Assembly (NCBI GenBank): GCA_047619225.1
Contig: JBLHJX010000003.1
Span: 4,294 to 68,293, forward strand
Length of the DNA stretch: 64,000 nucleotides
Direction of reading: 5' to 3'
Source of the DNA: Candidatus Latescibacterota bacterium
GTDB taxonomy: Bacteria; Latescibacterota; UBA2968
Part shown: positions 1-64,000 of the stretch, one piece after another
How positions within the stretch are numbered: position 1 is the first letter of the stretch
Layout: each line of letters opens with the position of its first letter
The notes under the pieces: generated by a model
Database searches by the model: none
Seen by the model: only the letters and a program-made list of their open reading frames with translations
Told to the model about the DNA's origin: nothing
Translations under genes and position numbers: made by a program

Positions 1-2
1 TG

Positions 3-158
3 GGTACTTTGTCTGGGATTAAAGCCCGACGTTTTGTAATGCTCAGTAAGAAGGGTACGTTGGTTTTATACAGTTTGGCACAGGGCGAGGTCGTTGCGGT
101 TATGGCCGTTGAAGGTGGTGGTGTACAGACTGCGCTTGTGCAAGGAGGCTTGAAATGA
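3..158 (+). CDS. 3' end of an unidentified CDS entering from upstream of the window (51 codons visible)
   Basis: Frame +3 is open from the window edge to TGA at 156-158. The stop overlaps the next start (ATGA at 155-158), which suggests translational coupling. The visible peptide ...KKGTLVLYSLAQGEVVAVMAVEGGGVQTALVQGGLK has no motif I recognise. Confidence 0.35.
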   Translation, partial: GTLSGIKARRFVMLSKKGTLVLYSLAQGEVVAVMAVEGGGVQTALVQGGLK

Positions 159-1204
159 GTGAAGAACCGATTCATGCCTTTTATCACGCAGTGGCTTGGG
201 ACCGGCAGAAAAAAGTCTATGATGTTATCTTGGCAAGCGGTGTTGTTTTGTATTTGGCTTTGTTTGTCGGTATTGGTGCCGTTTTACATCCCAATGCCAC
301 TGCAGAAACGCTGATTATTCGCGGGTTTGGAACTGCCGCATTGTTGCTTCTGCACGTGATCTTATCTGTTGGACCTTTGGCGCGATTGGACAGTCGATTT
401 TTGCCATTTTTGTATAATCGGCGGCATATGGGTGTGACGATGTTCTTGTTGGCATTGGTACACGGTGCGTTCTCTATTTTACAGTTTCATGGGTTTGGTG
501 ATCTGAATCCATTGGTCAGTGTGTTGGTGAGCAATACCCGCCTGGACAGTTTAAGCCAATTTCCTTTTCAGCCCTTGGGATTGCTCGCGCTGTTGATATT
601 GTTTTTGATGGCTGCAACCAGTCACGACTTTTGGATGGCGAATCTAACACCTCCCATTTGGAAAGCGTTGCATATGCTGGTTTATGTGGCTTATGCACTG
701 ATTGTTTTGCACGTGGCTTTGGGTGTGTTGCAAGCAGAGACAAATCCTGTGTTGACGGGTTTGTTGGTGCTCGGTGTGGTGTGGGTAAGCGTGTTACATA
801 TTTGGGCAGGGCACAAAGAGAAACTTGTGGACTTGGCTGCTTTGGCGGTTGAATCGGATGGATTTGCCTCTGTTTGTCTGGTCGATGATATTCCTGAAAA
901 ACGCGCTTTGATTGTTGCGTTGGGTGATGAACGCGTAGCAGTGTTTCGATATGATGGGAAAGTTTCAGCGGTATCGAATGTATGCCAGCACCAGAATGGA
1001 CCCTTGGGCGAGGGGCGCGTGATAGATGGACTCATAACGTGTCCGTGGCACGGGTTTCAATATTGCCCAGCAGATGGCAAATCTCCAGAGCCTTTTAGGG
1101 AACGTGTTCCAACATTTGATGTTAAAGTTTTGGATGGCAAAGTATTTGTTCAAGAGCAACCCAATTTGCCAGGGACATACGCAGAACCTGGACAAATAAT
1201 ATAA
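155..1204 (+). CDS. Ferric-reductase-like (YedZ/MsrQ-type) multi-pass membrane domain fused to a C-terminal Rieske [2Fe-2S] domain
   Basis: AAGGAGG lies 7 nt upstream of the ATG. The N-terminal ~210 aa contain about six hydrophobic helices with paired His residues (LLLLHVIL, RRHMGV..LALVHGAF, ATSHDFW, LHMLVYVAYALIVLHVAL). The C-terminus carries CQH-x16-CPWH, the Rieske cluster ligands. Confidence 0.8.
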   Translation: MSEEPIHAFYHAVAWDRQKKVYDVILASGVVLYLALFVGIGAVLHPNATAETLIIRGFGTAALLLLHVILSVGPLARLDSRFLPFLYNRRHMGVTMFLLALVHGAFSILQFHGFGDLNPLVSVLVSNTRLDSLSQFPFQPLGLLALLILFLMAATSHDFWMANLTPPIWKALHMLVYVAYALIVLHVALGVLQAETNPVLTGLLVLGVVWVSVLHIWAGHKEKLVDLAALAVESDGFASVCLVDDIPEKRALIVALGDERVAVFRYDGKVSAVSNVCQHQNGPLGEGRVIDGLITCPWHGFQYCPADGKSPEPFRERVPTFDVKVLDGKVFVQEQPNLPGTYAEPGQII

Positions 1205-1271
1205 GGATGTAAAAGCGTCTCTGTGATGCATGGGAGTGACCGTTTTTTTCACTTAACGAAAGTTTTGTCCT

Positions 1272-2030
1272 ATGGCTAAAAACGATGAATTCTATATTGG
1301 TTATTTAGACCGTCCCCCCGCTGGTATAAAGAAATTTGTAAAAAAGGCAGTTGTGGGTGTTTTCTGTATTGCAGCGATTGTAGCGATGATCTTGGTGACT
1401 GGACAATTGCCTTTTGCGGCCAGTTTGTTTGAGTTTGGAAACGAGCGTACGTTTGAAGGGATAATTCAAGAACGGCCTTATCCTATATTGTTGGTGGATC
1501 GCCCAGGTCAGACAGGGCAGGCCGATGGTCTCTCTCGATATCCGCTTGTTGCATTTGGGAAAATGGGTGCAGATGGTTTGGTCGCAAATTTGAGCGGCCA
1601 ACGGGTGAAATTGGATGGCACATTGATCTATCGGGATAATCAGACGATGATCGAAGTGGTTGATGGAACGGTTCAGGTTATCGGGTCTAACACAACGGAT
1701 ATCCCTGTTGGTCAATCGTTGGGTGTGCAGACACTGGTGGGTGAGATTGTCGACAGCAAATGCTTTCTTGGCGTGATGAACCCTGGCAATTTGAAACCCC
1801 ATAAAGCGTGTGCTATTCGCTGTATCAGTGGTGGTATTCCACCCATTTTTTTGGTGAGAGACAAAGCCAATCACGCATCTCATTATTTGTTGGTATCTCA
1901 AGATGGACAATCGGTTAACCAGCAAGTTTTGGATAAGATTGCAGAACCTTTGCGGATAGTGGGTGAAGTTATAGTGCAGGGCGATTTGAAGATTTTGAAA
2001 GCAGATCCTAAGATGTTTCAAAGAATGTGA
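1272..2030 (+). CDS. Hypothetical membrane-anchored protein with a conserved-looking Cys cluster
   Basis: There is a single N-terminal TM helix (VVGVFCIAAIVAMILVTG) followed by a soluble domain with CFLGVMNPGNLKPHKACAIRCISGGIPP. Composition is protein-like. The overlapping 303-aa antisense ORF is compositionally implausible. Confidence 0.6.
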   Translation: MAKNDEFYIGYLDRPPAGIKKFVKKAVVGVFCIAAIVAMILVTGQLPFAASLFEFGNERTFEGIIQERPYPILLVDRPGQTGQADGLSRYPLVAFGKMGADGLVANLSGQRVKLDGTLIYRDNQTMIEVVDGTVQVIGSNTTDIPVGQSLGVQTLVGEIVDSKCFLGVMNPGNLKPHKACAIRCISGGIPPIFLVRDKANHASHYLLVSQDGQSVNQQVLDKIAEPLRIVGEVIVQGDLKILKADPKMFQRM

Positions 2031-2166
2031 TAAAAGATGGAAACAGAGCCAAAGAATAAGAATATCTAACACCGTAGGATGTGGTCGTCGTTCTTTTCTT
2101 GCTCTGAGAATACGGGAAATTGACTGAGTCCGTTTATTTCTTTTCCTCTTTTTGGGAGACGCATTG

Positions 2167-2946
2167 ATGACACTCAGTAGCAATGTCGTTGCTTTGACCG
2201 ATATGCCCACAGGCAAGCAGACCGCTGGAAAGTATGTGGTGAGGTTTGCCCAAAACGCGGTGGATATCGACGCGGCTTTGAAGCTTCGTTTTGATGTGTT
2301 TAACTTAGAATTGGGCGAAGGGTTGGCCGGGTCTTTTGATACGCAGCGTGATGAAGACCCATTTGATGCCTATTGTCATCATTTGATCGTAGAAGAGAGA
2401 GAGACCCAGCAGGTTGTTGGCACCTATCGGATGCAGTCATTTGAAATGGCGCAGGCAGGCATTGGTTTTTATTCAGCTGGCCAATATGACTTTTCTGGGC
2501 TTCCAGATGAGGTGGTCCAGCAGTCTATTGAGGTAGGACGAGCGTGTATTGCAGAAAAACACCGCAATTCGCGTGTGCTGTTTTTGTTGTGGCGTGGATT
2601 GGCGATGTATATGACACACAAACAAAAGCGATTTCTGTTTGGGTGCTGCTCGCTAACCAGCCAAGATGAAGCTGAAGGCAATCGTGTCATGAGACAACTC
2701 CAACAAAATGGTTATCTGCACCCAGAATTTCGTTTGGCCCCCAAGTCAGATTATGTCTGTGGCGGCGAAATCCCCAATCGGGTAGGCAGATTGAAGTTGC
2801 CAACGTTGTTTAAGATTTATTTGGATTATGGAGCAATGGTGTGTAGCTTTCCTGCAATAGATCGACAGTTTAAGACGGTCGACTTTTTGGTTATGTTAGA
2901 TTTGGATGCGCTAGATCCACGTACACGTCGGTTGTATTTTAGGTAA
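2167..2946 (+). CDS. GNAT-type N-acyltransferase, OlsB / 'putative hemolysin'-like (amino-acid N-acyltransferase of aminolipid synthesis)
   Basis: The sequence VVRFAQNAVDIDAALKLRFDVFNLELGEGL...DEDPFDAYCHHLIV...YRMQ resembles the OlsB-type GNAT family. I moved the start to ATG 2167, which has GGGAGA 7 nt upstream (the track starts at TTG 2152). A PlsC-type acyltransferase follows directly. Confidence 0.7.
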   Translation: MTLSSNVVALTDMPTGKQTAGKYVVRFAQNAVDIDAALKLRFDVFNLELGEGLAGSFDTQRDEDPFDAYCHHLIVEERETQQVVGTYRMQSFEMAQAGIGFYSAGQYDFSGLPDEVVQQSIEVGRACIAEKHRNSRVLFLLWRGLAMYMTHKQKRFLFGCCSLTSQDEAEGNRVMRQLQQNGYLHPEFRLAPKSDYVCGGEIPNRVGRLKLPTLFKIYLDYGAMVCSFPAIDRQFKTVDFLVMLDLDALDPRTRRLYFR

Positions 2947-3015
2947 AAAGAAAGCAGAAAGAAGGAAGAAGAAAAAATAAAGAATTCCTCCTTCTCTCTT
3001 TTTCAAGAGCTGTTT

Positions 3016-3810
3016 ATGCGAAGATTACGTGTCATACGACGATTGATCCTGTTTTCGACTGCAATTATAGGTATGTATTCTATTATTGTGGTGGGGCGTA
3101 TTGTGTGTCAGATTCGTGGACGGTCGTGGATTGGGTGGCGCAATAAATGGGTGCGCATTTGGGCGCGTTATACCATTTGGATTACAGGTGGCCGATTAAC
3201 GGTGATTGGAAATCCTCCCAAACCGCCTTTTGTTTTGGTCAGCAATCACTTGACCTATATCGATATTCCTGCGTTTTTTGCATCGGTGGACAGTGTATTT
3301 GTGTCCAAGATGGAAGTGCGGTCGTGGCCAATTTTGGGCCGGATTGTGACTGGGGTGAATACAATCTTTGTTGATCGCACACGTCGAAGTGATGTGGTGC
3401 GTGTGAATGAACTGATTGCAGAGCAAATAGATGATCAAAAAGGGTTGATCATTTTTCCGGAAGGGACCAGTACGGAAGGCGCCGAGGTGTTGCCGTTTAA
3501 ACCGTCGCTTCTGGCTTTTCCTGCAAGTCAGGGGGTGCCGGTTCATTATGCCGCCATTTCATATCGGACACCACCAGGTGAAATACCCGCACATATATCT
3601 GTCTGTTGGGCTGTTAATGGGGGCCCATTTTTGACGCATTTGATGCGGTTCAGTAGTATTTCGTCTTACGAAATTGAAGTGCGTTATGGTGCAGAGCCTG
3701 TGCTTGCATCAGACCGCAAAGTTTTGGCTGAAGAACTTTGGACACGGATATGCCAAGAATTTGTTCCAAGTGTAAAAAAGGAATCAGAATGTCAGAGCAC
3801 CCCCTTGTGA
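3016..3810 (+). CDS. 1-acyl-sn-glycerol-3-phosphate acyltransferase family (PlsC/OlsA-like lyso-aminolipid O-acyltransferase)
   Basis: It has an N-terminal TM helix, the HX4D motif (NHLTYID) and the FPEGTS motif. These are typical of the PlsC family. Confidence 0.8.
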   Translation: MRRLRVIRRLILFSTAIIGMYSIIVVGRIVCQIRGRSWIGWRNKWVRIWARYTIWITGGRLTVIGNPPKPPFVLVSNHLTYIDIPAFFASVDSVFVSKMEVRSWPILGRIVTGVNTIFVDRTRRSDVVRVNELIAEQIDDQKGLIIFPEGTSTEGAEVLPFKPSLLAFPASQGVPVHYAAISYRTPPGEIPAHISVCWAVNGGPFLTHLMRFSSISSYEIEVRYGAEPVLASDRKVLAEELWTRICQEFVPSVKKESECQSTPL

Positions 3811-4292
3811 TTTTGGACAATATCCGCTTCTTAGAGCAAGGTATATGGGTCTTGCAAAAGATGGATGAGGCGGTGTATGAGTGTCATGCCCATCCGTTTG
3901 AACAAGGGGGCATCGGTCGCCATATGCGGCACGTGTTAGATCATTATGCTTTGTTTTGGGATGGTTTGGGTGGTGGTGTGGTTGATTTTGATGACCGTGC
4001 GCGCGATTCAGAAGTTGAACAGAACCGGTTACGTGCGGTGGCTTTGTTGGAGACGTTGAGAAGCACATTAACCGATTGGATGGAGACCCGACCCGATCTG
4101 GATCGTCAAGTACGGGTTTGTCACAATGGGGCGTGGTGCCAATCGAGTGTGGGGCGTGAATTGCAACATTTGATCAACCACACGGTCCACCATTATGCAT
4201 TCATTGGGCTCATTTTGCGCTTGCAAGGCGCAGAGGTTGATGATACTTTTGGCGTAGCACCTTCGACCTATCAAGCGCAATTGGCAAAGTGA
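3789..4292 (+). CDS. DinB-family (DinB_2-like) metal-binding protein
   Basis: His-rich motifs HMRHVLDHY and INHTVHHYAF are typical of the DinB four-helix-bundle family. The start was moved to ATG 3789 (AAGGA upstream). It overlaps the end of the upstream gene by 22 nt. Confidence 0.55.
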   Translation: MSEHPLVILDNIRFLEQGIWVLQKMDEAVYECHAHPFEQGGIGRHMRHVLDHYALFWDGLGGGVVDFDDRARDSEVEQNRLRAVALLETLRSTLTDWMETRPDLDRQVRVCHNGAWCQSSVGRELQHLINHTVHHYAFIGLILRLQGAEVDDTFGVAPSTYQAQLAK

Positions 4293-4323
4293 ATAACCGA
4301 TCGGAAGCTCGGTTATTTGTTTT
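4293..4323 (+). terminator. Rho-independent terminator after the DinB-like gene
   Basis: An 8-bp stem ATAACCGA/TCGGTTAT encloses an 8-nt loop and is followed by TTGTTTT. Confidence 0.6.
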
Positions 4324-4402
4324 GGGTTTGGATGTTTGGGCTTCTTTTTATACTTTTGTGCTGGGTGTGTGTTTTGTTCATCTGTTTTGAGGAGTACCTT
4401 TT

Positions 4403-4897
4403 GTGGCAGACGAAGCAATTTTTCCGGTGATGATTGAGATTCCCAAGGGGAGTCGCAACAAGTATGAATATGATCGCGAGCGACGGATATTGAAGTTTGA
4501 TCGTATGTTGTTTTCGTCAATGCATTATCCCAGTGATTACGGTTTTTTTCTCGATACATTGTCAGAAGACGGCGATCCATTAGATGCGTTGGTTCTGGTT
4601 TGGGAACCGACATTTCCGGGGTGTTTGATTGATGTGAAACCCGTTGGTGTGTTTAAAATGCGAGACGAAAAAGGCCCTGATGAAAAGATATTGTGCGTGC
4701 CCATTACAGACCCTTTGTGGAACCACACTGAAAAACTCGCAGATGTACCCCCCCATTTATTAAAAGAGATTGAGCATTTTTTTACGGTATACAAAGATTT
4801 AGAGAGTAAAAAGGTGGAGGTCGATGGGTGGGAAGATCGGGATGTGGCTTTGCGACTGATCAAAGAATCGCAAAAGCGGGAGAAAGAATTCTTTTAA
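4403..4897 (+). CDS. ppa: Inorganic pyrophosphatase, family I
   Basis: The sequence IEIPKGSRNKYEYD...DGDPLDALV...DEKI matches classic family I PPase signatures. The start is GTG with GGAG 8 nt upstream. Confidence 0.95.
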   Translation: MADEAIFPVMIEIPKGSRNKYEYDRERRILKFDRMLFSSMHYPSDYGFFLDTLSEDGDPLDALVLVWEPTFPGCLIDVKPVGVFKMRDEKGPDEKILCVPITDPLWNHTEKLADVPPHLLKEIEHFFTVYKDLESKKVEVDGWEDRDVALRLIKESQKREKEFF

Positions 4898-4926
4898 ACA
4901 ACCCCTCAGGTGGCAACATTATCTCG

Positions 4927-4965
4927 ATACCTCATTTAATCAGATGATTAAATGAGGTATTTTTA
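4927..4965 (+). terminator. Rho-independent terminator after ppa
   Basis: A perfect 14-bp stem ATACCTCATTTAAT/ATTAAATGAGGTAT has a 6-nt loop and is followed by TTTTT. Confidence 0.85.
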
Positions 4966-5049
4966 TTGAGAATGATCGGCGGTTTAGATAAAAAATGTTT
5001 TTCGTAAACAGGGGCATAGAAGTTTTGGCATATTTTTGTTGTTGTGTGG

Positions 5050-5078
5050 CATCTAAGATCTTAGTAAGATCTTAGATG
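5050..5078. promoter_or_regulatory. Perfect 29-bp palindrome, a candidate operator or hairpin upstream of the RLP island
   Basis: CATCTAAGATCTTA-g-TAAGATCTTAGATG forms 14-bp arms around one central base. It sits in the 400-bp intergenic region before the gene at 5298. Confidence 0.4.
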
Positions 5079-5297
5079 TCTGGCGGGTTTGAGATTCATC
5101 TTAAGCTGTAGGCGGGGTGAGGGTTCTTTTGGCGTGGCATGGTTTAGTCCCTGTGTTGGTGTACCGAAACAGGGCGCATCTGTTTGGGGTGGCGAATCGG
5201 TTCAGTTTTGTGCACCTTTTGAAGGTCACGCTGTCTTAATCTCTTAAAGAATTAGGCGGCATCTTTTAGTAGAAGATCCAAGAGTGAGGAGCCCTCA

Positions 5298-7271
5298 ATG
5301 AGCAAATATGTGCAATATTATGGTGTCGATAGTCCACCAGCAGAACAGATGAACCTCCAAGCGGGGCCTGTGTCAATGGTGTTTGAGCCTGAACTGGGCT
5401 TTTTGCGCTACATCAAGGTGAATGGCCGTGAGATTTTGCGTGGGATTTATGTGGCCGTTCGCGATCACAATTGGGGCACAATTGCACCCAAAGTGGACAA
5501 TGTGTCGGTGGACCAATCGGGTGATGGTTTTGTGGTGACGTTTGATGTTTCCTGCGTGCAGCGAAACATTGATTTTTTCTGGCGCGGGCGCATTGTGGGT
5601 GATTCGAGTGGGGCGGTGGTTTATGAAATGGACGGAGATGCACGTTCCACATTCCTGCGCAACCGCATTGGTTTTTGTGTGTTGCACGCTCCGTCTGAGT
5701 GTGCGGGGGATGCGTGTGTGATCGAAAAGGCCGATGGCACAAGTGAAGAAGGGCATTTTCCCAGTGAGATTTCACCCCATCAGCCGTTTATAGATATGAA
5801 GGCGATTACGCACGAGGTGATCCCGGGTGTGAAGGCGCGAGTGGCTTTTGAGGGTGATACTTTTGAGATGGAAGACCAACGTAATTGGACGGACGCATCG
5901 TATAAGACTTATTGCACACCCTTGGCATTGCCTTTTCCTGTTGAAGTGAAAGCAGGCGAGAAGATCCAGCAATCGGTAACGGTTTCACTTGAAGGCGATG
6001 GGTTAGATACGGGTGAGGGAGAGGTCGCAGAGGACGTGACTTTTCAGGCAACAGGTGAACCTGCACGACGGTTGCCTGAAATTGGCTTGGGTGTGGCCAG
6101 CCACGGGCAGGTTTTAGGCGAAGAAGAGGTGTCTCGTTTGCGTGTGCTGAATCTGTCGCATTTGCGTGTGGATTTACATTTGTCGGTAGAGGGCTGGCGC
6201 AGCGCATTGGATCGGGCAGTTGCTGAAGTGACGGTGTTGGGTGTGAAGCTGGAGATGGCCATTTTTGTGAGCGATAATGCCCAAGCAGAGTTGGGTGTAT
6301 TGGGCGAAGCGTTGGCCGAGGCAAAACCAAATGTGGCACGCTGGTTTATTTTTCACGAAGGCGAGAAGTCAACATCGGCAGGTTGGGTGAAGTTGGCCCG
6401 TGAAGTTTTGAAAAAGTATGACACCAATCCCCCTTTGGGTGGGGGGACCCGAGCTTATTTCACGGAGCTCAATCGCAACCGTCCACCCGTGAAGGATATT
6501 GAGTGTGTGACCTATTCTCTCAATCCACAGGTACACGCGTTTGACAATGCGTCGATGGCAGAGACGTTGGAGGCCCAAGGTTGGACGGTGGACAGTGCAC
6601 GAAAGTTTGTGGGTGATTTGCCCATTTCTGTTTCGCCGGTGACATTGCGACCCCAATTTAATCCCAATGCGACTGGGAACGATTCTGAGGGTGATCTGGG
6701 AACTTTACCCGCCCAAGTAGACCCGCGGCAGATGTCCCTTTTTGGTGCTGGGTGGACACTGGGCAGTTTGAAATATTTGAGTGAGTCGGGTGTGCGCAGT
6801 GTGACCTATTTTGAAACGTCGGGATGGCGTGGGGTGCAAGAGACGCCCGATGGGTCGGCAGAACCTGAGCTTTTTCAATCCAAACCCTCATCTGTGTTCC
6901 CTTTGTATCACACGATGGCCTATTTTGGTGGTGTAAAGGGGGGCGAGATTGTTCCATCTGTTTCGAGCGACAAGTTGCGTGTGGAGGGTGCTATTTTGCG
7001 CAGGGGCAATTGGGTGCGGTTCTTGGTGGCGAACCTGACGGCAAAAGAACAGAAGATACGTGTGTCTTATGCAGGTCTAAAGGATACGGTTCGCGCTGAG
7101 GTAATGGATGAGACGTTTTTTGAAGATGCCACAGAGCACCCCGAACGATTTCGTTTGCGTAAGACCGAAATGCAAGGTGTGGTGATTGTTGAGGTGACAG
7201 ATGAAGCGTTTGAATTGACTCTGAAACCCTTTGCGTCGGTATGCGCTAAAGCAGCTGTTGATAATGGATAA
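5298..7271 (+). CDS. Hypothetical 657-aa cytoplasmic protein, function unknown
   Basis: GAGGAG lies 6 nt upstream of the ATG. Composition is protein-like throughout. There is no signal peptide and no motif I can assign. It ends 33 nt before the RuBisCO-like gene. Confidence 0.75.
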   Translation: MSKYVQYYGVDSPPAEQMNLQAGPVSMVFEPELGFLRYIKVNGREILRGIYVAVRDHNWGTIAPKVDNVSVDQSGDGFVVTFDVSCVQRNIDFFWRGRIVGDSSGAVVYEMDGDARSTFLRNRIGFCVLHAPSECAGDACVIEKADGTSEEGHFPSEISPHQPFIDMKAITHEVIPGVKARVAFEGDTFEMEDQRNWTDASYKTYCTPLALPFPVEVKAGEKIQQSVTVSLEGDGLDTGEGEVAEDVTFQATGEPARRLPEIGLGVASHGQVLGEEEVSRLRVLNLSHLRVDLHLSVEGWRSALDRAVAEVTVLGVKLEMAIFVSDNAQAELGVLGEALAEAKPNVARWFIFHEGEKSTSAGWVKLAREVLKKYDTNPPLGGGTRAYFTELNRNRPPVKDIECVTYSLNPQVHAFDNASMAETLEAQGWTVDSARKFVGDLPISVSPVTLRPQFNPNATGNDSEGDLGTLPAQVDPRQMSLFGAGWTLGSLKYLSESGVRSVTYFETSGWRGVQETPDGSAEPELFQSKPSSVFPLYHTMAYFGGVKGGEIVPSVSSDKLRVEGAILRRGNWVRFLVANLTAKEQKIRVSYAGLKDTVRAEVMDETFFEDATEHPERFRLRKTEMQGVVIVEVTDEAFELTLKPFASVCAKAAVDNG

Positions 7272-7304
7272 TGTGGGTGTTTATGTTTTTTAAGGGTGGT
7301 AAAT

Positions 7305-8567
7305 ATGAGCGAACGGATTGTTGCAAAATATCTCATGGAGACGGCCTTCCCTATAGAACAGGCAGCAGATGTTGTTGGGGGTGAACAATCTTCGGGTACG
7401 TTTGTGCAAGTGCCTGGTGAAACAGCTGATTTGCGTGAGCGGTTTCGGGCACGGGTTGAAGAGATTAAAGTGTTAGAGACGGTGTCGGAACCGAGTTTAC
7501 CTGGCGGGGCTGTGCCGAAAACGGGTGGGACTGAATACACACGTGCCGAAGTGACCTTGTCTTTTTCACTTGAAAATATGGGTGTGAACTTGCCCACTCT
7601 GATTGCCACGGTAGCTGGCAACTTGTTTGAGCTTCGCGATGTATCAGGTCTAAAGTTGTTAGATTTTGATGTGCCGCAAGCTTTTGCAGAGCGATATGTG
7701 GGACCCCAGTTTGGCATTGCAGGCACACGCAAACTTGCGGGGGTATTTGATCGCCCGATTATTGGCACGATTATCAAGCCGAGTGTGGGGTTAACACCCC
7801 AGGCGACAGCGGATGTGACAGGAGACTTGGCTGAGGCGGGGATTGATTTTATTAAAGACGATGAATTGATGGCCGACCCACCCCATTCGCCCTTAAAAGA
7901 GCGTGTGGAAAAGGTGATGGCGGTGATTAATAAGGCGGCGGATCGCACAGGGAAGAAGGTGATGTTTGCGTTTAATATTACCGATGAGTTGGACGCGATG
8001 CTTAGGCACCACGATACGGTTTTAGACGCGGGTGGCACTTGTGTGATGGTGAGTTTGAACAGTGTCGGATCGATGGGCGTTGCGCATTTGCGCAAGCATT
8101 GTCAGTTGCCCATTCATGGGCATCGCAATGGGTGGGGTATGTTGACACGGCATCCGATGTTGGGGATTGGGTTTTCGGCCTATCAGAAGATTTGGCGATT
8201 GGCTGGGGTGGATCATATTCATGTGAATGGCTTGCGTAATAAATTTTGGGAGCCTGACGATTCGGTGGTGCGATCTATTGAGGCATGTTTTAAACCTTTC
8301 TTAGGAGGGTATGACATCATGCCTGTGATTTCCTCTGGGCAGTGGGGCGGGCAAGCACCCGATACTTATAAACGTGTGGGGCGTGTGGATGTGATGCATT
8401 TGGCTGGCGGTGGCATTATGGCACATCCGGGTGGCCCTGCATCGGGCATGAAGGCAATGAGCCAAGCTTGGGAGGCAGCTGTACAGGGTATTGATTTAGA
8501 AACCTATGCAACGGATCATATAGAACTGCAACAAGCGATTGAAAAATTTGGAAATATGAACCGATAG
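7305..8567 (+). CDS. RuBisCO large-subunit-like protein (form IV RLP)
   Basis: Motifs seen: EQSSGTF, AGNLFE, GTIIKPSVGL, DFIKDDE, IHGHRNG, HIHVNGLRNK, PVISSGQWGG and LAGGGIMAHPGG, colinear with RuBisCO large-subunit active-site segments. The length of 420 aa is typical of RLPs. No small-subunit or phosphoribulokinase gene is nearby. The start was moved to ATG 7305 (AAGGGTGG upstream). Confidence 0.9.
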   Translation: MSERIVAKYLMETAFPIEQAADVVGGEQSSGTFVQVPGETADLRERFRARVEEIKVLETVSEPSLPGGAVPKTGGTEYTRAEVTLSFSLENMGVNLPTLIATVAGNLFELRDVSGLKLLDFDVPQAFAERYVGPQFGIAGTRKLAGVFDRPIIGTIIKPSVGLTPQATADVTGDLAEAGIDFIKDDELMADPPHSPLKERVEKVMAVINKAADRTGKKVMFAFNITDELDAMLRHHDTVLDAGGTCVMVSLNSVGSMGVAHLRKHCQLPIHGHRNGWGMLTRHPMLGIGFSAYQKIWRLAGVDHIHVNGLRNKFWEPDDSVVRSIEACFKPFLGGYDIMPVISSGQWGGQAPDTYKRVGRVDVMHLAGGGIMAHPGGPASGMKAMSQAWEAAVQGIDLETYATDHIELQQAIEKFGNMNR

Positions 8568-8597
8568 ATGTAGGTGCCTTTGGGTGATTGGGTTGGG

Positions 8598-8671
8598 AGT
8601 CCGTTTTAACGGACTGGGTGCATTTGTAGCATTGGGATTTATCCCAATGGCCTTTGTCGCGTGGGATTTAT
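8598..8671. promoter_or_regulatory. Cluster of short hairpins and a direct repeat between the RLP and GH140-like genes
   Basis: AGTCCGTT-tt-AACGGACT lies at 8598-8615. CATTGGGAT-tt-ATCCCAATG lies at 8630-8649. The decamer TGGGATTTAT occurs twice (8632-8641 and 8662-8671). No T-tract follows, so this is not a canonical terminator. Confidence 0.25.
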
Positions 8672-8701
8672 TCCGATCAATTGAATATCAGGAGAAAATG
8701 A

Positions 8702-10306
8702 ATGGCTGAAACCGAAGACTATAATGGCGGTGCTTCCGATGTGAGCAAGTGGGGACGTATTGAGATTACGTTTGAGAGTTCGGAAGTGTACCAAAACCCG
8801 ATACAAGAAGTGGCTTTGCAGGTGCTTTTTACATCGCCCTCAGGTGCCGCAACGCATGTGATGGGGTTTTGGGATGGAAGCACGCGTTTTCGGGCACGGT
8901 TTAGCCCCGAAGAAGAAGGGGTGTGGTCGTATGTAACGTTTTGTTCGGATATGGATAATGGGGGTTTACACAATCGAGAAGGTGACTTTATGTGTGGCCC
9001 AGCCGATACCATTACTGTGTTTGATGAACATGGTCCCATCCGTTTGTCTGGCGATCGCAGTCATTTTATACACGCCGATACAACGCCCTTTTTTTGGCTG
9101 GCCGATACCGCTTGGAATGGTTGTTTGCATTCGAGTAAAGATGAGTGGCGTTATTATTTGAGCGAACGGGTGCGCCAAGGGTTTACGGCGGTGCAGTGGG
9201 TGGCCACGCCTTGGCGATCTGCGCCTGCGGATAGAGAGGGTGAGAAAGCTTTTGAGGGTGTGGAGAAGATTAAGCTCAATCCACGGTTTTTTCAGCGTTT
9301 GGATGAGTGGTTGGAAATGACTTATGACGTTGGTTTGCTCAATGCGCCCGTGATGTTGTGGACCCACACGGGCGGTGAAAATGCCGAGATGAATCCTGGT
9401 GTGGGTTTGGCTGAAGACCAATTGATTTTGTTGGCCGAATATATGGTGGCGCGTTGGGCCAGTTATCCTATCGTCTGGATTTTGGGCGGTGATGGCAATT
9501 ACACTGGCGAACTGGCCGAACGGTGGCATCGCATTGGTCATACCGTGTTTGGCAAAGGCGTACATGCACCGGTGGCGATGCATGTTCAGGGGCAACAGTT
9601 TCCTGTTGAAGAATTTCGCAACCAAAGTTGGATGGATATTTTGGGGTATCAAAGTGGGCACGGAGATGGGGATAAGACGTTGGAGTGGATTGTGAAGGGG
9701 CCGCCAGCAGAAGAGTGGAAAAAGAGCCCGCGTCAATTTTATATGAATATGGAACCGGCTTATGAAAATCATGTGGCCTATCAATCGAAGAAACCACACG
9801 ATGCGGCATCTGTGCGAATGGCAATTTATTGGAGTCTGCTCAATGCACCTACAGCAGGGGTAACGTATGGGGGGCATGGGGTGTGGGGGTGGGACAATGG
9901 CAGCGGCCCACCTATGGATCATCCAAACTCAGGTACGCCTTTACCGTGGCGAGATGCGTTGATTATGGAAGGTGCCGAGCAGATGCGGCATTTGCGAGAT
10001 GCTTTTGAAACCATCCATTGGTGGCGGTTGCGTCCTGCACCAGAGATTTTGGCCGAACAACCAGGTGAAGAAGATGTACACGCACATATTCTCATTTCAA
10101 AGGCAGAAGCCAATGATTGGGTTGTCGCCTATACACCCAAAGGCAAAGCTGTGAAAGTCAATATGTCGGGATTGAAGAAACGCTTGGGCGCGGTTTGGTA
10201 TAACCCACGCACGGGTGATCCCGAAGCAGCAGAGTCGCGTGTAGAGGGTGACGTTCGCATCTTCGAGACCCCCGACGAAGAGGATTGGTTATTGGTGATG
10301 GCGTAA
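8702..10306 (+). CDS. DUF5060 + DUF4038 (glycoside hydrolase family 140-like) protein, with no signal peptide
   Basis: The N-terminal segment WGRIEITFES...VMGFWDGSTRFRARFSPEEEGVWSY resembles DUF5060. PFFWLADTAWNG...GFTAVQWV resembles the DUF4038/GH140 catalytic domain. CAGGAG lies 7 nt upstream of the ATG. Confidence 0.7.
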   Translation: MAETEDYNGGASDVSKWGRIEITFESSEVYQNPIQEVALQVLFTSPSGAATHVMGFWDGSTRFRARFSPEEEGVWSYVTFCSDMDNGGLHNREGDFMCGPADTITVFDEHGPIRLSGDRSHFIHADTTPFFWLADTAWNGCLHSSKDEWRYYLSERVRQGFTAVQWVATPWRSAPADREGEKAFEGVEKIKLNPRFFQRLDEWLEMTYDVGLLNAPVMLWTHTGGENAEMNPGVGLAEDQLILLAEYMVARWASYPIVWILGGDGNYTGELAERWHRIGHTVFGKGVHAPVAMHVQGQQFPVEEFRNQSWMDILGYQSGHGDGDKTLEWIVKGPPAEEWKKSPRQFYMNMEPAYENHVAYQSKKPHDAASVRMAIYWSLLNAPTAGVTYGGHGVWGWDNGSGPPMDHPNSGTPLPWRDALIMEGAEQMRHLRDAFETIHWWRLRPAPEILAEQPGEEDVHAHILISKAEANDWVVAYTPKGKAVKVNMSGLKKRLGAVWYNPRTGDPEAAESRVEGDVRIFETPDEEDWLLVMA

Positions 10307-10321
10307 ATATATAAAAGCGAC

Positions 10322-10349
10322 ACGTTAGGACGTTAGAACGTTAGAACGT
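10322..10349. repeat. Tandem octamer repeat (ACGTTAGR, 3.5 copies)
   Basis: ACGTTAGG ACGTTAGA ACGTTAGA ACGT lies immediately upstream of the AGGAGG of the dehydrogenase gene. Confidence 0.8.
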
Positions 10350-10361
10350 ATAGGAGGCGTG

Positions 10362-11312
10362 ATGAACGTTGTGTATCTCGAACCCGTTCCCGAAGATGTC
10401 GAATCGATTGTTCGAGAATGTTTGCCAAGTGAGTTGTCATTGCGGGTGCTCAAGGTCGATGAAAAGCCCGAGGATGTTGTTGCCGATGCCGATTTTTTGT
10501 TGGTGGCAACTACAAAGGTGACACCGAGTGTGTTGGATGCGGCTCCAAAATTAAAACATATCCAACATCAAGGTGTGGGTTATAACAATATTGATTTAGA
10601 CGCGGCCCGAGCCAAGGGTGTGACGATTGGATTGACGCCTGAAGGGACGAGTATTCCCGTTGCAGAACATGTGTTCCTTTTGATCTTGAGTCTGTATCGC
10701 AAGCTCTTTGAAGCGCGTCAATCCTTGCGCGATGGCAAATGGTTGCAGTGGGAATTGCGTCCACATTCCTACGACTTGGTGGGCAAGACGGTTGGCATTG
10801 TGGGGTTGGGCCGTATCGGGCGTGAGTTGACCACACGCTTACGAGCTTTTGGTTGCGAGGTGTTTTATACCGATGCTGTTCGTGTGTCTGAAGCCGAAGA
10901 GTTGCACTTAGGCGCGGTGTTTACCGATTTGGATGACTTGTTGCAACGATCTGATATTGTGAGTTTGCACGTACCACTTTTGCCCGAAACTCGCAACTTG
11001 GTTGGCACACGTGAATTGGCGCTGATGAAGTCGAATGCTATTTTGATCAATGCCGCACGTGGCGGACTTATTGATGAGAAGGCTTTGGAAGTCGCCCTAA
11101 ATGAGGGCCAAATTTCAGGCGCAGGTTTGGATGTTTTTGAACAAGAACCACCACCCAAAGATCATCCTTTGTTGTTTATGGACAATGTGGTTGCGGTTCC
11201 CCACATTGCGGCGGGGACGCGAGATGCTTACGCGACCAAGATGCGTGCCGCTTTTGCCAATATGCAACGGGTCGCACGCGGGGAAGATCCGATCAATCAG
11301 GTTGAATTGTAA
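10362..11312 (+). CDS. D-isomer-specific 2-hydroxyacid dehydrogenase (glyoxylate/hydroxypyruvate reductase-like)
   Basis: It has the NAD motif VGIVGLGRIGRE, then NAARGGLIDE and PHIAAGT (catalytic His region). The start is ATG 10362 after AGGAGG. Confidence 0.85.
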   Translation: MNVVYLEPVPEDVESIVRECLPSELSLRVLKVDEKPEDVVADADFLLVATTKVTPSVLDAAPKLKHIQHQGVGYNNIDLDAARAKGVTIGLTPEGTSIPVAEHVFLLILSLYRKLFEARQSLRDGKWLQWELRPHSYDLVGKTVGIVGLGRIGRELTTRLRAFGCEVFYTDAVRVSEAEELHLGAVFTDLDDLLQRSDIVSLHVPLLPETRNLVGTRELALMKSNAILINAARGGLIDEKALEVALNEGQISGAGLDVFEQEPPPKDHPLLFMDNVVAVPHIAAGTRDAYATKMRAAFANMQRVARGEDPINQVEL

Positions 11313-11337
11313 CCCACGCGATCAGGGAGCTTTTACG

Positions 11338-12420
11338 ATGTTTAACGCCAATCATAAAGACGAATATCCCGATACCGGTTTGATCGATCAATATGCCTAT
11401 CCTCCAGCCGGACATGATATTGATCTGTGGAAACGCGCGGTTCCGGGTGCCGTGGGGTTGGACGCCGAGGTGATTTCAGAATTGGATGCTTGTGTGAAGG
11501 CAAATCCTGATAATAGCAAGCGGCGAGAACAGCGGTGGGCTTTGTGGCGGAATGGGTATTTGATTGATTCTGTGGGTGAGTTTCACGATCCGATTAATGT
11601 GGCTTCTTTGCGTAAGACATGGCACGCGATGATTTTGGGGGCGTCTATCCTCAATGGGAAAGTGTCGTCATATGATCAGAAAGTGAGCGAATGGCAGACC
11701 GATATGGAGGGCCATCATCGCGAAGCAACGTGGCGACACGTGATCACCCAGTCGGCGGGGTTGGATTATCCTTATGGTGATTATCCAGCCTTCAAGCCGG
11801 GTGAGATGTGGACGTATTCCGATTTGAATTTGGTGCACTTTTGTCATGCGATGGGCAAGGTGTATGGCAAGGCTGATTTTTATGACGATTATGCGGACGT
11901 GGCCAAGCAGGCTTATTTCGATGCGATTGGGATGCAAGGGTGGGATACGAAGATTGTGTTTGATTCGGGAAGTCAGATGGATGATGGGGTTCGGTTTGTG
12001 ATCGACCTGGATCATATGGGGCGGTTGGGGTTGCTGGCTTTGGCGCGCGGACGTTGGATGGGGCAACAGTTGGTGCCGCGTTGGTTTGTTGAGGAGTTGG
12101 AGACCAAGCAGACCGAGGGGATGCAGGTGAACTATGTGGGACCCAATGATGGGATTTGCCACTTAAACGACTATCCCAATGCATTTCCCGAATGTCCGTA
12201 TGGTTATTTGACGTGGACAAATTCAGCGGGTGAACATTGGTCCGATGCAGATCGGGGTTGGGCATTTGGTGCGGGGGCTGGGGGCACATACATTATGTGG
12301 AATTATCGGTTGGGCATTGTGTTTGCCGCTGTGTCGTTAGATCTTAAACCTTTGGAGCGAACCATTCCACAGATTATCGAATCTCATATTTTGGGTGATA
12401 ACCCATTGGTGGTATTGTGA
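11338..12420 (+). CDS. Beta-lactamase-fold serine hydrolase (esterase/lactonase-like)
   Basis: It carries SxxK (VASLRKTWHA) and YxN (YSDLN) motifs. The start was moved to ATG 11338 (GGGAG upstream). The track's 5' extension overlaps the previous gene. Confidence 0.55.
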   Translation: MFNANHKDEYPDTGLIDQYAYPPAGHDIDLWKRAVPGAVGLDAEVISELDACVKANPDNSKRREQRWALWRNGYLIDSVGEFHDPINVASLRKTWHAMILGASILNGKVSSYDQKVSEWQTDMEGHHREATWRHVITQSAGLDYPYGDYPAFKPGEMWTYSDLNLVHFCHAMGKVYGKADFYDDYADVAKQAYFDAIGMQGWDTKIVFDSGSQMDDGVRFVIDLDHMGRLGLLALARGRWMGQQLVPRWFVEELETKQTEGMQVNYVGPNDGICHLNDYPNAFPECPYGYLTWTNSAGEHWSDADRGWAFGAGAGGTYIMWNYRLGIVFAAVSLDLKPLERTIPQIIESHILGDNPLVVL

Positions 12421-13850
12421 TGTTTTCGGGTGATCAGGTGATTCCAAAAGCTGATTTGTTGGATGCGCTTCCGCCCGAATGGCCGGAGGATATATCTGCA
12501 GAGTTGCAGGCGCGCATTCAAACACGCCGTCGCAAGTTGGTGGTTTTAGATGATGATCCGACAGGTGCTCAGGCGTTGCACAGTGCGCCGGTGCTCACGC
12601 GTTGGACGGCAGATGTATTGCGGTCTGCATTGTTAAATGATGCGGCACTGTTTTTTATTGTGAGCAATACGCGCAGCCTGCCACAAGGTGAAGCGGTTGC
12701 GGTGACACGTGAGATTGTGACGGCTGTGGCAGAAGTGGCAGATGCGTGTGGTGTGGGTTTTGATGTGTTGGTGCGGGGAGACTCTACATTGCGTGGGCAT
12801 TATCCACACGAACTCAATGTGGTTCGCGAGGTTTTAGGCGAGCGCGGGCAACATTTTGATGGGGTGGTTTTGTGCCCGTTTTTCTTAGAAGGTGGACGAC
12901 TAACAGCTTTTGATGTGCAGTGGGTAGCCGATGGTGAGCTGTTGGTTCCGGCAGGGCAGACCGAATATGCACGAGACCGTACGTTTGGATATACACATTC
13001 CAATCTTCGCGATTGGGTGGCAGAGAAAACGGGTGGAGGTGTTTCGCGGGACGATGTTGTATCAGTGTCTCTGGATGTGATTCGCAAACAAGGCTCTGAA
13101 GGTGTTAGTGATGTGTTGATAAACGTGAATGAGGGGCAGCCTGTTGTTGTGAATGCGGTGAGTTATCGGGATATGGAAGTGTTTGTTACTGGTTTGTTGG
13201 ATGCCGAAGATGCGGGTAAGCGTTTTATGTTTCGCACGGCAGCGTCTTTTTTAAAGGTGCGAAGTGGCACGGCCGAGCGTGGTTTGTTGCGAGGTAATGA
13301 TTTTGGTGTGTTGGACGGGTGTGGCGGATTGGTGATTGTGGGTTCCTATATCCAAAAGAGCACGGCGCAATTGAATGCAGCATTGGCTGTTGCGGGTGTG
13401 GTAAGTGTCGAGTTGCAGGTTGCGCGGGTTTTGAATTTGGAAGATCGGGCAGATGAAATTGCACGCGTGAGAAGTGGTGTGGAACAAGCGCTTGAATCGG
13501 ATCAAAATGTGATTGTTTTTACGAGCCGCACGCAAGACTTGGTAGGTGATTTGGATGCGGGGAAACTGATTGGTTCTGCGTTGGTAGAGGTTGTCCGCCA
13601 ATTGTCGGTGCGGCCTCAGTATGTTATTGTGAAGGGTGGTAATACGGCTATCTCGGTTGTGCGGGATGGGTTGCAGACAGAGCAAGCTTGGGCATTGGGG
13701 CAAATTTTGCCGGGCGTGCCTGTGTGGCAATTGGGTGAGGAGAGCCGCTTGCCCAACGCGCCGTGTGTGGTTTTTCCGGGCAATGTGGGGCAGGAAAACA
13801 GTTTGGCTGAGACGATTTCAATTTTACGGGAGGCACGGGATGGCATATAA
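12420..13850 (+). CDS. Four-carbon acid-sugar kinase family protein (DUF1537), paralog 1
   Basis: VVLDDDPTGAQ is the family's N-terminal hallmark, and the C-terminal segment VKGGNTA is also present. The start overlaps the upstream stop (GTGATG). Confidence 0.8.
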   Translation: MFSGDQVIPKADLLDALPPEWPEDISAELQARIQTRRRKLVVLDDDPTGAQALHSAPVLTRWTADVLRSALLNDAALFFIVSNTRSLPQGEAVAVTREIVTAVAEVADACGVGFDVLVRGDSTLRGHYPHELNVVREVLGERGQHFDGVVLCPFFLEGGRLTAFDVQWVADGELLVPAGQTEYARDRTFGYTHSNLRDWVAEKTGGGVSRDDVVSVSLDVIRKQGSEGVSDVLINVNEGQPVVVNAVSYRDMEVFVTGLLDAEDAGKRFMFRTAASFLKVRSGTAERGLLRGNDFGVLDGCGGLVIVGSYIQKSTAQLNAALAVAGVVSVELQVARVLNLEDRADEIARVRSGVEQALESDQNVIVFTSRTQDLVGDLDAGKLIGSALVEVVRQLSVRPQYVIVKGGNTAISVVRDGLQTEQAWALGQILPGVPVWQLGEESRLPNAPCVVFPGNVGQENSLAETISILREARDGI

Positions 13851-14673
13851 AACACATTCGATAAGCTACGAATTGCTGAATCAAAAAGGACACGAACCTG
13901 GGCCCGGTCGTGAAATTGAGGTGCATGCCTCGATTGAAGAACTTGAACAATTGGGCCATGAAGGTTATTTGGTTAGAGAAGAATTGTTCCAAGGTGAGGC
14001 CTTGGGCAAGTTACAAGATGCTTTGGATCGTTTAGAAGAAAACGAAAGTGCGCGATTTAAGGAGAACCCATCACAAGAGCGATCTTGGGGAAACATTCCC
14101 CGTCATTTGATGGACAAAGATTCCGTGTTCTTGGATCTGTTAAAGTTTCAACCGGTTTTGTCTGTGGCACGCGCGATGATGGGACCTTTGGTGCGTTTGC
14201 GCGGGTTGAGCGCACGCATCAGTTATCCGGGGCCCGTGCGACACGAGACACCTTGGCATCAGCATTTGCGTGTGGTGTCCAACCCTTTGCCGCCGTGGTT
14301 TTCTCGTCCACACGGATTGGACGCGTTGATTTATCTGGATGATTTAAATGAAAAGACGGGCGCTGTTGCCATTGTACCTCAGTCTCATAATTGGTTGGAC
14401 AGAGAACCGTCCGGTACTTATGAACGTGTTGAGGGCGAACTGGAAGTGTGCGTAAAGGCTGGCGGCGTTGTGATGATCCATTCAAATCTTTGGCATCGAG
14501 GTTTGCCCACACTGGGTGCCAAACGCCGCATGCTCATTTTAAGCTTTACGCCCACGTGGTTGCGTCGCTCACCTCATGGCGGTGCACCACCTGAGAATGG
14601 TTTAACCCAAGCGGTCTTAGATGGTAATGATGAAGAAGCTCGGATTTTATTGGGCAAGGGTGGATATACATAG
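13840..14673 (+). CDS. Phytanoyl-CoA dioxygenase (PhyH) family Fe(II)/2-oxoglutarate oxygenase, atypical metal motif
   Basis: PhyH-like segments are present (IVPQSHNW, IHSNLWHRGLP), but WHQH replaces the usual WHxD. ATG 13840 follows GGGAGG and overlaps the kinase gene by 11 nt. Confidence 0.7.
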   Translation: MAYKTHSISYELLNQKGHEPGPGREIEVHASIEELEQLGHEGYLVREELFQGEALGKLQDALDRLEENESARFKENPSQERSWGNIPRHLMDKDSVFLDLLKFQPVLSVARAMMGPLVRLRGLSARISYPGPVRHETPWHQHLRVVSNPLPPWFSRPHGLDALIYLDDLNEKTGAVAIVPQSHNWLDREPSGTYERVEGELEVCVKAGGVVMIHSNLWHRGLPTLGAKRRMLILSFTPTWLRRSPHGGAPPENGLTQAVLDGNDEEARILLGKGGYT

Positions 14674-14751
14674 GCAAGTTTTTTTATTCAAATGCCCATC
14701 ATAGAAGTAGGATTCCCAAGTCATATTATCAATAAGCAAAAGGAGCAGTTC

Positions 14752-16929
14752 ATGTCTGAGCGAATAGAAACAGGTGGTTTAAAAATTGATGCTGAATTAT
14801 ACACTTTGGTGACGGATGAAATTGTTCCTGGCACAGGCGTAGATGTGGATGCTTTGTGGGAAGGGTTTGGCAAGATTGTTTCAGATTTGGCACCCAAGAA
14901 TCGTGCATTGTTAGAAAAACGGGATGCGATTCAAGCGCAGATTGATGCTTGGCATGCAGAACGCAAAGGGCAAGGTCTTGACGCGGTGGCCTATAAAGCA
15001 TTTTTGCAAGAGATTGGATATTTGCAGCCTGAAGGGGATCACTTTCAAGTGCTCACAACAAATGTCGATCCCGAAGTTGCGAAGGTGGCTGGGCCACAGT
15101 TGGTGGTGCCCGTAGACAATGCGCGATATTGTTTGAACGCGGCCAACGCACGTTGGGGCAGTCTGTACGATGCGTTTTATGGCACCGATGTGATTGCTGA
15201 AACAGGTGGTGCTGAAAAAACGGGTGGCTACAATCCCGTGCGAGGTGAAAAAGTGGTTGCGAAAGCACAGGCTTTCTTGGATGAAACAGTGCCTCTGATA
15301 AGCGGATCTTACGCAACTGCGACGGGATTTTCACTTGGTGAGGTGGGTGGAAAGAAGGTGTTGATTGTGACTGTGGATGGTGAAAGCACGGGATTGCAAT
15401 CGCCAGATCAGTTTGTGGGTTATGTAGAAAAATATGGTGGGTTGATGACTGTGTTGCTTCAGAACAATGGATTGCACATCGAAATTCATATTGATGTCAA
15501 TCATCCCATTGGCAAAACACATCCGGCAGGGGTGAAGGATGTTGTGTTGGAGTCTGCGATTACGACCATTCAAGATTGTGAAGATTCTGTGTCGGCGGTT
15601 GATGCCGAAGATAAGGTGCGGGTGTATCGCAATTGGTGTGGTTTGATGAAGGGTACGTTGGTAACAACGTTTCAAAAAGGGGATGAGACGGTGAGGCGGA
15701 GGTTGAATCCAGATCGGCAGTATTCGGGTGTGGATGGAGAACCCGTCACATTGCCAGGGCGCAGTGTTTTGCTGGTGCGCAATGTGGGCATGCATATGTA
15801 TACCGATGCAGTGGTCACGGCTGATGGTGAAGATATTCCCGAAGGTTTTTTAGACGCGCTGGTGACTTCTTTGGCTGCGATTCACGATTTAAAGGGCAAT
15901 GGCGAGTTCAAAAACAGCCGATCTGGCAGTGTGTATATTGTGAAGCCGAAGATGCATGGGGCAGACGAAGTGGCGGCCACGGTGGAATTGTTTGACCGAG
16001 TGGAGGAAGTTTTGGGGCTGGAAAAGAATACGTTGAAAATTGGCATTATGGACGAAGAACGTCGCACAACTGTAAATTTGAAACGCGCTGTATGGGAGGC
16101 CCGCGAACGGTTGATTTTTATCAATACGGGATTTTTAGATCGCACGGGTGATGAGATGCATACCAGTATGGAAGCGGGTGCGATGTTGCCCAAGGCTGAG
16201 ATTAAGGAACAACCTTGGTTGGGTGCTTATGAAGATTGGAATGTGGATATTGGCATTGAGACTGGTTTGATTGGAAAAGGGCAAATTGGCAAAGGGATGT
16301 GGGCCATGCCCGATCAGATGAAAGCCATGATTGATTCTAAGATGGGACACCCCAAAGCAGGGGCCAGCACAGCTTGGGTGCCCTCTCCAACGGCAGCAAC
16401 GCTTCATGCGATTCACTATCATCAGGTGAATGTGGCAGATCGGCAAGACGAATTGGCCAAGCGGGAACGGGCAAGTTTAGACGCTATTTTGACGCCACCT
16501 TTATTAGATCGTGCGTTGACGGTCGAGGCCATTCAACGCGAGTTGGATAACAATGCCCAAGGCATTTTGGGGTATGTGGTACGTTGGATCGATCAGGGCA
16601 TTGGGTGTTCTAAGGTGCCCGATATGAACGATGTAGGCTTAATGGAAGACCGCGCCACGTTGCGCATTTCAAGTCAACACATAGCCAATTGGCTGCATCA
16701 AGGCATTGTGAGTGCCGAACTGGTGCGTGCCACACTTAAGAAGATGGCAGCAGTGGTTGATCGTCAAAATGCTGGAGATGCGCTTTACAAAAATATGGCG
16801 CCAAACTTTGACGCCAGCATCGCGTTTCAGGCGGCATTGGATTTGGTGTTTAAAGGGCGTGATGTGGCAAATGGGTATACTGAACCTGTGTTGCATGCGC
16901 GTCGCCGTGAAGCAAAAGCATCTTCTTAA
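14752..16929 (+). CDS. glcB: Malate synthase G
   Basis: At 725 aa it has characteristic segments ([25 protein letters not shown]). The start was moved to ATG 14752 after AAGGAG. Confidence 0.95.
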
Positions 16930-16939
16930 GGAGCGTTAT

Positions 16940-18061
16940 ATGTCCAGTGCACCGAAACCTGAAATGATCGCTCAGTGGCGACATCACCTGCAAGACGAAG
17001 CCGATGCCGCTTTTCTGTATCGACGATTATCAGACCATGAACCCAATCAAAAAAAGAAGGATCTGTATTGGCGTATGTCAGATGTCGAAGATCGACATAC
17101 AGAAGCCTGGCGGCAGGTGTTTAAAGAATATGACATTCCATTTAAAGAACCGCGCCCATCTCTGAAGTCGCGTTTCTTGGCTTGGGTAGGCTCTCATTTT
17201 GGTGCTGAGGTCTTGCTGTCATTCTTGTTGAGAGAAGAAGGTAAAGAGGTGAAGTCTTATCTCGAGCTGTATCAAAACAGTGAACCTGGAAGATCTAAAG
17301 AGACGGCGTTACGGTTGGCCAAGGAGTCTGCAGGCCATGCCGAAACATTGTCGGGCATTGCTGATATTGAAGGCGAGCCTTGGCATAATGCCGATTCAGG
17401 TGGTTTTGTGCGCAATGTGGTTTATGGATTTAATGATGGGTTGACTGCAAACTTTGGGTTGGTGGCTGGTGTTATTGGCGCAGCTGTTGAGCCACATATG
17501 ATTTTGGTAACAGGCGTGGCTGGTACAATTGCCGATGCGTTGTCTATGGGGTCTTCGGGGTATTTGGCTGCCAAGAGTGAGCAAGAAGTTTATACCTATG
17601 AGATTGAAATGGAGCGCACAGAAATTCAGTTGATGCCCGAATTGGAGACCGAAGAATTAGCACTGATTTATCAAGCCCGTGGTATTGATCGTGAGCAGGC
17701 TGAGGAACTTGCCCAAGATGTGATGTCTGATCCTGAGCGCGCTTTGGAAGAGAAGGTGCGTGAAGAGTTGAAGATTGGTGAACCTCATGCCACGCCTATG
17801 CAAGAAGCTTGGATAACGGGTTCGGCAACAGCCGTAGGTGCATTCATTCCTGTTGTGCCTTTTTTGCTGATGTCGGGGGCAACTGCCATGTGGACTTCAT
17901 TTGCCATTTCGATGTTGTCGCATTTTGCAGTGGGTGCGGCGCGTAGTTTGTTTACTGGGCGGAGTATTTTTCGCAGCGGGGGCGATATGTTGGTTGTTGG
18001 GTTTGGGGTTGCTTTGGGTGGTTATTTGGTGGGTGATTTGATGGTTCGCTGGTTGATGTAG
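16940..18061 (+). CDS. VIT1/CCC1-family membrane protein with an N-terminal ferritin-like (rubrerythrin-like) domain
   Basis: The ferritin-like N-terminus (EADAAFLYRRL...EDRHTEAW) is followed by the VIT1 hallmark GFNDGLTANFGLVAGV and C-terminal TM helices. AAGGAG precedes ATG 16940. Confidence 0.8.
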   Translation: MSSAPKPEMIAQWRHHLQDEADAAFLYRRLSDHEPNQKKKDLYWRMSDVEDRHTEAWRQVFKEYDIPFKEPRPSLKSRFLAWVGSHFGAEVLLSFLLREEGKEVKSYLELYQNSEPGRSKETALRLAKESAGHAETLSGIADIEGEPWHNADSGGFVRNVVYGFNDGLTANFGLVAGVIGAAVEPHMILVTGVAGTIADALSMGSSGYLAAKSEQEVYTYEIEMERTEIQLMPELETEELALIYQARGIDREQAEELAQDVMSDPERALEEKVREELKIGEPHATPMQEAWITGSATAVGAFIPVVPFLLMSGATAMWTSFAISMLSHFAVGAARSLFTGRSIFRSGGDMLVVGFGVALGGYLVGDLMVRWLM

Positions 18062-18071
18062 GGGATTGTGG

Positions 18072-19445
18072 ATGTCTGGTCTGATTTTAAGTTATTATGG
18101 CGATGATTTTACGGGTTCAACCGATGTGATGGAGTCGCTGTCCTTTGCAGGGGTGAAGACGGTGTTGTTTATGGCACCGCCAGCGCCTGAGCAGATCGCA
18201 CGATTTCCCGGTGTGAAAGCAGTGGGTGTTGCTGGGCGCACACGGTCGATGGCTCCTGATGATATGGTGCATGAGTTACGCCCTGTTTATGAAGCATTCA
18301 AGGGGTTGAACACTCCGATTGTACATTACAAAACGTGTTCAACATTTGATTCGGCACCCGATGTGGGCAGCATTGGACAGGCGATTGATTTGGGACACGA
18401 CGTGTTTGGATGTCCCTTTGTGCCGCTTGTTGTGGGTGCACCGGTTCTGAATCGGTATTGCGCGTTTGGCAATCTGTTTGCCCGGTCGGGATTAGAAAGT
18501 GACTTGTTTCGCTTAGATCGCCATCCTACGATGAAACAGCATCCGATCACACCGATGACGGAGGCCGATTTGCGGCTGCATTTGGCCAAACAAACCGATA
18601 AGGCTATTGGATTGCTGGATCTTTTGGCGTTGGGGTTGGATGATGAGGGTTTGGATCGGGCGTTTGATTCGGTGATGGATGCAAGACCCGATGTTGTGTT
18701 GTTTGATACGGTGTATGATGTGCATTTGCCAAAGATTGGGCGTCTAATTTGGCAACACGCACAAGCGGGCGCGTTGTTTGTTGCGGGGTCTTCGGGTGCT
18801 GAGTATGCATTGGTTGCCCATTGGCGCGATGTGGGCCTCATTCCTGAAGCACCTGTAATTCCAACTGTGGATAGGGTCGATCAAATTGTGATTGTTTCTG
18901 GCAGTTGTTCGCCTGTGACGGCCAATCAAATTGATTATGCCGTTCAGAACGGATTTGTTGAGGTTGCACTTGATCCCGTTTCTTTTGCAGATGAATCTAT
19001 GGTAGAGGGTGCGATTTCTGCAGGGATTAAAGCGGGTTTAGAAGCCTTAGCAAGTGGGGGGAGTGTGATTTTACACACGGGACGGGGGCCGAATGACCCG
19101 CGTATTGCAAAGACGACGGACTATTTGAAGGCGCAAGGGTATAGCGATTTGGACATCAAGCTGAGAAGTGGTGAGGTATTTGGTACGGCATTGGGGCGTA
19201 TTTTGAAGGGCATTTTGGCACAATCTAATTTGAAGCGTGCGGCAACAGCAGGAGGCGATACGTCGTATTATGTGGCAAAGGCCTTGGGCATTGAGGCATT
19301 GGAGGTGGTTGCGCCCACAGCACCCGGATCGCCTATGTGTCGGATTTATGGGGTGGATTTGGATGGTGTGGAGATGACGTTTAAAGGTGGGCAGGTAGGT
19401 AAAGTGGATTTTTTCGTTACTGTGAAGACGGGACAGTTTTCATAA
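18072..19445 (+). CDS. Four-carbon acid-sugar kinase family protein (DUF1537), paralog 2
   Basis: The N-terminal YYGDDFTGSTD motif and the C-terminal GGDTSYYV and FKGGQVG segments are typical of DUF1537 kinases. Confidence 0.8.
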   Translation: MSGLILSYYGDDFTGSTDVMESLSFAGVKTVLFMAPPAPEQIARFPGVKAVGVAGRTRSMAPDDMVHELRPVYEAFKGLNTPIVHYKTCSTFDSAPDVGSIGQAIDLGHDVFGCPFVPLVVGAPVLNRYCAFGNLFARSGLESDLFRLDRHPTMKQHPITPMTEADLRLHLAKQTDKAIGLLDLLALGLDDEGLDRAFDSVMDARPDVVLFDTVYDVHLPKIGRLIWQHAQAGALFVAGSSGAEYALVAHWRDVGLIPEAPVIPTVDRVDQIVIVSGSCSPVTANQIDYAVQNGFVEVALDPVSFADESMVEGAISAGIKAGLEALASGGSVILHTGRGPNDPRIAKTTDYLKAQGYSDLDIKLRSGEVFGTALGRILKGILAQSNLKRAATAGGDTSYYVAKALGIEALEVVAPTAPGSPMCRIYGVDLDGVEMTFKGGQVGKVDFFVTVKTGQFS

Positions 19446-19460
19446 CAGAAGGAGTAGGAA

Positions 19461-20294
19461 ATGGCAATAAAGATTGCTTTGGTCGGTGCCGCAGGTAACA
19501 TGGGCACACGGGCTTATAACGCATTGCATGTAGATTCCGATTACGAATTGTTTTGTATAGAAAGTCCGGCAGGTGTAGAAAAAATGCGTGAGCGGGGTGT
19601 TGATTGTGTGCTGTTGGAGGAAGCGGTTCAGGGGGCCGATGTGGCATTGATGACCGTGCCCGATATTTTGGTGGGCAAAGTGTCTACTTTGGTTGTGCCC
19701 CATTTAAGGCCAGGAGCCATGCTCATTGTGTTAGACCCCGCAGCACCTTACGCGGGTGAATTGCCCGTGCGAGATGATGTGAGCTACTTTGCAACACATC
19801 CGGCACATCCGCCGGTGTTTAATGATGAAGTAGATATGGCGGCTCGGCGGGATTTTTTTGGCAGTGGTTTGGCCAAACAATCGATTGTGAATGCGTTGAT
19901 CCAAGGGCCGGAAGAAGATTATGCCAAGGGTGAAGCAATTGGCAGCCGCATGTTTCAACCCATCTTACGGTCGCATCGGGTCACTTTGGAACAGATGGCG
20001 ATGTTGGAACCCGCGATGTCTGAAACCATGGCGGCCACTTGCATTACGGTGATGCGTGAAGCAATGGATGAAGCCATTTCACGCGGTGTGCCTGCCGAAG
20101 CCGCACGCGACTTCATGATGGGACATATCAATATTGAGTTGGCCATTGTATTTGATGAAATTGATTGGGAGTTTTCCGACGGCGCAAAATTGGCGGTAGA
20201 AAAGGCAAAAGAGACTGTTTTTCAGGCCGATTGGAAGAAAGTTTTTGACCGGGAGAATTTGTTAGCAAGCGTAAAAGATATTGTAAAAGGTTAA
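19461..20294 (+). CDS. Small NAD(P)-binding Rossmann-fold oxidoreductase (277 aa), family unresolved
   Basis: The N-terminal IALVGAAGNMG is a dinucleotide-binding motif. AGGAGTAGGA lies upstream. The gene starts 15 nt after the kinase paralog 2 stop. Confidence 0.6.
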   Translation: MAIKIALVGAAGNMGTRAYNALHVDSDYELFCIESPAGVEKMRERGVDCVLLEEAVQGADVALMTVPDILVGKVSTLVVPHLRPGAMLIVLDPAAPYAGELPVRDDVSYFATHPAHPPVFNDEVDMAARRDFFGSGLAKQSIVNALIQGPEEDYAKGEAIGSRMFQPILRSHRVTLEQMAMLEPAMSETMAATCITVMREAMDEAISRGVPAEAARDFMMGHINIELAIVFDEIDWEFSDGAKLAVEKAKETVFQADWKKVFDRENLLASVKDIVKG

Positions 20295-20351
20295 TATCAC
20301 ATGGGGCACGGTTTCTGTGCCTTTCTGTTTTCATACGATTGGGCTTGTTTT

Positions 20352-21005
20352 ATGCCTGCTGTTATCGACTCACCACGCGTGTTGTTAAAAGACCGTGCAT
20401 ATGAAGCTCTGAAAGCGTTGATCCTTCAGGAGGTTTTTCCGCCCGGATCATTTCTTTCAGAACGTCAATTGGTTGTGCGTTTGGAAATGAGCAAGACACC
20501 TATTCGTGCGGCCTTGGAACGTTTGGAGAGTGAGGGGTTGGTTTCTGTATCACCTCAGCAAGGCATTTTGGTGCGCGAAATTTCTGTGCATGAGGTGGTC
20601 GATATTTTTGATGTGCGCATTGCATTGGAGCGGTTTGCAATTCAACGGCTAGCGGGTGTGTTATCAGCAGAACAACAAGCGCAAGTAGAACAAAATTTAA
20701 GCGAACAAAAACAGGCACTTATACAAGGTGATGTACCCGTGTTTACAGAATTGGATGCAGACTTTCATATGATGCTGTGTGGTTTTTTAGGAAATCGTGA
20801 GGTGGTACATGTGATGCGCCGGTTGCGTGATCGGCTGTATCGCATCGCGCTTCAAGTGCTGCGACACGACGTGAATCGCATTCGCACCAGTTACGAAGAA
20901 CACAGAGAAATTTTCGACATGTTGGTTGCCCGTGACGGTGCGCGTGCTGCCGACTTGATTGATGCACACTTAGCTTATGGTAAGCAGGTTCTCATATCAA
21001 GATAG
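20352..21005 (+). CDS. GntR-family transcriptional regulator (FadR/FCD subfamily)
   Basis: It has a winged-HTH segment (SERQLVVRLEMSKTPIRAALERLESEGLV) and a helical C-terminal domain with His residues. The start was set to ATG 20352, since the upstream extension looks non-coding. Confidence 0.8.
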   Translation: MPAVIDSPRVLLKDRAYEALKALILQEVFPPGSFLSERQLVVRLEMSKTPIRAALERLESEGLVSVSPQQGILVREISVHEVVDIFDVRIALERFAIQRLAGVLSAEQQAQVEQNLSEQKQALIQGDVPVFTELDADFHMMLCGFLGNREVVHVMRRLRDRLYRIALQVLRHDVNRIRTSYEEHREIFDMLVARDGARAADLIDAHLAYGKQVLISR

Positions 21006-21016
21006 GGTTATAAATT

Positions 21017-21775
21017 ATGCGAACTGTGCTGGTTTTGGATGTGGGCAATACACGGGTTAAGGTGGGTTTGTTTGTCGAGGGGCGTTTAGAGGCGCGTTTG
21101 CTGGTTGAAACCGATCAAACACGTGATGTTGGTTTTTTTACGGATCGTTTGCGTACCATGTTTGAACAATGGGCGGGTTTGGATGCGTGTTTGATCGCGT
21201 CTGTGGTTCGGGGTGTTCCGGTACTGTTGATAGAAGCTGTGCAAGCTGTTTGGTCTGTGTCACCGCTTGTGGTTAATTCGCAGGATAATTTGGGTGTTCT
21301 GGTCGCGGTTCCCAAGCCCGAAGACGTAGGCATTGATCGGTTACTTGAGGCCAGTGAAGCGTTCCATATTTTGCATTCGGGTGTGGTGGTGGCTGCTTTT
21401 GGTTCGGCGATTACGATTGATTTGATAACGGATGATGGCACATTTCGAGGGGGGACTATTCTACCGGGTTTGCGTACGGGGCTACAAGCATTACACCAGG
21501 AGACGAGTTTGTTGCCCCACTTAGAGGTTAAAGCACCTGAGGGGGTGTTGGGTACTGATACGGTTGCATGCATGCAGGCGGGTGTGGTATATGGGGCTGC
21601 GGGAGCGGTGGATCGTATTTACCAAGAATTGTGTGTTCTTGCAGGTCAGGCATTGCCTTTGGTGGTTACTGGAGGGGATGTGCGTTATGTGGCGTCTTTG
21701 TTGCAAACGCATCATCAAATTGAAGACGATCTCGTTTTACGCGGGCTGGTTTCGTTAGATGCGCGCATTTCATAA
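21017..21775 (+). CDS. coaX: Type III pantothenate kinase
   Basis: LVLDVGNTRVKVGLF, GIDRL and VVTGGD are CoaX signatures. Confidence 0.85.
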   Translation: MRTVLVLDVGNTRVKVGLFVEGRLEARLLVETDQTRDVGFFTDRLRTMFEQWAGLDACLIASVVRGVPVLLIEAVQAVWSVSPLVVNSQDNLGVLVAVPKPEDVGIDRLLEASEAFHILHSGVVVAAFGSAITIDLITDDGTFRGGTILPGLRTGLQALHQETSLLPHLEVKAPEGVLGTDTVACMQAGVVYGAAGAVDRIYQELCVLAGQALPLVVTGGDVRYVASLLQTHHQIEDDLVLRGLVSLDARIS

Positions 21776-21793
21776 AGCTTGATGATAAAAAAG

Positions 21794-21823
21794 AGGCCGT
21801 GGATCGTTTGTGATCAGCGGCCT
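21794..21823. terminator. Possible bidirectional terminator between convergent genes
   Basis: AGGCCG...CGGCCT forms a stem with an inner GATC/GATC pairing. It is flanked by an A-run on the left and a T-rich stretch on the right. The T-tract is better on the minus strand. Confidence 0.4.
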
Positions 21824-21832
21824 TTGATTATA

Positions 21833-22192
21833 TTACGCTTCACCTTTGCGTTGTTTGAGTTCGTTCGCCAACCGTAGTTTTTCGGCATTCATCTCGGCGT
21901 CTTGTTTGGCTTGGGTGTTAAATTCCTTATATTCCTTCTGCAATTTCTCAGCTTTGCGTTGAGAGATTTTAATTTTTCGTTTGAGTTTGTCTATTTCTCC
22001 ATTGGCCGCCGTTACCTCTTTTACCGCGATTTTGAGGCGAAATTTGGCCTGTCCGGTCACGTCCATTGCTTCTGACAATTTGGATCTTTTGCTTACTATT
22101 GAAGATGTGGTAAACCATTTCAGTGTAATCGTGAGGGCCATGAAAGCAATGGCAATGAGTGCGAGTGTCATATTCAAATCCCTTCCTGACAA
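21833..22192 (-). CDS. Small membrane-anchored coiled-coil protein, hypothetical
   Basis: An N-terminal TM helix (LALIAIAFMALTITL) is followed by a K/E/Q-rich heptad-like sequence. It is the only minus-strand gene in this neighbourhood. Confidence 0.5.
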   Translation of the reverse strand: MSGRDLNMTLALIAIAFMALTITLKWFTTSSIVSKRSKLSEAMDVTGQAKFRLKIAVKEVTAANGEIDKLKRKIKISQRKAEKLQKEYKEFNTQAKQDAEMNAEKLRLANELKQRKGEA

Positions 22193-22319
22193 TGGGTAAG
22201 TTTGTATAAATTACAATAGGTTGTGTCGGTTGTCAATGGGGGTGGCGATTGACTTTCTGTTTTTTTCCGTCTATCATGGGTGGATCGTTTTCCATTCACA
22301 TTCCAATTTGAGGTGTCTT

Positions 22320-23075
22320 ATGAGTTGGGTTATCGTCTGTATGACCACTTTTTTGTTGTTGGGAGTTTCTTGGAAATCTGCACATGCTGAACCACGGCCG
22401 GTGTATACTGTGTATCGCGCAGGAACACCCATTGTGATTGATGGTCGGTTGGATGAACCCGCTTGGGTTGGGGCACCCGACGTGGGGAAATTTGTATTTC
22501 CATGGTATGAGTCAGGCAAAAAAGAACAAACCATCGCAAAGATGTTGTGGGATGATGAGAATCTATATGTGGCCTTTGTATGTGAAGATGCACATATTTG
22601 GGCAGAACATACTGCGCGCGATTCGTCTGTGTGGAAAGACGATACGGTTGAGGTGTTTACCGCCCCCAATCCAGACCGACCGCAAGCATATTTTAATATT
22701 GAGATGAATGTGCTGGGTATCTTTTTAGATCAGTTTCATCCCAAAGGCGCGGGCGTGCCTGTTGAAGAGGAGTGGAATGGCGAGGGCATTCAGATTAAGA
22801 CGTCCATTGTGGGTACATTGAATGATGATTCGGATGACGATCAGTATTGGATTTTGGAAGCTGCAATTCCATTAAAGAACTTTGCACACGTTGCAAAAAA
22901 CACACCGCCAAGAGATGGGGATATTTGGCATTTGGGTTTGAATCGTTTGGGTGGAAAAACCAATCAACAGTATAGCCAGTGGTCAGCAAGCCAAACCCCG
23001 AACCCCCAGTTTCATGCACCCGATGACTTCGGCAGAGTGACATTCTCTAACACGGTCAGCCCGTTTTGGCGGTAA
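22320..23075 (+). CDS. Secreted carbohydrate-binding family 9-like (CBM9/DOMON-like) protein
   Basis: It has a signal peptide (MSWVIVCMTTFLLLGVSWKSAHA) and the segment IDGRLDEPAWVGAP...ENLYVAF typical of CBM9-like domains. GAGGTG lies upstream of ATG 22320. Confidence 0.6.
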   Translation: MSWVIVCMTTFLLLGVSWKSAHAEPRPVYTVYRAGTPIVIDGRLDEPAWVGAPDVGKFVFPWYESGKKEQTIAKMLWDDENLYVAFVCEDAHIWAEHTARDSSVWKDDTVEVFTAPNPDRPQAYFNIEMNVLGIFLDQFHPKGAGVPVEEEWNGEGIQIKTSIVGTLNDDSDDDQYWILEAAIPLKNFAHVAKNTPPRDGDIWHLGLNRLGGKTNQQYSQWSASQTPNPQFHAPDDFGRVTFSNTVSPFWR

Positions 23076-23100
23076 ACATTTGGCCGGTGCAGGAGGTTGT

Positions 23101-23205
23101 GTGCGCGTCGTGGTTTTAGCAGATATTCATGATAATTTACCAGCATTTGAAGCGGTGTTGGACAGGGTGGTCGATATTTCACCATGTGTTGAGAGTTTAA
23201 AATGA
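23101..23205 (+). pseudogene. N-terminal remnant (34 codons) of a metallophosphoesterase gene
   Basis: AGGAGG-4 nt-GTG is followed by VRVVVLADIHDNLPAFEAVLDRV, the metallophosphoesterase motif I region. The frame then terminates within the start region of the next gene. Confidence 0.5.
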
Positions 23206-25259
23206 TGCAATCAAAATGGTTTTATCCGGTGCTGATCGTTTTGGCAGGTGCCGTGGTTTATGCCAACAGTTTGCAAAATGGTTTTACATTTGATGATTGG
23301 CCCCTGGTTGCGCAAAACCCTTTGGTGATGCAACCTCATATTGGGGCCATTTTTTCGTCTGCCTATTGGCCAGACCGCCCAGAGTTGGGGTTGTATCGGC
23401 CCTTGACAACTTTGAGTTATGCAATCAATCGGTTGGTGTTGGGCGAGGGACCTTGGGGGTTTCATTTGGTGAATGTGGCATTGCACATTGTCAATGCCTT
23501 GTTGGTTTTTGTAGGGATGCGAAAAATTCTTGAGCGGCCGTTTGCGGGATTGTGCGCTCTCATTTTTTTGTTACATCCGGTTCAGACTGAAGCCGTGAAC
23601 AGTATTGTGGGACGCGCAGAACTCTTAGCCGCGTTTTGGATGTTGATGGCTTGGATTGCTTTTGCTTATGGTGTTGGCCGGTGGCGCTGGATTTTGGCGG
23701 CATTGGCCATTTTTTTAGGCTGTTTATGCAAAGAGCACACTGCGATGATGGTGGGTGTTTTGGCCGTCGTTGCGTTTTCGGGCTTGTTCTATACACATCG
23801 AGATATGGGAGAATCCAAGTCTGGGTTTATGGCTCAGTGCTCTCGGTTTTTCAAAGAGAGCCTGAGTGGGATCGTGTTGTGCATTGGGGTTGTGGGTTTG
23901 TTTCTATGGATGCGTTACGCAGTCATTGGTGCGGTGCTGTTGCCGAGCAAACCGACCTTTATTGATAATCCTTTGGCGCATGTAGATCATTGGCAACGGT
24001 GGTTTAATGCGCTGAGTGTTATTTGGCGGTATACCGTGCTGATGTTTTGGCCGAGTGGTTTTTCTGCGGACTATTCTTTTCAGGCCATCCCGCTTGTCGC
24101 GTCTTTGTGGCATGGTTCGGTTTTGGCGGGTTTGATTGTTGTTTTGGGTTTGTTGGGATTTATTGTTTTTTCTGTCAGACGGCCTGGTTTCGAATCATGG
24201 GTTGTGGCCGCTTTGTGGATTGCACTGCCTGCACTGCCTGTTTCGAATCTCTTGTTTCTAATTGGAACGGTGATGGCTGAGCGATTCATGTATGCGCCCA
24301 TGGTGGGGTATGGTGTTTTGTGCGGTCTTTATTTTTCTTCAATAGGAGCGCGAAGGCCGGGTTTGGCGTTTGCTATCGCATTGGTTCTGCTTGCCGGCCT
24401 TGCAAAAAATACGACGCAACGCAACCCCGATTGGCAAAATGACTATACTTTGTTTGGCAGTGCAGTAAAGGTTGTACCGGAAAGTGCCAAGGCACATTTC
24501 AATTTTGGCAACGCCATTCGTGATCGTGGCAATTTGACGGCTGCATTGCCACATTATCGCAAGGCTTTATGGATCTATCCAGATTATGCCGAAGTGCATT
24601 ATAATGTCGGTGTTATCCAACAAGGTATAGGTAGGGTTGAAGATGCTCTAACCGCGTATGAGAACACACTTACCGCCAACCCCACCCATGTGAATGCATG
24701 GACAAATGTGGGGATCTTACTCGCTCAAAAAGGGGTTTATGATAAGGCTTGTGAAGCTTTTGAAAAGGCTCTGCAACTGGAACCCAAGCGAGTGGAAATC
24801 AAGTTCAATTATGCTTTGGCATTGCAAAGGCTGAATCGTTTGGATGAGGCCCGCAAGCTCTATTTAGAGATACTTGATGACGCGCCAGATCACGAAGATG
24901 CGGCGATTAATTTGGCTGAATCACATATCCAGCGTGACGAAAAGGAGCAGGCAATTGCGGTGCTGGATGACATTGTGTATGGTCACGGAAGGGCCTATCA
25001 AGCGGCGCTAAATTTGGCTACGATTTTGGAGAAAGAAGAACGATATGAGGACGCACTTCGTGCGTTTTTAAAAGGGGCAGAAGGACCTGGAGAACGGAGT
25101 GTTTTGGCCCTGTTTGGGGTTGCACGATTGTATGGCCGGTTGGGGAAGTTGGATGAAGCGCGAGGTGCTTTGAATCTGTTTGTTGAACGGTGGACAGGCG
25201 ATGCAGTATTTAAAGTTCGGGCACAAAAGATGTTGAAGCAGTTGAATATGGACGGTTGA
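23202..25259 (+). CDS. TMTC-like membrane protein: N-terminal multi-pass (DUF1736/PMT-like glycosyltransferase-type) domain plus C-terminal TPR repeats
   Basis: The N-terminal YANSLQNGFTFDDWPLV motif and about 10 TM helices are followed by TPR repeats (AHFNFGNA..., YNVGVIQQ..., WTNVGILLAQKG...). Confidence 0.75.
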   Translation: MMQSKWFYPVLIVLAGAVVYANSLQNGFTFDDWPLVAQNPLVMQPHIGAIFSSAYWPDRPELGLYRPLTTLSYAINRLVLGEGPWGFHLVNVALHIVNALLVFVGMRKILERPFAGLCALIFLLHPVQTEAVNSIVGRAELLAAFWMLMAWIAFAYGVGRWRWILAALAIFLGCLCKEHTAMMVGVLAVVAFSGLFYTHRDMGESKSGFMAQCSRFFKESLSGIVLCIGVVGLFLWMRYAVIGAVLLPSKPTFIDNPLAHVDHWQRWFNALSVIWRYTVLMFWPSGFSADYSFQAIPLVASLWHGSVLAGLIVVLGLLGFIVFSVRRPGFESWVVAALWIALPALPVSNLLFLIGTVMAERFMYAPMVGYGVLCGLYFSSIGARRPGLAFAIALVLLAGLAKNTTQRNPDWQNDYTLFGSAVKVVPESAKAHFNFGNAIRDRGNLTAALPHYRKALWIYPDYAEVHYNVGVIQQGIGRVEDALTAYENTLTANPTHVNAWTNVGILLAQKGVYDKACEAFEKALQLEPKRVEIKFNYALALQRLNRLDEARKLYLEILDDAPDHEDAAINLAESHIQRDEKEQAIAVLDDIVYGHGRAYQAALNLATILEKEERYEDALRAFLKGAEGPGERSVLALFGVARLYGRLGKLDEARGALNLFVERWTGDAVFKVRAQKMLKQLNMDG

Positions 25260-25264
25260 AAACG

Positions 25265-25531
25265 ATGAAAGAGTTGCGCGAAGCGGGTATTTATGTCAAC
25301 GCATCGCTCGCACCTGTATTATATTGCCAACCCCGAGAATTTGCCCAACAGATCGCAGAATCGGCAGATGGTGTGTATTTTGGGAAAATGGATTACACGA
25401 GCAAAACCGCGATCAAGACCATGCCCAAAGCGCGCGCTTATTTTCACAGCAAGGCGTATGAAGAACTGATTGAGGAATTGCGCGAGGCGTTGGAAGATGT
25501 GGGGATGCTGAAGAAGGAAGAGACTGTATAA
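25265..25531 (+). pseudogene. Probable C-terminal remnant of a radical-SAM-type gene (88 codons)
   Basis: LREAGIYVNASLAPVL...ESADGVYFGKMDY resembles the C-terminal half-barrel of SPL-like radical SAM proteins. There is no CxxxCxxC region and no SD. It begins within or next to the stop of the TMTC-like gene. Confidence 0.35.
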
Positions 25532-25604
25532 ATGAATACGATGACAATCATGATACAATCAGATCGCATTTCCCTTTTTTAAAGGGAACACCGGAGGGTT
25601 TCGG

Positions 25605-26747
25605 ATGGCACTTCAAATTGGTACTGCCGTTGTTGACATTACACCTCGAACGCCATGTTTTTTGGCGGGGTATGCAGGGCGTGATCATGGGCATGAATCT
25701 GTGCACGATCCCATTTCTTTGCGTGCGTTTTATGCACGGGGTAGCAATGGCGATGCACTGGTTATTTCTGCCGATATTTTGTGGTTTTCGGATGCAATAA
25801 TTGAGCGCGCGTTGCCTGTATTAGAAACCGAATTGGGTATTCCTTCTGGACATGTGTTTTTTATAGGGACGCATACCCATTCGGCTCCGAACGTATACAA
25901 CGATGCCAATAAGGCGTGGGCCCAAATGGTGGAAGCACAGGTTGTGACTGCTTCTGCGCTAGCCAAGTCGCGTTTGCAAGATGCGACTTTATTTGGTACA
26001 ACGGGTGAGTCGAAGATTGGGATTAATCGACGTGAGCAATTGCCCGATGGCAAAATTATTTTGGGCGAGAACCCCAACGGGCCCATTGATAGAGAAGTGA
26101 TTCTTATTGAGGCGCGAGACTCAGCAGGTGAGGCGATTGGCCGATTGGGCAATTTTGCATGTCATGGCACGATGCTGAGTCAACGCAATTATCAGTTGTC
26201 GGGCGATTGGCCAGGGCTTGCGGCATCTAAGTTGGAAGCGGATTGTGGATCGCCTTTTGTGTTTTTAAATGGCGGGTGCGCCAATATCGCGCCCCGAGAT
26301 GATCGCAAAGAATCCTTTGAAAAGGTTGAGGCATTGTCTTCGGAGTTTGTGAATGATGTAAAAGGGATGGTTGCTGGGTTGGGAGCATTGGATGGTGACG
26401 ACGCGATTGTGGGTGCCGAGTTGGATATTTACTTGCCGCGCAAATTACGCGATGTAGATGAGGGGATGGGCAAATTTTGCAAGGTACGCATTCAGGGTTT
26501 GCGTATAGGCCCTCTTCGGATTATTGGTTTTCCTGGTGAGGTGTTTGCCCAAACAGCAATGGCGGTGAAAGAGAACCACCCTATGACCATGGTATGTTCA
26601 TATGTAGCAGGCAGTCGTGCGGGATATGTGCCTGTTGCCGAGGCCTATGAAACGGGTGGATATGAGGTGCGGGTATCCCCCTATGCCGAGGAGGCTGAAG
26701 CTGTTTTGCGCCAAGGCTTCTTAGATTTGTTGGATAAACTCAAATAG
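25605..26747 (+). CDS. Neutral/alkaline ceramidase-N-terminal-domain-like hydrolase, hypothetical
   Basis: IGTAVVDITPRTPCFLAGYAGRDHGHESVHDPISLRA...ISADILW and GTHTHSAP resemble the ceramidase-like family. GGAGGG lies upstream. Confidence 0.5.
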   Translation: MALQIGTAVVDITPRTPCFLAGYAGRDHGHESVHDPISLRAFYARGSNGDALVISADILWFSDAIIERALPVLETELGIPSGHVFFIGTHTHSAPNVYNDANKAWAQMVEAQVVTASALAKSRLQDATLFGTTGESKIGINRREQLPDGKIILGENPNGPIDREVILIEARDSAGEAIGRLGNFACHGTMLSQRNYQLSGDWPGLAASKLEADCGSPFVFLNGGCANIAPRDDRKESFEKVEALSSEFVNDVKGMVAGLGALDGDDAIVGAELDIYLPRKLRDVDEGMGKFCKVRIQGLRIGPLRIIGFPGEVFAQTAMAVKENHPMTMVCSYVAGSRAGYVPVAEAYETGGYEVRVSPYAEEAEAVLRQGFLDLLDKLK

Positions 26748-26769
26748 AACCAAAGCGTATCCCATTGGT

Positions 26770-26811
26770 AAATAGGCGGACAATACTTTTATGTATTGTC
26801 CGCCTATTTTT
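26770..26811 (+). terminator. Rho-independent terminator
   Basis: A perfect 17-bp stem AAATAGGCGGACAATAC/GTATTGTCCGCCTATTT has a 6-nt loop and is followed by TT. Confidence 0.8.
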
Positions 26812-26863
26812 ATGCTCCAAAATAGGAGCTCTTTTCATTTCTCTTATGCAGAGGCACAGGTTT

Positions 26864-27622
26864 TTAATCCACGTCCAATACATAACGGGCCAAAGGCGAG
26901 AGCCTTTTTGCTGTTTCTGGACGCAAGTAGGCGCGCTGATCTGTTTGTTGTTTGTGTTCACGGGCAATAAATGCGCAGTGCAATGTGCGGCGAGGTTGCC
27001 CGTCTTGGTTGGTATAAGAACTGTGCCAGAGACTGCCATTAAAAACGGCGACAGAACCCGCTTTGCCCGTTAGAAAAGTCTGATCGGGGTGGTCGGCCTT
27101 GCGATCTTCTATGTAGTCAACAACGCGTCCGGGAGTTAAGTGTGAACCTGGAATGATGCGTGTGGAGCCGTTGGTTTCGGTGAAGTCGTCGAGCATCCAC
27201 ATGGAGTTGACTGTGTGATAAGGCCCGCCGGGTACGGTGGGTTCACCCGTGTCGGCATGTAGGATTTGCAGACCAAACCCTTGGAGAGGATCGTGACCAT
27301 TGACGGAATGTAGTTTAAAGGGGCGTTGTAAGACATGATGCACTGCAGCCAATAAGATGGGTTCTAAATAGACTGGGTCAAAAACTTTCCCTTTGTTCGT
27401 CAAGTCGGCCAGACGGCGAACACCCTCCATCTGTGCCACTTCTACACCGGCTTTTTCTCCTTCTGTTTCGTATATAGCATCAAATGTTTCTCGCAGTGCA
27501 CCCAACCATTGTGTGTCGATGATGTCTTGAAAGACCGTATATCCTTGTTTGTCCAATTGGTGTATGTGTTTCTCACTCAGGGCTTGGGGTTTAAGCCCCA
27601 ACGCGATCAGCTTGGAATCCAT
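26864..27622 (-). CDS. Phytanoyl-CoA dioxygenase (PhyH) family oxygenase (canonical HxD)
   Basis: It has LHADTG (HxD), NGSTRIIPGSH and SLWHSS...RR. Confidence 0.85.
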   Translation of the reverse strand: MDSKLIALGLKPQALSEKHIHQLDKQGYTVFQDIIDTQWLGALRETFDAIYETEGEKAGVEVAQMEGVRRLADLTNKGKVFDPVYLEPILLAAVHHVLQRPFKLHSVNGHDPLQGFGLQILHADTGEPTVPGGPYHTVNSMWMLDDFTETNGSTRIIPGSHLTPGRVVDYIEDRKADHPDQTFLTGKAGSVAVFNGSLWHSSYTNQDGQPRRTLHCAFIAREHKQQTDQRAYLRPETAKRLSPLARYVLDVD

Positions 27623-27650
27623 GTGTCATGTGTCCTTTGGTCTATTTTGT

Positions 27651-28709
27651 TTACAGTGTCCACGTGTGTGCCGTGATATTGAATTGTTCTGCCAACCAAT
27701 TATAAGCGATGTGAAGCGATTCTTCGGTAGGGCGGTGACCTGAGGCATGATCAAAGAAGCCGATGCCGTTGGTGTTGCCATAGAGTGCATAAACTTTGCG
27801 GGCTTCTTCGAGATATTGCCAAGTGGCAGGGCGATCTGCTTCACCGCCGAAGAGCAGAAAAGGTTTGGGCGCAAAGAGGGCAAGCAGATGGTGGTGGGCC
27901 AGCGAGAAGCCTGGGCGGGTGATTTGATCACCCAGATACCACGGGGCATCCCAATTGGTGAAGGACCAACCCATACCAAAGTCGGAGCTGACGATGGCTT
28001 TGAAACGTTCGTCGAGGCAGCCGGCATAGAATGACATTTTGCCACCCAAAGAGTGGCCCATCACGCCTACGCGTTGTGGGTCAATTCTGGGTTGTTTAAG
28101 GAGCAGATCCAATGCTCGGCTGGTATCATATGTGAGTTTGGCGATGCCTGTCCAATTTGGATTGTCTTTGAGCAGTTTCTCCGCACCGTTTTGCCACCAG
28201 GAAAATCCAACATTTTCTGTGGGTTCAGGTACGGTATTGTATGGAAAGGCTTCTGTACAGACCACGATATAACCTTGTTCTGTTAGATGACGGCCAAATT
28301 GAATCAGCGGCGATTCTTCAGCAAGTGGTTCTTGTGTTTCGATATTGAGGCCAATCATGCGATCTGGGTTGTAGAACGGAATCACCATACCTGGACAGGA
28401 TTCTAACAATGGATTTTTCGGTTCCATCAATAGAACGATCTGTTGCGTGGATGGGCTTGTTGGTTGTTTGAATACGGTACCGTGATATGCGGGTTGTTCA
28501 AATGTGCGAATGATTTTGGGGGCGTGATCATAATCTGTGAATGAAGGAGCTCCCAATACGTCTTGCCAGCGACTTTGTAGATCTTTTCGTATAGATATCC
28601 AATCGTCGGGGGAAGGTGTTGACCCAACTGGAAAAATGGCGTCAATGGGTTCGGGATCACCAAAATCGGTATAAGTTGGTTTTGCTACTTGTTCTATAAT
28701 CGATGCCAT
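27651..28709 (-). CDS. Alpha/beta hydrolase (dienelactone hydrolase/esterase-like)
   Basis: It has the nucleophile elbow GHSLGG and a C-terminal DHASGH segment. There is no signal peptide. Confidence 0.7.
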   Translation of the reverse strand: MASIIEQVAKPTYTDFGDPEPIDAIFPVGSTPSPDDWISIRKDLQSRWQDVLGAPSFTDYDHAPKIIRTFEQPAYHGTVFKQPTSPSTQQIVLLMEPKNPLLESCPGMVIPFYNPDRMIGLNIETQEPLAEESPLIQFGRHLTEQGYIVVCTEAFPYNTVPEPTENVGFSWWQNGAEKLLKDNPNWTGIAKLTYDTSRALDLLLKQPRIDPQRVGVMGHSLGGKMSFYAGCLDERFKAIVSSDFGMGWSFTNWDAPWYLGDQITRPGFSLAHHHLLALFAPKPFLLFGGEADRPATWQYLEEARKVYALYGNTNGIGFFDHASGHRPTEESLHIAYNWLAEQFNITAHTWTL

Positions 28710-28753
28710 AGTTTCAAATCCTTGAAAGATAGTTTGATCGAATGGTTGTTTTG

Positions 28754-29944
28754 TCAGGCGCGTTGGACAGGTCCAAAATCTTCAATTTTTTTTCTAATCA
28801 GCTCAAGTCGGGTTAAGTCGGCATCGGGGGGTACGTTGTCTGAAACGCCAAGAATGAGGTGATCTCCGCGACCCAAATTGTCGAATATTTCTTCGAGATA
28901 GGCTTCAAACTGTCTATCGGTCATGTTACTTTGCAAGAGTGCGATAGATGGAATGCCTCCCCAAATGGTGATGTTTGGAATCGCTGTACGCAATTCGGCT
29001 AATGTACACTGTGTCATCGGGGCGGGGCAAACCGATTCTGCTACGTCAAAACGACAATTGGGATACAGAGGCAAGAGATTGCGGTTTTCACCATCACAAT
29101 GTGTCAGCAAGATTTTACCTGCGCTGTGTAGGCGGTCGGCCACTTTTTGTAACCATGGCGTGATTTCTTCAATAAAAAAGGGTGGCCAAGTAAGATCTTG
29201 ATCGTAGTTGGCACCCCAAAACACAACCTCCGCATCACTTTGAACCAGTGCATCTAGTGCGGCATCAAAAAATGGGATCATGTGTTCACAGAGCCTGTTT
29301 AGGTCTTCACGTGCATCATGATAAAAATAGAAGAACTGATCCATAGGTGTCAGTTCGTGTAAGATGAGGTGCATTGGGGAGGCCGCCATTGGACCTCGGG
29401 CCACGGCAATACCTTGATCACCCATGCGTTTTTGAAACTTTGAATACGACTCTGGTGCGGGTACAACTTGGATGTGGTCAAAGACAATACATAAGGCATC
29501 TAAGTCATCGAGGGTGTGCAATGGATAATGTTTGACAAAAGGTAGGGATATGCCGTCAACTTTCATGTGATCTGCGCGGTAAAGATGCGAATGGATCGTG
29601 CCTACCGGTGTTTGGATGTCTGTGATGAGGTTTTCTCCGTCATCATGGCTTTGAATGGGCAGGTTCTGCAATTCAACCCGATAGGGGTAGTCTGAGTGGT
29701 TGTCTAAGCCCAAACTACGCAAAGAGATATCGCGTCCATTGGGAATCGTAAAATCTGCACCCACTGCATGACACGCAACATCGAGTGTTTGTGCAATTTC
29801 AACCGTATTCTTGTTGGCTAGCTGGGGGGGGAGCGTGTTGCGCGCTCGGTGGGCAATGGACCACAGATCCATTCGTGGAGCCCAAGGAATTTGATCGGTT
29901 GCTTCTCCCTGAATGGTGGCGAGTATGCGTTGTTTGTGTGTCAT
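28754..29944 (-). CDS. Uroporphyrinogen decarboxylase (URO-D)-like family protein
   Basis: The layout resembles URO-D/MtaA-like TIM barrels (RILATIQGEATDQIPWAP..., LLTHCDGEN..., IWGGIPS..., ILGVSDNVPPDA). AAGGAG lies upstream. Confidence 0.55.
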   Translation of the reverse strand: MTHKQRILATIQGEATDQIPWAPRMDLWSIAHRARNTLPPQLANKNTVEIAQTLDVACHAVGADFTIPNGRDISLRSLGLDNHSDYPYRVELQNLPIQSHDDGENLITDIQTPVGTIHSHLYRADHMKVDGISLPFVKHYPLHTLDDLDALCIVFDHIQVVPAPESYSKFQKRMGDQGIAVARGPMAASPMHLILHELTPMDQFFYFYHDAREDLNRLCEHMIPFFDAALDALVQSDAEVVFWGANYDQDLTWPPFFIEEITPWLQKVADRLHSAGKILLTHCDGENRNLLPLYPNCRFDVAESVCPAPMTQCTLAELRTAIPNITIWGGIPSIALLQSNMTDRQFEAYLEEIFDNLGRGDHLILGVSDNVPPDADLTRLELIRKKIEDFGPVQRA

Positions 29945-30050
29945 GGTATGCTCCTTCTTTGTTAAGCAGTTACCATGAACATTACTTCGATACCTTGGAT
30001 TACGTCAAAGGATATTTCTTAAAACAATGAATCAAGCAGATGTAGATCGC

Positions 30051-31943
30051 TCAAATAGGGTCAATGTCGACCGAATGAATTTGGTTATTGATGCTTACTT
30101 CGAGGTGATTATCTGAGACGCTTATATCAATCTCAGGCACTGTTTCTTTAAATGGAACAAAGACCATATGGTGTGTATAAGGCAATTGTACCTGACGGTG
30201 CGTTGCCATCTCGTAGGCAGATTGTATTTTGCCATATTCTTGACTAAACCAACCGCGCGCTGGGTCTTTTCGTCCACAGGCGGCGTCAAAACGGAGGTCT
30301 TTTGTGTCTGGGAACTTGACTAATACATTGCCCGATTCAGCGCCATAATCGGTGGTGATGGTGCCTTGTGATTCGTTCCAAGAGATTTCCCCAGGAAAGA
30401 AGTGGAGTAAGAATTCGAGGTCGTGTTTTGTTGTGCCAGAGATATGGTCTTTGACGATCCAAAAGCCCGAACAGTGGTCCTTGGGTTTGTGATAGGCGAG
30501 CCAACGTTCCCATGTGATGTTTTCAAGCTCACCACCCCAGGGGCCGTCGAATTTGCCGTAAGCGATGTCCAAGTCTTCTGTGTTTACCCATGGGTCGTGG
30601 GTGGCTGCAGTTGCGATCCAGTTGGGGTTCATGCGATCTTGTGGTTTGAGGGACCGCATGGCTTGGCCCTGTCCATCTATGAGAATGACGTTGTGCCCTC
30701 GGCTGGATGTGAGGTAGCGTCTTTCTGGTACATCTGCATAGGTAAAGCGCCCCATGGTGCCAATAAGGGGTTGGCCATAGGCCATGAGTTCAAATGTGAG
30801 CGCATCTTCATGCTGATGACCATATCCAAAGGGCGCTGCTTCGAGCAAAGCATAATGGGCGTTTTCATCCCACCCATTGCGCATAACGGCTCTACGAGAC
30901 CATGAAAATCGATGGCTCTGATTTTGTGGTGGCGCGCCTTGAACACCATGGGTAGCTGCATGGATGAAGTCGGGGCGGGCAAATTTTTCACCCGCCGCGA
31001 TGAGGCGTTGGCTGACGTCTCGTTGATCGGCATCGTTGAGCATGGGCAGTTTGCCATCGGGCCGCATGAGATACATGACATGCTCATACATTGAAATGAG
31101 ATAGTCTCGATACGTTTGCGAGAATTTTTGGTTTCCGATGCGATCTGTTTTGTCAAGGACGGCTTCAAAGTTGTGAATGCAAACAAATTGATATCCCGTG
31201 CTGTATTCCACTTGTGCGCCGTCGGGGTGTACTTGTTTGATCATTTCTGCTTCAAATTTTTCAATGGTTATGCGTACCCAGTCTTGTGCGCGTTTGAATT
31301 CGGGAAAAATAAGCCCGCAGGTGAGTACCCCATTGCTTTCCATGAGCAACCAATTGCCGCCTTTGGGGTTCTCTAGAAGAAATTCGGCATGGTCAGATAT
31401 AGACCGCAAATAATAGAGCCACGCATTTTGAGAGATGTTATCACTTTGTTTTAAAGCACCCAAGATAGAGGGCCAAGCACTCATGGTGCGAATGCCAGCT
31501 TCTATGGTACGCCAGCAGGAGCGGTCATCCACTGTGGGGGGATGTCCGCCGACCCAAGTTTGAATCAGGGTGTCGAGCTCTTGGGCATATGTTTCGTCTT
31601 GTGTGGTGAGATAAGCGGAGGCCAATGTGGACCACCAACCGTGTCGATTGAGCGCCCATGTCCATTCCCAATCAATGCCGGGCTTCCAGGTCCAGTCGAT
31701 GACGCTACCTGGCACAGTGCCCTGCTCATTGTAGAAGACAAATTCATGAGCAAGCCCTTTGAGGGCCGCATCGATCACATCGGCGTTGGCTTTTGCAAGC
31801 AGGGTTGGGTCGGGTTCTTCGCGGTTTCGAAAATAGGTGACCAATTCTGACAACGCCCTGCTGACGTTGTTTTGATCAGCGGCGGTTTTAACTTTTTCAA
31901 GCCCTGGGAATGCTAAGTTTAGTTTTTCGAGGAGAGGATGCAT
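30051..31943 (-). CDS. Heparinase II/III-like (alginate-lyase-fold N-domain + heparinase II/III C-domain) protein, with no signal peptide
   Basis: WTWALNRHGWW marks the toroid domain. YGHQHEDALTFELMAYGQPL marks the heparinase II/III C-terminal domain. Confidence 0.75.
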   Translation of the reverse strand: MHPLLEKLNLAFPGLEKVKTAADQNNVSRALSELVTYFRNREEPDPTLLAKANADVIDAALKGLAHEFVFYNEQGTVPGSVIDWTWKPGIDWEWTWALNRHGWWSTLASAYLTTQDETYAQELDTLIQTWVGGHPPTVDDRSCWRTIEAGIRTMSAWPSILGALKQSDNISQNAWLYYLRSISDHAEFLLENPKGGNWLLMESNGVLTCGLIFPEFKRAQDWVRITIEKFEAEMIKQVHPDGAQVEYSTGYQFVCIHNFEAVLDKTDRIGNQKFSQTYRDYLISMYEHVMYLMRPDGKLPMLNDADQRDVSQRLIAAGEKFARPDFIHAATHGVQGAPPQNQSHRFSWSRRAVMRNGWDENAHYALLEAAPFGYGHQHEDALTFELMAYGQPLIGTMGRFTYADVPERRYLTSSRGHNVILIDGQGQAMRSLKPQDRMNPNWIATAATHDPWVNTEDLDIAYGKFDGPWGGELENITWERWLAYHKPKDHCSGFWIVKDHISGTTKHDLEFLLHFFPGEISWNESQGTITTDYGAESGNVLVKFPDTKDLRFDAACGRKDPARGWFSQEYGKIQSAYEMATHRQVQLPYTHHMVFVPFKETVPEIDISVSDNHLEVSINNQIHSVDIDPI

Positions 31944-31957
31944 GTAAGATTCCTAAT

Positions 31958-34486
31958 TTAAGCGATATGCCAAGCTGTTTCGCTGTTTTCTTGTATGCAT
32001 CCTGGCATGATCACTGTGGTCGTTTTGTTTTTTGTGAGCGATAGGGTGATGATGGGGTTGGGGGACGTCGTGTCAAGTTCTGCATCGCGCAGTTGAGGCC
32101 GCCCTTGTATGACTTCGTAGACGACAATGAACCGGCTGTGTTTCTTGCGATTGCGCAGCACGAGCGTGTCGAGATACTTGTTTGGGTCTGCCGTGATTTC
32201 TTGCTGGGAGCGCCAACCAGGAGACCTATAAGTGATGAGTTCGGTGCAGGGGGTGAGGATGTGCGCTTTTACTTTTTCTGTGCCACGCCCCCAGGTGGCA
32301 GTCCATCCACCCTCTGTTTTGCCTGCCGTTTGGAAATCTTTGAGTGGGTAGAATGAATGGTCTTGGTAAAGTGTTTCTTTGCGCGGTTTAAGGTTGGGCG
32401 CGACTTGGAGCGATTTGGGTGGCGCAATGACGCGTGTATTGTAATCGTGAAAGGTGCCGCCTGCTACATCGAAGAGGTCAATGAGAATGGGCAAGCCGTC
32501 AGGTTTGCGAAGTAGGGTGATGGCACGGCGCAAAGATATGCCGTCTTGGTGTTGTAGGTGCATATCAACAAATCGGGCAGAACCTTTGTTTGCAAAACCG
32601 AGGAGAGAACTTGACGCGCCGGGGTAAAGATTGTGGCCATCGACGGTGACGGTTTGATGACTCGGTGTGGCTTTGACCCATTGATTGCCTGGGTGGTCGC
32701 AGATATAACCGAGGTCGGGAAATATTTCGCGACCGTCAGTAAAGAGTTGCAAGGTGAGCGGGCCAGCATGGCGATGCCCCCGGCGTCCATCTTCTCCGAG
32801 AAGATAGAGTTGGGTGCGTTTGGCGCCTGAGCCGAATCCGACACAAGCGAGGTGACGGCCTTCGTAATAGTGGTTGAAGGCTTTGCTCGATTTTGGTCTT
32901 TTGGGCCGTTTGGAGAGGTCGGTGTTGAGAATAGCGAAGTCAGATGGGGGGCCGCTTTCGCCTGGGATGAGAATGTTGCATCGCTTTGCGGCAATGTCAA
33001 AGGTTCGCGTGGGTGTGCCCGAATGAAGAAAACTGTCATCCAGTGGTGGGTGTTTGCCTGCTGGTGTGGCGATGTTGGCGAATGCTTGAAAGGCTTTGGG
33101 TAAGATGCCTTTTGCATAAAAGTCTTGGGTGCCGCGCATCATTTCAGGAACGCGCCATAAGTCTTCGCCAATGGGTTTGTGCCCGTAGATGGGCGATTCT
33201 TTCATGGAGCCGTCAGTGTGAAATTGTCCGTCAAGAATCTGGTGATAACCTTTGAGGCCTGCGCTTAGTTCTGTTTTGTTGTTGTAAACAAGACCAAAGG
33301 CCACACGCGATGCACGCACGGGACCGGCTTTGTTGGAAAGGGGTTCATAGGCTTTGACATCGAGGAAGAGTTCGAGTAAGAAGTCTTGTTCGATCTTTTG
33401 ACGGGATTTTACTGAGAAGTGCTTTTTGACAATGTCGTATGCTTGGAAGAGTTTGAGAAAAGATCCGCCTGTGGTGCTGAGTTCCGTAGCTATACGGGAG
33501 CATCCCCACAATCCTGTGGCGACACGTGTTGTGCGCGTGGTGGTTTTTTCGTGGTTGTATCCGTGTCGCCCATCATAAACGCTGATACTGGCATTGCGTT
33601 TGAATACCGTCGGCAGTTCATCGGCATGATCTGTGGCGTATCCGGGATCTGCATCGACCGTATCTTGGAAATAGCTGTGGAGCGGATAACCTGCATATAC
33701 ATTGGCAAAACGATGGAGGATTTTTTCGAGAGATTGGGTGTAGATTTTTTTGCCCGTAAATGCATATGCCAGCGACAGGTCTTCGCTTCGGTTGATGGCC
33801 CACTGAATTTTAAGTGCGCGAATGTTGCCTGTAAAAGAGACGTGAATAGGTTGATTGACAAATCGCCCAGCTTTGTCACCCAAATGCCAGTCCTCGGTTT
33901 CGAGTTCTTCTTTGAGGACGTGAAATGTGTACGTCTTTTTTAGGCGAGGCAGTTCAAGTGCGCCGTTTTCGGGGTATTTCGCATTTGGGTACGTGATGTT
34001 GCAATAGGGGCAGGTGAGGGTATCTGGGTTTTCCCAGTCCCATTGCCAGAAGTAGCTGTTTAGGCCTTCTGGGGATTTTTTGTGTACACAGTTGGGGCAA
34101 AAGTTACCACCGCGATTCCAAGGCCCCATATCTGGAATGAAGGTGTCGAAGAAGTTATTTGATTGGGCGATTACTTCGTTTGCACGTTTAAGGATATCAT
34201 CACGCCATTTTTTCGCTGCGGGATGTTTTTTTACGTTGGCCCGCATGTATCGAATCTGTTCTTCTCGAATGAGGAGGCTGGGTTCGCGTTTGCCTTTGCC
34301 CGAAAAACGTGCCTTCCACCGTTCCCGTTTGGCACGATGTTTCTTTTCTTCTGCTGTGGGGTAGGCGACCATGGTGCCACCTGAATCAAATCCCATCCAT
34401 TGGCGGAATATTTTCATTTCGCGTTTGTTGAGTTTGTGTACGGGTTTGTCGGGTAAGGGGATCTGTGTCTGAGCGACGGTTTCCAT
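31958..34486 (-). CDS. Large heparinase II/III-like protein with an embedded CxxC...CxxC zinc-ribbon-like insert, with no signal peptide
   Basis: The insert CPNCVHKK-x23-CPYCN is present. The later segment GHRHAGPLTLQLFTDGREIFPDLGY is heparinase II/III-like. Confidence 0.65.
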   Translation of the reverse strand: METVAQTQIPLPDKPVHKLNKREMKIFRQWMGFDSGGTMVAYPTAEEKKHRAKRERWKARFSGKGKREPSLLIREEQIRYMRANVKKHPAAKKWRDDILKRANEVIAQSNNFFDTFIPDMGPWNRGGNFCPNCVHKKSPEGLNSYFWQWDWENPDTLTCPYCNITYPNAKYPENGALELPRLKKTYTFHVLKEELETEDWHLGDKAGRFVNQPIHVSFTGNIRALKIQWAINRSEDLSLAYAFTGKKIYTQSLEKILHRFANVYAGYPLHSYFQDTVDADPGYATDHADELPTVFKRNASISVYDGRHGYNHEKTTTRTTRVATGLWGCSRIATELSTTGGSFLKLFQAYDIVKKHFSVKSRQKIEQDFLLELFLDVKAYEPLSNKAGPVRASRVAFGLVYNNKTELSAGLKGYHQILDGQFHTDGSMKESPIYGHKPIGEDLWRVPEMMRGTQDFYAKGILPKAFQAFANIATPAGKHPPLDDSFLHSGTPTRTFDIAAKRCNILIPGESGPPSDFAILNTDLSKRPKRPKSSKAFNHYYEGRHLACVGFGSGAKRTQLYLLGEDGRRGHRHAGPLTLQLFTDGREIFPDLGYICDHPGNQWVKATPSHQTVTVDGHNLYPGASSSLLGFANKGSARFVDMHLQHQDGISLRRAITLLRKPDGLPILIDLFDVAGGTFHDYNTRVIAPPKSLQVAPNLKPRKETLYQDHSFYPLKDFQTAGKTEGGWTATWGRGTEKVKAHILTPCTELITYRSPGWRSQQEITADPNKYLDTLVLRNRKKHSRFIVVYEVIQGRPQLRDAELDTTSPNPIITLSLTKNKTTTVIMPGCIQENSETAWHIA

Positions 34487-34500
34487 GGTATATGCCTTAT

Positions 34501-34541
34501 AAAAAAAATGCGAAGGTGCGTTTTAAGAGACCTGCACCTTC
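34501..34541 (-). terminator. Intrinsic terminator or attenuator inside the minus-strand gene array
   Basis: On the minus strand, the hairpin GAAGGTGC/GCACCTTC (14-nt loop) is followed by TTTTTTTT. It lies between the Gfo/Idh/MocA stop (34563) and the heparinase-like start (34486). Confidence 0.6.
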
Positions 34542-34562
34542 ACATTTTAAGAGATTTAGAAA

Positions 34563-35432
34563 TTAGCCGATTGCTGGTAATTTGGTTTTTTTGCCTGTTT
34601 TTACAGACTTTTCCAGCGCTTCTAACACCGCAATGGGATTCAACATCGTGACGTCGGTTTCACTGGTTTTACCTGTGCGGAACATGCTACAGAAATCTTT
34701 GATGCCAGAAAGATAAGGGTTTTCATCGCGTGTAATCACGCGGTCCAGTCGTCCCTTTTCGCCAATGATAGATATGTGGAAATCTGGGCGTCCATCGCTG
34801 ATTAGGTTCATGGTTGAGATGGCACCACTGGCCGAAAAGAGCGTGGCGGTGTGGTTGCCTTTGCCGCGGTTGATTTGGGCGTGTGTGACGTCTTGTCCGA
34901 GCAGGCGTACGACCATATCGACCTGGTGGATGCCGTAAAAGAAGACACCCCCATGTTTGGATTTGAGGTCGCAAGGCCCCGTGGAGATGACGGAGACGAT
35001 TTTGCCCAGATCGCGTGCGTCTTTTTTAAGTTGGACAAAGGAGGCTTGTTTGGGCAAGGTAGAGAAGGAGCACACGGGCACGCCAAGCTTTTTGGCGAGA
35101 TCGAGAAATTCACGGCCTTCTTTGACACGGTAACTGAAGGGTTTGTCTACGAACAGGGGGATTTTGGCTTCCAATAAGGGGCGTACGGCTGGCAAGTGGT
35201 ACATGGCATGTCGGTGGTCTACAAGAGCGGCATCGACTTTCCCGATGAGGTCTGCGGGGTTTTTAACAATGTTGGGAATTTGACCGCGTTCTTGTGCATC
35301 TTTGGCATCTTTGGCTGTTTCCCCCCAAACGTGGGTGACGCTAAATCCACGAACGAGTTTTTGAATGTTGATGGTTTTTGCAATGGCTACTGTGTGGCTG
35401 TTTTCTGCGCCAACAATACCGATGGTAGGCAT
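34563..35432 (-). CDS. Gfo/Idh/MocA-family oxidoreductase (short, 289 aa)
   Basis: It has an N-terminal Rossmann-like IGIVGAENSH and a DKPF segment. Confidence 0.65.
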   Translation of the reverse strand: MPTIGIVGAENSHTVAIAKTINIQKLVRGFSVTHVWGETAKDAKDAQERGQIPNIVKNPADLIGKVDAALVDHRHAMYHLPAVRPLLEAKIPLFVDKPFSYRVKEGREFLDLAKKLGVPVCSFSTLPKQASFVQLKKDARDLGKIVSVISTGPCDLKSKHGGVFFYGIHQVDMVVRLLGQDVTHAQINRGKGNHTATLFSASGAISTMNLISDGRPDFHISIIGEKGRLDRVITRDENPYLSGIKDFCSMFRTGKTSETDVTMLNPIAVLEALEKSVKTGKKTKLPAIG

Positions 35433-35466
35433 GGATAACTCCTTTAAATGAAATAAATAAACTTTT

Positions 35467-36708
35467 CTAACTCCAAAGCCGGTCGTTTACTCTGAGATTG
35501 TCCCATTGTTCAGTGGATTCAAAATAACCTGGACTGTCGGGATCGATGTGTTCTTTGATGGCATCCTCGTTGAGGTCAAGACCGAGACCTGGTGTTTCAG
35601 GCACGTCGATATAGCCATTTTGAATAATGGGATTGGGAAGACCTGTTACAAGATCATTCCAGGGTGCATAATCGACGGCGTGGTTTTCGAGGATAAGAAA
35701 GTTTTCGGTGGCGGCAGCACAATGAACACTGGCCATTTGAGCCACGGGGGTGGCGGCCATGTGCATGGCCATGGCAATGCCGTGTTCTTGTGCATAGTCG
35801 CCTATTTTTTTGGTTTCGAGAATGCCGCCTGAGGTTGCCAAGTCGGGGTGAATGATGGATACGGCCTTGTTGTCGATGAGGGGTTTGAAGTTTTCGAGTA
35901 AGTAAATATCCTCCCCAGTACAGACCGGTGCAGATGTTGCATTTTTTAGGCGCACCCATTGGTCTACAAACTGCCAAGGGATCATGTCTTCGAGCCAAGC
36001 TAAGCTGAAAGGTTCGAGTGCACGCGCCAAGCGAATGCATGATTCCACATTGACATGACCAAAGTGATCGGCCGCCAATGGGATTTCATATCCTACAATG
36101 TCGCGGACTGTGCTGACATAATCGACCAACGCATCAATGCCTTTGGTGGTGAATTGGATGCCCGTGAAGGGGTGCATCACGCGATTGGTTTCAAGCATGC
36201 CTTGTGGGTAAGAGAGGGCACCCGGAATGTGTTGAATTAGGCGCACACCGATGTCCATTTTCAGAAAAGTGAAACCGGCATCCATGCGACCTTTGAGGCG
36301 TTTGCCCATTTCTTCGGCGTCGGGAGAAGAGTCTGTGTCGCTGTAGCAGCGAATTTTATCGCGAAACTTTCCTCCTGCCAGTTGATATGCAGGCACGCCA
36401 TAGGCTTTGCCTGCCAAATCCATGAGGGCCATTTCAATGGCACATACACCGCCGGCTTGACGGGCGTGGCCGCCGAACTGTTTGATCATGCGAAAGATTT
36501 TGTCCACATTGCACGGGTTTTCACCCAGAATGATGCGTTTGAGCATGAGGGCATAATAAAAGCTTGCACCATCGCGCACCTCACCAAGACCGTAGATGCC
36601 TTGGTTGGTGTCGAGGCGGATGAGTGTAGACCGCATGGGCGCACCTTTAAGGTTGACGATGCGCATGTCGGTTATTTTTAGTTGGGATGGCGATGAGTTG
36701 GTGTTCAT
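35467..36708 (-). CDS. Enolase-superfamily enzyme (mandelate racemase/muconate lactonizing family; acid-sugar dehydratase-like)
   Basis: The N-terminal capping domain (IRLDTNQGIYGLGEV) is followed by AIEMALMDLAGKAYGVPAYQLAGG and barrel acid residues (DxD..., LEDMIP). Confidence 0.8.
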   Translation of the reverse strand: MNTNSSPSQLKITDMRIVNLKGAPMRSTLIRLDTNQGIYGLGEVRDGASFYYALMLKRIILGENPCNVDKIFRMIKQFGGHARQAGGVCAIEMALMDLAGKAYGVPAYQLAGGKFRDKIRCYSDTDSSPDAEEMGKRLKGRMDAGFTFLKMDIGVRLIQHIPGALSYPQGMLETNRVMHPFTGIQFTTKGIDALVDYVSTVRDIVGYEIPLAADHFGHVNVESCIRLARALEPFSLAWLEDMIPWQFVDQWVRLKNATSAPVCTGEDIYLLENFKPLIDNKAVSIIHPDLATSGGILETKKIGDYAQEHGIAMAMHMAATPVAQMASVHCAAATENFLILENHAVDYAPWNDLVTGLPNPIIQNGYIDVPETPGLGLDLNEDAIKEHIDPDSPGYFESTEQWDNLRVNDRLWS

Positions 36709-36730
36709 TGTGTTCTCCTAAAGGTGAGCT

Positions 36731-37567
36731 TTACGACAAACCTTCTGTTTTTAGGTTGTGCGTTTTGGACCATTCGTCGAAATCTTTATCCATTTCTTCT
36801 GACCATTTACGATCCACTTCACCGGGGGTGTAGATGCCTTCGCGGATGCGCATTTGACCAAAATAGTCGCGCAAGCGCACTGATTCTGATCGTTCGACAA
36901 CTTGCTGGGCTAAGTGGGGCGGAATGAAAGTGACGCCTGTGGGTGTGCCCAAGACAATATCACCAGGCAAACACGTGGCGTCACCAATGCGAATGGGGGC
37001 ATTGATTTCCATTAAGGTGACATCGCGAATGGGAGTGGGGTCGAGGCCTTTGAGGAAGCCGTTAAAATTTTCCAATTCAATGACACGTTGATAATCGCGC
37101 ATGCCCCCATCAACGACCATACCACCGTTTTGGGTGCTGGTTTGAATGGCGGTGGCGAGGTTGTCACCGGCAAATGTGCCCCAAATAATTTTGCCAAAGA
37201 GTTCAACGACAATGACGTCACCCGGCACAAGGGTATCGATGGCCCAAGAGTTTTGACCCCCTACGCGGCCTTCATTTTTACCGATTTCTTGAACGACATC
37301 GTTCAAGTCGGGTCGGGAGGGCACATAGCGACATGTTACGGCACGACCTGTGAGAATGCGATCTGGATGCAGGTTGTGCCAGTTGCCTTCAAATTGGAGT
37401 GTGTAACCATTGCTGTTAAGTACGCCCCAAGCTTCTTCCGATGTGACTTTGCTCATGCGTTCAACAATGTCGTCGGGCACATTTGGACGGCCATCTTCAA
37501 ACCGGCCAAATGGGTTTAGGGGGGTTATGGCTTCGATTTTTTCTTTGTCGTTCCAGATGTATGCCAA
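36731..37567 (-). CDS. RraA-family protein (HMG/CHA-aldolase / oxaloacetate-decarboxylase-like)
   Basis: GDNLATAIQTSTQNGGMVVDGGMRDY is an RraA-family signature. I moved the start to TTG 37567, which lies 7 nt after a perfect AAGGAG. The track's ATG 37630 would overlap the upstream gene by 46 nt. Confidence 0.7.
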   Translation of the reverse strand: MAYIWNDKEKIEAITPLNPFGRFEDGRPNVPDDIVERMSKVTSEEAWGVLNSNGYTLQFEGNWHNLHPDRILTGRAVTCRYVPSRPDLNDVVQEIGKNEGRVGGQNSWAIDTLVPGDVIVVELFGKIIWGTFAGDNLATAIQTSTQNGGMVVDGGMRDYQRVIELENFNGFLKGLDPTPIRDVTLMEINAPIRIGDATCLPGDIVLGTPTGVTFIPPHLAQQVVERSESVRLRDYFGQMRIREGIYTPGEVDRKWSEEMDKDFDEWSKTHNLKTEGLS

Positions 37568-37584
37568 GATGTAGCTCCTTAAGT

Positions 37585-38790
37585 TTAGGGACGCATCGGC
37601 GAGCCGTCGGGGCTTCGGGTTTGTGTCCATTGAATGATTTCGTCTTTGGGTGGATATTTGGCCGCAAGTTCTTCATTGATGTCAATACCCAGGCCGGGGT
37701 TGTCGTTGGGGTAGAGGTAGCCGTTGCGCACTTCGGGCAGGCCAGGGAACATGTCGTAACAGAGTTCATTGAAGCGACACCATTCTTGGATGCCGAAATT
37801 GGGTGCCCAAAGATCGAGATGCAGGTTGGCTGCATGTCCGACAGGGGATGTGTCGCCGGGACCATGCCAAGCGGTGCGCACGTTAAACATATTGGCAAAG
37901 GCGGCCACATTGCGCGCTGGGGTAATGCCGCCCATTTGACTGACGTGCATGCGAATAAAGTCGATGAGGCGGTTCTGTATGAGCGGTGTCCATTCGTGTG
38001 GGTGATTGAAGAGTTCGCCCATGGCTATAGGGGTGGCACATTGTGTGCGCATGTGATGGAACCATTCGTTGTCCTCTGGAGCAAGGGCATCTTCGAGAAA
38101 GAAGAGCTTAAAGGGTTCGACATCTTTGGCAAATTGGATGGCATCGCTGGGGCGTAGACGTTCGTGGATGTCATGGAGGAGTTCAATCTCGGGACCGACT
38201 TCTGCTCGCACGTGCTCAATCATGTCGAGCATGCTTCGGCAATATTCGCGGGGGTTATAGTAGGCTCCGGCGGGGGCGCCTTCAGGTTTTTGTAGGGCGT
38301 CGGCTTGGCCGCCATACCCGCCCATTTGGATGCGAATGTGGCGGTAGCCTTGTTCCATGAAACTGCGCACGCTGTCCACGACTTCGTGTTTGTCTTTGCC
38401 ACCTGCATGGGCATAGGTATCGGCAGCTTCACGACACTTGCCACCTAAGAGTTGATACACCGGCATACCTGCGCGTTTGCCCTTGATGTCCCAAAGGGCT
38501 TGATCGACACCGGAGATGGCATTGTTGAGCACGGGACCATTGCGCCAATAGGAATTGACCATGCTCATTTGCCAAATCTCTTCAATGCGGTCCACATCGC
38601 GCCCAATAAGAAAGGGTTTGAGATGTTTGTCAATGGCGGCGTGAACTGCGTGGAAGCGTTGGGTGAATGTGGCGCAACCAAGACCGTAAAGACCGGGTTC
38701 TGAGGTGATGAGCTTGACGATGACGAGCCGTGATCCGGCAGGTTGTGTGATGATGGTTTTTACATCTTGAATGGTAACTGTTTCAGCCAT
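37585..38790 (-). CDS. Enolase-superfamily D-mannonate dehydratase (ManD/RspA) subgroup-like protein
   Basis: The N-terminus IQDVKTIITQPAGSRLVIVKLITSEPGLYGLGCATFTQR and the ~400-aa length are typical of the ManD subgroup. Confidence 0.8.
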   Translation of the reverse strand: MAETVTIQDVKTIITQPAGSRLVIVKLITSEPGLYGLGCATFTQRFHAVHAAIDKHLKPFLIGRDVDRIEEIWQMSMVNSYWRNGPVLNNAISGVDQALWDIKGKRAGMPVYQLLGGKCREAADTYAHAGGKDKHEVVDSVRSFMEQGYRHIRIQMGGYGGQADALQKPEGAPAGAYYNPREYCRSMLDMIEHVRAEVGPEIELLHDIHERLRPSDAIQFAKDVEPFKLFFLEDALAPEDNEWFHHMRTQCATPIAMGELFNHPHEWTPLIQNRLIDFIRMHVSQMGGITPARNVAAFANMFNVRTAWHGPGDTSPVGHAANLHLDLWAPNFGIQEWCRFNELCYDMFPGLPEVRNGYLYPNDNPGLGIDINEELAAKYPPKDEIIQWTQTRSPDGSPMRP

Positions 38791-38806
38791 GGTAACTCCT
38801 TAAACG

Positions 38807-40102
38807 TTATTGTAAATTTTCTTTTTGCATGATATCGGCGGCAATGGCATAGGTGGTGCCGTGCATGGCAAAGACCACGAGGCCGATGCCTTGAGCGAGA
38901 TAACCGCCAGGGTAGAAATTGGGGATGTTGATGGATTCGTGGCTGTGTGAGTGGGTGGCCACTTGATGTACTTGGAAGCGATAGGCATCGTGTTTTTCTA
39001 CAAAGGTGAGATCTTGTTTGAAGCCTTGGATAAGGGAGTAGTCTGCTCGCCCACCGATTTCGGTAATGATGTGATCTACTTTCAGGCTGTGTTCTTTGTT
39101 TTGTGTATCGAGTGTAACACGTCCATTTTCTTCAATTTTCTTAATTTGGGTGTTATACAGTGTGTTGAAGCGGGGTGACTTGGTTTCGATGAGTTCTGCT
39201 ATACGCGCATAATAGGGGAGGCCATAACGGCTGTCTGTAATGAGTCGCCAGTGAACGTCGAAGGGTTGACGCATCACATAATGGACATGGCGACCTGCAT
39301 CATGGAGTTCTGTTGCGGCCCAGTCTGCCGAACGTCCGCCACCCACGACGATGACGTGTTGGCCAGGGTAATCGGTGACGTGTTCGTAGTGGTTAGACAC
39401 GATGGGCAGGTCGTCGCCGGGAACTTCGAGACGGCGCAATTGGCAGCGTTGTCCCACGGCGTAAATGAGGTGTTTACAGGTGTATTGGTGGGTGGTTTCA
39501 CCGCTGACATCTTGTGAGGTGACTAAGAATCCTTTTTCGTGCGGTTCTATACGCGTGACACGTTCTTCGGTGTGGATGTGGTTGGTTTGTTCGAAGCGTT
39601 TGGGAATGGTGTGGTAATAGGTGATGAGATCGCGTTTGATAATGAGGTCATTGACGTCGATGTCGAGATTCTGTTCTTGGGCATGCTGTGCCAGTGGATA
39701 ATAACCAAATTCCATCCATTGACCGGGGGAAAGGGTGAGCAAATTGCGCGGTACCGTGTTCCAGAGACCCCCTACATTTTCCTGTGTGATGAGCAAGTAG
39801 TCAATGGCTTGTTTTTTGCGAAAGGTATACGCTATTTCATTGATGTCGCGATATTTTTTGCCAGGGTGGTGGAGGAGACGAAATAGGTCGGCGGGTTGGA
39901 TACCTGTTTTTGCCACGTCTTTCATGTTCATTTGAAGCAGTGACCGGTCATCGTTCTTAAGATAGTCATCAAGTTGGGGATATCGTGACCGAAATAAGTC
40001 GCCGCCGCTGTAGTAGGGATGCCATCCACCAAAGACAGCAGTGAAAGCGAGACCGGCAGGGCCGCCGCCAACAATGATTACGGTGCGGTGCTCAATGGGC
40101 AT
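38807..40102 (-). CDS. FAD/NAD(P)-binding oxidoreductase with two dinucleotide motifs (class-B flavoprotein-monooxygenase-like)
   Basis: It has IIVGGGPAGLAF at the N-terminus and a second VVGGGRSADWA motif mid-protein. Confidence 0.65.
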   Translation of the reverse strand: MPIEHRTVIIVGGGPAGLAFTAVFGGWHPYYSGGDLFRSRYPQLDDYLKNDDRSLLQMNMKDVAKTGIQPADLFRLLHHPGKKYRDINEIAYTFRKKQAIDYLLITQENVGGLWNTVPRNLLTLSPGQWMEFGYYPLAQHAQEQNLDIDVNDLIIKRDLITYYHTIPKRFEQTNHIHTEERVTRIEPHEKGFLVTSQDVSGETTHQYTCKHLIYAVGQRCQLRRLEVPGDDLPIVSNHYEHVTDYPGQHVIVVGGGRSADWAATELHDAGRHVHYVMRQPFDVHWRLITDSRYGLPYYARIAELIETKSPRFNTLYNTQIKKIEENGRVTLDTQNKEHSLKVDHIITEIGGRADYSLIQGFKQDLTFVEKHDAYRFQVHQVATHSHSHESINIPNFYPGGYLAQGIGLVVFAMHGTTYAIAADIMQKENLQ

Positions 40103-40116
40103 GGGATGTCTTTCGT

Positions 40117-40503
40117 TTATCTTCTGTATACAGAGACGTTGCCTAAGCCATCTTCAAATATCATTCTGTCTCCATCAAACTTTACGGAGACACTGTCACT
40201 GGTGCCATCGGAGAATACGGTGGTCAATTGAGATCCAGAGACGAAGTATGTACCTTGAAGGGTGTCTGTAATAGGGTTGCCAGATAGGCGACCGGTTACA
40301 ATGACGATTTCAAAGGTGGCATCTGCTCGGAATGTAAGGGTTAGGAAACGGTTGTTGGTATTTAAAGTAAATTCATTGGCGCTCTCTTGTATCCACGCAC
40401 CTAAAAGTTGATCTTGGCTCGCTAGGGGATTGCCCGTGTTGTTGCTGCTACAAGAGACGGTCAGTGAGAGACTGAAGAGACAAAAAAGCAGGTATTTTTT
40501 CAT
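40117..40503 (-). CDS. Lipocalin-like lipoprotein
   Basis: The signal peptide carries a lipobox (LSLTVS-C) and is followed by a small beta-rich domain. By eye the AT content is visibly higher than in the flanking genes. Confidence 0.65.
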   Translation of the reverse strand: MKKYLLFCLFSLSLTVSCSSNNTGNPLASQDQLLGAWIQESANEFTLNTNNRFLTLTFRADATFEIVIVTGRLSGNPITDTLQGTYFVSGSQLTTVFSDGTSDSVSVKFDGDRMIFEDGLGNVSVYRR

Positions 40504-40535
40504 GGAAATTCCTTATTCTGTTCAGATGGATGTTT

Positions 40536-41576
40536 TTATAATCCTTTGGGAATGGCCAAGCTGAGTCGTTTGGCGGCTTCTCGAAGTTTGTCTGCCGTGC
40601 CAGGGGGGATGGGTATGCCGTTGTTTGAACGTTCAATAAGGGTTCTGTTTTCGGGTTCGCCTGGCATGAGAATTTCGTCAAATCCATCGGCTTTAGGTAG
40701 TTTCTTGAGTTCGTCAATGAGGTTGTCTGTGTGATCTTTGTAGTCGTCAACATCGATGAAGAAAGAGATATCAATGGCTGCAACAATGCTGTTTTGTTTG
40801 CCAGAGTTTTCGGCCCCCTGTAAAACGGGGACGATGAGTGGGTTGTTGGCCATGAGGCTTGTGAGACATTGGAAGATGAGTGCCAGTCCCGATCCTTTGG
40901 GTCCTCCTGCTGGGCGTAGTATTTTGCCTGCATGGGCATCGGTGGTTGGGTTGCCATCGGCATCGAGTGCCCAGTCGTCACCCAGGGGAACACCTTTGTC
41001 CTGGGCCAACATGAGTTTGCCACCTGCTGCAACACTGGTGGCCATATCGAGGCTGATGGGCTCGTGTTTGCCTGCGGGAATGGCAAACGCAATGGGGCTG
41101 TTGTGCAAACCCGATGCTTTGGCACCAAAGGGTGCCATGTTGGGGGGGCTGCACACAATGGACATACCCACCAAGTTTTCTTTTGCTGCCATAAGCGAAT
41201 AATAGGCCATCGCACCTTGGTGGGTGACGTTGCGAATGAGCGTCCAACCAATGCCCACATTTTTGGCTTTTTCAATGGCCATATTCATGGCTTTAACCGT
41301 GACGGGTGGACCGAGGGATCGATCTGCGTCCATGTAAACAATGGCGGGTGATTCTTTGATGATTGTGACATTGGGGCGGGCGTTCATTTTTCCCGATTTG
41401 ATGTTGTCGAGATAGTCAATGACACGCAATACACCATGTGAGTCAACGCCCCGCAAATTGGCCCATACGAGTACTTCGGCTTCAACTGCGGCATCTTCAG
41501 GCGACATGCCTGCTTGTTCAAAAACAGCGTGGATAAATGTTTGGAGTGTTTGCGGGTCCATACGAATTTCTGACAT
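40536..41576 (-). CDS. Ldh2-family (malate/L-lactate/sulfolactate dehydrogenase type 2) oxidoreductase
   Basis: ANLRGVDSHGV is the family hallmark. The start was moved to ATG 41576 (GAAAGGA 7 nt upstream), giving 346 aa. Confidence 0.8.
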   Translation of the reverse strand: MSEIRMDPQTLQTFIHAVFEQAGMSPEDAAVEAEVLVWANLRGVDSHGVLRVIDYLDNIKSGKMNARPNVTIIKESPAIVYMDADRSLGPPVTVKAMNMAIEKAKNVGIGWTLIRNVTHQGAMAYYSLMAAKENLVGMSIVCSPPNMAPFGAKASGLHNSPIAFAIPAGKHEPISLDMATSVAAGGKLMLAQDKGVPLGDDWALDADGNPTTDAHAGKILRPAGGPKGSGLALIFQCLTSLMANNPLIVPVLQGAENSGKQNSIVAAIDISFFIDVDDYKDHTDNLIDELKKLPKADGFDEILMPGEPENRTLIERSNNGIPIPPGTADKLREAAKRLSLAIPKGL

Positions 41577-41610
41577 AACCAAATCCTTTCGGTCGGTCTT
41601 TTTGGAGATC

Positions 41611-41639
41611 TTGACTTTGCCTTGTTTGTTCGCTATGAT
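41611..41639 (+). promoter_or_regulatory. Sigma-70-type promoter for the plus-strand operon
   Basis: TTGACT-17 nt-TATGAT. Confidence 0.55.
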
Positions 41640-41657
41640 GTGCGGTGAATCGTGTTT

Positions 41658-41686
41658 AAAGTAGGGTTCTGTTTTGTGAAGGTCAA
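41658..41686 (-). promoter_or_regulatory. Candidate sigma-70-type promoter for the minus-strand operon
   Basis: The minus strand reads TTGACC-17 nt-TACTTT. This is the same -10 variant as upstream of rplM. Confidence 0.35.
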
Positions 41687-41806
41687 GATAAATAATGGGG
41701 AGAAGAGAGAAGTTGAAAGGGAGAAGACGTGCCCCCACTTCACTGAAGGCTGTTTCGCCTGTCATCTTCCTTCTTTCTTCTTTCTTCTTTCTGTTTTGGA
41801 GGGTTT

Positions 41807-43336
41807 ATGGACGCCATTTTCAAGCATTATCAATTGTTGAGAAAAGAAATGGAAGCCTGGTTGGACCAGAGTCGGAGGATGGATCCGCCAAGTAAACATG
41901 GGGGTGGGGAAGATGAGGCCAATTATGCGCTTGCTTGGTTCCCGCACTATTTGGTAACCGGCAGTGTGGGTGCAAAAGAACATTTTGAGTATTTGCGCGA
42001 GATGCTGGCGGGGTGGGTCGAGCGGGATTGTTTGCATGGGTATGAACCCGAAGCAGAAGCGCACCACGGCACGGAACCCTTTCTGTTGTTTTTACCACGA
42101 TACTTGGGCCTGTTTTCTGATGATGAAAAAGCGGCCACGATGTTGGATGATGCCGCCGAACATATTGGCAATTGGGTAGCAGATATTCCTGCGTGGTATG
42201 ATTGGGATCGGGATCGGTTTTATGGGTATTATATTGGCACGCGCACCGTTGGGGGAGATGCGGGTTATGATGTGGAGTTGGCCGAGCATTTTCGGTTTGT
42301 CCATATTGCACTGGCTGCGCATCGGGTGACAGGGCAAGAGCGGTATTTGGAGTGGGCTTTGGGGTATGGTCGCCGTCGGGCACAGATGATCGTGGATATT
42401 CCTGAAGGCCCATTACCCGTTGTGTGGGGGCCAGAAGGCGAACCGATTTGGCATGGCACAGCAAAGGCCGAGCAGCAAAAAGCGGCACAGGGCAATCATC
42501 ATGTTGCGGGTGACCCGTTGATTGGTGTGGAGGTGCTGTTGGCGTCGGGTGCAATTTATGCATTGGGTGATTTGTACGCCGCCTCGGGCGATGAGGTTTT
42601 TCGACAGGCCGCGAAGCGGATTGCAGAGCCTTTGGTTGGGGAATTGTTAGATCCTTATGCAGACCCAGGTGCGGCGGCGATTTCATATTATCGACAAGCG
42701 TTTGGTGATGATTCGTTGGATGATGCCATTCTCGGGCAGATTGAAAAAGTGCCCAAGTATCAAGACGGCGAATTGGCGATGGTGTTTCCACAAGCACGCA
42801 AACGAGAATGGCCGGGTGTGGGCAAGCGCAATGATATGACGTATTGGGGTATTTGGGGCACCGACGGTTCGGTGATACCGACAACAGAGCCATGCACCTC
42901 CGCATTGACACTGGCCTATCAGCTCACAGGCAAACCTGAGTATGCAGAACGCGCATTCAAACAAGCAGCAGCAAAGTTGACGATGGCGAGGCGCGCTTTG
43001 CGTGGTGGACGGGAACATGCCGATATGGGCAGCGCGATTTGTTCTGCGGCGGCAGGGCATGGGCGCAATTGGGGCATGGGTGCTGTGACGGGATGTTATG
43101 GACCCTTACTTTTGGGTACACGCGAGGTAAAGGGCAAAGTTACACCGCTTTTGGAAGTGAAACATGAGGGCGGTTCGAGTTTGCCTGAGGGTGTGATGGC
43201 GTTGGTGCAATCTGATTCACTGGCACGATTTTATAATGGGGGTGAATCATTGGAGACATTTTATTGGCGGTGGGAAAAGGGTGATTGGAAAGAATTGACA
43301 TTGAACACAGGTGAAGGTCGGGAGATTACGAGATGA
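41807..43336 (+). CDS. Hypothetical 509-aa cytoplasmic protein, function unknown (helical-repeat/toroid-like by composition)
   Basis: GGAGGG lies 4 nt upstream of the ATG. Composition is protein-like. The stop overlaps the next start (ATGA). The long antisense ORF at 41820-42911 is P/H/R-rich and implausible. Confidence 0.7.
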   Translation: MDAIFKHYQLLRKEMEAWLDQSRRMDPPSKHGGGEDEANYALAWFPHYLVTGSVGAKEHFEYLREMLAGWVERDCLHGYEPEAEAHHGTEPFLLFLPRYLGLFSDDEKAATMLDDAAEHIGNWVADIPAWYDWDRDRFYGYYIGTRTVGGDAGYDVELAEHFRFVHIALAAHRVTGQERYLEWALGYGRRRAQMIVDIPEGPLPVVWGPEGEPIWHGTAKAEQQKAAQGNHHVAGDPLIGVEVLLASGAIYALGDLYAASGDEVFRQAAKRIAEPLVGELLDPYADPGAAAISYYRQAFGDDSLDDAILGQIEKVPKYQDGELAMVFPQARKREWPGVGKRNDMTYWGIWGTDGSVIPTTEPCTSALTLAYQLTGKPEYAERAFKQAAAKLTMARRALRGGREHADMGSAICSAAAGHGRNWGMGAVTGCYGPLLLGTREVKGKVTPLLEVKHEGGSSLPEGVMALVQSDSLARFYNGGESLETFYWRWEKGDWKELTLNTGEGREITR

Positions 43337-44316
43337 AGTATCGCACATTGGGGCAAACAGGTTTGGAAGTTTCTGAAATTGCTTTGGGTGCGTATCCCAT
43401 TGCACGTCAACAACAGCGAGCCGATGGTACCATTGAGGTGTGGTCTGGGGCCAGTGATGATGAGTCGGTTGCATTGATTCATCGGGCACAAGACTTGGGT
43501 GTGAATTTGCTCGATTCAGCCGAAGGGTATGGCGGTGGGCATAGTGAGATTTTGGTGGGGCAAGCGCTAAAGGGACGACGCGATAAGTGGGTGATTGCGA
43601 CCAAGGTGCAACCCAATCGTGGATTGGATAAAGATCAGATAGATGAAGATGCGGTTCGGCAGCACATTCGAAAAGCTTGCGAAGACAGTTTGAAGCGGAT
43701 GCAAACGGATTTTATTGATGTGTATCAGCTGCATGCAACACCTTATGAATGGGCGATGCCTGCGGTGATGGAAACATTTGCAAAGCTGAAAGTGGAAGGT
43801 AAAATTCGGTGGTACGGCATTTCGACCAATAACCAAGATGCCGTTGGAAAGTTGCAGGCTTTTGGGCCGGTCCATATTCTACAAATTGGATACAATATGT
43901 TGGAGCGATCTGCCGATGCGTTATTGCACTGGGCAAAAGAACAGGCCATTGGAACGCTGATTCGTGTGCCTTTGGCAAAAGGACAGTTGACGGGTAAATA
44001 CTTTGGCGAACAAGCCCAACAGATTCCAGAAAATGATTTGCGTTATGCCCGTTTCCAACGACCTGAAGTGCAAGAAGGATTGAAGAAATTGCCCGAATTG
44101 CTGTTCTTGCAGAATGAAAAACGTTCGATGGTACAAGCGGCATTGCGTTTTGTATTGGATCATCCTGGGGTGTCGTGTGTGATCGCAGGAGCTAAGAATC
44201 GCGAACAGATTGAGGCCAATGTAAAGGCATCGGACTTGGCATCCTTGACACAAGAAGAACTGGACCGCGCTCTGCCTATTGCAGATACGGTTGGGACAGC
44301 GGGGTGGATTGGATAA
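43333..44316 (+). CDS. Aldo/keto reductase
   Basis: MKYRTLGQTGLEVSEIALG..., DSAEGYGGGHSE and the catalytic Y/K context are typical of the AKR family. Confidence 0.9.
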   Translation: MKYRTLGQTGLEVSEIALGAYPIARQQQRADGTIEVWSGASDDESVALIHRAQDLGVNLLDSAEGYGGGHSEILVGQALKGRRDKWVIATKVQPNRGLDKDQIDEDAVRQHIRKACEDSLKRMQTDFIDVYQLHATPYEWAMPAVMETFAKLKVEGKIRWYGISTNNQDAVGKLQAFGPVHILQIGYNMLERSADALLHWAKEQAIGTLIRVPLAKGQLTGKYFGEQAQQIPENDLRYARFQRPEVQEGLKKLPELLFLQNEKRSMVQAALRFVLDHPGVSCVIAGAKNREQIEANVKASDLASLTQEELDRALPIADTVGTAGWIG

Positions 44317-44357
44317 GTCATTGATAAATGGGAAAACTATAAAAGGTGGCGAAGAAT

Positions 44358-45494
44358 ATGAAAATCACAGCGTTGAAGACATTTGTGCACAGCAGTGGCA
44401 ATTTTTTCGTCAAGGTCGAAACGGATGAAGGGTTGTATGGGATTGGCGAAGCGGGGTTGAAAAGACGTGGTGCTGCAATTGCCGAGGTGGTGAAGAGTTT
44501 TGAACCTGATTTGCTTGGTGAAGATCCTTCGCGCATTGAATATTTGTGGCAGGTTATGTTTCGCGGTGGGTTTTTTCCAGGCGGTGTGATTCAGTCATCG
44601 GCGGTGAGTGCGGTGGATATTGCGCTTTGGGATTTGAAGGGCAAGGCTTTGGGTGTGCCGGTTTATGAGTTGTTGGGTGGGCTTACACGGGATAAGGTGG
44701 TGTGTTATCCGCATATTGGTGAGCGAGATCAGATTGATACTTTGGTGGCCAATTGTAAAAAGCGGATGGATGAGGGATGGAAGTTCGTGCGCTGGGGGAT
44801 GTCTGACCCGACAGACCCTGGGGTGTTTGAGCCGTCACGTGCGGTGCGATATGGCATTGAGCAGGTAAAAGCCGTGCGTGAAGCATGTGGTGACGAGTTG
44901 GAAATTTGTGTGGATGTGCACACCCGATTGGATCCTTCGGCGACCATTGCGTTTTGTCGGGGGGTGGAGCAATATCGTCCCTATTTTGTAGAAGATCCTT
45001 TGCGTAGTGAAAGCACGCAGAGTTTGCGCTTGGTTCGGCAACATACATCCGTACCGCTTGCGGTGGGTGAGCAGTTTGACAGCAAGTGGAAATTTCAACA
45101 GGTGATAGAAGAAGATTTGATGGATTATTGTCGGGTGGATTTGTGTATTGCTGGGGGTTTGACCGAAGCGAAAAAGATCGCTGGGTGGTGTGAAACGCAT
45201 TATATCTATTTGGCGCCGCACAATCCTTTGGGACCCGTTTCGACTGCGGCGTGTTTGCATTTGTGTTTGGCATCTCCGCTGGTGGGTGTGCAAGAATTAC
45301 CCCGGGTGCCGATGTCGACGATGACAGATGTGTTCCCAAAACAAGTGCCCTTTGAAAAGGGTTATCTGCTCGTGCCTGATGGGCCTGGATTGGGAATTGA
45401 ATTTAATGAAGAAGCTTTTGAGGGGATGGAGGCCTATACACCGGGCAAGGCTGCTGGTTTTAAGCGGGCGGATGGCGCGTATACAAATTGGTAG
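44358..45494 (+). CDS. Enolase-superfamily D-galactonate dehydratase (DgoD)-like protein
   Basis: MKITALKTFV...FFVKVETDEGLYGIGEAG and AVDIALWDLKGKALGVPVYELLGG are present. The ~378-aa length fits the family. Confidence 0.8.
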   Translation: MKITALKTFVHSSGNFFVKVETDEGLYGIGEAGLKRRGAAIAEVVKSFEPDLLGEDPSRIEYLWQVMFRGGFFPGGVIQSSAVSAVDIALWDLKGKALGVPVYELLGGLTRDKVVCYPHIGERDQIDTLVANCKKRMDEGWKFVRWGMSDPTDPGVFEPSRAVRYGIEQVKAVREACGDELEICVDVHTRLDPSATIAFCRGVEQYRPYFVEDPLRSESTQSLRLVRQHTSVPLAVGEQFDSKWKFQQVIEEDLMDYCRVDLCIAGGLTEAKKIAGWCETHYIYLAPHNPLGPVSTAACLHLCLASPLVGVQELPRVPMSTMTDVFPKQVPFEKGYLLVPDGPGLGIEFNEEAFEGMEAYTPGKAAGFKRADGAYTNW

Positions 45495-45512
45495 ATTAAA
45501 AGGGGTTTTCTT

Positions 45513-46775
45513 ATGAGCTCAGAGATTAAGATTGGTGTCATTGGGTGTGCGCGTATTTTGAACGCACATCTGCGTGGGTTTCAAGTGTTGCAAGAGAAAG
45601 GTTTTGGCGATCACTTTCGCATTACGGCTTTGTGCGCTCGAAAAGAAGAAGACGCGCATCGTTTTCGCAAACGTGGCGAAGGGCTTGGGCCTCGGCCTGC
45701 ACCTGTTGAAGCACCGGGTGACCCGCTCAATGCACCCCATATGTATATTGACGATTTGCACCCCGACCAAGAGGTGGCCATTTATACCGATTATCGGGAG
45801 ATGTTGCAATTGGGTGATGTGGATGCGGTTGTCATTTATACAGGTCATGACAACCACCATAGTATTGCGATTGATGCGATGAGAGCAGGCAAACATGTGG
45901 CGGTTGAAAAGCCGATGGCCATTTCGGTGAAAGCCGCACAGCGCATGTGTGAAGTGGCTGATGAGACGGGTTTGGTACTTGGCATTGATGAAAACGCGCA
46001 TTTTGCACCCGCAACACAGGCCAGTGCTTGGGCGATTGATCAAGGTTTGATTGGGCATGTGCAGATGTTGTATCAGGGGGTGATGGGTTTTTCGTCACAT
46101 CGGCCCGATTTGGTGGCAGCACGAACACCTTGGCGACAGACCAAGTTGGGTGCGGGTGGGGGTGTGTCGATTGATTTGGGGGTGCATTTGTTCAATCGGG
46201 TACGCACGATGTGTGGGGCCATAAAATCTGTACAAGCCATGTGGCGCACGGTGGAGCCTGTTCGAATTTTGATGGATGATGGCGATACGTCAGTTGAAGA
46301 AGAAATACAAAATCAGGTAGACGATGCGTTTTTTACCAATTTTGAATTTGAGAATGGTGCCATGGGGCATATGGCTGTGTCGCGCAGTACGCGGGGTATT
46401 CAAGTTGGTGTACCGGGGGGGACGAATATTTTTGGCAGTGCGGGTGCTTTGTCGGGAGGGAAAATCTATATTGGCGGCCAAACGTCTGATGTGTTGGGGC
46501 GGTTTAAGGCAAAAGCATCGCAGAGTGACCTTGACCGTGTGATGCCAGAAGGTATTACGGATGCGTTTGCGCTTGAACAGTTGGATTGGTTACGTGCAAT
46601 TGGAGATGGCAAATCTGCGACGATGTCGGGGGAAGAAGGCACAATTGATTTGGCGTTGAGTTATGCAATTTTAGAGTCGGGCTTGCTTGGGCGGGCGGTG
46701 ACGTTAGAGGAGATGTTATTGGGTGAGGCAAATGGGTATCAGCAAGAAATTGATGACTATTATGGGCTGACCTGA
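45513..46775 (+). CDS. Gfo/Idh/MocA-family oxidoreductase
   Basis: It has IKIGVIGCARILNAH and the EKPMA motif. Confidence 0.8.
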   Translation: MSSEIKIGVIGCARILNAHLRGFQVLQEKGFGDHFRITALCARKEEDAHRFRKRGEGLGPRPAPVEAPGDPLNAPHMYIDDLHPDQEVAIYTDYREMLQLGDVDAVVIYTGHDNHHSIAIDAMRAGKHVAVEKPMAISVKAAQRMCEVADETGLVLGIDENAHFAPATQASAWAIDQGLIGHVQMLYQGVMGFSSHRPDLVAARTPWRQTKLGAGGGVSIDLGVHLFNRVRTMCGAIKSVQAMWRTVEPVRILMDDGDTSVEEEIQNQVDDAFFTNFEFENGAMGHMAVSRSTRGIQVGVPGGTNIFGSAGALSGGKIYIGGQTSDVLGRFKAKASQSDLDRVMPEGITDAFALEQLDWLRAIGDGKSATMSGEEGTIDLALSYAILESGLLGRAVTLEEMLLGEANGYQQEIDDYYGLT

Positions 46776-46832
46776 TTACATGGCGAAGTGGACGTGGAGC
46801 ATTGGGTGCTGTTGATTAATGGTGCGTTTGTA

Positions 46833-46860
46833 TTGACAGTTTCTGTGGGTTTTTTATATT
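46833..46860 (+). promoter_or_regulatory. Internal sigma-70-type promoter
   Basis: TTGACA-16 nt-TATATT lies in the 130-nt gap before the next Gfo/Idh/MocA gene. Confidence 0.5.
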
Positions 46861-46905
46861 TGGGTGCATTTTGCGCTTTATTTTTTTGATCCAAAAGGAG
46901 GATGT

Positions 46906-48072
46906 ATGGCCAAAGAATTGAACATTGGCATGATCGGGTATTCGTTTATGGGCAAAGCCCATAGCAACGGATTTCGTCAGGTGCCTGCGTTTTTTCCAGA
47001 GTTGGGCGTTACGCCTGTTTTGAAGGTGATTTGCGGGCGCAATGAGGCTGCCGTGAAAGAGGCTGCTGCAACCTATGGTTGGGAAGAATATGCAACCGAT
47101 TGGAAAAAGGTTATTGCACGTGATGATATTGATGTGATTGATATTTGTACGCCGGGGAACCAACATTTGCCGATGGTTATCGCTGCTTTGGAAGCGGGTA
47201 AGCATGTGATTTGCGAAAAACCATTGACCAACACGTTGAAAGAGGCGAAGGAAATTTTGAAGGTTGCCAAGAAAACGCGCAAGAAAACCATGGTGGCTTT
47301 TAATTATCGTCGCGTACCTGCGGTGGCATTGGCCAAACAATTGATAGAAGAGGGTCGTATTGGTCAAATTTATCACTGGCGTGCGGTGTATTTGCAAGAC
47401 TGGATTATTGATCCAGACTTTCCGTTGGTGTGGCGTTTGGAAAAAAGCAAAGCAGGGTCAGGCCCCCATGGCGATTTAAATGCACACATTATTGATTTGG
47501 CTTTGCATTTGGTGGGTGAAATTGACACGGTTGTGGGTGCCGATACGACGTTTATTAAAGAGCGGCCATTGCTTGATGCTGTTGCCGATGGTGGATTAGG
47601 TGCCAAAGGGGGTAAGAAAAAAGGCCGGGTGACCGTGGATGATGCCACATTGTTTTTGGCCCGATTTAAGAATGGTGCCTTGGGTTCATTTGAAGCGACG
47701 CGTTTTGCCGCTGGGCGACGCAATCACAATCGGTTTGAAATCAATGGCAGCAAGGGAAGCCTTGTGTTTGACTTAGAAGACATGAATCATTTGCAGTTTT
47801 ACTCGCGGGATGATGAAGATCACATGCAAGGTTTTCGGAACATTATTGTGGGTGAAGGGAGCCAGCCGTATATGGGGGCTTGGTGGCCAGCAGGTCATGT
47901 TATTGGTTGGGAACACACGTTTACGCACGAGTTTAAAGATTTCTTTGAGGCCATCGTAAAGAACAAGAAGTTTTCGCCTGACTTTACCGAAGGCGCCAAG
48001 GTTCAGGCTGTTTTGGAAGCTGTGGTGGACTCGGCAAAATCGAAGAAATGGGCAAAAGTGCCGAAGGTGTAG
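46906..48072 (+). CDS. Gfo/Idh/MocA-family oxidoreductase
   Basis: It has LNIGMIGYSFMGKAHS and CEKPL. AGGAGG precedes ATG 46906. Confidence 0.85.
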   Translation: MAKELNIGMIGYSFMGKAHSNGFRQVPAFFPELGVTPVLKVICGRNEAAVKEAAATYGWEEYATDWKKVIARDDIDVIDICTPGNQHLPMVIAALEAGKHVICEKPLTNTLKEAKEILKVAKKTRKKTMVAFNYRRVPAVALAKQLIEEGRIGQIYHWRAVYLQDWIIDPDFPLVWRLEKSKAGSGPHGDLNAHIIDLALHLVGEIDTVVGADTTFIKERPLLDAVADGGLGAKGGKKKGRVTVDDATLFLARFKNGALGSFEATRFAAGRRNHNRFEINGSKGSLVFDLEDMNHLQFYSRDDEDHMQGFRNIIVGEGSQPYMGAWWPAGHVIGWEHTFTHEFKDFFEAIVKNKKFSPDFTEGAKVQAVLEAVVDSAKSKKWAKVPKV

Positions 48073-48203
48073 AAGCAAAAAAGTGCATAGCGTGAAGCGC
48101 GTGGGGCATAGCGAGAAAAATGATTTTGCGCTGCGCGTAGCTCTCTACGCTATCATCCGTGATTCCAAATAATTTTGTGAATGATTTAAATAGGAGTTGG
48201 AAA

Positions 48204-49202
48204 ATGGGTAGACCTTGTACGTTGTTTACTGGGCAGTGGGCAGATTTGCCATTGTCTGTGATGGCAGAAAAAGCAGTTGAATTTGGATATGATGGTTTGG
48301 AATTGGCATGTTGGGGAGATCACTTGGATGTGCGTAAAGCGGCATCAAGTGACAGATATGTGCGTGAGAAAAAAGAATTGTTGGAACAACATGGGCTCCA
48401 GCTCTTTTCGATTAGCAACCACTTGGTGGGGCAAGCCGTTTGTGATCTGATTGACGAACGGCACAAATCCATTTTGTCACCACAAATATGGGGCAACGGC
48501 AAACCTGAACAAGTGCGTCAACGGGCAGCCAAAGAGATGATGGTGACAGCCGAAGCGGCTAAAGCTTTGGGTGTGAAAGTGGTGAATGGTTTTACGGGGT
48601 CGTCGATTTGGCATTTGTTGTATTCTTTTCCACCTGTATCACCCAGCCAAATTGAGGCTGGTTTCCAAGATTTTGCTGATCGGTGGAATCCTATATTGGA
48701 TGTGTTTAAGAAAAACCGCATCAAGTTTGCATTGGAAGTACATCCCACGGAGATTGCGTTTGATACCGCTTCGGCCGCTCGGGCGGTTAAGGCATTGAAG
48801 GGGCGTAAAGAATTTGGGTTCAATTTTGACCCCAGCCACTTGGTGTATCAAAATGTAGATTATGTGGGCTTTATCCGTGAATTTGGCGACCGTATTTATC
48901 ATGTACATATGAAAGATGCGTATTTGTCGCATATTCCGACACGCGCGGGTGTATTTGGTGGGCATACCAATTTTGGGGATCCCAATCGCAGCTGGGATTT
49001 TCGCTCGCTTGGACGCGGCAGTGTTGATTTTGAAGAAATTATTCGGGCATTGAATGATGTGGGTTACAAAGGCCCCCTATCTGTTGAATGGGAAGACATG
49101 GGTATGGATCGTGAACACGGCGCAACCGAAGCGGCTGACTTTGTGAGGGCTGTGGATTTTGAACCCTCAAATGTTGCATTTGATGCAGCGTTTGCAGAGT
49201 AG
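48204..49202 (+). CDS. Sugar phosphate isomerase/epimerase (xylose-isomerase-like TIM barrel)
   Basis: [25 protein letters not shown] and SVEWED are metal-ligand segments typical of the family. AGGAG precedes ATG 48204. Confidence 0.85.
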
Positions 49203-49229
49203 TTATTAACGATCAGTGCTTGATCATTG

Positions 49230-49265
49230 GCGGTCAACAGATTTCACCCTGTTGACCGCTTTTTT
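49230..49265 (+). terminator. Rho-independent terminator
   Basis: A perfect 11-bp stem GCGGTCAACAG/CTGTTGACCGC has an 8-nt loop and is followed by TTTTTT. Confidence 0.85.
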
Positions 49266-49333
49266 ATGTCATTTGCCAGGCGAAGGTTATAGCTTATCTT
49301 TACGGGCATTAAAGACGGAGCAACCAGCGATGA

Positions 49334-49405
49334 ACACAGATCAACACAGATGGTACACAGAACATTTGTTATCTGTTGCTCGGCGCTTTGATGTGTGTAT
49401 CTGTG
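49334..49405. promoter_or_regulatory. Array of ACACAGA(T) repeats upstream of the ABC importer, candidate operator sites
   Basis: Direct copies lie at 49334-49340, 49344-49350 and 49355-49361, spaced 10 and 11 bp apart. Inverted copies (ATCTGTT, ATCTGTG) lie at 49371-49377 and 49399-49405. A weak TTGCCA-16-TATCTT promoter lies at 49273-49300. Confidence 0.4.
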
Positions 49406-49432
49406 GTCCCATTTGATTTTAGGAGTGTGTAT

Positions 49433-50989
49433 ATGGCTTTACGATATTTGTTTTTGGCGTTGTTGGTGCTGATTTCTGCGTGTGGGAAACAAGCGGCGAA
49501 TACGCTCGTGTTTGGGCGTGGTGGGGATTCTGTTGGTTTGGATCCGGCGCTGGAGACAGATGGTGAGTCTTTCAAGGTGTGTGATAACATCTATGAGACA
49601 TTGATCACGTTTAAGGCAGAAAGCACCGAACTTGCACCTGGTTTGGCTGAATCGTGGTCTGCTTCAGAAGATGGTCTCACTTGGACATTTCAATTGAGGC
49701 GCGGCGTGACGTTTCACGATGGGACCGCATTTGATGCTCAGGCTGTTGTGTTTTCTTTGGCACGGCAGTTTAAATCGGATCATCCTTTTCACAAGGTAGA
49801 AGGCGCTTATCAATATTGGAACAGCATGTCGATGAGCGATATCGTGAAGGATGTACGGGCAGTGGATGATTTTATCGTAGCGATTGATCTAAAACGCCCT
49901 AACGCGCCATTTTTATCAAATTTGGCCATGGGCTTTTGTGGTATTGTGAGCCCGGATGGGGTGAAGAAATGGGGAGGCGATTTTGCACGTCATCCTGTGG
50001 GTACTGGGCCATTTCGATTTGTGGAGTGGATCAAAGATGATCGCATCGTTTTGGAAAAATACGCTCAATATTGGGGCACAGTGTCCAAGCTTGATCGGTT
50101 AATTTTTAGAAGTATTCCCGAAAACTCGGTTCGGTTGATTGCCTTGTCGCAAGGTTCCATTAATGGGATGGACAATCTTGTGCCTGATTTTATACCGAGT
50201 ATTGAATCGGACGACCGATTGCAATTGCTTACTCAAGCGGGTATGAATGTGGGTTATTTGGCGATGAATATGGACAAAGAACCCTTCCAGGAAATGGCGG
50301 TTCGGCATGCGATTAATCATGCGGTCAATAAAAAATCATTGGTCGATAACCTGTATCAAGGGTTGGCGCTTCCTGCGGTAAACCCGATTCCGCCAACGAT
50401 GTGGGGGTATCATAAGGGCATCAAGGGTTATGACTATAATCCTGAAAAGGCCAGACAATTATTGGCGGAAGCTGGGTTTCCCAATGGATTTAAGACCACG
50501 TTGTGGGCGATGCCTGTGCCGCGGCCTTATATGCCACAACCTATGAAAATTGCCCAAGCGATACAGGCCGATTTAAAGGCTGTGGGTATTGAGGCAGAAA
50601 TTGTGACCTATGAGTGGGGCACGTATTTGGATAAAGTACAGCGGGGACAACATGATATGGCACTTTTGGGTTGGACTGGAGACAATGGTGATCCCGATAA
50701 TTTCCTTTATGTGTTGCTCGATAAGAGCGCGACACAAATTCCTGCCAATAATATCGCCTTTTATCGCAGCGAACCGTTGCATAAAGTGCTGATTGATGCA
50801 CAACAAAGCAGTGATCAAAAGCAGCGTACAGAATTGTATCACCAAGCGCAGGAAATTGTATTTCGAGATGCACCTTGGGTGCCTTTGGTGCATGCGGCTC
50901 AGACGGCAGCTTTTGACAAAAATGTTCATGGATTTCAGCTTCATCCAACAGGAAGCAAGTGGTTCCACCGTGTAGGAATTAAAGAATGA
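49433..50989 (+). CDS. ABC transporter substrate-binding lipoprotein, family 5 (peptide/oligosaccharide/nickel type)
   Basis: It has a lipobox (LLVLISA-C) and SBP family 5-like segments throughout. AGGAG precedes ATG 49433. Confidence 0.85.
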   Translation: MALRYLFLALLVLISACGKQAANTLVFGRGGDSVGLDPALETDGESFKVCDNIYETLITFKAESTELAPGLAESWSASEDGLTWTFQLRRGVTFHDGTAFDAQAVVFSLARQFKSDHPFHKVEGAYQYWNSMSMSDIVKDVRAVDDFIVAIDLKRPNAPFLSNLAMGFCGIVSPDGVKKWGGDFARHPVGTGPFRFVEWIKDDRIVLEKYAQYWGTVSKLDRLIFRSIPENSVRLIALSQGSINGMDNLVPDFIPSIESDDRLQLLTQAGMNVGYLAMNMDKEPFQEMAVRHAINHAVNKKSLVDNLYQGLALPAVNPIPPTMWGYHKGIKGYDYNPEKARQLLAEAGFPNGFKTTLWAMPVPRPYMPQPMKIAQAIQADLKAVGIEAEIVTYEWGTYLDKVQRGQHDMALLGWTGDNGDPDNFLYVLLDKSATQIPANNIAFYRSEPLHKVLIDAQQSSDQKQRTELYHQAQEIVFRDAPWVPLVHAAQTAAFDKNVHGFQLHPTGSKWFHRVGIKE

Positions 50990-51053
50990 GCTTTTAGCGA
51001 CCAGCGTTTACGGGCATCGCTGGTTGTCTGTTACTCATCGCGGATCTCTGAGT

Positions 51054-52061
51054 ATGAAAATTTATATTATTAAAAGAATATTGGCTTTGGTGCCGACCTT
51101 GTTAGGCATTACTGTCTTGGTTTTTCTGATGGTGCATCTCGTTCCTGGTGACCCTGCACAGGTGATGTTGGGTGAGCGCGCCAGTGCTGAAACTTTGGAG
51201 GCATTGCGCCAAGACTTGGGATTAGATCAACCTTTACATGTGCAATTTGCGCGCTATTTGGGAGATCTGCTCCAGGGTGATTTCGGGCGATCGATCAAAT
51301 CTCGTGAGCGCATTTCTGCCGAATTAATTGCGCGCTTTCCTGCGACATTGGAATTGGCCTTGGTCAGTATGGTGCTGGCCTGTTTTATTGGCTTGGGGGC
51401 GGGTATCGTCTCGGCGATTCGGCGAAATACCGTTTGGGATTATGTGGGCATGACGGTTTCTTTGGCTGGGGTGTCTTTGCCGATTTTTTGGCTGGGTTTG
51501 ATGATGATTATGGTGTTTTCTGTGTGGTTGGGTTTGTTCCCCGTTTCCGGTCGGTTGAGTTCGCATGTGTTTGTGACTTCTGTCACTGGATTGTATTTGG
51601 TCGATAGTCTACTTGCGGGGGACCTGTTTGCTTTTGGGGACGCGTTGTGGCATCTGGTATTGCCCGGGATCACATTGGGAACCGTGCCTGCGGCGGTGAT
51701 TGTGCGCATGACCCGGTCGAGTTTGTTGGAGGTTTTACGTGAAGATTATGTGCGAACGGCCTGGGCAAAGGGGTTGTCAGAGCGTGTGGTGGTCCTTCGA
51801 CACGCGTTGCGCAATGCATTTATCCCGATATTGACCGTTATCAGTTTACAATTTGGGTATTTGTTAGGGGGCGCGGTGATGACGGAGTCTATTTTTGCCT
51901 GGCCGGGCTTGGGGCGCTGGTTGATAAATGCGGTTTATGCGCGTGATTTCCCTGCCATTCAGGGGGGGGTATTGTTGGTGGCCGCAACCTTTGTTATTGT
52001 CAATTTGGTTGCCGATTTGTTGTATGTGTGGCTCGATCCGAGAATTAAGTATGACGGATAG
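51054..52061 (+). CDS. ABC transporter permease (DppB/OppB-like)
   Basis: The N-terminus IIKRILALVPTLLGITVLVFLMVHLVPGDP is typical, and the EAA-like region is present. Confidence 0.9.
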   Translation: MKIYIIKRILALVPTLLGITVLVFLMVHLVPGDPAQVMLGERASAETLEALRQDLGLDQPLHVQFARYLGDLLQGDFGRSIKSRERISAELIARFPATLELALVSMVLACFIGLGAGIVSAIRRNTVWDYVGMTVSLAGVSLPIFWLGLMMIMVFSVWLGLFPVSGRLSSHVFVTSVTGLYLVDSLLAGDLFAFGDALWHLVLPGITLGTVPAAVIVRMTRSSLLEVLREDYVRTAWAKGLSERVVVLRHALRNAFIPILTVISLQFGYLLGGAVMTESIFAWPGLGRWLINAVYARDFPAIQGGVLLVAATFVIVNLVADLLYVWLDPRIKYDG

Positions 52062-52929
52062 TGTACTGACCAAAACCCCTTTATCGGGTCGGCATGAAAC
52101 TGTGGCGCAGATGTTATGGAAACGGTTGCGGAAGAATCGACTGGCTGTGGTGGGTGGGGTCTTGTTGGTCGGTTTTTTGTTTGTCGCCGTATTTGCACCT
52201 TTATTAACCCCTTATGATCCGTTGGCTCAAGATTTGTACAATCGATTGAAGCTGCCCTCATTGGACCATCCTTTTGGAACGGATGACTTTGGTCGCGATA
52301 TTTTGAGTCGGGTGATTTTTGGCTCGCGTATTTCGTTGCGCATTGGCCTGATTGCTGTGGTTATTGCGCTGACCTTGGGCACTGGTATTGGTTTGATTGC
52401 GGGGTATTGGGGTGGGGTGTTGGATCAGGTGTTGATGCGTTTGATGGATTTGGTGCTGGCATTTCCAAGTATTCTGTTGGCCATTGGCATTGTGGCTATT
52501 TTAGGGCCTGGTTTAGAAAATGCGATGTTGGCGATAGGGTTGGTGGCTGTGCCTCAATATGCGCGTTTGGTGCGTGCGTCTGCACTTTCTGTGAAAGAAA
52601 TGGATTATGTGCAGGCCTCTCGTGCCTTGGGGGCTGGGCATGCACGCATTTTGTTGGTTGCTGTTTTGCCAAATTGCTTGGCGCCGCTTATCGTGCAAGC
52701 CACATTGGGTTTGGCAACCGCCATCTTGGATGCGGCAGGTTTGAGTTTCCTGGGTCTTGGCGCACAGCCTCCCATCCCAGAATGGGGCGCCATGTTGAGT
52801 AATGGGCGCGAACTGATTGTGCGTGCGCCTTGGGTACTGACCTTTCCGGGCGTGGCCATTTTTTTTACCGTTTTGGCATTCAACTTATTTGGAGATGGCC
52901 TGCGTGACGCATTGGACCCAAAGTCTTGA
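52051..52929 (+). CDS. ABC transporter permease (DppC/OppC-like)
   Basis: HPFGTDDFGRDILSRVIFG is typical of the family. ATG 52051 overlaps the upstream gene by 11 nt. Confidence 0.9.
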   Translation: MTDSVLTKTPLSGRHETVAQMLWKRLRKNRLAVVGGVLLVGFLFVAVFAPLLTPYDPLAQDLYNRLKLPSLDHPFGTDDFGRDILSRVIFGSRISLRIGLIAVVIALTLGTGIGLIAGYWGGVLDQVLMRLMDLVLAFPSILLAIGIVAILGPGLENAMLAIGLVAVPQYARLVRASALSVKEMDYVQASRALGAGHARILLVAVLPNCLAPLIVQATLGLATAILDAAGLSFLGLGAQPPIPEWGAMLSNGRELIVRAPWVLTFPGVAIFFTVLAFNLFGDGLRDALDPKS

Positions 52930-53042
52930 TAATACTTGATATATGGCATAGTTGTTATTAGCTAATTTTATGGGTAAATATATCTTATAAAGCCACCCTT
53001 AAATTTGGTGATTTTCTACCTCTTTTCTTAGTCTTCCATGGG

Positions 53043-53071
53043 TTGACTTTCAACTTTTCATTGTCTATATT
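53043..53071 (+). promoter_or_regulatory. Strong sigma-70-type promoter of an orphan small transcription unit
   Basis: TTGACT-17 nt-TATATT lies in an AT-rich spacer. Confidence 0.55.
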
Positions 53072-53077
53072 GGGTTT

Positions 53078-53332
53078 ACACAGAAAGGAGGTGGTCGGAT
53101 GATAGAAAAGACTAGTGGAGGTGACTGTCGTTAGGTGCGCCTGCCAGGAGCGGGATAAAGATCTCGAATGGTAGCGCACCTGGCAATCCAAGGCAGTGAC
53201 CGAAACGGCCGTTATTCACCGATTTGGCGGTTTTTAAAGCCGTGAGGTGAAAACAGCTGTAATATTATGAAGTATCTTGCGCCGCACGAAGATATACACC
53301 CATCTGGGTGTCCCGTCGTGCGGCGCTTTTTG
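53078..53332 (+). ncRNA. Candidate ~255-nt structured small RNA or leader, identity unresolved, containing an 11-codon micro-ORF
   Basis: The unit is bounded by the promoter above and a strong intrinsic terminator. AAAGGAGGTG-5 nt-ATG at 53099 encodes MIEKTSGGDCR. Mutually exclusive pairings are visible: AGGTGCGC/GCGCACCT versus TGCCAGG/CCTGGCA. A CGGGAT-AAAG-ATCTCG hairpin is also present. Confidence 0.35.
53279..53332 (+). terminator. Rho-independent terminator
   Basis: An 11-bp GC-rich stem GCGCCGCACGA/TCGTGCGGCGC encloses an inner ACACCC/GGGTGT helix and is followed by TTTTT. Confidence 0.8.
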
Positions 53333-53451
53333 TTGTAAAATTACGAACGTCAAATGACGACTGGGAAATGGGACAAAATCCCTAAATTTGAGGGCAGAGC
53401 TGGGTTCTCTCACTGTTTCAAGTTTGCCCATTTACCGGATTAGGTTCCTTC

Positions 53452-53480
53452 TTGACAAAAGATATATCTTTCTGTACTTT
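53452..53480 (+). promoter_or_regulatory. Candidate promoter of rplM-rpsI
   Basis: TTGACA-17 nt-TACTTT. An alternative -10 (TACAAT) lies at 53489-53494. Confidence 0.45.
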
Positions 53481-53521
53481 AAAAGGCTTACAATAAAATC
53501 TATTCTAAATACAGAGAGGAG

Positions 53522-53995
53522 GTGAACGGTCGCGTTGCAGTTATTGACGCGGTTAATCCTATGATGATGACACCAAGTGCAAAAAACGAAGAAGTTGAAC
53601 ACGCCTGGTTTGTTGCCGACGCCGAGGGTAAGATATTGGGGCGTTTTGCCAGTGAAGTTGCCAAAATTTTACGCGGCAAACACAAGGCTATTTTTACCCC
53701 CCATGTTGATACGGGTGACCATGTTGTGATTATTAATGCCGACAAGATTCAGGTCAAAGGCGTAAATAAACCTCAGCAAAAAGTTTATACCCGTTACAGT
53801 GGCTATCCGGGTGGTTTGAAGAAGCAGACGTATGCAGATGCACTCGAAAAACGTCCGACATTTGTGCTCGAACACGCTATTAAAGGCATGTTGCCACATA
53901 ACAGGTTGGGGCGGCAGATTATTAAGAAGTTGCGGATTTATGCGGGTGGCGAACACCCCCACGAAGCACAAAACCCACAGATATTGGAAGTTTAA
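53522..53995 (+). CDS. rplM: 50S ribosomal protein L13
   Basis: It contains [27 protein letters not shown]...[15 protein letters not shown]. The start is uncertain: GTG 53522 sits inside the SD sequence, and ATG 53561 gives a canonical-length N-terminus (MMMTPSAK...). Confidence 0.9.
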
Positions 53996-54020
53996 GGTCA
54001 TTTTTAACGTTTGAGAGGAG

Positions 54021-54422
54021 GTGACAAGTTTGGCTGATGTATTGACTTCTGCTACAGGGCGCCGTAAAAGTTCGACGGCCCATGTTAAGCTGACACCTGG
54101 TGATGGACAAATTACCATCAATGGTCTTTCTGCTTTGAATTATTTAAAGCGCGAGACATTGGTGATGATTATTGAACAACCCCTTGAAGTGACAGAGTCT
54201 AAGGGCACGTATGATATTACAGCTACGACTCGGGGTGGTGGTTTGACCGGTCAGGCTGGTGCGGTGCGTTTGGGTATTGCACGCAGTTTGCGCGCTTTAA
54301 ATGAAGACCACCGCAAAGCTCTGCGTGGTGCAGGTTTGTTGACACGTGATCCACGTGAAGTTGAACGCAAAAAACCTGGGCAACCTGGTGCGCGTAAAAA
54401 GTTCCAATTCTCGAAGCGCTAG
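54021..54422 (+). CDS. rpsI: 30S ribosomal protein S9
   Basis: It contains ATGRRKSSTAHVKL...GGGLTGQAGAVRLGIARSL...RKKFQFSKR. The likely true start is TTG 54030, 5 nt after the extended SD. Confidence 0.95.
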   Translation: MTSLADVLTSATGRRKSSTAHVKLTPGDGQITINGLSALNYLKRETLVMIIEQPLEVTESKGTYDITATTRGGGLTGQAGAVRLGIARSLRALNEDHRKALRGAGLLTRDPREVERKKPGQPGARKKFQFSKR

Positions 54423-54539
54423 AATACGGCTTCAAATCCCTCATGTATTTCTGATTGTGATTCGGGTGCTGTGTGTTAAAGACCAGCAGAATCACAAAAT
54501 GACGAATACAGTGGTTTCAACCCAGATGGTGGAGGTTTC

Positions 54540-55307
54540 ATGGCAGTTGTCTCAATGAAGCAGTTGTTGGAGGCCGGGGTTCACTTCGGGCATCAGACCC
54601 GACGTTGGAACCCCAAGATGAAAAAATTTATTTTTACAGAACGCAATGGCATCTACATTCTCGATTTGCAAAAGACGTTGGTATTGATTGAGGAAGCCTA
54701 CAAGGTGGTGCGCGAAGCTGCAGAAACGGGTCGTCCTATTTTGTTTGTGGGCACCAAGAAACAGGCCAGCAAAATTGTTGCTGATGCTGCAGAGCGAGCC
54801 AATATGTTTTTTGTGAATCATCGCTGGCTTGGTGGCATGCTGACCAACTTTCAGACGATTCGGCAAAGTATTCGCCGGTTAGATTCGCTTGATAAAATGG
54901 CTGAGGACGGCACGTTCGAGCAATTGACCAAAAAGGAAGTTCTGCGCATAGATCGGGAACGAACTAAGTTGCAACTTTCTCTGGGTGGTATACGCAAGAT
55001 GGGGCGTTTGCCCTGCTTGATTTTTATTGTGGATACAAAAAAAGAGCGTATTGCGGTTGCAGAAGCGCATCGCTTAGAAATCCCAATTGTGGCTATGATT
55101 GATACCAACTGTGATCCAGATGAAATTGATCACCCGATTCCAGGTAATGACGATGCCATTCGGTCGGTCAAGTTGATTTCAGAGTTGATGGCTACGGCAA
55201 TTCTTGAAGGCACAACAGCCAAAGAAGGTGCAGAGGAAGAGGTCTCGCCCGTTATTAGTGAAGGCGACGCACCCGAAATTACTGAAATAGACGCTAATAA
55301 TAATTAA
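54540..55307 (+). CDS. rpsB: 30S ribosomal protein S2
   Basis: It contains [22 protein letters not shown]...[13 protein letters not shown] lies upstream. Confidence 0.95.
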
Positions 55308-55333
55308 TTAAGCCTCCAACGGAGATGAGAAAC

Positions 55334-55933
55334 ATGGCAATTTCTGCAAAGATGGTTTCGGAACTCCGAGCCAAAACCAATGTTGGAATGATGGATTGTA
55401 AAAAAGCACTTGAAGAAGCCGATGGCGACATGAGTAAAGCTATTGACGTGTTGCGCAAACGCGGTATCGCAAAAGCCGAGAGCCGATCTGGACGCGAAGC
55501 CAAAGAGGGCGGGGTTTTTGCCTATATTCACGCCGGTGGCAAATTGGGTGTGATGCTTGAAGTGAACAGCGAAACAGATTTTGTGGCACGAACGGATGAG
55601 TTCCAAGAATTCTGTAAAGATGTGGCAATGCATATTGCTGCTGCGAGCCCTTTGGTGGTTAGCAGAGAGAACTTAGACGAAGCGGTTTTAGACAAAGAGA
55701 AAGAGATTTATCGGGCACAGGCTCTGACAGAGGGTAAACCCGAACCAGTGGTTGAAAAAATCGTTCAAGGTCGTGTAGAAAAATATTATCAGGAAGTGGC
55801 ATTACTAGAACAACCTTTTGTGAAAAACCCCGACCAGACGGTCAAGGATTTGCTTGCCGACCTCGTGGCCAAATGCGGTGAAAATTTAACCATTCGTCGA
55901 TTTGAACGCTTTGTTTTGGGTGAAGAAAGTTAG
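55334..55933 (+). CDS. tsf: Translation elongation factor Ts (short form, 199 aa)
   Basis: It contains ISAKMVSELRAKTNVGMMDCKKALEEADGDMSKAIDVLRKRG and EVNSETDFVA. Confidence 0.95.
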   Translation: MAISAKMVSELRAKTNVGMMDCKKALEEADGDMSKAIDVLRKRGIAKAESRSGREAKEGGVFAYIHAGGKLGVMLEVNSETDFVARTDEFQEFCKDVAMHIAAASPLVVSRENLDEAVLDKEKEIYRAQALTEGKPEPVVEKIVQGRVEKYYQEVALLEQPFVKNPDQTVKDLLADLVAKCGENLTIRRFERFVLGEES

Positions 55934-55951
55934 AATTATTCTGGTGGATAA

Positions 55952-55986
55952 AAAACGGCAGACACTATGTGTCTGCCGTTTTGTTT
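55952..55986 (+). terminator. Rho-independent terminator between tsf and frr
   Basis: A perfect stem AAAACGGCAGACAC/GTGTCTGCCGTTTT has a 3-nt loop and a T-rich tail. Confidence 0.8.
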
Positions 55987-56008
55987 ATCAAGAGTGAGGG
56001 AGGTCGTT

Positions 56009-56566
56009 ATGGTCAATGACATTCTGGCGGATGCAAAAGATTCGATGCAAAAAGCTGTGGAAGCGCTGCTTCACGAATTGGCGACGGTTCGTACAGGACG
56101 TGCAAGCACGCATTTGTTGGATCAAATTCGCGTGGACTATTATGGCTCGCAGGTGCCTGTTAGTCAAGTGGCCAATGTGGGTGCACCTGAGCCCCGTTTG
56201 ATTACCATTGCACCTTGGGACAAGACGTCGATTCCATTGATTGAAAAGGCGATTCAAGAGTCGAAACTTGGGTTGAATCCTTCTAATGATGGCAATATGA
56301 TCCGGTTGCCAATTCCTCAACTAACAGAAGATCGGCGCAAGGAATTGGTGAAGATTGTGCGTCAATACGGTGAAGAATGTCGTGTATCGATTCGCAATCA
56401 TCGGCGGGATGCAAATGAGTTGCTTAAAGCGGGTCAAAAAGAGGGTGAGATCCCCGAAGATGACGCCAAGCGCGCATCTGATCAGGTGCAAGTGTTGACA
56501 GATGGTTTTGTCAAACAGATTGAAAGTGTGTTAAAAGATAAAGAAGAAGAGGTTATGGAAGTTTAG
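56009..56566 (+). CDS. frr: Ribosome recycling factor
   Basis: It contains DSMQKAVEALLHELATVRTGRAS..LLD.I.VDYYG and RRDANE. GGGAGG precedes ATG 56009. Confidence 0.95.
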   Translation: MVNDILADAKDSMQKAVEALLHELATVRTGRASTHLLDQIRVDYYGSQVPVSQVANVGAPEPRLITIAPWDKTSIPLIEKAIQESKLGLNPSNDGNMIRLPIPQLTEDRRKELVKIVRQYGEECRVSIRNHRRDANELLKAGQKEGEIPEDDAKRASDQVQVLTDGFVKQIESVLKDKEEEVMEV

Positions 56567-56605
56567 GGGCGGTGAGATCTGATATCTCATTTTATTTATG
56601 ATTTA

Positions 56606-56645
56606 AAAAGCCATTTCCGGGCGTGTATCGGAGGTGGCTTTTTTG
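56606..56645 (+). terminator. Rho-independent terminator after frr
   Basis: The stem AAAAGCCA/TGGCTTTT encloses an inner TCCG/CGGA helix and has a T-run. A weaker hairpin (TGAGAT/ATCTCA plus TTTTATTT) lies at 56573-56597. Confidence 0.6.
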
Positions 56646-56807
56646 TGTACGATCGTGCCAGAGTAAAGTACAAAGATCAGAGGATTGATTGGGTCAGTTT
56701 TTATGTTGGTTTTTGGTCTTTGACTTTTGTGGGGGGAGTTTATATTTTTACCTTCAGGTTTTTTAAGCGATTGGAAAGTTTATAGATGAGAAAGGATTGA
56801 GCTCTAG

Positions 56808-58034
56808 ATGGCAAAGATTAATGCAAATTATGATAAGTTGGCAGCTGGGTATTTGTTTCCTGAAATTGCGCGGCGAACCCGCATGTTTGTGGATGCCAAT
56901 GCAGGTGTTAGCGTGATGCGATTGGGCATTGGCAATACGACGGAGGTCTTGCCCAAGAGTGTTATTGCTGGTTTACACGATGCGGTTGACCAGATGGCCA
57001 AGGTAGAAACATATCGGGGATATGCCGATGGCGGGGAAGGTGAGCCCGAGATGCGTGAAGCATTGGCCAAACGGTATGGTAAAAGGGGCGTGGATCTTGA
57101 TCCGTCGGAAATTTTTGTAAGCGATGGTGGCAAGCCCGATTCAGCGAATATTCAATCTATCTTTGGGTTAGACAATGTGGTGGCTGTACAAGACCCTGCT
57201 TATCCGGTGTATGTAGACAGCAATGTGATTGCTGGGCGTACCGGTTTGGCCAAAGATGGGCAATATGAAGGGCTTGTTTATATGCCTTGCACAGAGGAAA
57301 ATGGTTTTTTCCCTGCGGTGCCCGACCAGAAAGTAGATCTCATTTATATTTGTAGCCCAAACAACCCAACAGGCGCGGTGGCAACCAAAGAACAGCTTGG
57401 GGCGTTTGTAGATTATGCACGCGCGCACAAAGCCGTCATTATATTTGATGCAGCCTATGGGGGCTATATTTCTGACCCTGCGCTGCCCAAGAGTATTTAT
57501 GAAATTGAGGGCGCTAAAGAATGTGCGGTTGAGATCAATAGCTTTTCGAAGGATACTGGGTTCACGGGTGTCCGATTGGGATGGAGTGTTGTGCCAAAAG
57601 AATTGGTGGTTGAAGGCACAGAGCCAGGAAAAGTAAATGCACTTTGGAATCGCAGACAGAACACCTTTTTTAATGGGGCTTCAAATATTGTTCAGCTGGG
57701 TGCCTTGGCTGTCTTTACGGAAGCCGGTGAACGTGAGTGTGATGAGATGATTGCGTATTATATGGAAAATGCGCGTATTATTCGCGAAAGTTTGGAAAGC
57801 ATTGGGCTGACCGTGTTTGGTGGTGTTCACGCGCCTTATTTGTGGTTGAAAACGCCCAATGGTTTGTCATCTTGGGAGTTCTTTGATAAGCTGCTTTCTG
57901 AAACACATGTGGTAGGCACACCGGGGGCTGGTTTTGGTCCTGCGGGTGAAGGTTACTTCCGCCTGAGTTCCTTTGGGCACCGTGAGAATATTCAAACGGC
58001 TGTTGAAAGTATCAAGGCAAATTTGAAACTGTAA
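56808..58034 (+). CDS. dapL: LL-diaminopimelate aminotransferase
   Basis: [20 protein letters not shown]...[11 protein letters not shown], the SFSK pyridoxal-Lys region and the 408-aa length match DapL. A TTGACT promoter candidate lies at 56720-56748. Confidence 0.85.
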
Positions 58035-58040
58035 TCACTT

Positions 58041-58078
58041 TACCCTCTTCCAGAAATTGGAAGGGGGTATCATGTTTT
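58041..58078 (+). terminator. Probable terminator after dapL
   Basis: A 12-bp stem TACCCTCTTCCA/TGGAAGGGGGTA (one G-U pair) has a 5-nt loop. The tail TCATGTTTT is imperfect. Confidence 0.5.
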
Positions 58079-58175
58079 GGTTCCGGGTTTAGGACCATGC
58101 TTGTTTGGACTTATAGGCGCTGCCTCTAACGAGCGGAGCGAACACCTTTAGTGAAGACTAGACGAGGGCATATAT

Positions 58176-59120
58176 ATGACGCACCTATTTTCCCACATTT
58201 GTATATGCCTATTATTAGGTGGTGGTTCGGCTTGGGCGCAGACACATGTGTCGTTTGAATATGTGACAACGATTGGCGGGCGGGGCAATGGACCTCGGCA
58301 ATTTTTGGAGCCGAATGCATTGACGCTGGACATGGCTGGGAATTTATATGTGGCCGATACGGGCAATGATCGGATTCAGAAGCTGAAAGCCGATGGTACT
58401 TTTCTGCGCGAGGCTGGTGGATTTGGTTGGGATGATGGTCAGTTTAACAAACCCACGGGCATTGCTGTGGGAAAAGGTTTGGAATTGTATGTGGCCGACA
58501 GCCGCAATCACCGCATTCAGATTTATAATTTGCAGTTGTTGTTGATGGGGGTTATTGGCGGTCAAGGTACGGATGGCTCACCTGAGTTTGGTGAGTTAAG
58601 CCGCGTGAATGTGTCGGATGCAGGTGAAGTTTTTGTGACCGATTTGGATGCCGATCAGTTGGTTCAGATTGATCGGTTTAGTCGTATTGATCGCGGTTAT
58701 AGTGGTTTTGCCTATGACAGGGGGCAGGTGCGTCGTCCTATGGGTATTGCGGTTGATGGGCGAGATGCTGTGTATGTGTGCGATCGTGAAAATGACCGTG
58801 TGGTGGTGTTCAATCGCTCAGGTGGGTTAAAACGCACTTTGGGTGACGACGTATTGGTGGCGCCACGGGGTTTGTGTTTGACACCTGACAGATTGCTGGT
58901 TGTTGCCGATACGGGGCATCATCGCATCGTGGTTTTTGATATGAAGACCGGTGATGTGGTTGGGCATATTGGTGGGCCGGACCCTGGAAAAGGTCCCTTG
59001 TCATTTCATAACCCCAATGATGTGGTATTTGGTAAGGCTGGTGCGCTCTTTGTGTTGGATTCTGGCAACCATCGCATTGTACATTTGAAAATGCAGGTTT
59101 CAAGACACGAGAAGCAGTGA
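58176..59120 (+). CDS. Secreted NHL-repeat (six-bladed beta-propeller) protein
   Basis: It has a signal peptide (LLLGGGSAWA) and repeated units of the form G.F..P.GIAVD..G.LYVAD..NHRIQ. Confidence 0.85.
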   Translation: MTHLFSHICICLLLGGGSAWAQTHVSFEYVTTIGGRGNGPRQFLEPNALTLDMAGNLYVADTGNDRIQKLKADGTFLREAGGFGWDDGQFNKPTGIAVGKGLELYVADSRNHRIQIYNLQLLLMGVIGGQGTDGSPEFGELSRVNVSDAGEVFVTDLDADQLVQIDRFSRIDRGYSGFAYDRGQVRRPMGIAVDGRDAVYVCDRENDRVVVFNRSGGLKRTLGDDVLVAPRGLCLTPDRLLVVADTGHHRIVVFDMKTGDVVGHIGGPDPGKGPLSFHNPNDVVFGKAGALFVLDSGNHRIVHLKMQVSRHEKQ

Positions 59121-59180
59121 GACATAAGACATAAGACGTGAGACGTAAGATGTGAGACCTGCGATGTGAGACGTTTAGAT
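59117..59180. repeat. Degenerate tandem heptamer repeat (consensus GTRAGAC, 9 units)
   Basis: GTGAGAC ATAAGAC ATAAGAC GTGAGAC GTAAGAT GTGAGAC CTGCGAT GTGAGAC GTTTAGAT. It starts within the stop codon of the NHL gene. Confidence 0.85.
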
Positions 59181-59227
59181 GTAATTTTTGCCTCTTAGGT
59201 CTTGCCCTTTATCGATATTATATTGCC

Positions 59228-59259
59228 GGGATGTCCCAATGAGGGATATCCCTTTTTTT
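59228..59259 (+). terminator. Rho-independent terminator
   Basis: A 10-bp stem GGGATGTCCC/GGGATATCCC (one G-U pair) has a 5-nt loop and is followed by TTTTTTT. Confidence 0.8.
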
Positions 59260-59282
59260 AAAGTATGAAGTTGACACATTGT

Positions 59283-59296
59283 AGACGTATACGTCT
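59283..59296. promoter_or_regulatory. Perfect 14-bp palindrome just downstream of a TTGACA hexamer, a candidate operator of the outer-membrane gene pair
   Basis: AGACGTA|TACGTCT. TTGACA lies at 59271-59276. The AGACGT half-site also recurs in the heptamer repeat upstream. Confidence 0.35.
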
Positions 59297-59326
59297 GGAC
59301 AACAACAAACGAGAATCCCCAAATAC

Positions 59327-62300
59327 ATGTTTAAACGACTGAAATATATCATCTGCATTCTCGCAGTGATATTTGTACACACCCTCAACGCAGAAGTGCC
59401 CCAACCTGAGGTATGGACGCTTTTTGACGGTGAGGTGCGCCTGAGAGCGGATGGCAGTCGTGGGCCATATCGCATTTCTGGACACGCAATAGAGACCGAT
59501 CTGATTCGGGTATGGGTGGCTGGGGTCCTGCAGGTAAAAGACAGAGATTATACGGTCAATATCACACGCGCACAGGTGACATTTTTTAAACAACTAGACC
59601 GGGGAGATCGCATTACTGTTCGGTTTCGGCAAGCGCCCCAGGTGGTTGGCAAAGTTTATCGGCGGCGTGTGTTAACCGAAGAAGATGAAACATTGGGGGA
59701 AAGTTATGCGCCAGCTCAACGTGCCGCTCCCAGTACACCCGCACAGGTTGAGGCCTCAAAGTTGGAGATGGGGGGTAGCAAAAGCATTCAAGTGACTTTT
59801 GGTTCAAAGCAGAGTCACCGCGTAAGTCAGGCATTGCAAATGCATATTGCGGGTGAGGTGGCCGATGGGGTTTCTGTTTTGGCTGTGTTATCAGACCACA
59901 ATTTGCCCGTGGGTGAACAGGGCAGCACCGTGGGTTTGCGAGAATTGGATCAGGTTCTTTTTCAGGTGCGTGGGCACGATATGGCCGCTGATGTGGGTGA
60001 TTTGGATGTGTATTTGGATCGCACTCATTTTGGTCGATATCGTCGGCAGTTGCAGGGCGCTCAGGTGGCGGTTGATCGAGAGGGTGGGCGGTTTTCGGCC
60101 GTTGGTGCTGTGTCACGCGGACAATGGCTCACCCATCGGGTTGGGGGTATTGAGGGGTATCAGGGGCCTTATCAATTGCCTCGAAGTAATGGTTTTTTGG
60201 GTGCTGTTGTTTCTGAGTCTGAGCGGGTGTATTTAAATGGAAAGTTGCTCAAGCGGGGTGATCAGTTGGATTATGTCATCGATTATGAGCGGGGCATTGT
60301 CACTTTTGCGCCAGAGCAACCCATTGCTGCTTCCAGTCGCATACTCATTGAATATCAAACAATAGATGAAGGCACACAAAGTCGCTTGGTCGGGCTTGAA
60401 GGACAGGTGCGGTTGGGTGACAGTGGATGGTCTGTGGGATCGACATTGATTCGGGAAAGTGACGTCCTTTCGGGTTTGGAAATAACGGGTCTGCCAGGTG
60501 TGCATCGGCAAGTGGCTGGTTTAGATGCGACCTTTGCACCTCGGGATGGTTTTCGAATTACGAGTGAAGTGGCCTGGAGCGATGATGCAACTAAAAAAGG
60601 CCATGCGATGGATGTCAATGGGATGTGGACGTCCAATTGGAATCGTCAGAGCGCCTTACAGATAACAGGGCGATTTGAGCAAGTAAGCCTGGGGTATGAA
60701 GGTTTTGAACGTTTGGATGCGGGGGCTCGTGAGGGGCGCTGGGGATGGCAACCCGAGGTGCGGTTGCAAGATGTACATGAAGGAGAATTGGGACTGCGAT
60801 ATACTGTGGGTAAAGTTTCCTTTAATGGCATGTGGGGACGACGCACGGGTGACTGGGTTGCCGAGCGTCGTGTTTTGGGCGTGCAGTTGCCATTTGGACA
60901 GTATGAATATGAGCATATCGGGCGCTCACAAGGGGGACTCACAAGGCAAAGGGGGCGTTTGGAAGGTGGGTTGGGGATGTTTCGCTCGGGTATTCGGGTT
61001 GAATTTGAGCAGGCAGATGGTGACGGTGTGCCCAGCGCATCGGTCTTTTATGCGGCAGACCCAAGGGCATTTGCGTTGGTTGGTGTGCAATTGGGTGAAG
61101 TGGTTTGGGATGTTGAGGTGGGACAGAAGAAATGGAATTGGCGTTCGGAATTGAGTACGCGCCAGATTAGGCAGAAACAGTTGGTGTGGCAAGATTCGCT
61201 GACCGCGTGGTCACATTTGCATCAGGCAAAGGTAGATTGGCAGGGTTGGTCTGTGTTAGGTTCCTATGGGCAAACGGTGAGCCAGGCAGGCGCCGTTGCA
61301 AGCATCCGTCGGGTGACCCATTTGGGGCGCACCCGCGTCCATTTTTCACGCTCTGGCTATATGCATCAGGTGTTTTATCGGGTATCCAGTGCGGGTGTGC
61401 AAACCCATCAGCCGGTTTATGTGGATGTGGGGCGTGGTTTGGGTTCTTATGTATGGGAAGATGTGGACGGGGATGGCGAGCAAGATGCCGAAGAGTTTGT
61501 GTTGGATGTGGATGGCAACTTTGAACCTGTTTATGGTTTTGGCAATGATTTTTTACCCGTGCGTGAGGGCGTGTTGGGCGCGCGGTTGGAAATAGATTTG
61601 GGCCGTTTGCTCAATCGCTCACAGGGCTTTTTAGCGGGGTTGTCGATGGACGCATCTGTCAATGCCGACCGCCAGGCGGTGTCGAATGCCATTGGGCCTT
61701 GGCACGTGTTTGGTGTAGAAGATGACCCCGATATTCAAATGGCACAACGCGATGTGCGCTTGCGGTTGCACATTTTTCGGTATCACAAACGGGGATCGCT
61801 GAAGGTGTCTGGGCGGGCGCGCGACCGATTGGATCGCTTTTTTTATGGCGGTGGGCGAGAGTCTTTGCGCAATGTAAGTTTGGGTGGGCGGTTTCGTTTT
61901 GGTCGCGATGGCGAGCTTGAGGGGGATGTGACGTCTGAAGAGCGACAACGTACAGGCACAGAGGCGTTTGCATTTTCGATTCGGTCGTATTCTGGTCATT
62001 GGCGGGGTTTGTGGCGGCCATCTAACCCGTGGGATTTGCGTTTGGGGTTGGCTGGTGGGCGTGATTTTGATCGGCAACGGGATTTGCTGGTGCATTATTT
62101 TTCGCTACAGCCAGAGGTTATTCGCCGGCTGGCTGGGCGGGGACGTCTTCGTGCACGTGTGGATTGGACGCAGGTGGATGCTGGGTCGGATGTGCCTATT
62201 TTCTTGGGCATGGCCAATGGCAACCGGGTTGGGCAAAATTGGGTGTGGCGTTTGGGGTTGGATTATCGTTTTGGGCGGTATGTGACGGCGTTGGTGTCTT

Positions 62301-62371
62301 ATGATGGTCGAAAACGGCCCACGCTGCCCGTCATTCATTTGGGGCGTATGGAAATGAGAGCGGTGTTTTAA
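59327..62371 (+). CDS. Large (1014 aa) secreted protein, predicted outer-membrane beta-barrel, function unknown
   Basis: It has a signal peptide (ICILAVIFVHTLNA). Long stretches of alternating hydrophobic/polar residues are rich in G, R, W and Y. The C-terminus ends ...GRMEMRAVF, a terminal aromatic residue typical of an OMP beta-signal. Confidence 0.75.
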   Translation: MFKRLKYIICILAVIFVHTLNAEVPQPEVWTLFDGEVRLRADGSRGPYRISGHAIETDLIRVWVAGVLQVKDRDYTVNITRAQVTFFKQLDRGDRITVRFRQAPQVVGKVYRRRVLTEEDETLGESYAPAQRAAPSTPAQVEASKLEMGGSKSIQVTFGSKQSHRVSQALQMHIAGEVADGVSVLAVLSDHNLPVGEQGSTVGLRELDQVLFQVRGHDMAADVGDLDVYLDRTHFGRYRRQLQGAQVAVDREGGRFSAVGAVSRGQWLTHRVGGIEGYQGPYQLPRSNGFLGAVVSESERVYLNGKLLKRGDQLDYVIDYERGIVTFAPEQPIAASSRILIEYQTIDEGTQSRLVGLEGQVRLGDSGWSVGSTLIRESDVLSGLEITGLPGVHRQVAGLDATFAPRDGFRITSEVAWSDDATKKGHAMDVNGMWTSNWNRQSALQITGRFEQVSLGYEGFERLDAGAREGRWGWQPEVRLQDVHEGELGLRYTVGKVSFNGMWGRRTGDWVAERRVLGVQLPFGQYEYEHIGRSQGGLTRQRGRLEGGLGMFRSGIRVEFEQADGDGVPSASVFYAADPRAFALVGVQLGEVVWDVEVGQKKWNWRSELSTRQIRQKQLVWQDSLTAWSHLHQAKVDWQGWSVLGSYGQTVSQAGAVASIRRVTHLGRTRVHFSRSGYMHQVFYRVSSAGVQTHQPVYVDVGRGLGSYVWEDVDGDGEQDAEEFVLDVDGNFEPVYGFGNDFLPVREGVLGARLEIDLGRLLNRSQGFLAGLSMDASVNADRQAVSNAIGPWHVFGVEDDPDIQMAQRDVRLRLHIFRYHKRGSLKVSGRARDRLDRFFYGGGRESLRNVSLGGRFRFGRDGELEGDVTSEERQRTGTEAFAFSIRSYSGHWRGLWRPSNPWDLRLGLAGGRDFDRQRDLLVHYFSLQPEVIRRLAGRGRLRARVDWTQVDAGSDVPIFLGMANGNRVGQNWVWRLGLDYRFGRYVTALVSYDGRKRPTLPVIHLGRMEMRAVF

Positions 62372-63999
62372 TGGTAAGCGCTCTTTTCATATCACCGACT
62401 CAGGTGGGGACCCCACCCATCACCGCACGACCGGGCGCGCGCGTGCTGGGTGCAGCGTACTGGGTGTTAGGCATTGTTGCGCGTTCGTTTGCCGTGTTTC
62501 TGATGGTGATGTGTTTGCGCTCTGGTGCGCAGGCAGATCGGGAAACGGTGAGGGGCGTGCATTTTGATGGGGTGCATGCTCTTTCTGAGGATGCATTGCG
62601 CAAAGGGTTGGTGATGCGGTCGGGTATGCCTGTTGATCGCGTTTTGGTTGTGGGAGATATGAAGCGAATATTGGCACACTATCAGGCATTGGGTTATTGG
62701 CTGGCGCGTGTACATTTTCCTGATATTGTGGTAGAAGGTGGCAAGGCCACGATTCGGTTTCGCATTGATGAAAATGCGCGTACACGGGTTGATTCGATGG
62801 TCATGGGCGGGGAGATGGTTTTTTCTCAAGAGACAGTTCAGGTTGCTGTGACGATGACCCCTGGAACAGTTTTGACAACGGCTCGGTTGGATGAACAACT
62901 CAACATCCTTTTGCAGTTTTACGAAAATCGAGGGTATCCATTTTGTGCGTTAGAACCTGAGGTTGTATTTTCTCAGAACAAGGTGCATGTTGGCGTTGAT
63001 GTTACCTCGGGTCCCTTGTGTGTGATTGATACCGTGGTTTTTGAAGGCAATGTAGTGACCCGCTCGAATGTGTTGTTGCGAGAAATGCGCCTAAAAGTTG
63101 GGACGATATATGACCGGAGGCAGGTGGATCGTGCGGTCCGATATTTACGGCGTTTGCCATTTTTGATTTCTGTTGATGAACCTGATGTCATACGAAAAGG
63201 AGATTTGACCACGCTGGTGGTACGGGTGCAAGAAGCGCGTACTGCGCGGGTGGACGGTGGCGTGGGATATGCCCCACAAGGTGCGGGTGGCGGATTAACC
63301 GGTGCATTTGCATTGCATGTTCACAATGCCGCTGGCGCTGGGCGTTTGGGCCAGGTATCTTGGAAACGCACGGGGGTAGGGGCTTCTGATTTACAGGTTC
63401 GACTTCAAGAGCCATGGGTGTTGAACAAACCCGTTTCGGCTGACTTTGAACTGGAGATGGGGCAACGTTTGGGGTATTCTGAGTGGGCTATGGGTGTTGG
63501 GGCAACGGCAAGGTCCTGGGAGGGCGGGACTGCATGGGGGCAAGTTTCGCGAAGGCGTGTGGTGCCTGATTCTTTGGGCATGGGCCTATATGAAGAAAGC
63601 AACTTATGGGCGGTGACTGTGGGGACGCGTGTGGATCATCGCGATGATATGTGGAATCCTCGGCAGGGTTGGATTGGCCAGGCATCTTTTGAATTGGGTC
63701 GTGTAGAAGGTGTGCGCAGTGCAGCGATTCGGCGTTTGCAATCAGTAAACACACAGTTTTTTTATGCGGCGGGTGTGCGATCTGTATGGGCTATTGCAGG
63801 GCAAGGGATGTGGGTGTCTCAAGCAGGAGGTGTGCCAGATGATGCCCGCATTCGTGTGGGAGGCGCAAATTCAATTCGGGGGTATCGCGAGGAAGCTTTC
63901 TGGGCAACTGAAGCAGGTTGGGTTTCTTTGGAATGGCGTTATCTTGTGGGCGCGCGTTCGCGTTTGTTTGGCTTTGTAGATGCCGGCGTGCTTCAGGAT
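62371..63999 (+). CDS. Omp85/BamA/TamA-family outer-membrane protein with POTRA domains; 3' end lies beyond the window and the ORF is not in the supplied track
   Basis: The frame stays open from ATG 62371 (TAATG overlap with the upstream stop) to the window end, 543 codons. POTRA-like repeats are visible (VRGVHFDGVHALSEDAL..., VDSMVMGG..., IDTVVFEGNVVTRSNVLLREMRL...). RVGGANSIRGY is the Omp85 barrel hallmark. Confidence 0.8.
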   Translation, partial: MVSALFISPTQVGTPPITARPGARVLGAAYWVLGIVARSFAVFLMVMCLRSGAQADRETVRGVHFDGVHALSEDALRKGLVMRSGMPVDRVLVVGDMKRILAHYQALGYWLARVHFPDIVVEGGKATIRFRIDENARTRVDSMVMGGEMVFSQETVQVAVTMTPGTVLTTARLDEQLNILLQFYENRGYPFCALEPEVVFSQNKVHVGVDVTSGPLCVIDTVVFEGNVVTRSNVLLREMRLKVGTIYDRRQVDRAVRYLRRLPFLISVDEPDVIRKGDLTTLVVRVQEARTARVDGGVGYAPQGAGGGLTGAFALHVHNAAGAGRLGQVSWKRTGVGASDLQVRLQEPWVLNKPVSADFELEMGQRLGYSEWAMGVGATARSWEGGTAWGQVSRRRVVPDSLGMGLYEESNLWAVTVGTRVDHRDDMWNPRQGWIGQASFELGRVEGVRSAAIRRLQSVNTQFFYAAGVRSVWAIAGQGMWVSQAGGVPDDARIRVGGANSIRGYREEAFWATEAGWVSLEWRYLVGARSRLFGFVDAGVLQD

Positions 64000-64000
64000 C

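Follow-up and report, generated by a model that had tools for sequence, protein, structure and literature searches.

Gene content and boundaries

The island belongs to an uncultured marine Candidatus Latescibacterota bacterium, of an FCB-group phylum, and was analysed within a window of 64,000 nt (the whole stretch of DNA under study). An open reading frame listing and HMM scans bear out the initial annotation in its description of twelve plus-strand genes with short or overlapping junctions between positions 5298 and 21005. Over-extended starts were corrected for three of them (serine hydrolase, 11338; PhyH, 13840; VIT1, 16940), and with the corrected starts the successive junctions measure +24, +134, +52, +25, -4 (overlap), -11 (overlap), +18, +10, +4, +15 and +6 nt. 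The genes and flanking features are:

4926..4961, plus strand: terminator-like hairpin (16-bp stem and T-run) after a pyrophosphatase gene, upstream of the island
5050..5078, no strand: perfect palindrome (14+1+14), CATCTAAGATCTTA-G-TAAGATCTTAGATG, some 220 nt before the island's first gene
5298..7271, plus strand: ApnL-like D-apionolactonase homologue, 657 aa (NCBIfam NF049900)
7296..8567, plus strand: RuBisCO-like protein (RLP) of the 3-oxo-isoapionate-4-phosphate (Oia) clade (RuBisCO_large 3e-72; OiaX model)
8702..10306, plus strand: divergent GH140-like hydrolase (Pfam DUF5060, Apiosidase/DUF4038 and Collagen_bind_2)
10359..11312, plus strand: D-isomer-specific 2-hydroxyacid dehydrogenase (2-Hacid_dh_C 1e-63)
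11338..12420, plus strand: beta-lactamase-fold serine hydrolase (Beta-lactamase 1e-8, weak; ASLRK as SxxK motif)
12417..13850, plus strand: kinase 1, a DUF1537 kinase of an uncharacterised clade (DUF1537 N and C Pfam domains; DDDPTG motif)
13840..14673, plus strand: PhyH-fold protein (PhyH 4e-19; H140-x-H142...H219 plus R229)
14692..16929, plus strand: malate synthase G (NF002825 1189 bits, cut-off 565; TIGR01345 1061 bits; both above cut-off)
16940..18061, plus strand: VIT1-family membrane protein with N-terminal extension (VIT1 4e-60)
18066..19445, plus strand: kinase 2, an OiaK-like 3-oxo-isoapionate kinase homologue (DUF1537 N and C domains; NF042436)
19461..20294, plus strand: ApnO-like D-apionate oxidoisomerase homologue, 277 aa (Rossmann domain and PGDH_C)
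20301..21005, plus strand: GntR/FCD-family transcription regulator (GntR and FCD domains by HMM)
21017..21775, plus strand: type III pantothenate kinase (PanK), a syntenic housekeeping neighbour 11 nt downstream of the island

The RLP probably starts at the ATG at 7305, and malate synthase G may start at 14752 (also ATG), since its model match begins at residue 21. The hairpin is the likely upstream boundary of the transcription unit and a second terminator-like site lies at 21942-21968, with neither class of terminator scan above its shuffle expectation. Because the intervening gap is so short, PanK is probably co-transcribed with the island. The palindrome, a candidate operator, is not conserved in relatives. 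Nearly all called genes between 155 and 26747, housekeeping genes included, lie on the plus strand (GC skew 0.2-0.3), so that co-directionality alone is weak evidence; evidence beyond chance comes from synteny, the gene order being common to relatives L001 and L010 and the core recurring in other phyla. HMM scans of the island found no Gfo/Idh/MocA or SDR apiose dehydrogenase and no ABC or TRAP sugar transporter, nor did they find a class II aldolase or a PdxA-like partner.

The apionate core

Judged by sequence, the ApnL-, ApnO- and OiaK-like proteins and the RLP are homologous to enzymes of the oxidative route for D-apiose already in the literature. The 657-aa protein, previously considered to have no pathway role, matches the D-apionate lactonase model (ApnL, NF049900) over its full length at 6e-103 and 345 bits, below the cut-off of 750; the lactonase-position protein of the canonical Shinella plasmid cluster, to which it is 29% identical, reaches only 313 bits. 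Its homologues in L001 and L008 bear Pfam Apionate_lact_N/M/C, and inspection by eye found no signal peptide in the island protein. The ApnO-like protein carries PGDH_C (PF16896, 1.4e-59), is 47-50% identical to PGDH_C proteins of canonical clusters and scores 300 bits against PDB 5T57. Kinase 2, likewise once thought to lack a place, scores 485 bits (1.5e-145) on the OiaK model NF042436 against 172 for OtnK and 54 for DtnK, as expected if it is not of the threonate/erythronate type; it is 40% identical to canonical kinases, and the canonical Shinella kinase itself scores 473 bits. All four core proteins fall under the NCBIfam equivalog cut-offs, which are very narrow to judge by the canonical Shinella cluster, whose own scores (472, 473 and 313 bits) the island's equal or exceed.

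The RLP scores 522 bits (1e-156) on the OiaX model and 127-174 bits on methionine-salvage MtnW models, which places it outside the methionine-salvage clade. Its closest PDB entry is 3NWR (423 bits), it is 58-60% identical to canonical proteins, and in a crude tree it clusters with ApnO-linked RLPs. Active-site residues E60, T65, N123, K175, K201, D203, E204, H294, R295, H327, K334, S379 and G403/404 are kept, with K177 replaced by S and W66 by F. Two RLP activities on 3-oxo-isoapionate-4-phosphate have been described (PMC6302742), and motifs cannot separate decarboxylase from transcarboxylase/hydrolase because they are identical across the clade. Together with the GH140-like protein, this homology supports the original proposal of catabolism of apiose or a branched sugar acid.

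Accessory genes

The GH140-like protein passes Pfam gathering scores for Apiosidase/DUF4038 (2e-68) and DUF5060 (6e-20), upholding both earlier assignments, and also carries Collagen_bind_2. It scores 91 bits against PDB 8T9W ('Apiosidase') and 77 bits against 3KZS/5MSY. The enzyme is probably cytoplasmic, having no visible signal peptide. The 2-hydroxyacid dehydrogenase falls in the glyoxylate/hydroxypyruvate reductase or 3-phosphoglycerate dehydrogenase group, and together with malate synthase G it could plausibly consume glycolate or glyoxylate.

Of the two kinases, it is kinase 1 that does not fit into the apiose pathway. This orphan scores no higher than 47 bits with the NCBIfam kinase models, has no PDB match, shows no BLASTP similarity to kinase 2, and has relatives mostly outside any RLP context. 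The altered metal motif reported for the PhyH-fold protein is real: HxH replaces HxD in 120/120 relatives examined, and a paralogue with the canonical HxD lies elsewhere in the window (26864-27622). On the earlier list of members lacking a pathway role the PhyH-fold protein stays, kinase 1 takes the place of kinase 2, and the lactonase drops out. The serine hydrolase and VIT1 protein, also on that list, are probably passengers or accessories, because each is missing from one of two close relatives (the hydrolase from L010; VIT1 from L001, while present in L010). A ferritin-like part of the VIT1 protein did not hold up, the HMM match at its N-terminus being non-significant (Rubrerythrin E=0.2).

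Gene context in relatives

Across 80 related genome loci in many phyla, the RLP occurs with an OiaK-like kinase in 73, with an ApnO-like protein in 21, an ApnL-like protein in 11 and GH140 in 8-10; RLP loci often adjoin GH140, GH127 and other pectin-degrading enzymes. L001 and L010 share the island's gene order at 76-90% amino acid identity and keep five accessory genes between the core genes (GH140-like, 2-hydroxyacid dehydrogenase, kinase 1, PhyH and malate synthase G), an arrangement partly seen in short contigs L093 and L095. Because it is seen only in close relatives, this conservation is explicable by shared ancestry alone. Other inserts vary among them: VIT1, the serine hydrolase, RraA-like, His_Phos_1 and two unknown genes.

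Further afield, on Rhizobiaceae plasmids the same four core genes are accompanied by an ABC transporter and a Gfo/Idh/MocA dehydrogenase; Shinella sumterensis plasmid NZ_CP132304 (L148) has a cluster of ApnO, ABC transporter, Gfo/Idh/MocA, lactonase, RLP, kinase and a NanR regulator. In 18 ApnO-type loci from other phyla, malate synthase is absent from the 25 most frequent neighbour families.

Proposed pathway and alternatives

On balance we consider it probable that the island is an operon for cytoplasmic breakdown of glycosides containing the plant sugar apiose, and that it uses the oxidative route through D-apionate. Sequence homology, together with the conserved gene context, indicates that the ApnL-like lactonase would open D-apionolactone, the ApnO-like NAD enzyme would convert D-apionate to the beta-keto acid 3-oxo-isoapionate, kinase 2 would phosphorylate it, and the RLP would break the resulting phosphate at its Mg2+/carbamate site, with the GntR/FCD protein as the putative regulator of the unit. 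Upstream of these steps, the GH140-like enzyme may hydrolyse an apioside or pectic oligosaccharide taken up by the cell, the serine hydrolase perhaps having removed ester groups first, and apiose would be oxidised to the lactone by an enzyme other than a recognisable ApsD, encoded elsewhere or possibly the HxH PhyH-like protein. For the RLP we favour the transcarboxylase/hydrolase outcome, 3-phosphoglycerate plus glycolate, because the genes for the dehydrogenase and for malate synthase G lie inside the unit; these two enzymes would convert the C2 product to malate.

The same core could, with lower probability, end in a plain decarboxylase of the OiaC/OiaX type, yielding L-erythrulose-1-phosphate and CO2; erythrose-4-phosphate would then be made by isomerases encoded elsewhere, and there would be no link between the RLP product and the dehydrogenase, kinase 1, PhyH and malate synthase G. 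Consistent with this, PhyH, malate synthase G and PanK form a trio in L090, in a genome stretch that lacks apionate genes, and the neighbourhoods of ApnO-type RLPs in other phyla show no recurring genes for handling glycolate or glyoxylate. The OiaX best match, however, is uninformative on activity, since NCBIfam gave no transcarboxylase/hydrolase (OiaT) match for the RLP, and its score lies below cut-off. Nor is there a triose-phosphate-isomerase-like or RpiB-like isomerase in the island or among the 25 top neighbour families of ApnO-type loci, and a Cupriavidus cluster sharing this core adjoins enolase, pyruvate kinase and PEP carboxylase, as would suit 3-phosphoglycerate being the product of some clade members at least. 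A similarly doubtful reading takes the island as a patchwork of modules that have nothing to do with one another (the apionate genes, a glyoxylate module of PhyH and malate synthase G, an esterase and an iron exporter), brought together only by this genome's dense packing of genes on one strand, with the accessory genes outside apiose catabolism. The strand bias of the region, the variable inserts, the L090 trio on its own and the Gemmatimonadota order ApnL-RLP...kinase-ApnO-BPL-PanK, which lacks the accessory genes, all agree with it. Yet the accessory genes interleave with the core across 4- and 11-nt overlaps and 4-55 nt gaps, five of them persist in all three relatives while other inserts vary, and a GH140-like hydrolase makes functional sense beside this core.

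It is quite improbable that the substrate is another branched sugar acid, or a bisphosphate built by the two unrelated DUF1537 kinases, and that the RLP cleaves it in a RuBisCO- or oxygenase-like manner to 3-phosphoglycerate and (phospho)glycolate, much as in the D-hamamelose pathway, with glyoxylate passing to malate synthase G. One operon does hold two kinases together with malate synthase G and the dehydrogenase, R295, H327, S379 and G403/404 preserve both RuBisCO phosphate sites, and L001 encodes a histidine phosphatase; the precedent of a hamamelose RLP (Kim, Lim and Lee 2018) is cited in PMC8914248 and PMC10176493. Against it, the ApnL-, ApnO- and OiaK-like partners are the exact apionate set, the phosphate-site residues are just as conserved in canonical one-kinase clusters, and the relatives of kinase 1 are seldom found with an RLP. 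Of the earlier suggestion of a new variant or a different substrate, the variant survives, as extra conserved genes on a known pathway, and this exact match of partners argues against the different substrate.

Comparison with known systems

From Ochrobactrum anthropi, Kim, Lim and Lee in 2018 reportedly described conversion of D-hamamelose through a lactone to an acid, which is phosphorylated and cleaved by an RLP to C3 and C2 acids. The C2 product of such an RLP oxygenase pathway would suit the island's malate synthase G, whereas the island's partners are those of apionate catabolism. In the 3-oxo-tetronate pathway (OtnK/OtnC; Zhang et al. 2016, PNAS), as with the D-threonate/D-erythronate kinases, a DUF1537 enzyme phosphorylates a small (keto-)acid sugar at its terminal hydroxyl and C-C cleavage follows, but kinase 2 prefers the OiaK model and kinase 1 fits none.

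Like the GH140 beta-D-apiofuranosidases (Bacteroides thetaiotaomicron BT1012, PDB 5MSY/3KZS; PDB 8T9W), the island protein combines Apiosidase/DUF4038 with a C-terminal Collagen_bind_2 and keeps the FFWL(A/G)DTAW and EPxYExH stretches; it differs in its roughly 25% identity, its extra N-terminal DUF5060 and its lack of a visible signal peptide, and is distinct from the GH140s adjoining RLPs in other phyla (24-27% identity). Compared with Fe(II)/2-oxoglutarate dioxygenases of the PhyH family (EctD, KanJ, PhyH), the island protein has the same fold and retains both the distal His and the position of the Arg that binds 2-oxoglutarate, but His replaces the carboxylate of the HxD/E...H triad.

The closest parallel is the oxidative D-apiose pathway itself (Carter et al. 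2018, Nat Chem Biol: ApsD, ApnL, ApnO, OiaK and an RLP decarboxylase or transcarboxylase/hydrolase), listed with its EC numbers in PMC11747546. The island shares the ApnL, ApnO, OiaK and RLP homologues and forms one co-directional unit with a GntR-family regulator, as canonical clusters hold GntR/NanR-type regulators. Unlike clusters such as that of Shinella, it lacks an apiose dehydrogenase and an ABC/TRAP transporter, and its host is from an uncultured phylum, not the Proteobacteria or Actinobacteria. Contrary to the initial annotation, then, the core is not an undescribed system but a recognisable version of the published pathway, present also on Rhizobiaceae plasmids. What is new is the lineage-specific part: five extra genes, found only on the island's side of the comparison, set among the core genes and common to three related Latescibacterota genomes.

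Core genes and the known apionate pathway

All twelve plus-strand genes originally described for the island at 5298-21005 are present in the ORF listing. Their core is a member of the known apionate system, within a cluster that as a whole is a variant of it. The initial annotation's view of an undescribed system does not hold, and the first gene product, which it had left as a 657-aa unknown, matches the model for the lactonase ApnL over its full length. Pfam matches in the island comprise RuBisCO_large in the RuBisCO-like protein (RLP), DUF5060 with Apiosidase (DUF4038) and Collagen_bind_2, 2-Hacid_dh, two DUF1537 kinases (kinase 1, 12417..13850; kinase 2, 18066..19445), PhyH, malate synthase G, VIT1, PGDH_C and GntR/FCD, as well as a weak beta-lactamase fold.

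Core proteins against family models (protein; model; score; cut-off)
657-aa ApnL-like protein; NCBIfam ApnL NF049900; 345 bits, 6e-103, full length; equivalog cut-off 750
RLP; OiaX NF042437; 522 bits; cut-off 700
RLP; MtnW enolase models; 127-174 bits; cut-offs 409-514
RLP; rubisco_III; 253 bits; cut-off 497
Kinase 2; OiaK NF042436; 485 bits; cut-off 700
Kinase 2; OtnK; 172 bits; cut-off 350

The RLP falls in the clade acting on 3-oxo-isoapionate 4-phosphate and stands apart from the methionine-salvage clade (MtnW 127-174 bits against 522 for NF042437), and kinase 2, checked against other DUF1537 models, is closest to OiaK (485 bits against 172 for OtnK). The ApnO-like protein combines a Rossmann domain with PGDH_C (PF16896, 1.4e-59) and has no match among the NCBIfam models. 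The scores of the ApnL-like protein, the RLP and kinase 2 are all below the equivalog cut-offs. The same is true of the canonical cluster on the Shinella sumterensis plasmid NZ_CP132304, which contains an ApnO-type PGDH_C protein, an ABC transporter, Gfo/Idh/MocA, a lactonase, an RLP, a DUF1537 kinase and a NanR regulator; there the RLP scores 472 bits (NF042437), the kinase 473 (NF042436) and the lactonase 313 (NF049900). Because even this cluster falls short, the three cut-offs must be very narrow, and most pathway members will therefore receive generic annotation only. Identity to the Shinella and Cupriavidus clusters is 58-60% for the RLP, 47-50% for the ApnO-like protein, 40% for kinase 2 and 29% for the ApnL-like protein, and among solved structures the RLP is closest to 3NWR (423 bits) and the ApnO-like protein to 5T57 (300 bits).

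Distribution and neighbourhoods of the RLP clade

The best genome locus match to the RLP (90% identity) is in a Candidatus Latescibacterota MAG, L010, and relatives are encoded by 567 of 599 pattern-matched genome stretches. Members of the clade that are 55-71% identical to the RLP of the window occur in Verrucomicrobiota, Planctomycetota, Bacteroidota, Acidobacteriota, Gemmatimonadota and Halomonas; the clade is also represented on proteobacterial and haloarchaeal plasmids, where PGAP names are generic. We surveyed the neighbourhoods of 80 genome loci by tblastn with the island proteins and clustering of ORFs, the ORF calling being crude. In 73 of the 80 the RLP has an OiaK-like kinase with it, and the contexts fall into two almost mutually exclusive types. 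Type A (16-21 loci) has an ApnO-like gene, with ApnL, an ABC transporter, Gfo/Idh/MocA and GH140 as frequent companions; type R (41 loci) has a protein of the Asp/Glu racemase family and a transporter of the SBF family, with GH127 and further large glycoside hydrolases often nearby. The window belongs to type A, and in a crude neighbour-joining tree its RLP clusters with the ApnO-linked RLPs, those of type R forming a separate clade. The RLP clade is thus tied independently to apiose- and pectin-degrading gene sets, and these neighbourhoods support the earlier suggestion of apiose or branched sugar-acid catabolism.

Type R is exemplified by Pedobacter heparinus (L049:9965-14634) and 40 other loci (e.g. 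L034, L044, L067), which combine the RLP, an OiaK-like kinase, a 220-aa Asp/Glu-racemase-family protein with no NCBIfam match, and the SBF-family transporter. Frequent flanking genes are GH127 (19 of the 41 loci), large glycoside hydrolases, Gfo/Idh/MocA and MaoC, and just one of the 41 loci has an ApnO-like gene. Type R may represent another route, for apiose or for a different rhamnogalacturonan-II sugar; we know of no such route among the published apiose pathways.

RLP active site and predicted reaction

Almost all of the RuBisCO active-site residues are retained: the RLP keeps E60, T65, N123, K175, K201, D203, E204, H294, R295, H327, K334, S379 and G403/404, and differs from RuBisCO in K177 to S and W66 to F, the KPK motif being KPS. 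With K177 missing and a rubisco_III score of 253 bits against a cut-off of 497, it is not a bona fide RuBisCO of forms I-III. On the basis of homology and conserved context, the core would convert a lactone to apionate, then to 3-oxo-isoapionate and 3-oxo-isoapionate 4-phosphate, which the RLP would cleave; these predicted steps match the published pathway. The EC numbers of the pathway have been listed (PMC11747546), and RLP activities on an apionate-derived substrate have been described (PMC6302742).

Cleavage could follow either the decarboxylase (OiaC/OiaX) or the transcarboxylase/hydrolase (OiaT) course, and active-site motifs do not discriminate between them because the whole clade shares them. 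When 104 unassigned neighbour ORFs from 18 ApnO-type loci were assigned to Pfam families, no downstream enzyme recurred. A Cupriavidus cluster with the same core adjoins enolase, pyruvate kinase and PEP carboxylase. We favour 3-phosphoglycerate and glycolate as the products, since the island embeds malate synthase G and a 2-hydroxyacid dehydrogenase able to act on either product. The dehydrogenase falls between glyoxylate/hydroxypyruvate reductases and 3-phosphoglycerate dehydrogenases, and malate synthase G scores 1189 bits against 565 and 1061 against 989 on its equivalog models. This reading is weakened by the independent occurrence of malate synthase G with the PhyH-fold gene that precedes it here.

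Accessory genes

That PhyH-fold protein (PF05721, 4e-19) has invariant H219 and R229, corresponding to the distal His and the 2-oxoglutarate-binding Arg. By alignment it has H140-Q-H142 where EctD (WHSD) and DhiD (HRD) have HxD, so that the HxD/E...H facial triad of Fe(II)/2OG dioxygenases is absent. The altered metal motif noted at the outset is shared by close relatives, HxH being found in all 120 of the 120 best. At E <= 1e-10 the family numbers 304 proteins, a compact set, and the window also encodes a canonical HxD paralogue at 26864-27622. Relatives at least 70% identical often lie directly upstream of malate synthase G, as in the window, the close Latescibacterota-related loci L001 and L010, the short related contig L093, and the loci L090 and L097; those at most 68% identical have no adjoining malate synthase and neighbour PhyH paralogues, SDRs and enolase-superfamily genes. 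PhyH and malate synthase G may together form a separate functional unit. In L090:8004-13848, on a 4.7-Mb contig, the HxH PhyH-fold gene and malate synthase G are found with PanK (pantothenate kinase) and no apionate genes within 10 kb, and the order in L097 is serine hydrolase, PhyH, malate synthase G.

Kinase 1 has both DUF1537 domains (SBD_N 9e-49, NBD_C 1e-30) and a DDxTG motif, conserved as DDDPTG in 118 of 120 relatives. It reaches none of the characterised subfamilies (OtnK 47, DtnK 32, OiaK 19 bits), has no match in the PDB and shows no similarity to kinase 2 by BLASTP. Its clade is large and mainly metagenomic. Outside the island some relatives stand alone, and some are transcribed divergently from an adjoining TPP enzyme that resembles acetolactate synthase, a mutase and a xylose-isomerase-like gene also being present. 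We considered glyoxylate carboligase for this TPP enzyme and rejected it, as that model gives 284 bits where 791 are required; the best match is PRK06154, 'thiamine pyrophosphate-requiring protein' (487 bits). These contexts, with the transketolase row described next, suggest in general terms a keto-(acid) sugar substrate for kinase 1.

In two JGI metagenome contigs (L150:2932-9440 and L151), a relative of kinase 1 with 57% identity ends a row of LacI, DJ-1/PfpI, a split transketolase, an Asp/Glu-racemase-like protein and the DUF1537 kinase. Its two transketolase halves share 39% and 33% identity with AptA and AptB of E. coli, and the racemase-like protein is 27% identical to that of type R. 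This arrangement is reminiscent of non-oxidative apiose catabolism, except that a DUF1537 kinase takes the place of AplK, the FGGY kinase of E. coli. We rejected kinase 1 as an apulose kinase homologue, E. coli AplK belonging to the FGGY kinases.

The GH140-like protein passes the Pfam gathering threshold for Apiosidase (DUF4038) by a wide margin (231.7 bits against 26.5), upholding the original domain assignment. Its PDB matches are 8T9W (91 bits) and 3KZS/5MSY (77 bits), and no signal peptide was seen by eye.

Island structure and lineage-specific genes

Three starts in the mechanical ORF list were over-extended, and we corrected them to in-frame ATGs just past the preceding stop. The boundary features are included here.

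11338, plus strand, corrected start of the serine hydrolase
13840, plus strand, corrected start of PhyH
16940, plus strand, corrected start of VIT1
4926-4961, strong hairpin with T-run upstream of the island
21942-21968, second terminator-like site

With these starts the junctions, in gene order, are +24, +134, +52, +25, -4, -11, +18, +10, +4, +15 and +6 nt, and a type III PanK (21017..21775) begins 11 nt past the island end. Neither class of terminator-like site exceeds shuffle expectation. Co-directionality alone carries little weight, because almost all called genes at 155-26747 are on the plus strand, with a GC skew of 0.2-0.3 throughout. Over the full 64-kb window the skew is likewise strong and even, at 0.10-0.33 in each 2-kb step; all of it is probably part of a single replichore whose genes favour the leading strand. 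At 5050-5078, some 220 nt ahead of the first gene, there is a perfect 29-bp palindrome, CATCTAAGATCTTA G TAAGATCTTAGATG, present as a single copy in the window (0 expected). It may be a candidate operator of the GntR regulator; a conserved operator is unsupported, with no copy in any fetched related locus.

L001 and L010 keep the order ApnL, RLP, GH140-like, 2-hydroxyacid dehydrogenase, kinase 1, PhyH, malate synthase G and kinase 2 at 76-90% amino-acid identity; L010 stops inside kinase 2 and L001 goes on to ApnO and GntR. Both have a GH5-like 309-aa protein and an RraA-like aldolase/decarboxylase, and L001 has a histidine phosphatase and a 462-aa protein. The serine hydrolase is shared by the window and L001, VIT1 by the window and L010. 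Across the remaining 79 genome loci retrieved with the RLP there is no copy of the dehydrogenase, kinase 1, PhyH or malate synthase G. The Gemmatimonadota order is ApnL-RLP-(sulfatase)-kinase-ApnO-BPL-PanK-...-CBM9, and on this basis the core with PanK/CBM9 looks ancestral and the five accessory genes inserted. A role for these genes in the pathway is plausible, short of established, as their conservation is documented only in close relatives.

The sulfatase lies between the RLP and the OiaK-like kinase in the Gemmatimonadota-type L008/L009:8054-17635 and the P0143 neighbourhood, clusters that share ApnO-BPL-PanK-...-CBM9 synteny with the window. One Gemmatimonadota-type cluster also carries a 390-aa PhyH, a nucleoside hydrolase and an MFS transporter.

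Missing functions and a possible ApsD-independent route

HMM scans found no ApsD-type apiose dehydrogenase (Gfo/Idh/MocA or SDR) between 5298 and 21005. The closest Gfo/Idh/MocA genes, at 34563, 45513 and 46864, are 14-27 kb downstream inside other sugar-acid clusters. The island has no apiose transporter or solute-binding protein, its sole membrane protein being VIT1, and representatives of the ABC components from ApnO-type loci match nothing in the window.

Two further clusters follow the island.

26864-40102, minus strand, canonical HxD PhyH, esterase-like, URO-D-like, two heparinase II/III-like lyases, Gfo/Idh/MocA, two enolase-superfamily proteins, RraA-like aldolase and a flavin monooxygenase-like protein
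40536-52929, Ldh_2, aldo-keto reductase, enolase-superfamily protein, two Gfo/Idh/MocA, xylose-isomerase-like TIM barrel, Opp-type ABC binding protein with permeases, and a 509-aa protein with no Pfam match

The Gfo/Idh/MocA genes at 40536-52929 are the nearest candidates for the missing apiose dehydrogenase.

It is conceivable, and on balance we think it improbable, that Latescibacterota run an ApsD-independent apiose catabolism to which conserved accessory genes add new chemistry, all three of the following steps holding jointly. The HxH PhyH-fold protein would form the lactone by oxidising apiose or an apioside at the anomeric carbon, or make glyoxylate for malate synthase G, its constant neighbour; kinase 1 would add a second phosphate or handle a second keto-(acid) sugar; and the RLP would give two acids, one C3 and one C2, that enzymes of the same operon would assimilate.

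Significance and comparison with known systems

The Latescibacterota are thought to degrade plant and algal glycans, and pectins rich in apiose, from seagrasses and duckweeds, could plausibly serve as substrate. With this island, the RLP-dependent apiose pathway reaches an uncultured marine phylum. It also nominates three conserved but unassigned enzyme families in a defined biochemical setting: an orphan DUF1537 clade, a three-His PhyH-fold family that travels with malate synthase G, and a probably cytoplasmic GH140-like hydrolase. For automated annotation, it matters that the OiaX, OiaK and ApnL equivalog cut-offs miss canonical-looking clusters.

Compared with solved GH140 apiosidases, the GH140-like protein keeps the FFWLxDTAW and EPxYExH stretches and has an extra DUF5060 domain; identity is only about 25%, so its specificity cannot be inferred. 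Relative to the oxidative D-apiose pathway, the island has homologues of ApnL, ApnO, OiaK and the RLP. It differs in having neither ApsD nor a transporter, and in adding the GH140-like protein, kinase 1, the three-His PhyH-fold protein, the dehydrogenase and malate synthase G.

Follow-up and report, generated by a model that had tools for sequence, protein, structure and literature searches.

A 64,000-nucleotide stretch of Candidatus Latescibacterota DNA (hereafter the window, meaning that whole stretch) encodes a 420-residue protein that carries the pipeline label "RuBisCO large subunit family protein". Thousands of its relatives bear no other label, from which carbon fixation can wrongly be inferred for uncultured phyla. 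The reading frame on the forward strand is free of stops up to 8567 and has two candidate starts, GTG 7296 and ATG 7305. The ATG is the likelier start: of the two, its ribosome-binding site (AAGGGTGG) is the better, and homologues begin at the matching position (MERI...), which gives a gene at 7305..8567. A sequence-only reading of the window had also begun the gene at 7305, in agreement with the ATG, but its residue numbers run from the GTG. Counted from that codon, all of its motifs are present and its numbers are exact (IIK161-P-S163-VGL, FIK187-D-D189-E190, H274-G-H276-R277 and H307-I-H309...K316, together with PVISSG, GGGIMAHPGG, EQSSGTF and AGNLFE). ATG numbering is used below, beside the canonical RuBisCO positions.

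The gene product belongs to form IV, the RuBisCO-like proteins (RLPs), and does not fix CO2. It contains both large-chain domains (PF02788, E = 2e-9; PF00016, RuBisCO_large, E = 3e-72), and its best library match is the NCBIfam equivalog model for OiaX (NF042437; 522 bits, E = 1e-156), although the cut-off of 700 bits is not reached. The E values of the PF00016 and OiaX matches place the family assignment far beyond chance. Scores were much lower with the models for form III (253 bits, cut-off 497), form II (165 bits) and MtnW (174 bits, cut-off 409). The AF2 model (pLDDT 88.8) pointed the same way, as the best 50 PDB matches listed were all RuBisCO or RLP structures. In a phylogenetic tree that included representatives of forms I and III and no form II sequence, the protein fell inside a clade of RLPs from the D-apiose pathway that has strong support. 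A superclade of 56 RLPs in this tree (support 100/98) leaves out form I, form III, MtnW and the RLPs of Chlorobium and R. palustris. The sequence-only reading had denied a role in CO2 fixation, and the tree and the model scores bear this out: the protein did not group with form I or form III, and the form II and form III models matched it far less well than the OiaX model. Its proposal of an RLP of the decarboxylase or transcarboxylase type that works through enolate chemistry likewise agrees with the tree, the scores and the neighbouring genes of D-apiose and D-apionate metabolism.

When the sequence was aligned with CbbL of C. necator, a large subunit of form I, each of the RuBisCO equivalences that had been proposed for these motifs was upheld. 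Fifteen of the 21 canonical active-site residues are retained (E60, T65, N123, K175, K201, D203, E204, H294, R295, H327, K334, S379, G381, G403 and G404), so the set is not complete; the six replacements are W66F, T173I (I156 in the RLP), K177S, H298W, L335F and G380S. The computed codon positions of the catalytic core span 7776..7865 (+) and cover K158 (K175), S160 (K177), K184 (K201, the carbamylated Lys), D186 (D203) and E187 (E204), all of which are invariant across 37 aligned relatives. The motif FIKDDE thus supplies the Lys that is carbamylated (K201) together with the acidic residues that bind Mg2+ (D203, E204). The change of the KPK lysine, to which the sequence-only reading had drawn attention, is real, but it is nothing peculiar to this protein because S160 was found in 37/37 of the aligned relatives. 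In three wider sets, the 21-position signature including Ser at 177 was shared by 79/83, 110/122 and 73/80 sequences; the Ser is retained in almost every exception. Judged from these residues, retention of the positions for the P1-phosphate, Mg, carboxylation and hydration, with loss of only the distal-phosphate residue H298, would suit recarboxylation and cleavage of a substrate with a single phosphate. Carboxyl transfer had already been considered plausible, and the fully kept carboxylation machinery matches that of the clade assigned to transcarboxylase/hydrolase activity.

The genes around the RLP form an apiose island. A D-apionolactonase (ApnL)-like gene at 5298..7271 (+; NCBIfam NF049900, E = 6e-103, 345 bits against a cut-off of 750) ends 33 nt upstream of the RLP start. 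Its product is 31% identical to the ApnL-position proteins of rhizobial, Microvirga and Paraburkholderia clusters, and Apionate_lact_N/M/C proteins occupy the equivalent position in relatives. Downstream are a GH140-like apiosidase with DUF5060, Apiosidase catalytic and C-terminal domains (8702..10306, +; PF13204, E = 2e-68; PF16586; PF12904) and a member of the D-2-hydroxyacid dehydrogenase family (10359..11312, +; PF02826, PF00389; NCBIfam matches all below cut-off). The latter resembles glyoxylate reductase and phosphoglycerate dehydrogenase and may act on hydroxy-acid products; in nine N-1-clade operons (see below), a homologue with 33–37% identity is found on the same strand downstream from ApnO, at a distance of up to about 300 bp in six of them. 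Further along are a second, divergent DUF1537 kinase (12417–13850), malate synthase G (14692..16929, +; NCBIfam malate synthase G, 1189 bits), a DUF1537 kinase resembling 3-oxo-isoapionate kinase (OiaK; 18066..19445, +; NCBIfam NF042436, 485 bits, cut-off 700), a D-apionate oxidoisomerase (ApnO)-like gene (19461..20294, +; Pfam PGDH_C) and a GntR/FCD-family regulator (20301..21005, +; Pfam GntR and FCD). The OiaK-like kinase is 41–49% identical to the RLP-adjoining kinases of all reference loci, and the ApnO-like protein is 50–51% identical over its full length to ApnO of R. phaseoli and C. necator N-1. The regulator probably controls the island, and most of the related clusters are flanked by NanR/GntR regulators. 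The ApnL-, GH140-, OiaK- and ApnO-like genes and the regulator gene are all co-directional, and the island also encodes a PhyH oxygenase and a beta-lactamase-fold protein. A homologue of ApsD with 51% identity is encoded away from the island on another contig (C124), and the apiose-pathway gene set is complete in the genome. The island had been left unconnected to the RLP gene in the sequence-only reading.

We consider it probable (roughly 0.58) that the RLP is an OiaT-type transcarboxylase/hydrolase responsible for the final committed reaction in the oxidative breakdown of D-apiose, most likely splitting 3-oxo-isoapionate 4-phosphate into 3-phosphoglycerate and glycolate. This chemistry is known, and the window RLP would be a further enzyme of that kind. 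The OiaT reaction and its products, 3-phosphoglycerate and glycolate (EC 3.7.1.28), were reportedly described by Carter and co-workers in 2018. In the proposed route, the GH140-like hydrolase would cut apiosides to release D-apiose, the ApsD-like dehydrogenase would convert this sugar to its lactone, and ApnL would open the lactone to D-apionate. ApnO would then produce 3-oxo-isoapionate and OiaK its 4-phosphate. The RLP would bind this beta-keto acid on Mg2+ coordinated by carbamylated K184 together with D186 and E187 and take off the carboxyl group to generate an enediolate; it would then most likely return CO2 to the neighbouring carbon and hydrolyse the product in RuBisCO style, with cleavage to the two products of an OiaT-type reaction. 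Glycolate might be carried on to glyoxylate and malate by the 2-hydroxyacid dehydrogenase and malate synthase G of the island. The latter is the sole malate synthase of the genome, in which no isocitrate lyase was found. As a sign of glycolate production the gene carries little weight, as it is present in 29/31 relatives with or without an RLP; it is a core gene of the order rather than specific to the island, and its position says little. What is left of this argument is that malate synthase occurs in the lineage while isocitrate lyase does not.

The comparison with OiaT relies on the clade that contains the RLPs of C. necator N-1 (F8GV07), Microvirga and Xanthobacteraceae (the N-1 clade), which we infer to be OiaT (route 2) from gene context and descriptions in later papers, the UniRef and NCBI names of its members being too generic to decide the matter. 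Xanthobacteraceae members at about 80% identity within this clade are among the matches listed, and OiaT activity is reported for X. autotrophicus (PMC6302742). The C. necator N-1 locus has the order ApnO (F8GV06), RLP and OiaK, without ApsD, ApnL or isomerases, and its ApnO has been characterised (PMC13753588, Table 1). All 21 canonical positions are identical between the window RLP and the C. necator N-1/Microvirga/Paraburkholderia clade. The window clade (122 sequences) and the N-1 clade (83 sequences) are discriminated by merely seven conserved columns, none of which is catalytic. A partnership of ApnO and OiaK without LerI/DerI isomerases, a trait of route 2, is also common to both. The two nevertheless differ in that the window RLP shares only 55–57% identity with the N-1 clade and lies outside it, in a sister clade that also holds the OiaX branch; the tight RLP–kinase–ApnO operon of the reference clade is replaced by a spread-out island of 15 kb with ApnL, GH140 and extra genes. 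Relatives of the window protein at 68–76% identity have a common core of RLP and ApnO, usually with the kinase and in two cases with ApnL, and one relative from Verrucomicrobia has kept the kinase and is devoid of ApnO.

The strongest alternative is that the RLP is an OiaX-type decarboxylase that releases CO2 and L-erythrulose 1-phosphate, the latter to be isomerised to D-erythrose 4-phosphate. We regard this as unlikely and rank it below the OiaT-type transcarboxylase/hydrolase (about 0.55–0.6). The two assignments have ApnL, ApnO and OiaK in common as pathway context, and the substrate is presumably the same. OiaX is also the top NCBIfam match, with a higher score on that model than N-1-clade proteins reach (446–456 bits), and the proteins named OiaX by PGAP belong with the window RLP to a larger clade of 47 members (99/95). 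However, the score of 522 bits is well under the curated 700 and compares with 786 for true OiaX, and identity to OiaX is 48–49%. The six PGAP-named OiaX proteins all have the pattern D60, G123, A177, Q327, Y335 and G/C379, whereas the corresponding residues of the window RLP are E, N, S, H, F and S, and 22 of 99 columns that are near-invariant in other superclade members are altered in all three OiaX sequences compared. The OiaX branch is long (1.29), which suggests, as far as the tree goes, that OiaX is derived and that plain decarboxylation is the derived state.

An OiaX-type route would be expected to involve isomerases, and those acting on L-erythrulose-1-P and D-erythrulose-4-P (TIM and RpiB paralogues) were searched for in the island, where none was found. 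Genes for LerI/DerI-type TIM and RpiB proteins adjoin the RLP gene in 2/6 OiaX loci but in 0/80 N-1-clade loci, 0/43 window-clade metagenome loci and 0/8 loci of other contexts. The sole TIM of the genome, a MAG of 89% completeness, is the housekeeping enzyme of a pgk–tpiA pair, and the RpiB genes present are housekeeping-like. A single TIM was likewise found in six of the seven RLP-bearing genomes searched, comprising this one and six relatives and including one that is 98% complete, so a second TIM-family isomerase was detected neither here nor in five of the six relatives. Adjoining isomerase genes were considered as a clean discriminator and rejected in that role; their absence is supportive and by itself weak evidence, since 4/6 OiaX loci also do without them.

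Less probable again is that the RLP acts on a different, non-apionate 3-oxo acid-sugar phosphate, which could come from the 12417–13850 kinase or from ApnO acting on D-erythronate or D-ribonate, and the outcome of such a reaction could be new. ApnO is promiscuous and also takes these two acid sugars (PMC13753588), so the true substrate could indeed be another compound of this kind. The signature of the window RLP is also seen in loci that have no ApnO, both of a LysR–RLP–kinase type with TRAP, SDR or pyruvate kinase genes and of an RLP–kinase–Asp/Glu-racemase type that accounts for 19/43 metagenome loci. The second kinase, the PhyH oxygenase and the beta-lactamase-fold protein of the island also leave room for another substrate. 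The closest solved structure, that of the Burkholderia fungorum RLP (PDB 3NWR; 423 bits, TM 0.90, rmsd 1.8 Å, 45% identity), is placed by the tree with the ApnO-less LysR–RLP–kinase clade. Its signature is nearly that of the window RLP but has N at 177 and Y at 298, and it is a structural-genomics entry with no stated function. Against a non-apionate substrate, ApnO is almost always retained by the closest relatives (62–76% identity), often with ApnL; an ApnL gene abuts the RLP gene; and the genome holds the complete apiose-pathway gene set. The island RLP might nonetheless also process the product of the second DUF1537 kinase, for instance one derived from another rhamnogalacturonan-II sugar acid. 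More speculatively, the widespread full-signature RLPs (the window clade and the RLP–kinase–racemase and LysR–RLP–kinase types) may not all be apionate enzymes and could form a broad, largely uncharted family that decarboxylates, recarboxylates and cleaves various 3-oxo acid-sugar phosphates.

A role as a genuine RuBP carboxylase (form II/III or III-like), such as one serving nucleotide salvage, is highly improbable. The retained residues, among them the carbamylated Lys, the Mg ligands, K175, H294, K334 and N123, are what such an enzyme would share, and form III RuBisCO of Thermococcus kodakarensis (3A12) resembles the window RLP in its fold (TM ~0.87) and in the majority of catalytic residues. 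Identity to form III is nonetheless only about 30%, K177, H298 and G380 of bona fide RuBisCO are replaced, forms I and III are separated in the tree at 100/98, and the form II and III models score low. The gene context differs as well, the neighbours being sugar-acid catabolic genes. The sequence-only reading had noted that the window holds no rbcS or prk; the absence of rbcS extends to the whole genome, and the PRK-family matches there are merely two 227-residue reading frames of uridine-kinase size.

Other RLP functions were rejected: an MtnW/YkrW enolase differs at 13/21 tabulated positions and is distant in the tree, scores for MtnW and Chlorobium-type functions are low (174–205 bits), the Chlorobium/R. 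palustris RLP2 type (1TEL, 1YKW, 2QYG) forms a separate clade (100/100) at about 30% identity, and identity to the Brucella anthropi RLP, which we take to be of the D-hamamelose type, is about 25%. OiaC had also been listed among the RLP clades for comparison, which did not hold up, as the RLP transcarboxylase/hydrolase is OiaT. OiaC is said, after Carter's work of 2018, to be a non-RLP decarboxylase. It belongs to the RLP-free route ApnO-OiaC-LerK (PMC13753588).

The window RLP marks an island for scavenging of plant cell walls (apiose and rhamnogalacturonan-II). The residues that set it apart from OiaX suggest a simple test, E60/N123/H327/S379 kept versus D/G/Q/G, that could split transcarboxylase/hydrolase-type from decarboxylase-type apiose RLPs and, if confirmed, would improve annotation. 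Confirmation would also provide a set of natural enzymes that carboxylate a four-carbon enediolate in a half-reaction like that of RuBisCO.

The RLP (RuBisCO-like protein, form IV) gene occupies an open reading frame at 7296/7305-8567 on the + strand. The ATG at 7305, from which 420 amino acids are counted, is likelier to be the start than the GTG at 7296 because AAGGGTGG stands in front of it and the equivalent residue is also the first one in homologues; the residue numbers of the sequence-only reading are exact when counting starts at the GTG. Alignment with one form I large subunit bore out the motifs described there and was used to map 21 canonical RuBisCO positions. Fifteen are kept (E60, T65, N123, K175, K201, D203, E204, H294, R295, H327, K334, S379, G381, G403, G404) and six are altered (W66F, T173I, K177S, H298W, L335F, G380S). 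The change at K177 that had been singled out is present, but it is a clade-wide trait and not peculiar to this protein.

The Pfam and NCBIfam scores put a chance resemblance to the RuBisCO family out of question. The protein scored 522 bits with the NCBIfam model for the OiaX decarboxylase (cut-off 700), 253 with form III (cut-off 497), 174 with MtnW (cut-off 409) and 165 with form II (cut-off 489). Its AlphaFold model (pLDDT 88.8, pTM 0.89) superposed best, among the matches listed, on the Burkholderia fungorum RLP 3NWR (TM 0.90, rmsd 1.8 Å), followed by a Chlorobium RLP, R. palustris RLP2 and form III enzymes. Maximum-likelihood analysis of 61 sequences (IQ-TREE, LG+C20 PMSF) recovered a 56-member RLP superclade (support 100/98) that leaves out form I, form III and MtnW as well as the RLPs of Chlorobium and R. 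palustris. It comprised one Haloarcula sequence, a clade with Cupriavidus necator N-1, Paraburkholderia sprentiae, Microvirga and Azospirillum oryzae, a clade of 3NWR and LysR-linked RLPs, and a 47-member clade (support 99/95) that contains the window RLP. Since the superclade is separate from form I and form III, the protein does not group inside the true RuBisCOs, the placement that the sequence-only reading had named as evidence against itself. The tree and model scores support its interpretation of an RLP with enolate-type chemistry, and we regard it as virtually certain that this is not a CO2-fixing RuBisCO. One name given there has to change, as the RLP clade is OiaT and not OiaC. Only OiaX among the NCBIfam models matched at the 522-bit level, so that a model for OiaT-type RLPs seems to be lacking, and proteins of the window clade and of the clade with C. 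necator N-1 carry generic names only.

The gene is the sole RLP gene of its genome and lies in an island at 5298-21005 whose genes are all on the + strand. It is preceded by an ApnL-like lactonase gene (5298-7271) and followed by genes for a GH140-like apiosidase (8702-10306), a 2-hydroxyacid dehydrogenase (10359-11312), a beta-lactamase-fold protein (about 11100-12420), a divergent DUF1537 kinase (12417-13850; best NCBIfam match D-threonate kinase, at only 47 bits), a PhyH-family oxygenase (ending at 14673), malate synthase G (14692-16929), a VIT1-family protein (ending at 18061), an OiaK-like kinase (18066-19445), an ApnO-like protein (19461-20294) and a GntR regulator (20301-21005). The ApnO-like protein is 50-51% identical to ApnO of R. 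phaseoli and of C. necator N-1, the latter (F8GV06) being one of four characterised enzymes (PMC13753588, Table 1). An ApsD-like Gfo/Idh/MocA dehydrogenase (51% identity) is encoded elsewhere in the genome, on contig C124. The window protein is very probably the RLP step of a D-apiose/D-apionate pathway.

Route 1 of oxidative apiose breakdown, as Carter is said to have described it in 2018, leads through ApsD-ApnL-ApnO-OiaK to OiaX, an RLP decarboxylase, which two isomerases follow; the OiaC of route 3 is reportedly not an RLP. Route 2 has the gene set ApnO-OiaK-OiaT, with an RLP transcarboxylase/hydrolase, and route 3 the set ApnO-OiaC-LerK; both are described as beginning with D-apionate, and A. 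radiobacter K84 and X. autotrophicus are the organisms in which the two activities of RLPs were reported (PMC13753588, PMC6302742).

We favour, at roughly 55-60%, an OiaT-type transcarboxylase/hydrolase, a chemistry already known, to which the window RLP would add a further member. An OiaX-type decarboxylase is unlikely: PGAP-named rhizobial OiaX proteins do fall inside the same 47-member clade, on a single long branch (length 1.29), and the OiaX model gives the window RLP more bits than it gives proteins of the N-1 clade (522 versus 446-456), but 522 is below the cut-off, and the residues differ. All six PGAP-named OiaX proteins carry D60, G123, A177, Q327, Y335 and G or C379, whereas the window RLP reads ETFNIKSKDEHRWHKFSSGGG at the canonical positions, a string common to 79/83 N-1-clade, 110/122 window-clade and 73/80 metagenome-relative sequences. 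Among 99 columns near-invariant in 53 non-OiaX members, 22 are altered in all three OiaX sequences compared, and many of these remain RuBisCO-like in the non-OiaX members; only seven conserved columns, none catalytic, differ between the window and N-1 clades. From these column counts, OiaX looks like a derived offshoot and the window RLP appears to keep an ancestral state common to the N-1 clade.

The presumed substrate, 3-oxo-isoapionate 4-phosphate, resembles RuBisCO's own beta-keto-acid intermediate, but with one phosphate. Decarboxylation would give the 2,3-enediolate of erythrulose 1-phosphate; recarboxylation adjacent to the phosphorylated carbon, hydration and cleavage would then yield 3-phosphoglycerate and glycolate. 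The groups that recarboxylation and cleavage would need are all kept, namely the Mg site, K175 with H294, H327 with S379, the K334-E60-N123 carboxylate-binding group and the P1-phosphate site (T65, G381, G403, G404), and the distal-phosphate residue H298, Trp in the window RLP, would be dispensable. A plain decarboxylase could dispense with N123, H327, S379 and E60, exactly those gone in OiaX.

We infer the OiaT label of the N-1 clade from locus context and the description of route 2; the window RLP is sister to this clade, not a member. The C. necator N-1 locus is ordered ApnO (F8GV06)-RLP (F8GV07)-OiaK and has no ApsD, ApnL, TIM or RpiB gene within 12 kb, in agreement with the description of route 2. 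Among the matches listed, RLPs of about 80% identity occur in the same arrangement in Ancylobacter, Starkeya and further Xanthobacteraceae. Across 80 N-1-clade loci, ApnO was found in 49, a kinase in 71 and TIM or RpiB in none. TIM and RpiB genes lie between kinase and ApnO in two of six OiaX loci and in none of about 130 conserved-signature loci (N-1 clade, metagenome and eight other contexts). The sole TIM of the window genome is the housekeeping pgk-tpiA one, and a search of seven genomes with an RLP found a single TIM in six, among them one from the same genus that is 98% complete.

That the window RLP acts on another substrate or performs another reaction is improbable. RLPs of the same signature are also found without ApnO, either beside LysR, TRAP, SDR or pyruvate kinase genes or beside an Asp/Glu-racemase-family gene, for which reason the family probably handles more than one substrate. 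A distinct, conserved triad of RLP, DUF1537 kinase and racemase-family protein without ApnO occurs at 11998-15323 of locus L002 and, within the set L115-L194, in 19 of 43 loci from metagenomes (L139, L142 and L146 are examples); its RLPs share the window RLP's active-site signature, and in Rufibacter it sits inside a pectin-degradation locus (GH28, pectinesterase). In the window genome a racemase-family homologue (50% identity; contig C105, 11366-12916) adjoins a TIM-barrel gene of xylose-isomerase-like type, and no RLP gene is adjacent to it. A LysR-RLP-kinase module without ApnO (L001, L004, L008, L010) comes with genes for SDR, pyruvate kinase and a transporter of MFS or TRAP type. Names in its 90% cluster are from Chimaeribacter, Pantoea, Salmonella, Klebsiella and Pectobacterium, and the RLP that A. 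oryzae has in this kind of context is 74% identical to the ApnO-linked Microvirga RLP.

Relatives of the window RLP at 68-76% identity, on contigs labelled Gemmatimonadota, Latescibacteria, Verrucomicrobia or Rubrobacteraceae or unlabelled, mostly pair with ApnO and usually a kinase, with ApnL upstream in two; one Verrucomicrobia-labelled contig is without ApnO. Members of its 90% cluster bear Latescibacteria names. The RLP is patchily distributed over 30 related genomes (same genus 2/2, rest of the family 4/16, sister-family genomes searched 0/12), which fits an accessory catabolic island. One homologue in a related genome (L112; G004:C68:6130-7377) is interrupted by one in-frame TAG, for which a pseudogene, a sequencing error or another cause may account.

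Malate synthase G was largely dropped as a pointer to glycolate, being a core gene of the order (29/31 genomes, the window genome and 30 relatives). What is left of the argument is that this enzyme is near-universal and that isocitrate lyase was not found in the window genome, so that glyoxylate in this lineage must be supplied otherwise than by the glyoxylate shunt. Homologues of the 2-hydroxyacid dehydrogenase (33-37% identity) occur in at least nine operons of the N-1 clade (L035, L043, L049, L052, L053, L066, L074, L085, L090), where they share the strand of ApnO and lie downstream of it, at no more than about 300 bp in six. This suggests a recurring pathway role and fits hydroxy-acid products, without proving them.

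On contig C124, at 7463-10885, the ApsD-like dehydrogenase adjoins a large DUF6785/DUF6784 membrane protein, and a second protein of similar size is encoded at 1892-3856; both could be apiose transporters. The genes at 10359-14673, between RLP and OiaK (2-hydroxyacid dehydrogenase, beta-lactamase-fold protein, DUF1537 kinase and PhyH), were not found in the corresponding islands when relatives were examined, except PhyH in one (P0024), and may form a second acid-sugar pathway.
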